DNA from: Candidatus Babelota bacterium
Lineage (GTDB): Bacteria; Babelota; Babeliae; Babelales; Babelaceae
Length of the DNA: 29,748 bases
Assembly: GCA_003174035.1 (NCBI GenBank)
Contig: PRDV01000017.1
Coordinates: 1-29,748, forward strand
Reading direction: 5' to 3'
The position numbers and the translations under genes are program-made. Below, in pieces: positions 1-29,748 of the stretch. The notes below the pieces were generated by a model that was given only the letters and a program-made list of their open reading frames with translations, searched no databases and had not been told where the DNA came from. Each line of letters opens with the position of its first letter. Positions within the stretch are counted from its first letter, which is position 1.

Positions 1-1394
1 CCATGAGCTTGCTTAGTAAAATCTATCTCCGGACTATCCTCTAATAGATTAAGAAGCATGGCAAGATCAAACTCCCCCTCATCGTCGGTACAGTATGTTG
101 TAAACTTAGGTTCGAGAAACGACCAATCTTCTGGATCCAGGGCTTCCATAAGCGCTGTTCTTCCAAATATTTCCTCGTTTATATCTTCGTTTATATCACA
201 CTTCCCATATTCGCATAACATTCTCATTATACCCCAACGCTTATAATGAGCGGCAACGCAAAGTGCTCCATACGTATTTATGTCAGGGTGATCCAACAGA
301 ACTCGCACTATAGAGGGCCAACCAAATCGAATTGCCTCCAAAAGAGCTGTCCATATTTGATTTTCAATCCAACAATCCTCATCTACTTTAATATCTTTAT
401 GCTTTAAAAGAGATTGTACGAGCTCTAAATCACCCGACCTAACCGCTAACATGAGTGCTGAATAATTGTGTATTTCATCAGCATTTATCTGAATTCCAGG
501 AACAAGGAGAAGTCTTTTTACACAGTTTCTAAAGTCTATTGGTTTATTGACATGCAGCAAAGAAGCACCATGGCAAGCAATAATTAGTGGATTCCAGCCC
601 CTGTGTGAACTTTTATTAATCAAAATCCCCTTCATTGAAAGCAATTTCTCTACTGATTTTTCACAGCCACAAAAACATGCCCACCAGAGTAATGTTCCTT
701 CTTCATCGCTTGCATTTATATCGATCTCGTGCTGATGATCGACATAAAATTGGGTGCATCTCTGTATCAATTGAACAAGCAAAGAATAATGACGATATTT
801 GTCTGCTTCACGAAACAGCGAAAAGCGCTGGTTTTCATCAATAAAAATCTTATCATCAAACTTTATATAGTTCTCGATAATCTGTACTGCTTTTGTGTAA
901 TCATGTGTCTCATAATGACACCATTTCGCAATACAGTAGTGTTGCAAACCACAGTATTGTTCATCACATTCCGTTAATGAAGCCTCATGTAATTTGGCAA
1001 CGAGCTTTAATATCTCAAATCTATAACGCAAATCAGGAGCAGCTTCTTCAGGCAATCTTGAAATTTTCTTGAAAATTCGCAATGCAATTTCACGAAATTT
1101 TTTACTCGTGGTTAACATACTATAGAGCTTATTATAATCTTCAAAAGAATTACATGCATATAAGGATTTATAAATACCTTCTTCGATAATAACCTCCTGA
1201 AGCTCGGGAAGAAGCTTCTGAAAGCATTGAAAATCTTTTAGACCCACCCGTTTGCCTGGCCCACTTTCTTGCGCTGTTATTTCGCGACCTCGTTTGAGCC
1301 CTTGCTGAGCTTGTTCTTGTTCTTTGCTTTCCGATGCTTGTAACGACATTATTGTCAGCATTGATAATGCTAGAAAGATCACATCCAATTTCAT
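1..1394 (-). CDS. Secreted ankyrin-repeat protein with N-terminal F-box-like segment; runs off the left edge (3' end missing)
   Basis: Absent from the ORF track (no stop in window). Manual translation is open from ATG 1394 (GAAAGG upstream) to position 1. It reads MKLDVIFLALSMLTIMSLQA (signal-like), then FQKLLPELQEVII...MLTTSKKFREIA, then ankyrin-like units: GTLLWWACFCGCEKSVEKLL, GWNPLIIACHG, YSALMLAVRSGDLELVQSLL, WTALLEAIRFGWPSIVRVLL, GALCVAAHYKRWGIMRMLC, GRTALMEAL. Confidence 0.85.
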   Translation of the reverse strand, partial: MKLDVIFLALSMLTIMSLQASESKEQEQAQQGLKRGREITAQESGPGKRVGLKDFQCFQKLLPELQEVIIEEGIYKSLYACNSFEDYNKLYSMLTTSKKFREIALRIFKKISRLPEEAAPDLRYRFEILKLVAKLHEASLTECDEQYCGLQHYCIAKWCHYETHDYTKAVQIIENYIKFDDKIFIDENQRFSLFREADKYRHYSLLVQLIQRCTQFYVDHQHEIDINASDEEGTLLWWACFCGCEKSVEKLLSMKGILINKSSHRGWNPLIIACHGASLLHVNKPIDFRNCVKRLLLVPGIQINADEIHNYSALMLAVRSGDLELVQSLLKHKDIKVDEDCWIENQIWTALLEAIRFGWPSIVRVLLDHPDINTYGALCVAAHYKRWGIMRMLCEYGKCDINEDINEEIFGRTALMEALDPEDWSFLEPKFTTYCTDDEGEFDLAMLLNLLEDSPEIDFTKQAH

Positions 1395-1697
1395 GGTAAA
1401 CAGCCTTTCGGATACGCTGATCGTTAAGAATATCGTGATTTAGCATATTATTTATTTGCTTGTAACAAATTACTATGCGATTTATTTATAATAATGACAA
1501 TTTATTTAATTTTGTCAAACAATTACACAAAAGCGTGAGGCGATATCATTCATAGTACGGAATATTAAGGAGTGGCTCTCTAAAACCATATAAAGAAATC
1601 TCCGGCTCCTCTAACTCTCAGAATCCTCTACCAATTATTGACCGCGCTCGTTTCAAAGTACTAACTTGCTTATAATGACCAAACAAGGAGAGTACCC

Positions 1698-3233
1698 ATG
1701 CATGTTATTTTCACACTCATAGTAGCACTGACCATACCCGCGACCCAAGCGCAGCAAAAAAGGAACAATACCTCCAAAAAGCCCAATATTCTCGTCATCA
1801 TGGGTGACGATATAGGGATTGCCAATATCAGTGCTTATAATAATGGCCTTATGGGGTACAAGACAAGCAATATTGACAGCATAGCAAAGCAAGGTGCGCT
1901 CTTTACTGACTTTTATGCTCAACAAAGCTGCACGGCAGGTCGTGCCGCTTTCATTACTGGGCAATCCCCCATTCGTACCGGTCTTACGAAAGTAGGCTTA
2001 CCGGGGTCAGATCTTGGCATTAGAAAAGAAGATCCAACGATCGCCGAACTGCTTAACCCGTTAGGCTATACCTGCGGACAGTTTGGGAAAAATCATCTTG
2101 GCGACCGCGATAAAATGCTACCTACAGCACACGGATTTGCCGAGTTTTTTGGCAATCTCTATCATTTAAATGCTGAAGAAGAGCCTGAAAATCCGGACTA
2201 TCCTAAAAATCCTGCTTTCAAGAAAAAGTTCGGTCCTCGAGGAGTGATTCATAGCTTTGCTAATGGCAAAATTGAAGATACGGGCCCACTCACTAAAAAA
2301 CGCATGGAGACAATTGATGAGGAGTTTCTGAAGGAAGCTAAGCGTTTCATCAAGGATGCTGCTCAAGCTACTATACCGTTTTTTGTATGGTTTTGTACAA
2401 CGAGAATGCACATTTGGACGCATCTTAAAAATAGTTCCCGAGGAAAAACAAAATACGGTGTTTATGCTGACGGTCTCATCGAGCATGACGGGCATGTCGG
2501 CATATTACTCAAACTACTTAAAGAGCTGGGAATCGAAGACAATACTATTGTCGTTTACACCACGGACAATGGCCCCGAGGTTTTCAGTTGGCCGGATGGC
2601 GGCATGACGCCCTTTCGAGGAGAAAAAGATACCAATTGGGAAGGCGGATTTCGCGTTCCCTGCCTTATCAAGTATCCAGGCGTTATCAAACCGGGCACCG
2701 TATTCAATGACATTGCCTCACTTGAAGACTTTCTACCAACGTTCTTAGCCGCGGCAGGAATAGCAGATATTAAGCAACAATTGCTTAAAGGATTTAAAGT
2801 TGGAACAACAACCTATAAAGTACATCTTGATGGTTACAATCTCCTGCCTTTTTTTAAAGGCCACGAAAAAAAATCACCTCGCAAGGACTTCTTGTATTGG
2901 AACGATGAGGGTGAATTGACCGCTTTACGCTATGATGATTGGAAAATAGTCTTTGCTGAACAGCGAGCACGTGGCCTTGATGTGTGGCAAGAGCCTTTTG
3001 TACCGTTACGCTTACCAAAACTCTTCAACCTGCGCTCGGATCCGTTTGAAAGAGCAGATCGCGATGCCATTGGTTATTCAAAATGGCGTATTGAGCATGC
3101 TTTTGCCCTCGTACCGGCACAAGCCTATGTCAAAAAATGGCTGGAAACATTTAAAGAGTTTCCTCCACGCCAAAAGCCTGCAAGCTTTAGCATACAAAAG
3201 ATCATGGAGAAACTCACAGCTACGAAAGATTAA
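1698..3233 (+). CDS. Arylsulfatase-family (formylglycine-type) sulfatase with signal peptide
   Basis: KPNILVIMGDDIG N-terminal motif, QQSCTAGRAAFITG signature (C-x-A-x-R), GKNHLG, YTTDNG, WEGGFRVP, FNLRSDPFE. AAGGAG RBS upstream. Hydrophobic N-terminus ending ATQA. Confidence 0.92.
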   Translation: MHVIFTLIVALTIPATQAQQKRNNTSKKPNILVIMGDDIGIANISAYNNGLMGYKTSNIDSIAKQGALFTDFYAQQSCTAGRAAFITGQSPIRTGLTKVGLPGSDLGIRKEDPTIAELLNPLGYTCGQFGKNHLGDRDKMLPTAHGFAEFFGNLYHLNAEEEPENPDYPKNPAFKKKFGPRGVIHSFANGKIEDTGPLTKKRMETIDEEFLKEAKRFIKDAAQATIPFFVWFCTTRMHIWTHLKNSSRGKTKYGVYADGLIEHDGHVGILLKLLKELGIEDNTIVVYTTDNGPEVFSWPDGGMTPFRGEKDTNWEGGFRVPCLIKYPGVIKPGTVFNDIASLEDFLPTFLAAAGIADIKQQLLKGFKVGTTTYKVHLDGYNLLPFFKGHEKKSPRKDFLYWNDEGELTALRYDDWKIVFAEQRARGLDVWQEPFVPLRLPKLFNLRSDPFERADRDAIGYSKWRIEHAFALVPAQAYVKKWLETFKEFPPRQKPASFSIQKIMEKLTATKD

Positions 3234-3328
3234 ACGCCATTCCTACATTTTTAGGATGAAAGCTTGTTTTAGACAAGTTGGCATTGGTACATTATAGAAA
3301 GAATTTTATTACAAAGTGATCTTACGCT

Positions 3329-4348
3329 ATGCCGATTAAAGCATTTTATAACAATATTTTTCTAGTTTCTATATTAATAGCTAGCCAAACTATAACCGCC
3401 GCGTCGGATTTTTATTATGGTGATTCTTCTGGCCTTTTCATCACACGATGGGCATTCCAATCTATTTGTGACCATATCTTTGACCCATACACCTCCGAAA
3501 TTGATTTGCCAACGTCATCAACTGGTGTAATTTTTGACGCGGATAAAGTGAAAGCTGGTGATAAAATTTTTGTGAGAAACGTGAAGCTCTTTTTTGAAAA
3601 ACTACACCCTTACATAAAACAACCCTATATTATGATTACTCATGGCGAAGCCGAAGCGACGGTAAAAGACGATTATTACCGTTATTTAGAAAATAACACA
3701 ATTATTGCTTGGTTTTCTATCCATCCACCACAAATTGGACATAAAAAATTTTTCCCGATCCCGCTGGGGATTCCATCATGGGCAACTTTTAAAGAATGGA
3801 CAAACGATGATGCGTATAATGAGCTTAATATTTATCTTAAGACCCTTCGTGAAGAAGTAAAAAAAACAAAACTGATGTATATGAATTTTTCCTTTAATAC
3901 CTCAGAAGACCGCCTTAATTCCAAAAACATTTTTTTAGGGTGGACTTTTAGTTCTTTCGCTCAAAATAAGCCTTTTGAAGAATATATGGAAGAAATGGCT
4001 GCTCACAAATTTGCGCTTTCACCGCGGGGACTTGGACCAGATTGCTATCGTACCTGGGAAGCTTTGTTAGTAGGCGTTATTCCAATAGTAAAAAGAGGCG
4101 AATTCGACACATGGGCAACCCCTAAAAACAAAAAAAGATTAAGGAGGGGATCCGAATTGGACAAATTGTATGAAGACCTGCCTGTGCTTATAATCGATGA
4201 TTGGAGTGAAATTAATGAAGCATTTCTGAATCATAAATATTTAGAGATTACCTCAAGAAGATATTCTATAGAAAAATTGTATACTAAGTATTGGCATAGT
4301 AAGATTCAAAATCTAAGGGATGAATTTTTACAACAAAGAAAATCTTAA
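3329..4348 (+). CDS. Exostosin/GT47-like glycosyltransferase (paralog 1) with signal peptide
   Basis: FALSPRGLGPDCYRTWEALLVGVIPIV...LYEDLPVLIIDDWSEI motif, plus the FITRWAFQSICDHIFDP motif shared with five other ORFs here. Confidence 0.7.
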   Translation: MPIKAFYNNIFLVSILIASQTITAASDFYYGDSSGLFITRWAFQSICDHIFDPYTSEIDLPTSSTGVIFDADKVKAGDKIFVRNVKLFFEKLHPYIKQPYIMITHGEAEATVKDDYYRYLENNTIIAWFSIHPPQIGHKKFFPIPLGIPSWATFKEWTNDDAYNELNIYLKTLREEVKKTKLMYMNFSFNTSEDRLNSKNIFLGWTFSSFAQNKPFEEYMEEMAAHKFALSPRGLGPDCYRTWEALLVGVIPIVKRGEFDTWATPKNKKRLRRGSELDKLYEDLPVLIIDDWSEINEAFLNHKYLEITSRRYSIEKLYTKYWHSKIQNLRDEFLQQRKS

Positions 4349-4372
4349 CAAGCCCTTTTCAAGTATGGCAAA

Positions 4373-4394
4373 GTGGGGGGGTAAGGCCCCCCAC
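4373..4394. terminator. Probable bidirectional intrinsic terminator between convergent genes
   Basis: GTGGGGGG-gtaagg-CCCCCCAC, 8-bp GC-rich stem flanked by A-tracts, between the stops at 4348 (+) and 4403 (-). Confidence 0.65.
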
Positions 4395-4402
4395 AAAAAT
4401 AG

Positions 4403-5062
4403 TTATTTGCCCGTGTCTAAAGGCTCAAAATACCAAAATGATTTCTCTCCTTTAACATTTCGATTTAAAATTTCGGCCGCCCTTCGAACTCCTTTTTCTA
4501 CACTTTCCCAATCCCAATCATCCCCACATATGATTGCATTTGCATTTAACTTCGGATACCAATTTATAATGTCGTTGAATACGGATTCTTCATCATGTGA
4601 TGCATCAATATAAATGAGGTCAGCTTTAATATTGAGAGCTTTCGCCGCTTCTTGTGTTCTCATTCTTATAGGTATAATTTTGTGAGCGATATCATGATGA
4701 ATAACATTTGATAGGAATTGCTGATAAATAGTGGGAATCTTCGATGCAACATCATCATCGATATTAACTCCTTGGCCAACCCAGCTATCTATTGCATATA
4801 CTGTACCTGATTCTTTCAGCTGAGAACCCATGTAGATTGCTGATTCTCCAAACCAGCTACCCAACTCAACAATAACCGTTGGTTGATATTTTACAATAAA
4901 CGCTCTCAAATATTCTTGATTTACCTTCCCAAACCATCCGTGTAAGAACTCTGGCAGTAGCTTAACAGATTTGTAAGGTTCAGATAACTCTTTTGCGTCG
5001 ACATGAAATGCACATTGCAAACCAAGTAGCAACACTACAACATTTCTAATTTTCAATAACAT
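4403..5062 (-). CDS. Class I SAM-dependent methyltransferase (Methyltransf_24-like) with signal peptide
   Basis: IVELGSWFGESA motif I, YAIDSW, LIYIDASHDEESV, IICGDDW. N-terminus MLLKIRNVVVLLLGLQCAFHVDA. Confidence 0.85.
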   Translation of the reverse strand: MLLKIRNVVVLLLGLQCAFHVDAKELSEPYKSVKLLPEFLHGWFGKVNQEYLRAFIVKYQPTVIVELGSWFGESAIYMGSQLKESGTVYAIDSWVGQGVNIDDDVASKIPTIYQQFLSNVIHHDIAHKIIPIRMRTQEAAKALNIKADLIYIDASHDEESVFNDIINWYPKLNANAIICGDDWDWESVEKGVRRAAEILNRNVKGEKSFWYFEPLDTGK

Positions 5063-5140
5063 ATTTTTCCCCCTTCTTTTTTCATCAGATAAATTACTTT
5101 TTTTAAAACATTCGATTAGTGAAAACTCCTCCTTTCAGCA

Positions 5141-6157
5141 TCATGAATTAGCTTTGGATTCGGCTTCCATTTTTACCCACGCCTCGGGCTTGTCCCAACT
5201 GCCCTCCCACCAATGTATTGCTGCAGATTCGGGCCGCCGCGTTGCCTGTTTTAGTTTTTCAAATCGTTCTTCGCTATTTGGCAAGTCAGTATAGAGATTT
5301 CCATATATGAGCGGCGATAAGGCATAGAAAAACGTTGGGGGCAAAACTAAGTCGCAAAATCCCTTATTAGCATGTAATAAAATCATTTTTGAAAAGAGAC
5401 CCGGTCCTCTATTAATGACATTGCCAACAAACCCTTTCGAATCGGATAGAGGTGTTGCTTCTTTCAAACTATCAATGTATCCTTTTAATATTGGATGGGA
5501 TCTAATAGATCCAATTATACCATTACCAATTTGAAATTCGCTAATATCAACAGGCTGTATGCCTGCGTAAAAATCATACTTTTTATGTAACAAATTAAAG
5601 ATCTCAGGCTCTAGACACTCAAAATCGGTATCAAGATAAACTCCTCCATATCTATGCAAAATTTCTGCACGAAAAATATCTGCTCGAATACCAGCGTTTT
5701 GTTCTTTGAAATAAAGCTCCTTATTTTCTAGGCCAAATTCTTCAGCATCTTTATCAGTCCACAATTTATATTCCCAACCCGGCAAAGATTGCCAAGTCTT
5801 CTGCCATTTTTTATATTTTTCAGGAAACGGTTTACCGCCGACCCAAATTTGATGAATAATGGGTGGTATTCTATAATTCTCGGAGATCGAATCCGCAGCT
5901 GGGCTATTCTCTTGATACATTTTTTTACATAAATTAACAAGATCAATTCCAGAGTAAGGACGAATATATTTCCAAAAAGAATCATTTGGCGAGGTCATAC
6001 GCTTTTGCATTTTACGGTAAAATTTATTCATGTAGGGGTCATCTTTACCCATCGATCTGTCAAAATCAACAGCCATCACAGCCCTATTGAAGGCATCAGT
6101 ATTTGCAAAATTCAATATAAGCAAAAAATATACACCAAGATTAAATAATAGCTTCAT
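5141..6157 (-). CDS. GT32-like DXD glycosyltransferase (Gly_transf_sug/OCH1 type) with signal peptide
   Basis: IPPIIHQIWVG, WEYKLWTD, RADIFRAEILHRYGGVYLDTD, AIHWWEGSW. ATG 6157 (AGGAG upstream) is preferred over GTG 6163. Confidence 0.85.
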   Translation of the reverse strand: MKLLFNLGVYFLLILNFANTDAFNRAVMAVDFDRSMGKDDPYMNKFYRKMQKRMTSPNDSFWKYIRPYSGIDLVNLCKKMYQENSPAADSISENYRIPPIIHQIWVGGKPFPEKYKKWQKTWQSLPGWEYKLWTDKDAEEFGLENKELYFKEQNAGIRADIFRAEILHRYGGVYLDTDFECLEPEIFNLLHKKYDFYAGIQPVDISEFQIGNGIIGSIRSHPILKGYIDSLKEATPLSDSKGFVGNVINRGPGLFSKMILLHANKGFCDLVLPPTFFYALSPLIYGNLYTDLPNSEERFEKLKQATRRPESAAIHWWEGSWDKPEAWVKMEAESKANS

Positions 6158-6914
6158 AAGCACTCCTTTCTATCAATGCATCAGTTTTTATGTTTATCCT
6201 TTGGAAACATTCCATTTTTTTTTGAAAGTTCAGAATTCCACGATACGTGTTAAGTGCATCGATAGCTTTTTCGAAATCCATCAAACTTATTTGTGATGTA
6301 TGTTCTCTCAAAGCCGCCAATTTCAATTCCATACAATCTGAAATTTCTAATTTATGAGTTATGATTTGAAGAGGAGTCCAAACCTCATACCCGAGTAGGA
6401 GGGGAACTTCCCATCCGAATTTTCCTTCAGCCGATTTCTGGATGGCACGCAGAACTATCCAATGTGTATTTATATGATCTTTGTGGCCATCTACTGCGTG
6501 CGGTGCATAAACAAGTTCCGGACGATATTTTACTATCAATTGAGTCACCTTTTCTATATTCTCATTTGTGGGCGCCAATTTACCATCGGGCTCTCTTAAA
6601 AAAAGGAGCTCATTAATGCCAATTTTTTGGGTCGCGCGCTTCGCTTCCTCTTCCCGAATGGCTACTAATTCCGCGGGAGTCCCGTCCCAGTATGCCGCAT
6701 CTCCCGACGTCATGTAAACAATAATAACTCTTTTGCCATTTTGCACGTGCTTAATAAGTGCGCCACCACAACCCAGAATATCATCATCCGGATGGGGCGA
6801 AAAAACCATGACAGTTTCAATCACTGCTAATTCATCCGGTTGTAACTGATTTTGGCTCAAAACTTCATGAACACAAAATGGAAGCATGAGCACAATTTTG
6901 AGTATATTTTTCAT
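6141..6914 (-). CDS. PIG-L/LmbE family N-acetyl-sugar deacetylase with signal peptide
   Basis: FSPHPDDDILGCGG, YMTSGD, REEEA, DGHKDH, K-x-x-AL-x-x-H-x-SQ zinc-deacetylase motifs. Confidence 0.9.
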   Translation of the reverse strand: MKNILKIVLMLPFCVHEVLSQNQLQPDELAVIETVMVFSPHPDDDILGCGGALIKHVQNGKRVIIVYMTSGDAAYWDGTPAELVAIREEEAKRATQKIGINELLFLREPDGKLAPTNENIEKVTQLIVKYRPELVYAPHAVDGHKDHINTHWIVLRAIQKSAEGKFGWEVPLLLGYEVWTPLQIITHKLEISDCMELKLAALREHTSQISLMDFEKAIDALNTYRGILNFQKKMECFQRINIKTDALIERSAYEAII

Positions 6915-6952
6915 AATCGGCCTATTTCATCTAAACATCTCTTCAGTCACTG

Positions 6953-8239
6953 CTACCTTGATTCATTCGAAATCACACTATATTTTTTAAATAATGCTTG
7001 GGATCTGGTCATGATATATTCATTTGTTATAATATCCCGATCCCCCAAAATAACTTTTTTGGGCTTAAAAAGATTAAGAAATTTGGGTTTTAGATTTTTC
7101 CATAAGTACTGCTGTACCCATATTTTACCTTCTTTTGCCTTGTCTTTGTAATAGGTATAATTTTTATAAACTTCTCTTAAAGCTTTTTGAACATCTTCAC
7201 ATTTACAATCGAATTGATACCCACAATCTGCTTTACCATAGTGGCCTAAATAATCTGCAGGTAGTTTTATATCTGACGGAACCGGATAAACGTACCCACT
7301 ATCAATAATCGTTTTGTGCGCGGTATTATTTGACAATATACAAGGAATACCAGCTGCCAATGCTTCTCGAGGAGTCATTGAGAAACCTTCACCCTTAGAT
7401 ACAAGTACATAACAATCTAAAGATCGGTAAAAATCCAGACATTCAGCCTCAGAAGAATTGAAATGTACTAACTCAATTGATGTATTATTAAATTGCTCTA
7501 ATTGTTGTCGCATAGCATTGAGATAAGTCTTATGTGCCCACTTCCCATGTAGTTTCAGCTTTACATTCGGTTCATGAGCAAATTCCTTATGAAATGCCTC
7601 TATGAGCAAATGTTGATTTTTCCTTGGGAATAACACTGAATTACAGCCGAAAACAAAATCTCCCGATTCTTTTTTTAGAGACGTCTCTTTTAACAATTCC
7701 TCGATAAAAACACCGTGAGGGAGAGCAAAAATGGGGATACTAACTCCCGAATTTGCATATACTTCTTGATAAAATTCATCGGGGACTACCACAAGATCAA
7801 ATTTTTCATTAAGAATGCTTACCCATTCTTGCGGAATTGCCGTGCTTTCAATCATGGAATAAGCAATTTTGATGTAACTCGTTTCCGGCACATAATCACT
7901 AAAGTTAATCTTGTTCCAGTAGACTGAATAATTTAATATCGCAATGTTTCCCGGCGTCTTATCAGGATTTTCTATGATGCTTTTTAAATCCGGAGAAATG
8001 CCATTTAAAATATAATCACCGGGAACCCTTGAGTGATTAATATGTAATTCGTTTTTTACGATGTCTGCGACACCTAATGATAGTCGACCAAGGCTATCGG
8101 TTACATCAATGGGCCCAACAATGGTCAAATCTATATGCGAAGGGGTAAATTCTCTTGCATTACAATAATTGGATAGCAAAATTAATACGACGCAGAGCAT
8201 CTTTGCAGTCTCAGTATTTAATTGCATTTGAACTTTCAC
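6953..8239 (-). CDS. GT4-like (GT-B) glycosyltransferase, paralog A
   Basis: FPRKNQHLLIEAF, DCYVLVSKGEGFSMTPREALAAGIPCI (EGF-x7-E). N-terminal hydrophobic stretch MLCVVLILLSNYCNA. The exact start (GTG 8239 or a downstream ATG) is uncertain. Confidence 0.82.
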   Translation of the reverse strand: MKVQMQLNTETAKMLCVVLILLSNYCNAREFTPSHIDLTIVGPIDVTDSLGRLSLGVADIVKNELHINHSRVPGDYILNGISPDLKSIIENPDKTPGNIAILNYSVYWNKINFSDYVPETSYIKIAYSMIESTAIPQEWVSILNEKFDLVVVPDEFYQEVYANSGVSIPIFALPHGVFIEELLKETSLKKESGDFVFGCNSVLFPRKNQHLLIEAFHKEFAHEPNVKLKLHGKWAHKTYLNAMRQQLEQFNNTSIELVHFNSSEAECLDFYRSLDCYVLVSKGEGFSMTPREALAAGIPCILSNNTAHKTIIDSGYVYPVPSDIKLPADYLGHYGKADCGYQFDCKCEDVQKALREVYKNYTYYKDKAKEGKIWVQQYLWKNLKPKFLNLFKPKKVILGDRDIITNEYIMTRSQALFKKYSVISNESR

Positions 8240-8493
8240 GTTGCCGCCTCGCCTCTCTGAGCCAAATCCTATCTTCTTTATTTCAAATTATCAAAAAGGA
8301 ATATTGAAAACAAGAATTTTTATAATTTAAACATACGACTTGTGGGAAGAAAAAGAGGTGTGTGCTTTTCTCTTGATTGCGCATAATAGGATTTGATATT
8401 GTAATGAAAGAATTGATAAAATTGAGGGTCCAAAATTCGTAGACCATTTAATATTAACCTCTGTAATAACGAAAAAATATTGTAGGTTTAAAA

Positions 8494-9726
8494 ATGACAA
8501 ATACCTCATCGCTAAAGACCAATATAATGGTATTGTTCCTATTCAGAATATATGCCAGTGCTATTGCAGCTGACTACGACCTTACCGTGATTGGATTTCA
8601 TAAATTTGATGAGAGTATTGGGAGAAGAACAATTGCTCAAATTAGAACGCTCTTTCGCGATCTAAACATTAATTATATAGATAGTAGACCTAAAAGATCG
8701 GTAGATGTTGATATAGAACGGCAAATACTTGAGATTATGAAAAATCCCGATAAAACTCCTGGGAAAGTTGCTTTTTTTGTGGATATTATGACTGAGGGGA
8801 AAAAACAATTATATAAAAAAACTCCGAAGAGTCAAATTAAATTTGCTTTTGTTACCGTCGAGTCATCAAAAATACCAAGGTCTTGGACTAATGCTTTAAA
8901 CACATATTTTGATGGTGTCGTTGTTCCAGATATATGGTTAGTTGAGGTATTAGAGAAAGCAGGAGTTAAAATTCCAATCTTTGTTCTCCCAGAAATATGT
9001 TATCTAGAGGACTTTTTAGCTGAGCCCTTACAGCAGAACCCTCGCAGCCCCTTTGTTTTTGGTATATCAGCCATTATGGCAAATAACAAAAACTATGACT
9101 TATTATTAGCTGCTTTCATTTCTGAATTTGAAGATTCAGAAAATGTAATTTTAAAAATTCATAGTGGCTACGGCAAAGGAGAGATTTGCAAGAAAATAAA
9201 AAGTTTAGCATCAAAAAAAATAATTGTGCACAAAAAATATATCGGCTGGAAAGATTATGTTGAATACATGAAATCAATTGATTGTTATGTTTTATTATCT
9301 CGAGGTGAAGGCTTTTCGGTTACCCCACGTGAGGCTTTAGCTTTAGGACATCCATGTATTTTAGCAAATAATACAGCCCATAAGACAATATGTGCTACAG
9401 GTTTGGTTCGTAGTGTAAGATCTAATATTATAATAAATCATGATGGCCAGTTTTATGATGAATGCCTAGGTCACTATTTTAATTGTGATTTGAATGATGC
9501 TCGCAAGGCATTAAGAGACGTATATGAAAACTATGATGTATATCTAAAAATGGCTTATGAAGGAAGGGAGTGGGTTAAGCAATACTTATCATGTAATTTA
9601 AGAAGCAAATATCTTTCACTGTTCAAACCTAAAAAAATTATATTGGGCACTAGCAACGAAGCTGGGGAAGACTATCTGATGACAAATTCGGAAACACTTT
9701 ATAAGAAGTATACAAATCTTACTTAA
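8494..9726 (+). CDS. GT4-like (GT-B) glycosyltransferase, paralog B
   Basis: DCYVLLSRGEGFSVTPREALALGHPCILANNTAHKTI. Colinear with paralog A (NPDKTPG, ESxxIPxxW, FDxVVVPD). Confidence 0.82.
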   Translation: MTNTSSLKTNIMVLFLFRIYASAIAADYDLTVIGFHKFDESIGRRTIAQIRTLFRDLNINYIDSRPKRSVDVDIERQILEIMKNPDKTPGKVAFFVDIMTEGKKQLYKKTPKSQIKFAFVTVESSKIPRSWTNALNTYFDGVVVPDIWLVEVLEKAGVKIPIFVLPEICYLEDFLAEPLQQNPRSPFVFGISAIMANNKNYDLLLAAFISEFEDSENVILKIHSGYGKGEICKKIKSLASKKIIVHKKYIGWKDYVEYMKSIDCYVLLSRGEGFSVTPREALALGHPCILANNTAHKTICATGLVRSVRSNIIINHDGQFYDECLGHYFNCDLNDARKALRDVYENYDVYLKMAYEGREWVKQYLSCNLRSKYLSLFKPKKIILGTSNEAGEDYLMTNSETLYKKYTNLT

Positions 9727-9887
9727 ATCATTTTTTTGAAATCAAGCAACTCAGAAAATAATTTGTTAACCCATTGCAGCGCAATAATACAATTGATCTA
9801 AACACTCTGTTAAGAAATAAGGCATATTGGAACACATCACCAATTCTATTAATCGCTATAGAGCATTTACATTTTCTGAGCAAACCC

Positions 9888-9917
9888 TTGCATTTTCAAA
9901 TTCTAACCTGCTAGTCT
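9888..9917 (+). promoter_or_regulatory. Candidate sigma70 promoter for the GT2-TPR/GT2/PP-loop operon
   Basis: TTGCAT-18 nt-TAGTCT with TG at the extended -10 position. It supports ATG 9954 rather than 9918 as the start. Confidence 0.35.
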
Positions 9918-9953
9918 ATGCCAGATTTAAATTTATCATGTATGGGAGACTCA

Positions 9954-11234
9954 ATGAACATCAGACTTCTTTTGCTATCTTCACTATTCTTTAACCTATT
10001 GGTGAGCACCGCAGGTGCAACTATCTACCCACCCAATCCATTACTGGTCATACTGCTGATGGTGAAAAATGAAAAGGAACGCATTGTACAAACATTAGAA
10101 ACCTATGTATCCAAAAATGAAAGCGCAAAGAAAGAAGTTGCGTATGTTATCTATGATACCGGCTCAAGTGATGGAACCGAAGACCTGGCCAAAGGATTCT
10201 TTGAGAAAAAAGAAATTACTGATTACGCCATAATAAAGGAAAGCCACTGGCCAGCGGGGAAAGACTTCCCTTATGGGAAAGCGCGCAACCGAGCACTAGA
10301 GCTCGTGCGTGAAAAATACCCAGAATCACTGTTTATCCTATTTCCTGATGCTGAATGGTACCTACACACCATTGATAAACTGTTAACATTCTGCAGAGAG
10401 GAATCGATTAAAGCTGCCCAGGGGCAGGCAATACCGCCTTACTATCACAACCGTATGTGCTGGGGAAATTCTCATATTTCGTTAACCTCAAGACTTATTG
10501 CAACGCATGATGACGTCAAATATGACTATTTTGATCGCCATGAATGCCTTAATAAGACATCCTGCCGAGACACACCTGAATCAGTCTATTTCGAAATCAT
10601 ACCAAGCCCGAGTGGCGCAGAACGCAGCCGAAAGCGCTGGGAATCTGATCGTGACTATTTTCTCAATCTTTTACTAGCAGATCCTAAGGATGTGCGTGCT
10701 GCTCACTATGTAGCAAAAAGCGAAAAATGGCTTGGCAATTACCGCAATGCTTACATCTACTATAAAATGCGCCGCGATCTCCATTCATTCCCTCAAGAAG
10801 ATTGGGAGGGATTGTATGAACTTGGAGCTGTTACCGAAGTTCTATCTGAGGAAGAGCCAGATCAATTTACCTGGGATGAGGCACTCAAATACTATCTAGA
10901 GGCTATTGCTCTCAGACCACATCGCGCAGAACCAATGGTAAAGATCGCTCAACATTACTTTTTTAAAGAACAAAAATATGGCTTAAGCTATATTTTTGCG
11001 CGTAGGGCCTGTGAGCTTCCTATGCCTGCTATCGAAAAGGAAATACTCCCTATACAGACCCATTGTTATACTTTAGATCGTTGGGAAATCTTGAGCCTGT
11101 GCGCTTTTTACATAGGTGAATATGAAGTCGGTGAAGCAGCTGCTAAAAAAGCCATCGAAGCCAGCCCAAATAGTCCACATTTGTATAAAAATCTCTCCTA
11201 CTATTGGGAAAGAAAGAACAAGGAGAGAGCATGA
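9954..11234 (+). CDS. GT2 family glycosyltransferase with C-terminal TPR-like repeats and signal peptide
   Basis: LLMVKNEKERI, YDTGSSDGT, ARNRALE, FPDAEW (DAD-like), HE. C-terminal helical repeats such as WDEALKYYLEAIALRPHRAEPMVKIAQHY and GEAAAKKAIEASP. Start at ATG 9954 (GGAG RBS). Confidence 0.82.
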   Translation: MNIRLLLLSSLFFNLLVSTAGATIYPPNPLLVILLMVKNEKERIVQTLETYVSKNESAKKEVAYVIYDTGSSDGTEDLAKGFFEKKEITDYAIIKESHWPAGKDFPYGKARNRALELVREKYPESLFILFPDAEWYLHTIDKLLTFCREESIKAAQGQAIPPYYHNRMCWGNSHISLTSRLIATHDDVKYDYFDRHECLNKTSCRDTPESVYFEIIPSPSGAERSRKRWESDRDYFLNLLLADPKDVRAAHYVAKSEKWLGNYRNAYIYYKMRRDLHSFPQEDWEGLYELGAVTEVLSEEEPDQFTWDEALKYYLEAIALRPHRAEPMVKIAQHYFFKEQKYGLSYIFARRACELPMPAIEKEILPIQTHCYTLDRWEILSLCAFYIGEYEVGEAAAKKAIEASPNSPHLYKNLSYYWERKNKERA

Positions 11235-12073
11235 TAGCACTACTATTGGCACTAACAATCTTTAGCTCGCTGTATGCCACACAAGAGCCAGAATTTGTGG
11301 TACTCGTTACCTCATATAATAATGAGAAATGGGTAGATAGGAATCTTGATTCCATCATATGCCAACGGGCATCACGCCCCTTTCAGATAATCTGCGTTAA
11401 TGACGGATCATCTGATCGTACCGGCGAGCTTATGGATGCTTACGCAAAAAAGCATACCTTGCCTGAGAGTTTCCTAAAAATCATACATAATAAAGAGCGT
11501 GTAGGATCTGCCCTTGAAAATATCTACAACACGGTACACAACCATATAGAAGACCATAAGATAGTCGTGTGTGTTGATGGTGATGACACCCTTTCCTTTA
11601 GCGGTGTTCTTGAAAGGCTTGAAAAGGAATATCGTAATCCCGACGTATGGATGACCTATGGAAGATTCGTTGTGTATCCTGCGGGAGAATTCTGGACAGC
11701 ATGTCAGGGTTATCCCGAAGAGGTTATTCGTGCACGTAGTTTCCGGCAGCACTATAATGTTCCTTCTCACCTCAAGACCTTTCGTGCAGCTCTCTTTAAA
11801 AAAGTAAGACGCGTAGATCTTCTAGATCCTTCAGGACAGATATACCGCAAAGCATGGGATATGGCTATGCTCTTCCCTATGCTCGAAATGTGCGCGCCTA
11901 AAAATGCGACCGCACCAAACCATAGCGTATTTATTGCCGATACCGTACTGTATGTATACAACTATGATAACCCCATCGGGGATTCCCGCACCGATGCAGG
12001 GCGACTGGAACAGATAAAGCTCGATCGCCATATACGCTCATTACCACCTTATGAACCATTGGATACGTTGTGA
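11231..12073 (+). CDS. GT2 family glycosyltransferase, paralog A, with signal peptide
   Basis: VLVTSYNNEKW, VNDGSSDRT, VCVDGDD. ATG 11231 overlaps the upstream stop (ATGA) and has an AGGAG RBS. Confidence 0.85.
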   Translation: MIALLLALTIFSSLYATQEPEFVVLVTSYNNEKWVDRNLDSIICQRASRPFQIICVNDGSSDRTGELMDAYAKKHTLPESFLKIIHNKERVGSALENIYNTVHNHIEDHKIVVCVDGDDTLSFSGVLERLEKEYRNPDVWMTYGRFVVYPAGEFWTACQGYPEEVIRARSFRQHYNVPSHLKTFRAALFKKVRRVDLLDPSGQIYRKAWDMAMLFPMLEMCAPKNATAPNHSVFIADTVLYVYNYDNPIGDSRTDAGRLEQIKLDRHIRSLPPYEPLDTL

Positions 12074-12996
12074 AAGGTTTAACCATGTTTCGCTTACCAT
12101 TTCTTCTTAGTATAGCTTCTAAAGCCATGAAAATGGTTCTTACACTCACCGCAGCACTCGTATTATTGCTAGAATCATATTCCTTATTTGCAGTCGGAAA
12201 AACGGAATCAATTCAACCACCACTCGAATTTGTCATTCTCGTTCCTTCCTATAACAATGAAAAATATGCACGACGCAATCTTGAATCGCTCATTAACCAA
12301 AAGACATCAGTCCCCTATTCAATCATATGTGTTAATGATTGCTCCACTGATAAAACTGGTGCCATCATGGAAGATATTGCGCGAGAGAACAATCTCTCTT
12401 CCTCTTTTTTAAAAATCATTCATAATCCTGCGCGCAAAGGAGCGCTTGCCAATATCTACAACACCATCCACGATCACCTTAAAGATCACCAAATTGTGGT
12501 GTTAGTAGATGGCGATGATAGCCTTGCTCATAATAATGTGCTTGCCCGGCTTGAGCAGGAATATGCTAACCCCAACCTTTGGATGACCTACGGGCAATTT
12601 ATTTTTTATCCCAGCGGCCGATGGGGTACCACCTATGAAATATTTAGAGACGAACTCATCGAGAAAAAAGTACGAACTCTTGTGTATGTTGCTCAACATT
12701 TGCGCACCTTCAAAGCAAGCCTTTTTAAAAAAATTCGTAAAGATGATCTCATGCTCGATGGGAAATTTTATGCGATGAATGCTGATATGGCTACTATGAT
12801 CCCGATGCTTGAAATGTGCGCACCAATAAGCAAGGATGCACCAAATCGTAGCAAGTTCATCCCTGACATTCTCTATATCTATAACTATGACAATCCGATA
12901 TGCGATTATCGCGTAAACAACGGACTCCAATTAGAACTTGAAAAAGTAATTCGCGCCCTTAAGCCATACGATCCTTTAGAAACTTTAACTACATGA
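12070..12996 (+). CDS. GT2 family glycosyltransferase, paralog B
   Basis: ILVPSYNNEKY, VNDCSTDKT, LVDGDD, WMTYGQF, HLRTFKA. Colinear with paralog A. The start is ambiguous (GTG 12070 with GTGA overlap, or a later ATG). Confidence 0.85.
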   Translation: MKGLTMFRLPFLLSIASKAMKMVLTLTAALVLLLESYSLFAVGKTESIQPPLEFVILVPSYNNEKYARRNLESLINQKTSVPYSIICVNDCSTDKTGAIMEDIARENNLSSSFLKIIHNPARKGALANIYNTIHDHLKDHQIVVLVDGDDSLAHNNVLARLEQEYANPNLWMTYGQFIFYPSGRWGTTYEIFRDELIEKKVRTLVYVAQHLRTFKASLFKKIRKDDLMLDGKFYAMNADMATMIPMLEMCAPISKDAPNRSKFIPDILYIYNYDNPICDYRVNNGLQLELEKVIRALKPYDPLETLTT

Positions 12997-14456
12997 GAAC
13001 CATCATGATCAAACCACTCAAAATCTTTGTATATAGCATAGCGTGTCTTTTGCCCCTGGCTCTCGAAGCAGAAAAAGCGATTCGCTTAGCGGATTGCTTA
13101 GCGAATCGCCAGGTAGATTACAAAGCAGGTCAGCGGGAGGCGCGCCAGGCGACTCGCCTCCCTCGACGTACGGTGAATCAAGAAAAGATTAATCTTATCG
13201 AATCCGTAACGGTGCAAAAGAATGTTATTAAGATCGAAATCAACGAAGGATTTAAGAAAAAATACCTCTTAGGTGACTTTTTTGCGCAGTACGATAAAGA
13301 CATTAATCTCGAACCACTTGATTATACCATTCAGATCATGCCCTTTATTATGAATGTGGTATCTATTGTGTGGATTTCAGGGCGAGATTATTATATAGAC
13401 GCTATGGATGAAGAACTCTATGCTTCGCTTGAAAAAGTAAAAGAAGTCTTTCGTCGTATGTATAAAAAAACTTCCTGGCAAGGACGGCTCATTCCGCGAA
13501 AGCTCGTAAAAAATACTGCACCATTTTCATCTACTGATCGCTCAGAAAATCAGTATCTTGCACTATTGTTTAGTGGTGGGCTTGATTCAACTGCTTCTTC
13601 ACTGTATCATCGCCACAAAAAGCAACTGCTCATTACCGTATGGGGACATTGGGATCTGCCATTGCATGATGAAAAACTCTGGAATATCCGTGCAGAGCAA
13701 TTAAGAGATTTTGGGAGAGAGTATGGCCATGAAAATGCCTTCATTAAATCAAACTACTACTCATTCTTAAACCGACCAGTTCTTGATAAAATATCTCCTG
13801 AGATAAGTTCTTGGCGTATTTTTACCGTCGAAGGTATCGGCTGGGCAGGCCTAGCTGCTCCTTTAATGCTGTTAAAAGGCTATCCTGAATTACGCCATGC
13901 CTCTACGGTTACCTGGGACTTTAAGTTTCCTGCAGCTGCTAACCCTTTTGTTGATGATAATATTCATTTCTCAGGTTGTTGGCTTAAGCATGATCTTTTT
14001 GATATGAACCGCATAGAAAAATGCGCCTTCATTGCAGATTTATGCAAGAAAGAGCAGCTCTCAATTCCTCAAATTCGTGTCTGCGAAGAAAAAATTGTGG
14101 GCAACTGCTGCAAGTGCCAAAAATGCGTACGTACTATTCTTGAGCTCATCGTCATTGGTGAAAAGCCTGCTGATTATGGATTCGATATTAGTGAAGAAGC
14201 AGCACTCAGAAAATCAAAGGAATTTATGGATAAGCATACTACCGGCTATACCACCGTATGGCATTTCATGCATATGCAGGAACTGCTTGCGCAAAGGAAG
14301 GCCCGGGGTGAAAAGATTCCACAGGATCTCGAATGGATCTTATCGGTTGATCTGAATAAAAAAATTACCAAAGATATTAAGTTTCAGGATACCATCAATT
14401 GGCATGATTTTGCTGATCTTTTGCCTGACATCATAATACCGACCAAGAAATCGTAA
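12993..14456 (+). CDS. PP-loop (adenine nucleotide alpha-hydrolase-like) protein with 4-Cys site, paralog 1; function unknown
   Basis: LALLFSGGLDS PP-loop; RVC-x7-C-x2-C-x2-C (CEEKIVGNCCKCQKC); signal-like N-terminus ending ALEA. Confidence 0.7.
   Translation: MRTIMIKPLKIFVYSIACLLPLALEAEKAIRLADCLANRQVDYKAGQREARQATRLPRRTVNQEKINLIESVTVQKNVIKIEINEGFKKKYLLGDFFAQYDKDINLEPLDYTIQIMPFIMNVVSIVWISGRDYYIDAMDEELYASLEKVKEVFRRMYKKTSWQGRLIPRKLVKNTAPFSSTDRSENQYLALLFSGGLDSTASSLYHRHKKQLLITVWGHWDLPLHDEKLWNIRAEQLRDFGREYGHENAFIKSNYYSFLNRPVLDKISPEISSWRIFTVEGIGWAGLAAPLMLLKGYPELRHASTVTWDFKFPAAANPFVDDNIHFSGCWLKHDLFDMNRIEKCAFIADLCKKEQLSIPQIRVCEEKIVGNCCKCQKCVRTILELIVIGEKPADYGFDISEEAALRKSKEFMDKHTTGYTTVWHFMHMQELLAQRKARGEKIPQDLEWILSVDLNKKITKDIKFQDTINWHDFADLLPDIIIPTKKS
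13077..13162. repeat. Two adjacent inverted repeats inside the coding sequence of PP-loop paralog 1
   Basis: GCGATTCGCTTAGC-ggatt-GCTTAGCGAATCGC (14-bp arms, 1 mismatch, 13077-13109) and GGGAGGCG-12 nt-CGCCTCCC (8-bp perfect, 13135-13162). 53/86 nt are G+C. Confidence 0.8.
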
Positions 14457-14463
14457 GGATGCT

Positions 14464-15840
14464 ATGCTAATTCTGGTTGTACTTGCTTTCCTGACTATAG
14501 TAAGCGCTTATGCCGTAGAAGAAAATCTAATTGAAAGCGTGCGCGTACACAAAAATAGGGTGGATATTGCACCTCATGCTGCATTTAAAAAGCAATATTT
14601 AAAAGGCAATTTCTTTGCTGAGTATGAAGAGGATATCAATCTCGAGGTATTTGATTATTCAATTCAAACAATGCCCTTCCTTATGAACGTTATCTCAATC
14701 GTCTGGATATCGGGCAATACCTATTACCTTGATGAAATGGATAGAGAGCTTTACCACTCGTTAGAACGGGTAAAAAAAGTATTTAAAACCATGTATCCTC
14801 GTACGAGCTGGAATGGTGAATTACGCGTTCGAAAGCTCGTTGATCATCCGCTACCATTTGCTCCTGTACCAGAAGAACGTACGGCGCTGCTGTTTAGCGG
14901 CGGCATTGATTCAACATCAACTGCACTTGCCCATTGCGACAAAAAACAGCTCTTCATTACTGCATGGGGACATTGGGATCTGCCGTTACATGAGCAATCT
15001 CTCTGGCAAACACGTAAAAAGAAAATCATAGCATTTGCTCAACAATGCTCAGAGCTACAGCAGAAAGATGAGAACTTACATCATTCTGCACCACGCAATG
15101 AAACATCCTGTATTCGTTCAAATTATGCTGCATTTTTAAATTGGGAATATTTATCAAACCTCACGCCAGAAATTATTAAATGGCGTTTGGGCACTGTAGA
15201 AGGGCTTGGTTGGGTAGGGCTTACTGCACCTATTCTGCTCACTAAAAAATATCCCGTTCTACGTATCGCATCATCGCATACGTGGCTGTATCCATACCCA
15301 TCTGCTGCCAGTCCTTTTGTCGATAACAATCTCTTTTTCTGCGGACTACGGGTACTGCATGATCAGTTTGATATGACGCGAGAAGATAAAATAGCATTCA
15401 TCGCACGTACCTGCAAAGAGCTGAAAATGGATCCGCCCTTTTTAAAGATCTGTTCACTTGAAAAGAAAAACGACGCTAACTGCGGTTCCTGCCGCAAATG
15501 CTTATCAAGCGCTATTGGATTCTTAGCAATAAATGAGAATCCAAAGGAGTATGGCATTAACATAGAGAGATCAACATTAATCAAAAGAACCCTCACCTTG
15601 CTTGCACCAGAGAAACTTAATTTCTATACCATTCTTTTTTTCAAAGGCATTCAAAAAACAATCCAAGAACGGCTTGAGCAAGGCAAACCAGTGCCTGAAG
15701 AGCTGAAAGTACTTTTAACAATAGATTTTAATGAGAAGCGAGCCTATGATGTTGAAAAACAGCATAAGCTTGATTGGCAGGAAATGCTTGCCCTATTACC
15801 AGATAGAGGCGATTTGCCCCTTACGATGGCGGGAAATTAA
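14464..15840 (+). CDS. PP-loop/4-Cys protein, paralog 2; function unknown
   Basis: TALLFSGGIDS; KIC-x9-C-x2-C-x2-C (CSLEKKNDANCGSCRKC); MLILVVLAFLTIVSAYA signal peptide; colinear with paralogs 1 and 3. Confidence 0.7.
   Translation: MLILVVLAFLTIVSAYAVEENLIESVRVHKNRVDIAPHAAFKKQYLKGNFFAEYEEDINLEVFDYSIQTMPFLMNVISIVWISGNTYYLDEMDRELYHSLERVKKVFKTMYPRTSWNGELRVRKLVDHPLPFAPVPEERTALLFSGGIDSTSTALAHCDKKQLFITAWGHWDLPLHEQSLWQTRKKKIIAFAQQCSELQQKDENLHHSAPRNETSCIRSNYAAFLNWEYLSNLTPEIIKWRLGTVEGLGWVGLTAPILLTKKYPVLRIASSHTWLYPYPSAASPFVDNNLFFCGLRVLHDQFDMTREDKIAFIARTCKELKMDPPFLKICSLEKKNDANCGSCRKCLSSAIGFLAINENPKEYGINIERSTLIKRTLTLLAPEKLNFYTILFFKGIQKTIQERLEQGKPVPEELKVLLTIDFNEKRAYDVEKQHKLDWQEMLALLPDRGDLPLTMAGN
15060..15089. 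repeat. 30-nt hairpin inside the coding sequence of PP-loop paralog 2
   Basis: GCAGAAAGATG-agaactta-CATCATTCTGC, 11-bp arms with 1 mismatch, within a 15-aa insertion relative to paralogs 1 and 3. Confidence 0.6.
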
Positions 15841-15841
15841 T

Positions 15842-17254
15842 ATGAAACGTACACTGTTTTTTGTTTTAGCCTTTTTATACGCAAGCCTTACTATTTTCGG
15901 CAAGCAACCTGATTATACAAAAGATCGTAAAAAACAGAGTGAGCTCGTGCAGGTTATACCTAGTGAGCGCACACTCACCGAGCGTATGCTCACCGAGCGT
16001 GCAGAACCAATCAAGCTCATTGACGAAGTAATCGTCAACAAAAATAGAATCGATGTTCGCATAAATAGCGCATTTAAGAAAGCATATCTCAAGGAAGATT
16101 TCTTTGTTGAGTATGATGAAGACATCAATTGTGAAAAACTCGATTATTCGATTATCACCCTTCCCTTCATTATGAACGTCATGTCACTCATATGGGTTTC
16201 AGGCAAAGAGTACACAATACCAACGATGGACAAGGAGATCTATGCATCGCTTGAAAAAATCAAACAGCTCTTTGAGATCTTCTATCCTAAAACTCCCTGG
16301 AAAGGAAAGCTTATTCCAGAAAAACTGGTAAGCAATAGCTTAAATCGAAGCCAACAACCTATGATCGCTTTGTTATTTAGTGGCGGTGTAGATTCCACAG
16401 CAGCATCCCTCATTCATCGCGATAAAAAGCAGCTCCTCATAACTGCCTGGGGCCAAAGTTGCTTACCGCTCCAAGATCGCAAGATGTGGGAAACCATTAA
16501 GAAGCAGGTAATCTCCTTTGCTCATGAATACGGCCATGAGAATGCGTTTATCAAATCAAACTACTACTCATTTCTTAACTTAAAAACGCTTACGAACCTA
16601 TCCCCAGAAATAGTCACGTGGAGAATAGACACCATAGAGGATATTGGTTGGATTGGATTGACAGCACCTATCTTGTTTGCAAAGGGTATTTCAACGTTGC
16701 ATATAGCTTCTACAGAAAACTGGAATTCCAAATATGCGAATGCGGCAAATCCCTACATCGATGGTCTTATTACCTACGCTTCAATACATACCAAACACAA
16801 TCAGTTTGATGTAACTCGTTTTGATAAAATCGCTCTCATCAATGATCTTGCGAATCGCCATCTAGTTAAACGTCCAATATTGCCGGTATGTCAAAAACCT
16901 GGAGGTATCGTTAATTGTGGATCTTGTGAAAAATGTTGTATAACCTTGTTATGCTTATATACATTAGCTGCTAACCCACGCGAGTATGGTTTCAAAACCA
17001 CCTATGCAGAGGTCAAAAAAAATACCCTCTATCTTTGTGATAACAATACACTTTCTATAACAACAATCGAGCAACTAAAAGATCTTCAAAAACACATTGC
17101 TCTCGCAAAACATCCCACACATGACTTTTCATGGTTGATGAGCATAGATTTTAGCACAAAAAAGACATACGATGTTAAAAAACAGCAACCAGTCGATTGG
17201 AAAATAGTCGCTGGAAAATTTCCGGAGATTAAGAGCCCTTATAGTGGCTCATAG
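15842..17254 (+). CDS. PP-loop/4-Cys protein, paralog 3; function unknown
   Basis: IALLFSGGVDS; PVC-x8-C-x2-C-x2-C (CQKPGGIVNCGSCEKC). ATG 15842 lies 1 nt after the upstream stop and gives MKRTLFFVLAFLYASLTIFG; the ORF-track start at 15731 lies inside paralog 2. Confidence 0.7.
   Translation: MKRTLFFVLAFLYASLTIFGKQPDYTKDRKKQSELVQVIPSERTLTERMLTERAEPIKLIDEVIVNKNRIDVRINSAFKKAYLKEDFFVEYDEDINCEKLDYSIITLPFIMNVMSLIWVSGKEYTIPTMDKEIYASLEKIKQLFEIFYPKTPWKGKLIPEKLVSNSLNRSQQPMIALLFSGGVDSTAASLIHRDKKQLLITAWGQSCLPLQDRKMWETIKKQVISFAHEYGHENAFIKSNYYSFLNLKTLTNLSPEIVTWRIDTIEDIGWIGLTAPILFAKGISTLHIASTENWNSKYANAANPYIDGLITYASIHTKHNQFDVTRFDKIALINDLANRHLVKRPILPVCQKPGGIVNCGSCEKCCITLLCLYTLAANPREYGFKTTYAEVKKNTLYLCDNNTLSITTIEQLKDLQKHIALAKHPTHDFSWLMSIDFSTKKTYDVKKQQPVDWKIVAGKFPEIKSPYSGS
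15965..16000 (+). repeat. Short in-frame 15-nt-period tandem repeat (SERTLTERMLTER)
   Basis: gagcgc-acaCTCACCGAGCGT-atgCTCACCGAGCGT; the 12-nt core is repeated exactly. Confidence 0.6.
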
Positions 17255-18228
17255 CCCTCATAAATACCGTCTTTATAAATACACTCTCGATAGGCATCTA
17301 ATAAGCGTTTGCGAGTGACATTGATATAGTCGATCCAATACTGCATATATAGCCGTTCGGGATTATATTTTTTCGAGGTAAATTCCTTATACGCTTCGTT
17401 TAAAAACTCTTCTGTTACCTGTTCCCAATTATCAATGAAGAGCACCGGCAATCCTTCGTACATATAATCTAGGTACGAATGTTGCACTATAGGAATCGTT
17501 CCCACCAAAAGACTTTCATAGATGCGATAGCAATCTGGTCCAAGTCCTGGGGGAGAAACAATGAATTTATGCAGAGCAGTTTCTCTAATATATTTTTCAA
17601 AGGGACACTGATGACCATTGTTACAAAATTTCTGTTCAAGAAAATAGTCCCGAATGCGCTTTCTATCAGGGTTACGCCAATCCGTGAAATTCATGTACAG
17701 CAACTTTTCTTTTTTAGTGTGACGATACTTAAGAAACTTATTGTGCACATCTTCTCTCTTTTTATAAATATCATGATATTGCACTATTCCAAGCGGTATC
17801 GGAAAAACACGTTCATGTTTTTTCTTGTGCGGGTGAATGGTAAACCATCCAAGAATGCGCGAATCCTCTAGATAATCAAAATAACCTTCCTGAAAGGTGT
17901 CAAGGTATTCTCCATGCGTCATAATAAAATAGGGAACTTTAATTTTGGAATGCATTGTCTTAAAAAAATGATGTGCATCACGCACAAAAACCATATCTCC
18001 TACTCGTACTTTTTTGGGATCAAATGTTGCTGGCCACACATCAGTTGAAGTTGGCCATACCGTGCGTGGATCAAACACAAAATCACACAGCTCTTGAAAT
18101 GCCCAACGTATGACAAAATTAGACGATGTGGTTGGGTAAAAAAGATCATGGTCTAGGCCAGCAAACAAGTGAATGTAAAGTGTTAATATGCATAATAATT
18201 TCTGCAAAATCTTACTGCTCATCGACAT
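17239..18228 (-). CDS. Exostosin/GT47-like glycosyltransferase (paralog 2)
   Basis: FIVSPPGLGPDCYRIYESLLVGTIPIV, FVIRWAFQELCDFVFDP, signal-like N-terminus. The 3' end overlaps the convergent paralog-3 PP-loop gene by 16 nt. Confidence 0.7.
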   Translation of the reverse strand: MSMSSKILQKLLCILTLYIHLFAGLDHDLFYPTTSSNFVIRWAFQELCDFVFDPRTVWPTSTDVWPATFDPKKVRVGDMVFVRDAHHFFKTMHSKIKVPYFIMTHGEYLDTFQEGYFDYLEDSRILGWFTIHPHKKKHERVFPIPLGIVQYHDIYKKREDVHNKFLKYRHTKKEKLLYMNFTDWRNPDRKRIRDYFLEQKFCNNGHQCPFEKYIRETALHKFIVSPPGLGPDCYRIYESLLVGTIPIVQHSYLDYMYEGLPVLFIDNWEQVTEEFLNEAYKEFTSKKYNPERLYMQYWIDYINVTRKRLLDAYRECIYKDGIYEGYEPL

Positions 18229-18239
18229 TACCCATTCAA

Positions 18240-19301
18240 TTACTTATACGTTGCTAAAAATTGAGACCTAACTGCTTCGATTTTATCGAGCCAATACTCC
18301 ATGTAGATCCGCTTAATATCATATTTACGAGACATGATCTCTGCGTACTTTTTATTAAGATACTCCTCATCTATTTCTTCCCATTCATCGATAATAAGCA
18401 CCGGCAATCCCTCAAATAATGGATCAAGCTGGGATTTGCGAACTATTGGAATGGAACCTACTAAAAGCGCTTCCCAGGTACGATAGCAATCCGGACCCAA
18501 ACCTGCTGGCGAAAGCGTAAATTTGCATTCAGACATCTCTTTTAGATAACTCTCAAAAGGTTGCCGCAATCCACGTTTACAATACTGTCGGTTTATAAAC
18601 ATTTCCCTCACTTTTTTTCGTTCAGGCTTCTGAAAATCAGCAAAATTCATATACAACAACTCTTTTTTCTCACTTGTTCTACGCAATCTCCCAAAAGTTG
18701 CATGGAGTTCCTTAGCTCTTTTATGATTCTCTGGCTGCTGAATTACGCCAAGAGGAATTGGAGTAAATTTAGCGTGCAAAGTTTTACAGGGGTGGATACC
18801 AAACCAACGAATCACTTTAGGATCTTCTAAATAAGCATAGTACTTTTTTTTCATTGATTCTAAGCAATCTCCATGCGTAAGGATCATATAAGGATTTTTA
18901 ATGTAAGGATGCATGGTTTCAAAAAACAGAGGGGCATTCCGCACGAAAATGAGATCTCCCGCTTCTACCAAACTCGGGTCAAAAGTTATGCCACCTTCTT
19001 TTAGCGTCGTCGGCCAGTGCCATTTGTCGGTTAATGGGTCAAATACATGATCACAATATCTCTGAAATTCCCAACGAATTACAAAATGACGTGATGATTC
19101 CCCATAATAGAGCGGATCATCATTGCCTAATACCCCACGATATACAACAGCCTGGTCAGCGTTTGCATTTTCAGACAATAAATCAAAAAGCAACGTATTT
19201 TGACGCACTGGATCTTGCTGTGCTGGATCTGAACTAAGTATATTGGCTCTGCAATATCCGGCCACTAATAAGCATAGCCCTATCACCCCCCCTATCTTCA
19301 T
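18240..19301 (-). CDS. Exostosin/GT47-like glycosyltransferase (paralog 3)
   Basis: FTLSPAGLGPDCYRTWEALLVGSIPIV, FVIRWEFQRYCDHVFDP, MKIGGVIGLCLLVAGYCRA signal followed by an extra ~30-aa linker. Confidence 0.7.
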   Translation of the reverse strand: MKIGGVIGLCLLVAGYCRANILSSDPAQQDPVRQNTLLFDLLSENANADQAVVYRGVLGNDDPLYYGESSRHFVIRWEFQRYCDHVFDPLTDKWHWPTTLKEGGITFDPSLVEAGDLIFVRNAPLFFETMHPYIKNPYMILTHGDCLESMKKKYYAYLEDPKVIRWFGIHPCKTLHAKFTPIPLGVIQQPENHKRAKELHATFGRLRRTSEKKELLYMNFADFQKPERKKVREMFINRQYCKRGLRQPFESYLKEMSECKFTLSPAGLGPDCYRTWEALLVGSIPIVRKSQLDPLFEGLPVLIIDEWEEIDEEYLNKKYAEIMSRKYDIKRIYMEYWLDKIEAVRSQFLATYK

Positions 19302-20254
19302 CTATTCCCCTTATACTCTTCTAAAAATGCTTGCCTCACCTCTTCTATCTTTTTCCACCAATATTCCATAAATAACTTCTCGATAGTGAATTTTTTGGAT
19401 GTCATTTCATGCCACTTCCTTTCAAGATACTCTTCGGTAATTTCTTTCCAATCGTGGATGATAAGAATCGGCAAATCCTCATATAAAGGGTCTAAATGCG
19501 ATGTGTGCACTATTGGAATCGACCCTACAAGCATCGCTTCCCAATTTCTATACGAATCAGGGCCATACCCTCGTGGCGAAAGCGTAAATTTAAAATGAGC
19601 CATTTCTTTCATGTAATCAAGAAACGGCAATCGCTTTGCTTTATAGCAAAAAGGCAGCGTATCAAAGAGATCATCCACTTCTGCCCTCTCAGGTTTCTTT
19701 CCCAAAAGATCTCCATAGTTACTGTAAAGAAGATTTTCTTTAGGAATAGCTCTCAGGCGAGCAAAAAGCTGAGTAAGCTCTGCACGGGGTTCATAATATT
19801 TTTTATCCTGATAAATCCCCAGGGGAAGCATGAAAAATTTGGGGTGAGTTCGAGCACTCGCATGCACACTAAACCATGCAATAATTTTTTCATCATCAAG
19901 ATAATCAATACATTCCTCTTTAACAGTATCACGATATTCCCCAGCAGTTACCATAATATAGGGGTGCTTAATTTTATGATGAAGCTTTTTATGGAACAGC
20001 GCCACATCGCGGACGAAAATAATATCTCCTGGTCGTACATCAGCAGGATTGAGCGTTACCCCATCATGCTTTGATGGCCACAAAAATTTGTTCGTACGTG
20101 GATCAAATACATGATGACAGATTTTTTGAAAACCCCAGCGATTTACATAATTTTCTGAGTAAATTCCATAAAAGATATGTGAATTTTCATTATAATGGGC
20201 GTGAGCATAAAAACCCATTAAAAGAATAAATGCAAGTAATGTTGCGAGCTTCAC
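19298..20254 (-). CDS. Exostosin/GT47-like glycosyltransferase (paralog 4)
   Basis: FTLSPRGYGPDSYRNWEAMLVGSIPIV; GTG start; MKLATLLAFILLMGFYAHA signal; ATGA overlap with paralog 3. Confidence 0.7.
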   Translation of the reverse strand: MKLATLLAFILLMGFYAHAHYNENSHIFYGIYSENYVNRWGFQKICHHVFDPRTNKFLWPSKHDGVTLNPADVRPGDIIFVRDVALFHKKLHHKIKHPYIMVTAGEYRDTVKEECIDYLDDEKIIAWFSVHASARTHPKFFMLPLGIYQDKKYYEPRAELTQLFARLRAIPKENLLYSNYGDLLGKKPERAEVDDLFDTLPFCYKAKRLPFLDYMKEMAHFKFTLSPRGYGPDSYRNWEAMLVGSIPIVHTSHLDPLYEDLPILIIHDWKEITEEYLERKWHEMTSKKFTIEKLFMEYWWKKIEEVRQAFLEEYKGNR

Positions 20255-20289
20255 TGTTTCCCCCCTATCCGTTCTCCCTAACTGCTAAC

Positions 20290-20358
20290 AGTATGCCCAA
20301 TTTTCCAGAAAGCACTCAAGAGTTTGTGTTGACAAATCTAACTGTGCTTCTCTAAGCT
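20290..20358. promoter_or_regulatory. Back-to-back divergent sigma70 promoter candidates between GT47 paralogs 4 and 5
   Basis: Minus strand: TTGAGT-18-CATACT (20319-20290). Plus strand: TTGACA-18-TAAGCT (20329-20358). Confidence 0.4.
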
Positions 20359-20375
20359 GAAAAACAAAAAGGGGA

Positions 20376-21455
20376 GTGCTCATGTCTTCTAGGAAATTGT
20401 ACAATAACGCGGTCTCTCTTATATTGATCGTTTCATTGAACGTGCAATATAATACATGTGCGGGTAAGAATATATTTGATGAGCCTCAAGCTTCATGTAA
20501 TTTTATTATACGGTGGGCATTTGCAAAATTATGTAATCATTTCTATGACCCGAACACCGTGCCCTGTTCCTGGCCTACAAAGCCTCAAGGTATAAGCTTT
20601 CATCCCTCTGATATTAACGAAACCGATGTCATTTTTGTCCGGAATACTAAACGCTTTTTTAGTGAAATGCATCCCCATATTAACCACCCTTACATTATAC
20701 TAACTCATGGTGATTATCGCGATACCTGCGATGAGAATTTTTTCCATTACCTTGATGATCCAAAAATAATTGCCTGGTTGAGCATACATCCCTTTAAAAA
20801 GGCTCATAAAAAATTCGTACCTCTTCCTCTTGGCATTAGGCAAGAACACGCCTATTTTGAAAACAAAGAGATTTATAACGAGTTTTTCAAAAATTTACGA
20901 GAGCAAGCATCTAAGGATAAACTTCTTTGTTTAAATTTTGACCCAGAAAAAAATCAACTACGAGAGGCAATAATCGAAAAATTTTCAAGTAAGCCTTGGT
21001 GTTGCAGGCAAGAGAAACTACCATTTATTCAATACATGAAAGAAATGTCCACCTATAAATTTGTATTTTCACCACGAGGCTGGGGCCCAGACTCCTATCG
21101 GACTTGGGAAGCTCTTCTCGTAGGAACCATCCCTATCGTAAAAAGAGGCGAATTTGAAATTATTGACATTGTAAAGGGAATAATACCAGAATCTCTGGAC
21201 CAATCAGTTGACTCTCAGTTAGACACCCTCTATGCCAATCTTCCAGTACTCCTGATTGACGATTGGGCAAACATCACTGAAGAATTCCTCAAGCAGAAAT
21301 ATATTGAGATGACCAAAAAAAATTATGATTTAGCATCGCTCTACATGGAATACTGGGTCAGCAAAATAGATGCTATAAAAGAACATCATTATCAAGATAA
21401 AATCGATAAAATGAGTATCTTTAGCCAGCTGCGCAAAGAACATTCTGAGGAATAA
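20376..21455 (+). CDS. Exostosin/GT47-like glycosyltransferase (paralog 5)
   Basis: FVFSPRGWGPDSYRTWEALLVGTIPIV, FIIRWAFAKLCNHFYDP. Start is GTG 20376 or ATG 20382. The 3' end overlaps the convergent gene by 35 nt. Confidence 0.7.
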   Translation: MLMSSRKLYNNAVSLILIVSLNVQYNTCAGKNIFDEPQASCNFIIRWAFAKLCNHFYDPNTVPCSWPTKPQGISFHPSDINETDVIFVRNTKRFFSEMHPHINHPYIILTHGDYRDTCDENFFHYLDDPKIIAWLSIHPFKKAHKKFVPLPLGIRQEHAYFENKEIYNEFFKNLREQASKDKLLCLNFDPEKNQLREAIIEKFSSKPWCCRQEKLPFIQYMKEMSTYKFVFSPRGWGPDSYRTWEALLVGTIPIVKRGEFEIIDIVKGIIPESLDQSVDSQLDTLYANLPVLLIDDWANITEEFLKQKYIEMTKKNYDLASLYMEYWVSKIDAIKEHHYQDKIDKMSIFSQLRKEHSEE

Positions 21456-21894
21456 CACTCAGAACTTTCTTTTTTGAAAACTCCTTCTCTTCACCATTTT
21501 CAGCAACGATAAAAGTGAAATAGAAAGGGATCTCTGCTTTTTCGCCTTCGGATACATGTAATTCAGGATCAACTTTAAATGTTACCGCTATGCGCATGGT
21601 ATTCCCTGCTGAAAAATCATAGATTTCTCCATAGATGCGTTTAAAATCTTTAGCGTAGCTGATCGGCAAACTGTTTTTAGCTTCTTTGGCAGATACGAAC
21701 GTTAAGCCCCTTGGTACATAACAATAAAAACAAAGCATTTCAGTGCAGCATGCGCCAGGATTTGAAACATTAACCACATATTCGATTTCATCTTGAAGCT
21801 TTGCTTGCTGTGGTCCATTAACCCTGACAGCCACTTCAGCATATAGTCCTGTAGGTATAACCATAAAATTCATCAAAAGCATTATCTGTTTCAT
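21421..21894 (-). CDS. Small exported DUF11-like (Ig-like, OmcB-repeat-type) domain protein, copy A
   Basis: Signal peptide ending GLYA, then VRVNGPQQAKLQDEIEYVVNVSNPG...VPRGLTFVSA...G-x-T-x-x-I-x-V-T-F-K-V pattern. AGGGGG RBS. Confidence 0.55.
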   Translation of the reverse strand: MKQIMLLMNFMVIPTGLYAEVAVRVNGPQQAKLQDEIEYVVNVSNPGACCTEMLCFYCYVPRGLTFVSAKEAKNSLPISYAKDFKRIYGEIYDFSAGNTMRIAVTFKVDPELHVSEGEKAEIPFYFTFIVAENGEEKEFSKKKVLSVIPQNVLCAAG

Positions 21895-21967
21895 ACATCC
21901 CCCTTTAAGATATCTGTTCCCTGATTTTTAGCATAAGAAAAAGGACCCTCAAAAAACAAGAAAATGA

Positions 21968-21997
21968 TTGCATCTAATGACTCTATTGTAGTACCTT
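21968..21997 (+). promoter_or_regulatory. Candidate sigma70 promoter for the fucosyltransferase-like gene
   Basis: TTGCAT-18 nt-TACCTT, 42 nt upstream of ATG 22040. Confidence 0.3.
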
Positions 21998-22039
21998 CCT
22001 GAAAGAATCGCCTAAACTTTTTTGATAAAAGGATACCGA

Positions 22040-23158
22040 ATGAATGTCAAATTATTTTGTAAACAAGTATTTCTACTATGTATAATGATTATTCCCACTG
22101 GGTGCTTTTCAAGCTCAGTTACCTATAACTTCAGCGGTGGTCGCTTTGGTGATAATCTTGTAGCCTACTGCCATGCGCGATGGCTTTCTTATAAGTTTGG
22201 CTTAAATTTCCTCTATCGTCCTTTTGAATATTCAGATCAATTGAAAATGCATACGATACATAAACCATTTGATCTTGATCATCAAACCCAATTTAAAAAG
22301 GTTGTAGAATTTCCGGAAGAAAGTGGGCATCAATCGTATCTTACATTTGATCAAACTGAAGAGATACTCTATGTTATTCCTTATTTTCCTGAATGCAAAG
22401 ATGATATTAAACGGCGCAATTTCTTCCATTTTGATATCGATTGGCGTGATCAAGGATTTAACCAACTTATCAAACAAGAAATTGCTAGCATAAATCCTAT
22501 CAGCCTCGTCGATCTTCCCAAAGATCGTATTGCTCTTGCGGTCCATGTTCGCACAGGCGCAGGCTGGGATAGGGTTATCCAAATCCGATCTCAGGCAGAT
22601 GAAGTTAATAATGCTGCCATGGAAGATGAATTAAAAAAATTGATTGAAATCAAACGCACCTCTCGGGGAACTGACCAAGCTGCTAATGTATCCACTTCCA
22701 AGTTTGCTGATAAAAAACATCCGCTTAAATTTCCGCCAGATAGTTTTTATATCGAACAAATAAAGAAAACTTCAGAACTTCTAAGCGATTTGCCACTCTA
22801 CGTGCACATATTCACTGATAGTTCTAATCCCGAAGAGTTAATGAACTACTACAAAGCGGCAGTTAACAAACCTAACATCACCTATGGATGCCGCAAAGAA
22901 GGAAATAGACATGATCAAAACGTGCTAGACGATTTTTTTAATTTATTACGCTTTGACGGCATTATTAGAGGGGAATCAAACCTTGCAATTATGGCTTCAA
23001 GAATAGCTCACTATAAAATTGATATTTTTCCCACAGATTATCTGTGGCATCGAAACAGACTGGCCATTACCGATGTACAAACCACTATCCAGGAGTGCAT
23101 CGAATTGTACCACAAGAACCCGGGAACAAGTATTTTTGAGTGTACAAGAAGTAACTAA
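22040..23158 (+). CDS. Fucosyltransferase-fold (GT11/GT23-like) glycosyltransferase with signal peptide
   Basis: GGRFGDNL N-terminal motif, AVHVRTG (motif I), VHIFTD (motif II), DDFFNLLRFDGIIRGESNLAIMA (motif III). ATG 22040 (AAGGA upstream) is preferred over TTG 22022. Confidence 0.55.
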   Translation: MNVKLFCKQVFLLCIMIIPTGCFSSSVTYNFSGGRFGDNLVAYCHARWLSYKFGLNFLYRPFEYSDQLKMHTIHKPFDLDHQTQFKKVVEFPEESGHQSYLTFDQTEEILYVIPYFPECKDDIKRRNFFHFDIDWRDQGFNQLIKQEIASINPISLVDLPKDRIALAVHVRTGAGWDRVIQIRSQADEVNNAAMEDELKKLIEIKRTSRGTDQAANVSTSKFADKKHPLKFPPDSFYIEQIKKTSELLSDLPLYVHIFTDSSNPEELMNYYKAAVNKPNITYGCRKEGNRHDQNVLDDFFNLLRFDGIIRGESNLAIMASRIAHYKIDIFPTDYLWHRNRLAITDVQTTIQECIELYHKNPGTSIFECTRSN

Positions 23159-23164
23159 CGTTGA

Positions 23165-23200
23165 TAATCCCCGGATTTTAAGCATTTTAAGCCGGGGATT
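23165..23200. terminator. Probable bidirectional terminator between convergent genes
   Basis: TAATCCCCGG-16 nt (partly paired)-CCGGGGATTA, perfect 10-bp arms between the stops at 23158 and 23227. Confidence 0.65.
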
Positions 23201-23226
23201 ACCGTTTCATCGAAAATAAATAATAA

Positions 23227-23811
23227 TTATTCTAACACTTTGACCATGATGTATCTTTTACCATTCCATGGCCTAAATCCTTCACTAGCATATAAATTGC
23301 GAGCAACCTCAAAGTTCCCTCCCCAAACGTTCAACATCACGGTTGAGATCCCATATGACTTAAAAATCTGGTATGCTTCATGCAATAGTTTCTTACCATA
23401 CCCCTGTCGATAAAATCTCGGCTCAATTTTTAGCAATTGAATGAAACCATAAGGTTCTTTCCCTGAGGACCATGCTGACTTCTCTAACACAAAAATCTTA
23501 ATCTGCCCTATCAGAACGTTGTCTTTGTTTGAAAGCAAAATTTTTAACATTTTCCCATGCTCGGTGAAATAGGCCTTGTCTTTGGGAAGATAAATTGTTT
23601 GAGGTACATCTATGGTGCAGATAAGCCTATTTCCATTTTCAACTTCACGTATTTTTGCTTCATTAGGATTATACATAGCTGTTACATCACGATCACCCTG
23701 CTCCAATTTACTCAATTCCAAAGCATTCACGTTAGGTAATGCTATACAAAAGGTATTATACATAATCAGACTAATCACAATAAACAGAGATGATCTTTGC
23801 ACAATATTCAT
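23227..23811 (-). CDS. GNAT family acetyltransferase with signal peptide
   Basis: FIQLLKIEPRFYRQGYGKKLL (motif A, R/Q-x-x-G-x-G), VMLNV...NFEVARNLYASEGF (motif B). Confidence 0.82.
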   Translation of the reverse strand: MNIVQRSSLFIVISLIMYNTFCIALPNVNALELSKLEQGDRDVTAMYNPNEAKIREVENGNRLICTIDVPQTIYLPKDKAYFTEHGKMLKILLSNKDNVLIGQIKIFVLEKSAWSSGKEPYGFIQLLKIEPRFYRQGYGKKLLHEAYQIFKSYGISTVMLNVWGGNFEVARNLYASEGFRPWNGKRYIMVKVLE

Positions 23812-23850
23812 ACAGAGAATTCCTTTTCTGTTAAAAATTAAGTTTTTATT

Positions 23851-23880
23851 TTTATAATATCATAGATCACAAACAAGCAA
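23851..23880 (-). promoter_or_regulatory. Candidate sigma70 promoter for the GNAT gene
   Basis: TTGCTT-18 nt-TATAAA on the minus strand. Confidence 0.35.
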
Positions 23881-23968
23881 CAAGAATAGCTTTAAAAAAA
23901 ACAAAAGCCCTTGTTTGATATTCTACCGTTTGAGATTAAGCTTACCACGTGCTGAAATAGCCCTCACC

Positions 23969-24007
23969 AACAAGCGTACGGCCCTTAAACAGGACCGTGC
24001 GCTTGTT
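23969..24007. terminator. Intergenic hairpin downstream of the LicD-like gene (terminator or structured element)
   Basis: AACAAGCGTACGGCCCT-taaac-AGGACCGTGCGCTTGTT, 17-bp arms with 2 transition mismatches and only a short U-tract. Confidence 0.45.
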
Positions 24008-24055
24008 AAAAATATCACGTTATTTTCTTTCTCAGATAGGGCTGAGCACAAGATA

Positions 24056-24841
24056 TTATTTCTTTGCTAGTAACTTGGAAACACTATCAGCAAGCGGACC
24101 AAATGGTTTTGCTGGCTGCCGCTCCTTATCAGATAATTGTATTCGTACCTTCTTTTTTCCCCATTGATACTTGCTATCGAGATAAAAGACATAAGCTATA
24201 TCAAACCAATCCTTTCCATAAAATTCAGCCAAAAATAAGTATGGATTATTTGGTCCTTTTACCTCCAGGGCTCCGAATGTATAATTTTTTAAAGGATATA
24301 ATTCATCCTCCGTAATGTACCATGTTTCTCCCGCCCTCTTAAACTCATTTTGCGCCTTCACGTCAGCATAAATCAATTTATTGCCCCTTTTTGTAGTAAA
24401 GAGAATATCAAGAATCGGAGCATGACCGTAATTTCTGTTATATTTGCTTTCATTTGGTTTTATGGTATAAAAATTTACTTCTTCCTTATATAAGCTATAT
24501 CCCAATTTTTCGAAATGCGCTTTCAAAGAATACACTAAATCTTTCTGAGTTTCTGGTACACAAATGTCAATATCAATGTCCCAAGGAATTATTCCCTTAT
24601 GCCTCACTGCCCCTAACAATGTACCGCTTTCAATAAAGTAATCTATATTAAACGCTGAAAATAGTTCATGAGTGTCTTTCAACATTTGATACAAAGTAAG
24701 AATGAATTTTTCATCTGTCAATTTAACTAGAGTACCATTAACATCCATTATGTTTTTTTCATAACTTGGTTGTGTGGCAAAACCGAGTGACGAATTTAAA
24801 CTACAAAATAAGAGTAAAAAATAGGTGTTTTTTGTCTTCAT
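24056..24841 (-). CDS. LicD/fukutin family nucleotidyltransferase-fold phosphotransferase with signal peptide
   Basis: YFIESGTLLGAVRHKGIIPWDIDIDI, LDILF, LYPLKNYTFGALEVKGPNNP...YGKDW. Confidence 0.88.
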   Translation of the reverse strand: MKTKNTYFLLLFCSLNSSLGFATQPSYEKNIMDVNGTLVKLTDEKFILTLYQMLKDTHELFSAFNIDYFIESGTLLGAVRHKGIIPWDIDIDICVPETQKDLVYSLKAHFEKLGYSLYKEEVNFYTIKPNESKYNRNYGHAPILDILFTTKRGNKLIYADVKAQNEFKRAGETWYITEDELYPLKNYTFGALEVKGPNNPYLFLAEFYGKDWFDIAYVFYLDSKYQWGKKKVRIQLSDKERQPAKPFGPLADSVSKLLAKK

Positions 24842-24967
24842 AAGATTCCTTTCATTTTACGTAAGCAAAGTCCCACAACTCAATTGCTATGATAATTTTA
24901 GCTTGCTCAAGACCTGCTCATCAACAATTCCTGTAACAAGCACAAATCCTCACCAACATCACTGTGG

Positions 24968-25741
24968 TTAACCCATACATTTTTTATTGGCGAAGAGCAC
25001 ATTCCCGTACCATCGTCCTTTTTTGGTACTTGAACGCGATAGAGCCTGTGTTTCATCAAAATCTAAAGCTATAGGTTCAAAACCGTTAAGTGCCATCCAA
25101 TTTTTAACATCGCGGTAGAGGGCTTGCCCTTCATAGGCCTCCACAAATTCCACTTCCATATAGACAAGCTTTACCGAAGGCAAAATGGTAGTGGCATGTT
25201 GAAGAGCTGCCAGCTCGTGACCTTGCATATCAAGCCACATAAGATCTATTTTCGAAATCATCTTTTCTTTGACCCATAAATCAATCGTGGTTGTAGTAAC
25301 GGCAATCTGCGTAGGAAACACCACCGACTTGCTAAAATTTAAATGCTCCTTTGGTGACAATAGAGAACCTGATGCACTAGGCTTTCCCGGCTTAGTTGTA
25401 CGTTCTGACACAAAAAAAGTGGCGGTTCCTTGTCTATCTGAGAGAGCTAAAGGATAGGTTATAATGTTTTTGAACGAAGAAGTATTTTTTACTAAATTGG
25501 CGTAATGCTCTGGCACTGGCTCAAAAGTATGAATTTCAGAATCTGGCCACAATTTAGCCATTTGCTTAGCGGTATTTCCCGTAAGCGCACCCGCTTCAAG
25601 AATTACGGGATTTGTAGGTAGTAAATTCTTTAACAGAGAAAACACCCCGGCCGTGTCGCGGGAAATTTGTATCATTGGCCAAACGTTCCCCGATACCATC
25701 GTTAAAAAGGCTATAGTTAAGATATTCTGTCTTATCATCAT
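24968..25741 (-). CDS. FkbM family (Methyltransf_21) methyltransferase with N-terminal signal/anchor
   Basis: VILEAGALTG, IHTFEPVP, TTTIDLW, KIDLMWLDMQGHELAALQ, VYMEV, GNVLF. Confidence 0.85.
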   Translation of the reverse strand: MMIRQNILTIAFLTMVSGNVWPMIQISRDTAGVFSLLKNLLPTNPVILEAGALTGNTAKQMAKLWPDSEIHTFEPVPEHYANLVKNTSSFKNIITYPLALSDRQGTATFFVSERTTKPGKPSASGSLLSPKEHLNFSKSVVFPTQIAVTTTTIDLWVKEKMISKIDLMWLDMQGHELAALQHATTILPSVKLVYMEVEFVEAYEGQALYRDVKNWMALNGFEPIALDFDETQALSRSSTKKGRWYGNVLFANKKCMG

Positions 25742-26069
25742 AAAATTCCTTCGCCAAACGCATTAATTGTTACACAACCCACTTTGGGATCATTCAGGTT
25801 AAAACCTTAGGGCTAAAGCTATTAGCACAACTAATATATCCTTTCTTTAACACACAGGTTCATTATATTTTATTGAGGGCGATCCGTTCAATAGAAAAGT
25901 TGTTTTTATTTGGACACTTTTGAATCAAAATTTTACAAACAAGTATCCTAACTTCTTTATTTTCTTGAAAGCCGAGCAAGATACCACCAAGCCATCATCA
26001 CCATTTTAAGACAATCTAAAAATCCAATGAGCTTTCTAAGCAGGGTTTTTCGAGCGACATAGAAAATTC

Positions 26070-26099
26070 TTGACTTGAGCAATTATAGAATAATAGTAT
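26070..26099 (+). promoter_or_regulatory. Candidate sigma70 promoter for GT47 paralog 6
   Basis: TTGACT-18 nt-TAGTAT. Confidence 0.4.
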
Positions 26100-26179
26100 A
26101 AATCAACGACAAAAATGTAGAACGAAACTTTTTAATTAGTATGAAAAGAGAAATATTACCAACCACAGAGGGGATCTCT

Positions 26180-27127
26180 ATGAATATATATTATATTTTA
26201 GCACTACTAGCTTTTTCATCACTTATTGGAAATTCGTCATATGCACGATTTGAAGAATCTTCAGCACTCTATCATGGAACTTATAGTGAGAATTTTGTAA
26301 CGCGCTGGGGCTTTCAAAGTAAGTGCGATCATTGTTTTGATCCGCGCACAAAATGGCCAACTGTGGGATTAAACAACTTGAACCCGCAAGCAGTAAAGGC
26401 TGGGGATATTATTTTTGTACGAGATGTAAAGACTTTTTTGAAAACAGTACATCCTAAAATTCTAAACCCCTATATTATGATTACAGCGGGAGACGTGAAA
26501 GATCGGACGCGAGAAATATTTATGCAAAGCCTTAATAGTCCAAAAATTATTGCCTGGTTTTCAGTGCATGCTTGTACACTGTCACACCACAAGTTCCACC
26601 CCATTCCGTTAGGCATTATTCAGACACGCGCACATTATGAAAATCGTTCGGAGATGACCAATTTTTTTGCACAGCTTCGTCAAAACGAAAGAAACAAATT
26701 ACTCACTATGAACTTTTTAATGCAGAATAAACCCTCTCGCACGGAGGTCTACAAACTGTTTGAAAATGCCTCTTTTTGCGATAAGGCCCATACCCTTCCA
26801 TTTCTAGATTATTTGAAACATATGGCACAATTTAAATTCGCGCTCTCACCCCGTGGCGTAGCGATTGACACCTATCGCACCTGGGAAGCAATGTTGGTGG
26901 GCACTATACCAGTCGTGGAAAGTTCGCAACTAGACGGACTATACGCAGATTTACCTATTCTTATTATAAAAGATTGGAATGAGATAACACCATCATTTTT
27001 AGAACAAAAATATAAAGAAATGACCTCAAAAAAATATAATATTGAAAAGTTATTTATGGAGTATTGGTGGAAAAAAATTGAAGATGTCCAGAGAACATTT
27101 CTCAATAAGATAGCTCAACCAAAATAA
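26180..27127 (+). CDS. Exostosin/GT47-like glycosyltransferase (paralog 6)
   Basis: FALSPRGVAIDTYRTWEAMLVGTIPVV, FVTRWGFQSKCDHCFDP. ATG 26180 (GAGGGGA RBS) gives the signal MNIYYILALLAFSSLIGNSSYA. Closest by eye to paralog 4. Confidence 0.7.
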   Translation: MNIYYILALLAFSSLIGNSSYARFEESSALYHGTYSENFVTRWGFQSKCDHCFDPRTKWPTVGLNNLNPQAVKAGDIIFVRDVKTFLKTVHPKILNPYIMITAGDVKDRTREIFMQSLNSPKIIAWFSVHACTLSHHKFHPIPLGIIQTRAHYENRSEMTNFFAQLRQNERNKLLTMNFLMQNKPSRTEVYKLFENASFCDKAHTLPFLDYLKHMAQFKFALSPRGVAIDTYRTWEAMLVGTIPVVESSQLDGLYADLPILIIKDWNEITPSFLEQKYKEMTSKKYNIEKLFMEYWWKKIEDVQRTFLNKIAQPK

Positions 27128-27146
27128 TGGATACCCATTGATAGCT

Positions 27147-27198
27147 AAAATTCGTGTGAGCATTGAGATACATTAATCCCAATACTCATACGAATTTT
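27147..27198. terminator. Long intergenic hairpin between convergent genes (bidirectional terminator or palindromic element)
   Basis: AAAATTCGTGTGAGCATTGAGAT-acatta-ATCCCAATACTCATACGAATTTT, 23-bp arms with 3 transition mismatches. Confidence 0.6.
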
Positions 27199-27202
27199 TT
27201 AA

Positions 27203-27682
27203 TTAATTAACCAATGGTGATCGGAAAATTGTTATGACTTTTTTTGCATTTTTTTCTTCGATTCCTGGAATTAAGGCTATTGCTTTAATCGTTACACTTT
27301 TCAAATCATTTTCTCTATCCAGAATAGGGGCCTTAACCGTCAGATATAAATAAACTTTTTCATTCACATCGAGCGATTCTAGAAACCCACTTACAGAGAT
27401 CCCACCGTTCACCAGCCGATCAGATACTACTAATCTATCAGAAGTAGCAGAACCATAAACCATGCCCTGGCCGGCAAGTTCATCAATCTGAAGAGTAATC
27501 TGCTTAAGTATGTTCTTAGATCTATTCTGTATGCTAATCGTATAAGTAGTCTCTTGACCCTCTTCTAAAATGGAATCCCCTGTTATCATAACCTGGGCTG
27601 TTTTAGCAAAAAGCTCAATCACGCTTACACCTAGAAAGCATAATACGATTGCTAAAAATATTGATTTTAAATCGCGTTTCAT
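27203..27682 (-). CDS. Small exported DUF11-like domain protein, copy B
   Basis: ATG 27682 with GGAGGA RBS; signal MKRDLKSIFLAIVLCFLGVSVIELFA; then VMITGDSILEEGQETTYTISIQN...GMVYGSA...LDVNEKVYLYLTVK. Confidence 0.55.
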   Translation of the reverse strand: MKRDLKSIFLAIVLCFLGVSVIELFAKTAQVMITGDSILEEGQETTYTISIQNRSKNILKQITLQIDELAGQGMVYGSATSDRLVVSDRLVNGGISVSGFLESLDVNEKVYLYLTVKAPILDRENDLKSVTIKAIALIPGIEEKNAKKVITIFRSPLVN

Positions 27683-27752
27683 ATATCCTCCAAATAAATA
27701 TTTTGTCCTCTTTATAATTAGCAATCTCACTTGCCAGAGTTTTGTTGATATA

Positions 27753-27782
27753 TATATAATCATCACCCCCATCAAAAATCAA
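27753..27782 (-). promoter_or_regulatory. Candidate sigma70 promoter for DUF11-like copy B
   Basis: TTGATT-18 nt-TATATA on the minus strand, located outside the IS end. Confidence 0.35.
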
Positions 27783-27853
27783 GGAAAATATGCTTTAAAG
27801 CATTCAATTTTAAAAACCCTACAATTAAGACTAATACCCCATCTACAGAATAA

Positions 27854-29748
27854 CTCACATTCCGCACCCATAGATGGCATATTTCATTTTTTAAGGTACT
27901 GAACCCCTAATTTCGGTCGATCCTAATGAGAGCCTTAGTTTTGCTTTTTTTATAGCTAAAGCAAAAGAAGCGAGCTCCTGCCTAGTAGGCAATTACTAGA
28001 ACTATATCATTAACAACCTCCTTTCCTTTGAGGTTTACGATTAGAGGCCAATAAGATACATACGCATACATGAGCTTCCTAAGAATTTTAATATATGTCT
28101 GAGTTGATCAGGTAGGTTGAGTACAAGCATGTGGAGTTCGGTTCCTTTAGCTATACTGGCTATAATAACACCTTCAAACATTTGAAAGACCCACCGCATA
28201 GTTGGCTTTTGAGTAGGCTTACCCTTCTGATCTGGAACAGTAGCATTTTGATCTACAAGTGCTTTACGAAGCTTTCTCTCTGCAAGGGAATATACTAATA
28301 AGCAAAGGCACATTATCATTGCAAGTGCAACTATGCGCTTCTCATTCTTAAGAAATACAGATGAGGCTAAACAGAGCGGGTCCTTGAGAAATCTGAATCC
28401 GCTTTCTACCTTGTTTTGATCCTTATAATAGGATAGGATCTCTTCTGTAGACAATGCTTGCTTGTCAAGCTCATTTGTTGCAAGCACAAACATGCTGCCT
28501 AATACTTTAGCCTTTTCAATTCGAGCGACATCTTCGACTATTTTAATTGAAGAGTAAAAAATCGAGATTGAACGCGACGTTTCAGAAGGCCTTCCTCCAG
28601 TTATAATTTTTTTTGTTCCTTGATATGCTCAATCTCAAGTTTGTGGTATTTCAGTTTTTTCCCCACTGGAAGAATGGCTTTTTCAGCATCTTCCCTGCAG
28701 TTGTATTCTGTTGAATGAACCTTTTTAATAGCCTTTTCTATCTCAAGCTTCTCTTTTTTAACCAAAGCCTTAACGCTTTTTTCAGCTCGATCATGAGCTG
28801 GTTTTGAATAAACAAGCACCCATCGTTGTTCAATTTCACCATATTTCATCGGCATTTCTATTACTTTATAGTTATCATTTAGAGACATCATGTCCTTTAA
28901 GTCTGCATGCTTAGCTTTCAATTCACTTATTTGCTTGATTTTTTCAGGCACACGGCTTATCCACGGAATATTAACCTTAACGGCTTCTTCGTTGTAAAAG
29001 GCACAATCGAGAACAGCATAAAACTTGTCTTCATTATCTTTGATATTGCTTTGCATCATTTTTAATACTTCACGAAAATGCACCGAATCAGACGTGTTTC
29101 CAGGGATTGCCTGTGCATAAAGAGGTATGCCTCCATCGTTGCTCACCATCATTGAAATAAGGAATTGTTTTAGATCGACGCGTCCCTGCTTTGCGTACCC
29201 AAATGAAATAAATTGCATAGCTTTGTCTTCATCTTCATATTCTCCATGTACCTGAAGATTTGTGGTATCAAGGTGTCTAAACTTTCTATTCACGTTCTGT
29301 TGTTTTGCTGCATTAAGCGCAATATGTGAGAATATTTTCGTGCAATCATTTTCATAGAGCCGATCTAGAGCTCTACCCAAAGTATCATCATTTAAGTCAT
29401 CGGCAATGATTCCTTCTCCTAATAAATGTTCTATAGGCTTAGTATTAAAAAATTGGTGCGCTAAGTACATTGGTCTTGTAGTATATCCCATTCCATTGAT
29501 GATCATCGCTTTTACACAAGTTCCTATTGATATTTTTCTTTGTAGATCAGATCCAGTAAGCTTATTTATATCGGCTTCCACCATTATTTCGTCACATATC
29601 CCAGCAATTAGTCCGTAATGATGTAGATCAAGCGCTTTTAGCTCCATTTCTCCGCTTCCCTTTCTTGTTGTAAGCGCTAAAATTATCACATAATTGCCGG
29701 TTTTTTTCAAAAAAATGTGTTGTGCTTATTCGGGGTGCGGAATGTGAG
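27854..29748 (-). mobile_element. IS1634-family insertion sequence, 1895 bp, both ends visible
   Basis: Perfect 16-bp terminal inverted repeats CTCACATTCCGCACCC (27854-27869) and GGGTGCGGAATGTGAG (29733-29748) enclose a DDE transposase. The target duplication cannot be assessed because the right flank is outside the window. Confidence 0.88.
28041..29647 (-). pseudogene. IS1634-family transposase interrupted by a -1 frameshift at an A8 tract (about 28607-28614)
   Basis: Upstream part (ATG 29647): HHYGLIAG, LNDDTLGRALDRLY, HLDTT, FGYAKQGRVDLKQF, GNTSD, LDCAFY. Downstream part: FVLATN, YKDQNKVESGFRFLKDP, KRIVAL, GKPTQKPTMRWVFQ. The -1 frame bridges the two without a stop (IITGGRPSE...LGSMFVLATN). 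Confidence 0.85.

Follow-up and report, generated by a model that had tools for sequence, protein, structure and literature searches.

Collagen-repeat structural proteins are encoded beside dedicated glycosyltransferases (GTs) for both the Bacillus BclA exosporium nap and the Mimivirus fibrils, and these fibres are glycosylated in the cytoplasm of the producing cell or of the host. The rfb and colanic-acid loci of Escherichia coli cluster GT2 and GT4 enzymes with acetyl and methyl tailoring enzymes, and carry, in addition, genes for making NDP-sugars and for a priming transferase, flippase and polymerase. In chloroviruses, the parasite's own soluble, leaderless Leloir GTs and methyltransferases act directly in the host cytoplasm and decorate its own structural protein, with neither ER/Golgi nor lipid carriers (PMC11571054, PMC9614988). 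Chlamydia trachomatis secretes glycogen enzymes that bear type III secretion signals and use one donor, host UDP-glucose, for a storage homopolymer (PMC4829429). In Chromulinavorax destructans, of the same phylum as the bacterium studied here, signal peptides occur on 44% of CDS, LPS genes are absent, the replication site is cytoplasmic, and the ankyrin proteins, 78% of which have signal peptides, are regarded as secreted effectors (PMC6561590).

The window, that is, the whole stretch of 29,748 nucleotides analysed here, contains a 28-kb block (the island) of sugar-attaching and sugar-tailoring enzymes. It belongs to a 71%-complete Dependentiae (TM6) MAG whose RpoB is 71% identical to that of Vermiphilus; Dependentiae are a protist-parasitic intracellular lineage, in agreement with the initial annotation of the sequence, which had proposed an intracellular, protist-associated bacterium. 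The GTs comprise six GT114, three GT2, two GT4, one DXD GT and one of fucosyltransferase fold, and the tailoring enzymes comprise two methyltransferases, a GNAT, a LicD, a PIG-L deacetylase, three PP-loop enzymes and a sulfatase. We favour, at about an even chance, the reading that these enzymes are exported, act on host donors and probably decorate exported bacterial fibre proteins. The genes are as follows (rule and parse refer to the leader analyses described below).

3..1394, - strand: ankyrin-repeat protein with N-terminal leader, off the contig end (Pfam Ank_2 8e-22; leader in translation and parse)
1698..3233, + strand: Cys-type sulfatase with leader (Pfam Sulfatase 1.2e-47, profile position 1 = residue 29; rule positive)
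3329..4348, + strand: GT114 (A075L-like) paralogue a with leader (RXYLT1_C 4.7e-10; invariant N/R/R donor residues in six-paralogue alignment)
4403..5062, - strand: SAM methyltransferase (Methyltransf_24/CmcI-like) with leader (Pfam 2.5e-17; rule and parse)
5141..6163, - strand: DXD glycosyltransferase (Gly_transf_sug/GT32-like) with leader (PF04488 1.4e-8, PF12919 4.4e-6; rule and parse)
6141..6914, - strand: PIG-L/LmbE-type de-N-acetylase with short leader (Pfam 4.2e-32, profile start = residue 36)
6953..8239, - strand: GT4 glycosyltransferase a with leader (Glycos_transf_1 3.3e-18; rule)
8494..9726, + strand: GT4 glycosyltransferase b, its leader weak, with R in the h-region (Glycos_transf_1 9e-11; parse)
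9954..11234, + strand: leader-bearing GT2 + TPR protein; probable start 9954 in an ORF open from 9918 (Glycos_transf_2 5.3e-5; rule and parse)
11231..12073, + strand: leader-bearing GT2 glycosyltransferase a; the ORF is open from 11204 (Glycos_transf_2 8e-15, profile position 2 = residue 33 of the long ORF)
12070..12996, + strand: GT2 glycosyltransferase b with leader, overlapping the preceding gene by 4 nt (Glycos_transf_2 4e-18)
12993..14456, + strand: PP-loop ATPase-like paralogue 1 with leader (44% identity to the paralogue at 14464-15840; rule)
14464..15840, + strand: PP-loop ATPase-like paralogue 2 with leader (conserved motif in homologues; AF2 model)
15842..17254, + strand: leader-bearing PP-loop ATPase-like paralogue 3; the ORF is open from 15731 (translation; parse with internal start)
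17239..18228, - strand: GT114 paralogue b with leader (RXYLT1_C 8.1e-8; alignment)
18240..19301, - strand: GT114 paralogue c with leader (RXYLT1_C 1.2e-9; start overlaps upstream stop by 4 nt)
19298..20254, - strand: GT114 paralogue d with leader (phmmer to PDB 8q8i/8avq/8asa, PBCV-1 A075L, E=7e-24, residues 100-306)
20376..21455, + strand: GT114 paralogue e with leader (Exostosin_GT47 7.1e-7, RXYLT1_C 1.2e-6; alignment)
21421..21894, - strand: small DUF11-repeat-like predicted exported protein, a candidate acceptor or surface protein (DUF11 7e-4, below cut-off; TIGR01451 0.014; leader by rule)
22040..23158, + strand: fucosyltransferase-fold glycosyltransferase with leader (AF2 pLDDT 89.3; structural PDB matches)
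23227..23811, - strand: GNAT acetyltransferase with leader (Acetyltransf_1 3.3e-8; rule)
24056..24841, - strand: LicD-family phosphotransferase (cholinephosphotransferase-like) with leader (LicD 4.3e-16; NF045866 1.2e-15, below cut-off)
24968..25741, - strand: FkbM-type methyltransferase with leader (Methyltransf_21 1.1e-18; rule)
26141..27127, + strand: GT114 paralogue f with leader (RXYLT1_C 1.2e-10; alignment)
27203..27682, - strand: small protein of weak DUF11 likeness, predicted to be exported; the ORF is open from 27775; homologue in the island of relative G137 (TIGR01451 0.083; parse)
28041..29710, - strand: IS4-type transposase in two ORFs, the island boundary, outside the enzyme set (DUF4277 3.1e-37, DDE_Tnp_1 3.2e-5)

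ORFs and families are as initially annotated, with two exceptions. The paralogues labelled 'GT47', the most abundant enzymes of the island, are GT114 instead, as indicated by A075L homology and RXYLT1_C matches; and the ORF at 22040, labelled 'unknown' and without a Pfam match, has a fucosyltransferase fold, the top 46 PDB matches of its AF2 model all being GDP-fucose fucosyltransferases, with an Atlas lead to GT11. In PP-loop paralogue 2, S145/G147/D149 of the PP-loop motif and C330/C343/C346 are invariant in 51 homologues and C340 is nearly so; its AF2 model (pLDDT 93.7) gives weak best PDB matches, mostly to PP-loop enzymes.

By eye, all 25 non-transposase proteins begin with a basic-then-hydrophobic segment of Sec type, as initially described. 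We also applied a home-made strict rule, itself a heuristic, which requires 11 or more uncharged residues in a row, beginning by residue 25, and among them an 8-aa window whose Kyte-Doolittle hydropathy averages 2.4 or higher. This rule tags 22 of the 26 window ORFs (transposase pieces included), against 312 of 788 (40%) in the rest of the source genome and 46 of 183 (25%) in a 195-kb E. coli sample; the enrichment is significant (Fisher p = 4.6e-6), and no other contig of the genome is as dense in leaders as the window. The PIG-L and GT4-b proteins were missed because of K/R within the h-region, and PP-loop paralogue 3 because its ORF start is over-long; the ankyrin ORF runs past the contig end, and its leader was judged by eye alone. 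The closest PIG-L homologues bear leaders, and GT4-b orthologues have N-terminal hydrophobic segments. It had been cautioned that such leaders may be lineage-wide, and they are indeed common here (about 40% of the proteome) as in Chromulinavorax; this background does not account for 25 of 25. With such N-termini on 40% of the proteome, the presence of a leader by itself says little for a special design, and the island stands at the extreme of a secretome common to the lineage and is not unique in this trait.

It is most improbable that the leaders are artefacts of over-extended ORF starts or of hydrophobic bias in AT-rich N-termini. One gene caller did begin GT114 paralogue d at an internal Met, shortening its leader (P0001), and with an early, permissive hydropathy metric the share of tagged ORFs was 46-58%. 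However, 4-nt start/stop overlaps in the window favour the leader-including starts, and orthologues at 45-68% protein identity have leaders of different sequence with the same anatomy. Furthermore, among 50 reciprocal best hits between the source genome and E. coli, the strict rule tags 9 of 10 usable expected membrane or exported orthologues and only one of 39 expected-cytoplasmic ones (UppS), so that housekeeping enzymes do not share the high rate; on contig C15 of the same genome it tags one of 13 ORFs. The leaders appear to be additions to the enzyme fold, because A075L aligns only between residue 100 and the C-terminal region of GT114 paralogue d, and because 57 of the 124 motif-bearing PIG-L homologues among the best 150 matches begin directly at the catalytic PHPDD motif. 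In the alignment of the six GT114 paralogues, no other part is as poorly conserved as the leaders.

In a crude n/h/c parse, h-regions are 7-20 aa long in 24 of the 25 leaders (in the exception, GT2 + TPR, the leader was merged with the first strand), n-regions are mostly positive, and a small-residue -3/-1 site is found in 23, which bears out the cleavage-like sites first seen by eye. Given h-regions this short and sites of AXA type, the leaders resemble cleavable signal peptides of the Sec pathway and not long anchors, and the Golgi-style signal-anchor design initially suggested is not upheld. These features also bear on a quite unlikely alternative, in which the segments are inner-membrane tethers or functionless, and a pathway at the cytoplasmic face draws on UDP-Glc and UDP-GlcNAc of bacterial origin and on a carrier or exporter that has escaped recognition. 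UppS, a cytoplasmic-face enzyme, likewise bears a hydrophobic N-terminal extension; NAD+, ATP and acetyl-CoA are found in the cytoplasm in every bacterium studied, and they are not known to be usable in any bacterial periplasm, which also counts against the preferred reading. Against tethering, the h-regions are mostly too short for a membrane span, the positive n-regions imply an N-in orientation with the catalytic domain outside, the -3/-1 sites are of cleavage type, and the sulfatase and small DUF11-like proteins bear the same kind of leader.

The donor and export genes argue in the same direction. Genes for NDP-sugar synthesis, for a priming transferase and for Wzx or Wzy were not found in the window, as initially noted, and a wider search found no Wzx, Wzy_C or LpxC in seven genus genomes and no priming transferase, flippase, polymerase or ligase in five to seven. 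In the source genome and four genus genomes, we found no Bac_transf priming transferase, no TPT nucleotide-sugar transporter and, except for one pseudogene, no PF01370 SDR epimerase/dehydratase. No GDP-Fuc or UDP-Xyl route was found in the genus, near-complete genomes included, despite the fucosyltransferase-fold enzyme and six GT114. The claimed absence of donor synthesis stands for most routes; however, the sole NTP-transferases of the genus, GalU-like and GlmU, are leaderless, and to judge from these genes UDP-Glc and UDP-GlcNAc are made in the cytoplasm, as the tethered pathway would require. These two genes, together with a UDP-Glc dehydrogenase (UGDH) that has a leader of about 22 aa ahead of its GxGxxG motif in four of four relatives, would also suit periplasmic enzymes fed by the bacterium's own nucleotide sugars through an unrecognised transporter, with exported UGDH diversifying donors there. 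We consider this very unlikely: besides the missing TPT-type transporter, it leaves the supply of GDP-Fuc, UDP-Xyl and CDP-choline without explanation, UGDH export would be pointless if UDP-Glc were cytoplasmic only, and the arrangement would be energetically odd in an ATP-importing parasite.

The island is syntenic in same-genus genomes, where leaders are kept in 54 of 62 homologues and the other eight are visibly signal-like. In the complete genome G141, every GT2 and GT4 gene sits in the island. Giant collagen-repeat genes adjoin the island, and nowhere else, in four of four relatives, and their products have signal-like N-termini in G141 and G048. The collagen, UGDH, GalU and SPase I links rest on relatives, since none of these genes was found in the 71%-complete source genome; SPase I is present in three of three near-complete relatives. 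Relatives' islands also hold a few leaderless Branch/GT14 genes, and some glycan chemistry would be cytoplasmic, because contig C15 of the source genome carries a leaderless GT2/radical-SAM cluster.

An unlikely alternative is that the island encodes exported effectors, which would manipulate the protist by glycosylating, methylating, acetylating or desulfating host molecules and would not build a bacterial surface glycan. The ankyrin protein in the window bears the same leader type, and its Chromulinavorax counterparts are the presumed effectors mentioned above; the DXD GT weakly matches the TcdA/TcdB glycosyltransferase domain; and many families are of eukaryote Golgi/ER type (RXYLT1_C in the window; GT90, GT61, GT23 and GT14 in relatives). 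However, known effector GTs work singly, one sugar each, whereas 13 or more GTs with methyl, acetyl, phosphocholine and amidation-type tailoring suggest stepwise assembly of a complex glycan, and the island is tied to the sole collagen-like exported-protein genes and itself contains small DUF11-like predicted exported proteins.

Under the preferred reading, export onto host donors, the island would serve an obligate intracellular bacterium as its chief set of glycosylation enzymes apart from those for peptidoglycan. Because all its enzymes are leader-bearing, and neither flipping genes nor those for most sugar donors were found, glycan assembly probably takes place beyond the bacterial cytoplasm. 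A cleavable signal peptide would take each enzyme across the inner membrane (SecA and SecY are encoded in the source genome), and the enzymes would be active within the periplasm, on the cell surface or, via secretins or vesicles, in the host cytosol. Secretins occur in all seven genus genomes; that passage across the outer membrane is putative counts against this reading. Donors would be host-made (UDP-Xyl, GDP-Fuc, UDP-sugars, CDP-choline, SAM, acetyl-CoA and ATP), most sugar donors being apparently beyond the bacterium's own synthesis. Host nucleotides must reach the periplasm, because the bacterium imports nucleotides via NTT carriers (seven of seven genus genomes). With assembly after export, lipid carrier, flippase and polymerase would be needless. 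Acceptors would likely be exported bacterial proteins, which could not be glycosylated before Sec transport; candidates are the giant collagen-like fibres flanking relatives' islands and the small DUF11-like proteins within the island. The initial interpretation as a whole is partly supported, and we infer export, host-donor use and target from sequence.

Compared with the E. coli clusters, the island has similar GT2/GT4 and tailoring content, but none of their donor-synthesis, priming, flipping or polymerizing genes was found in it, and six of eight E. coli rfb/colanic-acid GT ORFs are leaderless by the rule (the two tagged look like false positives). Like Chlamydia, an intracellular bacterium is predicted here to export normally cytoplasmic sugar-polymer enzymes onto host nucleotide sugars, but the leaders are of Sec type, the enzymes number more than 20, donors would be of many kinds, and the product is probably a heteroglycan linked to protein. 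Chromulinavorax shares the high leader background, Sec and secretins, the lack of LPS genes, and nucleotide import; the account of it (PMC6561590) does not discuss glycosylation enzymes, whereas the secretome of the source genome includes a whole donor-dependent toolkit at about 100% leader density. In contrast to BclA and Mimivirus fibres, both fibre and enzymes have Sec leaders in this genus, although the fibre gene was not found in the incomplete source genome. A further parallel is chloroviral: PBCV-1 A075L (CAZy GT114, xylosyltransferase type) is homologous to the six GT114 (E=7e-24), with the donor-binding Asn/Arg/Arg kept, and ER/Golgi and lipid carriers would likewise be dispensed with. 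The acceptor, unlike the giant-virus structural protein, is suggested by relatives only, and every island enzyme has a Sec-type leader, we propose because it must first exit the bacterial cell. In its logic, the island would resemble the way in which giant viruses glycosylate their capsids and fibrils in the cytoplasm of the host.

The 29,748-base window is the whole of C29, the longest contig of G000, a 1.11-Mb metagenome-assembled genome of 94 contigs with 70.8% completeness and 0.25% contamination. A search of this assembly for 16S rRNA found none, and RpoB was used for taxonomy instead; the G000 protein shows 71–72% identity to its 'Vermiphilus pyriformis' counterpart, against about 45–50% for everything else. 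RpoB thus places the organism in the phylum Dependentiae (TM6), whose members are obligate parasites living inside protists; the initial annotation, which guessed at an intracellular bacterium associated with protists, was therefore correct on this point.

The glycosyltransferases recognized by Pfam in the window are six RXYLT1_C/Exostosin paralogs, one DXD protein (Gly_transf_sug), two GT4 proteins, a GT2-TPR protein and two GT2 proteins. They are accompanied by tailoring enzymes (Methyltransf_24 and FkbM methyltransferases, a PIG-L deacetylase, a GNAT and LicD), an ankyrin protein, a Cys-type sulfatase and two small DUF11-like proteins, while three paralogs (by Pfam and NCBIfam) and one 372-aa protein have no family. 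No homolog of the sulfatase turned up in the island regions retrieved from three relatives, and a formylglycine-generating enzyme, which serves Cys-type sulfatases, was found in only one of seven genus genomes. The transposase at the right edge is probably disrupted, because it is split into two ORFs. No paralogs of the window proteins exist elsewhere in G000, and the homolog search on the window families returned only Dependentiae-type relatives plus one Chlamydiia match.

Features of the window and of contig C15 of the same genome
Window 3-1394: ankyrin-repeat protein with a Sec-type leader, running past the contig end
Window 1698-3233: Cys-type sulfatase
Window 12993-17254: three tandem paralogs, predicted PP-loop proteins, with no Pfam or NCBIfam model
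Window 28041-29710: IS4-family transposase (DUF4277 + DDE), two ORFs at the right island edge
G000 C15:5556-14184: leaderless cluster of GT2, radical-SAM-like, methyltransferase and FkbM-like genes

The six RXYLT1_C/Exostosin paralogs, previously termed "GT47-like", are assigned by sequence to GT114, the A075L type. A075L of the chlorovirus PBCV-1 is a UDP-xylose beta-xylosyltransferase, the founder of CAZy family GT114, and binds its donor through Asn148, Arg158 and Arg208 (PMC11571054). Paralog d matched A075L (PDB 8q8i, 8avq, 8asa) in phmmer with E=7e-24, query residues 100-306 being aligned with chain residues 68-280. Its N179, R190 and R236 align with the three donor-binding residues and are invariant in all six paralogs, which can be aligned with one another; in the HMMER sequence alignment only, the catalytic base Asp73 falls one to two positions off a conserved acidic residue (T-x-G-[E/D], position 106). 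The donors of the six may differ from one another. A sample of 151 Dependentiae genomes from 96 genera showed the GT114 family in 38 genomes and 29 genera, and each same-genus genome (1.7–1.9 Mb) has 6–17 matches.

Neither Pfam nor NCBIfam has a family for ORF 22040-23158 or for the three tandem paralogs, and PDB sequence searches with a PP-loop protein and the fucosyltransferase-fold ORF (ORF 22022) gave no match; their folds were therefore predicted. The model of ORF 22040-23158 has a pLDDT of 89.3, and its top 46 Foldseek matches in the PDB are all GDP-fucose fucosyltransferases (FUT8, POFUT1, AtFUT1, NodZ; prob 1.0, TM about 0.4), with GT11 as the Atlas lead. This ORF is thus predicted to have the fold of the GDP-fucose fucosyltransferase superfamily (GT11/23/37/65). 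Its homologs comprise 238 cluster representatives at E <= 0.001, with one Chlamydiia member among them, and include fusions to FkbM and DXD-GT domains. The tandem paralogs, a family of more than 100 cluster representatives, are likewise predicted from a structure model to belong to the PP-loop ATP pyrophosphatase superfamily, with the adenine-nucleotide alpha-hydrolase fold. In the second paralog S145, G147 and D149 of the SGGxDS motif, together with three cysteines, are invariant in 51 homologs; the best PDB matches of its AF2 model (pLDDT 93.7) are weak, but mostly PP-loop enzymes, including TtuA, GMP synthetase, ThiI and ArgG (prob up to 0.97, but E about 1e-3).

On visual inspection, each of the 25 non-transposase proteins of the window opens with a short segment that is basic at first and hydrophobic after that. 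To count such leaders we used a home-made rule, namely an uncharged run of >=11 aa that starts by residue 25 and has a mean hydropathy of >=2.4 in an 8-aa window; a looser score (11-aa window, first 45 aa) was dropped, since it tagged 46–58% of all ORFs. The rule tagged 22 of 26 window ORFs; elsewhere in the genome it picked out 312 of 788 (40%), and for 195 kb of E. coli the figure was 46 of 183 (25%). The enrichment is significant (Fisher p = 4.6e-6), and no other contig of G000 has as high a leader density as C29. Misses in the window are due to a K or R within the h-region (PIG-L, GT4-b) or to an ORF start placed too far upstream (the third PP-loop paralog). An unlikely alternative is that the leaders are an artefact; the 4-nt start/stop overlaps that back the leader-including starts of several genes speak against it.

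A crude n/h/c parse gave h-regions of 7–20 aa in 24 of the 25 proteins, a small-residue -3/-1 site in 23, and n-regions with a mostly net positive charge. Judged by this parse, the leaders show the hallmarks of SPase I substrates (positive n-region, 7–15-aa hydrophobic h-region, small -3/-1 residues), and their anatomy is predicted to be that of cleavable Sec signal peptides. The initial annotation had likened them to the short N-terminal anchors of Golgi enzymes, a comparison that is abandoned here, as h-region length rules out long signal anchors of the Golgi style. The same parse speaks against the alternative that the leaders are tethers at the cytoplasmic face.

As a specificity control, G000 was compared with nine E. 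coli regions, which yielded 50 reciprocal best hits. Only one of the 39 expected to be cytoplasmic (including ribosomal proteins, RpoA/B/C, IF-2, NusA, aminoacyl-tRNA synthetases, DnaA, DnaJ, SecA, FtsA, MurA/B, GlmS/M and AtpD/G) was tagged, namely UppS, whereas nine of 10 usable membrane or exported controls were (SecY, secretin, prepilin peptidase, FkpA, BamA, FtsH, DacB, PstS and YegH). The UppS ortholog (C55:2156-2968) carries a hydrophobic N-terminal extension of ~26 aa, which may be a membrane tether. In the colanic-acid and O-antigen clusters of E. coli, six of eight glycosyltransferase ORFs are untagged; the other two, WbbK and a WbbL fragment, were apparently tagged in error. In contig C15, with its leaderless glycosyltransferase cluster, one of 13 ORFs is tagged; this cluster is either a conventional cytoplasmic pathway of G000 or a foreign contig.

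The initial annotation had cautioned that leaders might be a trait of the whole lineage. This holds in part: the 40% tagged in G000 agrees with the predicted signal peptides on 44% of CDS (and 78% of ankyrin proteins) in Chromulinavorax destructans, another member of the Dependentiae (PMC6561590). However, the housekeeping controls rule out leaders on every protein of G000. From the control, C15 and E. coli rates, the leaders are a selective feature of a very large secretome, of which the island is the extreme.

The leaders are add-ons to enzymes that are otherwise ordinary. The Pfam profiles of GT2, PIG-L and sulfatase start at residues 29–36 of the window proteins, A075L aligns with paralog d only from residue 100 onward, over the C-terminal two thirds, and in the alignment of the six GT114 paralogs every part but the leader shows conservation. 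Among the best 150 homologous representatives of PIG-L, 124 have the PHPDD motif; the ~15 closest carry leaders, 57 of the 124 begin right at the motif (1/57 tagged), and N-extended homologs are mostly non-hydrophobic there (15/59 tagged).

The island is syntenic, with rearrangements, in the same-genus relatives G141, G137 and G048, and 54 of 62 full-length homologs in these islands (45–68% identity) pass the strict rule, the other eight being visibly signal-like. The complete genome of G141 has five GT2 and four GT4 genes, every one of them within the island. The relatives' islands additionally hold GT90, GT61, GT23-like and GT14 genes and more methyltransferases. Their leaderless Branch/GT14 proteins open directly at the first beta-strand and are exceptions to the pattern of tagged enzymes.

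Features in the genus genomes
G141:C1:469047-469799; G048:C2:706449-707213 and 729598-730347; others: several leaderless Branch/GT14 (Core-2/I-branching) genes, ~250 aa
G141:C1:455427-456806; G048:C2:712777-714153; G137:C1:339634-341085; G098:C118 (locus L114:1423-2835): UDP-glucose/GDP-mannose dehydrogenase
G141:C1:443111-446905 (1264 aa); G048:C2:701072-704815 (1247 aa); G137:C1:326661-334679 (2115 aa); G098:C120:11044-11334: giant collagen-triple-helix-repeat genes directly flanking the island
G048:C2:591193-598449; G137:C1:256826-264201; G000:C84:710-3448: secretins, about 780–1020 aa

The absence of donor-synthesis and lipid-carrier genes, first noticed in the window, extends to the genomes. 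In G000 and four genus genomes (four of the five 91–97% complete) we found no Bac_transf priming phosphoglycosyltransferase, no nucleotide-sugar transporter of the TPT type, the family searched for, and, except for a pseudogene in G048, no SDR epimerase/dehydratase of PF01370. Searches with the models for Wzx (PF01943) and Wzy_C/WaaL-type proteins (PF04932) found neither in the seven genus genomes, and LpxC was not found in them either. The only NTP-transferases are GlmU and a GalU-like protein of ~300 aa adjoining pheS, both leaderless. Thus, the priming transferase, flippase, polymerase or ligase of a conventional Wzx/Wzy-type lipid-carrier pathway, and its own synthesis of the NDP-sugars to be transferred, were not found.

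A UDP-glucose dehydrogenase is present in the islands of all four relatives, with a signal-like leader of ~22 aa ahead of its GxGxxG motif; no UDP-glucose/GDP-mannose dehydrogenase gene was found in the 70.8%-complete G000. Such a leader is sensible only if UDP-glucose and NAD+ are available at the final location of the enzyme. Periplasmic donors supplied by the bacterium itself are an unlikely alternative, one that the GalU-like protein and GlmU favor and that the search for a TPT-type transporter, which found none, speaks against. NTT nucleotide carriers occur in all seven genus genomes (two in G000), which means that nucleotides of the host have to get through the outer membrane. SecA and SecY are encoded in G000, and SPase I in the near-complete G141, G137 and G048, though it was not found in the 70.8%-complete G000. 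Secretin genes are likewise present in all seven genomes, as a tandem of three in the majority of relatives, with one found in G000, and may offer the large secretome a way across the outer membrane. A less likely alternative has the enzymes acting as host-directed effectors; the collagen-repeat genes beside the islands speak against it.

All collagen-repeat matches in G141, G048, G137 and G098 lie at the island edge, and those ORFs of G141 and G048 have signal-like N-termini. From their position and sequence, these flanking proteins are the likely acceptor. No collagen-repeat gene was found in the incomplete G000, where the contig stops on either side of the island.

In the textbook view of how bacteria make glycans, nucleotide-sugar chemistry is confined to the cytoplasm, and it is the lipid-linked products that travel outward. 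By gene content, lipid-carrier machinery and the routes to GDP-fucose and UDP-xylose are absent, nucleotide import, Sec and secretins are present, and every window enzyme bears a predicted Sec-type leader. We suggest that the enzymes would be exported and would then draw on host donors, whether in the periplasm, on the cell surface or within the cytosol of the host, to glycosylate and tailor exported bacterial proteins; glycosylation would follow export because pre-glycosylated acceptors could not pass SecYEG. In its fullest form this proposal is tentative, and we hold it to be possible rather than probable: a whole soluble Leloir pathway, with NDP-sugar-dependent glycosyltransferases, a nucleotide-sugar dehydrogenase (in the relatives) and SAM-, acetyl-CoA- and ATP-dependent tailoring enzymes, moved outside the cytoplasm and building a complex fucose/xylose-type glycan stepwise on exported collagen-like fibers, with all donors coming from the host cytosol and diffusing to the periplasm or cell surface. 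It would be an 'outsourced Golgi' without lipid carrier, flippase or oligosaccharyltransferase.

If the toolkit truly acts after export on host donors, it would give bacteria a third way of glycosylating their surface or their proteins, one opened up by living in a eukaryotic cytosol, and would explain how the LPS-less Dependentiae clothe themselves. It would also tie protist-parasitic bacteria to giant viruses through common enzyme families such as GT114. The leaders, the six GT114 paralogs, the new fucosyltransferase-fold family and the new PP-loop family provide material for testing. Our literature search found no paper linking Dependentiae or Babela to glycosyltransferases. Precedents are known in other systems: the secreted glycogen enzymes of Chlamydia run on host UDP-glucose (PMC4829429), and giant viruses carry out glycosylation in the host cytoplasm (PMC11571054).

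Follow-up and report, generated by a model that had tools for sequence, protein, structure and literature searches.

7-cyano-7-deazaguanine synthase (QueC; PF06508/TIGR00364, PDB 3BL5) has an SGGxDS PP-loop in a Rossmann-like adenine nucleotide alpha-hydrolase (AANH) core, together with a zinc-type cysteine cluster of the form C-x(7-9)-C-x2-C-x2-C. A QueC-like core is also present in Cap9 and QatC of the type IV CBASS and QatABCD systems (PDB 9NTO, 9VLK), and Cap9 couples a carboxylate with an amine (PMC13279940). A further enzyme of interest here is MurL, which consumes ATP to AMP while acting on a sugar-nucleotide-linked carboxylate (PMC8788868). We analysed three tandem genes on a contig of a Candidatus Babelota bacterium, an intracellular parasite that is probably one of the Dependentiae (PRDV01000017.1; the window, i.e. 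the whole stretch analysed, is 29,748 nucleotides long), whose products have the motifs and core of QueC, are situated in a glycosyltransferase operon and carry Sec-type signal peptides. The reading that we favour as the probable one is that the three proteins are Sec-exported glycan-tailoring enzymes which adenylate a carboxylate and then ligate it to an amine as an amide, acting on the product of the neighboring glycosyltransferases with host ATP.

The three genes are co-directional on the forward strand and encode proteins of 487 aa (paralog A, 12993..14456), 458 aa (paralog B, 14464..15840) and 470 aa (paralog C, 15842..17254), with pairwise identities of 44-47% over 404-436 residues, in agreement with the three colinear paralogs described in a sequence-only reading of this DNA. 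For paralog C we took as start the ATG at 15842, where the signal peptide begins (the ORF listing began at an upstream ATG, 15731). The PP-loop and cysteine motifs claimed for each protein are present in all three, the former as LLFSGGLDS in A (residue 191; 13563-13589), LLFSGGIDS in B (residue 142; 14887-14913) and LLFSGGVDS in C (residue 177; 16370-16396). The cysteine clusters (A, 14082-14126; B, 15451-15501; C, 16889-16936) all end in C-x2-C-x2-C and differ in the first spacer, which is x7 in A, x9 in B and x8 in C, so that they fit the QueC-type four-cysteine pattern C-x(8)-C-x2-C-x2-C and would form a predicted zinc site. Each protein begins with a signal peptide (A, ~12993-13070; B, ~14464-14514; C, ~15842-15901), which is followed by the N-terminal domain that had been expected; its size is ~115 aa (residues 19-134 in B) rather than the ~150 aa first proposed.

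An AlphaFold model of paralog B (pLDDT 94.6) gave its best VIA-align match to QueC (3bl5; Z 11.9, 182 of 195 residues), followed among PDB structures by Cap9 (9nto; Z 10.6), ThiI (9.3), TilS (9.0) and LarE (8.8). All other strong structural matches were PP-loop or USP proteins, and every top PDB match was an AANH protein. The predicted Rossmann-like alpha/beta/alpha fold and the SGGxDS motif place the trio in the PP-loop ATP pyrophosphatase/AANH superfamily. In the model, an alpha/beta N-domain specific to the family comes first, followed by the QueC-like core with the PP-loop and the Cys4 (zinc) site, and then by a C-domain made of helices. The N-domain alone matched no solved structure at Z >=5 in the fold search (best Z 3.6) and only unnamed look-alikes in the Atlas. 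Unlike QueC, the proteins of the trio are twice the size, carry the additional N- and C-domains and the signal peptide, and are encoded in a glycan locus instead of beside queuosine genes. They resemble QatC in length and in the position of the PP-loop at ~residue 150, and QatC was the sole PDB sequence match of the family profile, with PP-loop and CxxC both aligned, but at E 0.62 only; phmmer of a single sequence against the PDB returned only noise. Relatives of the trio are auto-named '7-cyano-7-deazaguanine synthase' in UniProt, and the matching AFDB clusters are likewise auto-named QueC. Taken with the nearest solved structures, these names could suggest deazaguanine enzymes, either true QueC or protein-conjugating defence enzymes of the Cap9/QatC type, with no role in glycans. 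We consider this very improbable, since paralog B scores 11.2 bits with PF06508 against a cut-off of 22 (A and C had no match), the extra N- and C-domains set the trio apart, and its surroundings lack que, tgt, qatABD and CD-NTase genes: queD, queE, queF and tgt are absent from the 29.7-kb window and from the ~240 neighbors of homologs, and beside the trio there are no qatA/B/D, CD-NTase or Cap10 genes but glycosyltransferases. The inferred target would be a glycan and not, as for Cap9/QatC, a protein N-terminus.

The trio belongs to a large family with full-length homology that includes the N-domain (E down to 1e-40 and better). A phmmer search recovered 1495 clusters at 50% identity, many of them aligned from residue ~20 to ~440, and tblastn confirmed 540 or more loci in species genomes of bacteria and archaea, ranging from Bacillus to Bathyarchaeia; carriers include Bacillus cereus-group strains, gut Bacteroidales, Akkermansia, cyanobacteria, haloarchaea and Bathyarchaeia. 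Across 51 distant members D149, K309, C330, C340, C343 and C346 are invariant, and conservation of G146, G147 and D149 within the family is 90% or more, up to invariance. The QueC HMM gave 10 weak matches to the 51 members (best E 8e-4), while scanning the trio against Pfam and NCBIfam returned nothing above threshold and our literature search found no paper on this QueC-like family and no characterised function, which bears out its earlier description as uncharacterised. A second, weaker family match in a Micromonosporaceae genome adjoins a gene for an alpha/beta hydrolase rather than one for a Mur ligase.

The gene neighborhoods of homologs link the family strongly to glycan loci, as had been anticipated. 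At ~65 loci from diverse phyla the immediate neighbors include pyruvyl transferases (PS_pyruv_trans, 33/124) and Wzx-type flippases (17/124), and the next neighbors outward include GT4 (22/119) and GT2 (11/119) glycosyltransferases; that neighbors at ~70 loci are overwhelmingly glycan enzymes is a further argument against a deazaguanine role. Fusions occur to PS_pyruv_trans (e.g. L028), to RXYLT1_C (P0050, P0128) and to a PIG-L sugar de-N-acetylase (P0122). Family members in other phyla share with the trio the domain order, the invariant residues and the glycan-locus setting, whereas the Dependentiae clade differs in having 2-8 copies per genome and in its Sec signal peptides. Uronic acids, suggested in the sequence-only reading as a possible target, are not specially indicated by these data, the recurrent partner in other phyla being the pyruvyl transferase and the partners here GT2 and RXYLT1/GT47-like enzymes.

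In the window, the trio is the second half of a six-gene operon that opens with a GT2 glycosyltransferase with a TPR tail (9918..11234, + strand; Pfam Glycos_transf_2 and TPR_2), followed by two further GT2 genes, GT2a (11231..12073, + strand; Glycos_transf_2, E 8e-15) and GT2b (12070..12996, + strand; Glycos_transf_2, E 4e-18; GTG start). The tight coupling reported before was seen at the junctions, with 4-nt overlaps from GT2-TPR through to paralog A (ATGA, GTGA and, between GT2b and A, ATGA) and gaps of 7 nt between A and B and 1 nt between B and C. The gene order GT2TPR-GT2-GT2-A-B-C is kept across species of the genus, and A, B and C form three old, well-separated orthogroups (support 100/99 each), which supports the view that the paralogs have diversified. 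Convergent on the trio is an array of three tandem RXYLT1_C/GT47-like paralogs (Pfam RXYLT1_C, Exostosin_GT47; 17239-18228, 18240-19301 and 19298-20254, together 17239..20254, - strand), and the same adjacency is found in two related genomes (L093, L095). With the fusions of QueC-like domains to RXYLT1_C, we regard these genes as candidate partners of the trio. Across the phylum, RXYLT1-like genes are present in 16/23 family-positive genomes and in 50/238 others, only a moderate co-occurrence among genomes that are not phylogenetically independent. We also considered the array as diverged pyruvyl transferases and rejected this at the sequence level (hhalign probability 0.3%). PS_pyruv_trans (PF04230) had no match in this 70.8% complete genome. 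Since neither a pyruvyl transferase in this genome nor a pyruvyl-transferase profile similarity in the RXYLT1-like genes was found, the trio may act on another substrate than its homologs in other phyla do. The coupling here is to GT2 and RXYLT1/GT47-like genes instead.

In the mechanism that we propose, the PP-loop would bind ATP, and a carboxylate carried by a sugar residue or by one of its substituents would be adenylated with release of PPi. Ammonia, or the amino group of a sugar or small molecule, would then attack the acyl-adenylate to yield an amide and AMP. By analogy, this would be the same adenylation and amide chemistry that QueC and Cap9 perform on 7-carboxy-7-deazaguanine. Orthogroups A, B and C may each have an acceptor or a step of their own in tailoring the product of GT2-TPR, GT2a and GT2b, with which they are co-transcribed. 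An epimerase of the MurL type, which would adenylate the carboxylate, acidify the alpha-proton, invert the stereocentre and hydrolyse the adenylate without forming an amide, is an unlikely alternative that nonetheless matches the trio over its whole architecture: the MurL cluster in the ESM Atlas fold search reached TM 0.63/0.63 over residues 20-450, N-domain included, an AFDB MurL cluster gave E 1.3e-4, and the use of ATP to AMP on the carboxylate of a sugar-linked substrate resembles the chemistry proposed here (PMC8788868). The similarity to MurL was seen at the level of the fold and not of the sequence, where the NCBIfam scan was silent; MurL belongs to a different pathway, no Mur ligase or murD2 gene lies within the window, and among solved structures QueC and Cap9 score higher. 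The free amine that a fused PIG-L domain would provide fits better with the amide ligation that we prefer.

Proteins exported through Sec do not usually depend on ATP or carry a Cys4 zinc site. The N-termini of the trio have the n/h/c build of Sec signal peptides, and a pre-segment of this build is found in 61/72 Dependentiae members of the family against 0/26 homologs from other phyla, which supports the export claimed for the trio and indicates that signal peptides were gained in the Dependentiae clade. The Dependentiae pre-segments have a median length of 25 aa, an n-region net charge of +2.7 and an h-region of median 14 aa, with a small-x-small motif in 48/65. These calls were made from sequence features (positive n-region, h-region of 7-15 aa, small residues at -3/-1). 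Our heuristic flags 47% of all ORFs, and signal-like N-termini are found on 24 of the 27 ORFs of the window, including GT2 (among them GT2a and GT2-TPR, the latter with a hydrophobic segment), GT4, methyl- and acetyltransferases. That GT2, GT4, GNAT and methyltransferases share this kind of N-terminus would be odd if these enzymes were truly exported, and the cytoplasm is where ATP, nucleotide sugars, SAM and acetyl-CoA are normally found. The hydrophobic segments might then be membrane anchors or mispredictions, with the catalytic domains in the cytoplasm acting on a lipid- or nucleotide-linked precursor as the cytoplasmic homologs do. We regard this as improbable: the h-regions are short and followed by small-x-small motifs, a positive n-region with a neutral or acidic next segment predicts an N-in, C-out orientation, and the 44% of CDS with signal sequences in C. 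destructans was obtained with Phobius (PMC6561590).

If the trio is exported, catalysis would occur on the far side of the cytoplasmic membrane (periplasm or host cytosol) and would consume host ATP. A cultured member of the Dependentiae replicates in the host cytoplasm and imports ATP (PMC6561590), and the genome analysed here has two TLC ATP/ADP translocase genes. VKOR occurs in 5/10 genomes of the genus, which makes periplasmic thiol oxidation possible; DsbB and Thioredoxin_4 were not found in this survey, which bears on whether a zinc-thiolate site would survive in the periplasm. A more speculative extension, which we advance only tentatively, is that in this energy parasite the whole line of glycan assembly and tailoring operates in the periplasm or host cytosol, beyond the bacterium's own membrane, and takes its ATP, nucleotide sugars, SAM and acetyl-CoA straight from the host. 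Its members would be the GT2, GT4 and GT47/RXYLT1-like transferases, the methyl- and acetyltransferases, a sugar de-N-acetylase and the three QueC-like ligases and, in a relative, also a nucleotide-sugar epimerase/dehydratase. Our literature search found nothing on exported glycosyltransferases in Dependentiae.

With ~1500 clusters at 50% identity and neither a Pfam model nor a name, this family ranks among the larger gaps in our knowledge of glycan biosynthesis, and the repeated fusion of a QueC-type, putatively adenylating enzyme to pyruvyl transferases points to a modification of polysaccharides whose chemistry has yet to be described. The trio probably decorates a glycan of the cell surface and, in this lineage, would do so outside the cytoplasm of the bacterium. 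The Dependentiae version poses the question of how an enzyme predicted to depend on ATP and zinc, and apparently the glycosyltransferases around it, work after Sec export. If they do, the three proteins would be the first known case of ATP-dependent PP-loop enzymes active outside the cytoplasm, and obligate intracellular parasites could outsource the synthesis of their surface glycans to host metabolite pools.

The three co-directional paralogs of the window, A (12993-14456, 487 aa), B (14464-15840, 458 aa) and C (15842-17254, 470 aa), share 44-47% pairwise identity across 404-436 residues and carry the PP-loops LLFSGGLDS (A), LLFSGGIDS (B) and LLFSGGVDS (C), along with a cysteine cluster of C-x7 (A), C-x9 (B) or C-x8 (C) followed in each by C-x2-C-x2-C. 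Upstream lie a GT2-TPR gene (9918-11234) and two GT2 genes (11231-12073; 12070-12996), and the junctions from GT2-TPR through to A are the overlaps ATGA, GTGA and ATGA, in that order. The ORF finder placed the start of C at an upstream ATG (15731); the ATG at 15842 directly precedes a signal-like segment, and its use gives the 1-nt gap between B and C that the sequence-only reading had described. ORFs, motifs and junctions thus bear out every element of the tandem array proposed there, with its PP-loops, four cysteines and tight coupling behind the three GT2 genes. The N-terminal domain is likewise present, at ~115 aa past the signal peptide rather than the ~150 aa claimed. In A, the linker joining signal peptide and N-terminal domain (13077-13162) has a G+C content of 62% and is a putative insert with no counterpart in B and C.

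Pfam and NCBIfam scans of the three proteins returned nothing at threshold, the best match being QueC (11.2 bits; cut-off 22). An AlphaFold2 model of B, for which 72 homologs were used (pLDDT 94.6, pTM 0.92), matched only PP-loop enzymes in the PDB by Foldseek (TtuA, GMP synthetase, YcfA, QueC and argininosuccinate synthetase). In an exhaustive VIA-align comparison QueC (3bl5) ranked first (Z 11.9, 182/195 residues, model residues 137-359) and Cap9 (9nto) second (Z 10.6), with the remaining AANH and USP proteins at Z <=9.3, so that the model has the adenine nucleotide alpha-hydrolase fold that the earlier proposal depended on. A family profile searched against PDB sequences had QatC as its sole match (E 0.62), yet both the PP-loop and the CxxC were aligned, and full-length relatives in AFDB clusters are automatically named '7-cyano-7-deazaguanine synthase' (E 9e-44 and 3e-25). 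The N-terminal domain modelled alone (pLDDT 96.0) had no solved look-alike, none reaching Z >=5 (best Z 3.6), and its ESM Atlas matches were all unnamed. Based on these fold searches, the profile match and the lack of a solved look-alike for the N-terminal domain, the predicted architecture begins with a signal peptide, followed by an alpha/beta domain specific to the family, a core resembling QueC that bears the Cys4 site, and a helical C-terminal domain. P71, D149, K309, C330, C340, C343 and C346 are invariant in 51 distant members.

The family is large: phmmer against 1.84 billion cluster representatives gave 1495 matches at E <=1e-3 (964 at E <=1e-10), and a scan in which each GTDB species was represented by one genome gave at least 540 confirmed loci, with carriers among the loci listed including bacteria (Bacillus cereus group, Priestia, Cohnella, Flavobacterium, Muribaculaceae, Akkermansia, Prochlorococcus) and archaea (Halosimplex, Methanobrevibacter, Bathyarchaeia). 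When ORFs were called on 72 loci and the flanking proteins scanned, immediate neighbours included PS_pyruv_trans (33/124), Wzx-type Polysacc_synt/Polysacc_synt_3 (17/124) and GT4 (4/124), and next-but-one neighbours GT4 (22/119), GT2 (11/119) and PS_pyruv_trans (5/119). Single metagenomic loci have the same context, and the family is fused to PS_pyruv_trans (a Planctomycetota cluster; Akkermansia locus L028), to RXYLT1_C (proteins P0050 and P0128) and to a PIG-L sugar de-N-acetylase (P0122, a JGI metagenome protein of 669 aa), the last hinting that one of the two substrates may be a sugar amine freed by de-N-acetylation. Because tallies, metagenomic loci and fusions coincide, the link of the family to glycan loci, whose absence would have counted against the sequence-only reading, is very strong.

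In the QueC branch, PP-loop enzymes activate a carboxylate by adenylation and then transfer its acyl group onto an amine, with QueC itself forming first an amide and next a nitrile; pyruvyl transferases put a carboxylate on sugars and PIG-L de-N-acetylases uncover a sugar amine. Cap9 joins 7-carboxy-7-deazaguanine to a protein N-terminus (PMC13279940). The recurrent partners, pyruvyl transferase and PIG-L, are consistent with such adenylation and amine-transfer chemistry, and since branch chemistry and partners agree we tentatively favour a reaction that uses ATP to form an amide on a glycan; a pyruvyl transferase was not found in this genome (70.8% complete). The main chemical rival would be an ATP-driven epimerisation like that of MurL (PMC8788868), for which the one supporting point is predicted-fold similarity: MurL is among the AFDB cluster matches, lower in the ranking, and an ESM Atlas shape search gave a MurL cluster at TM 0.63/0.63 across residues 20-450 (a DUF6395 cluster gave TM 0.56). 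Amide formation apart, it is highly probable that the trio consists of PP-loop enzymes that are catalytically active in glycan tailoring. The interpretation given in the sequence-only reading is supported in outline.

The remainder of the window is a glycan locus, with two GT4 and one DXD-type glycosyltransferase, a PIG-L de-N-acetylase, two methyltransferases, GNAT, LicD and a sulfatase, and six RXYLT1_C/GT47-like paralogs (3329-4348, 17239-18228, 18240-19301, 19298-20254, 20376-21455 and 26141-27127; 38-47% identical) of a kind familiar chiefly from the Golgi of eukaryotes. RXYLT1-like genes occur in 66/261 species genomes of Dependentiae, frequently as tandem arrays and in some cases with stop codons; they co-occur only moderately with the QueC-like family, and no relationship of their products to pyruvyl transferases was detected. 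A DUF4277 and DDE_Tnp_1 transposase (28601-29710, minus strand) lies at the contig end and may be the reason for the assembly break there.

A hydrophobic segment precedes the conserved domain in 61/72 aligned Dependentiae-type members (median pre-length 25 aa, median h-region 14 aa, n-region net charge +2.7, next 15 residues averaging -0.26), with a small-x-small motif in 48/65; among 26 homologs from other phyla the preceding segment (median 4 aa) is hydrophobic in none. As all signal-bearing members fall in a single clade (support 100/99), the signal peptide was gained once. By inspection, 24 of the 27 window ORFs (1-27775) have signal-like N-termini, including the normally cytoplasmic GT2, GT4, GNAT, PIG-L, LicD and the two methyltransferases (FkbM and Methyltransf_24); the three that lack one are the transposase, the small ORF beside it and a membrane protein. 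A crude signal score was positive for 19/25 in the window versus 297/641 elsewhere in the genome (Fisher p = 0.004). Beside the same operon in a related genome (L004:4224-5228, minus strand), an NAD-dependent sugar epimerase/dehydratase has a ~40-aa signal-like extension before its GxxGxxG Rossmann motif, recalling Golgi UDP-xylose synthase with its type II membrane topology; ribosomal protein L27 on that contig is without such an extension.

The assembly (1.11 Mb, 94 contigs, 70.8% complete; the window is its contig C29) encodes two TLC ATP/ADP translocases. An ankyrin-repeat gene with a signal-like N-terminus (3-1394, minus strand) extends past the window edge; such proteins are typical of Dependentiae effector repertoires. 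Together with the named homologs of the trio, which come from Candidatus Dependentiae, these genes fit an intracellular energy parasite of protists. The genome-wide signal-like share (~47%) is on par with the published figure for Chromulinavorax destructans (44% with signal peptides), which multiplies in the cytoplasm of its host and takes up ATP from it (PMC6561590). To arrive at the TLC translocases, ATP from the host has to pass through the periplasm, so an ATP-dependent enzyme located beyond the inner membrane would not be absurd in this lineage; the trio probably acts outside the cytoplasm.

Within Dependentiae the family is patchy (23/261 species genomes) and expanded in the window's genus, where 8/9 genomes have 2-8 copies, some with stop codons. 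In a maximum-likelihood tree A, B and C form three separate orthogroups (each 100/99), each present in many genomes, and the gene order GT2TPR-GT2-GT2-A-B-C is shared by five species of the genus, in two of which the three RXYLT1-like genes flank the array. With orthogroups so well supported and the operon order recurrent, the triplication is old and maintained, and retention of PP-loop and Cys4 cluster in all three copies suggests that the three have non-redundant activities or form a hetero-oligomer. Some QueC-like copies in related genomes are stop-interrupted or split (G028:C1:492101-495010, G030:C2:717590-718880 and G033:C5:349005-350314), and the paralog arrays are therefore turning over.

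We found no paper on the family, which forms a new and uncharacterised branch within a known superfamily. New at this locus are export signals gained in one lineage specifically, a three-way subfunctionalisation of ancient date and a whole neighbourhood of normally cytoplasmic glycan enzymes that look exported too.
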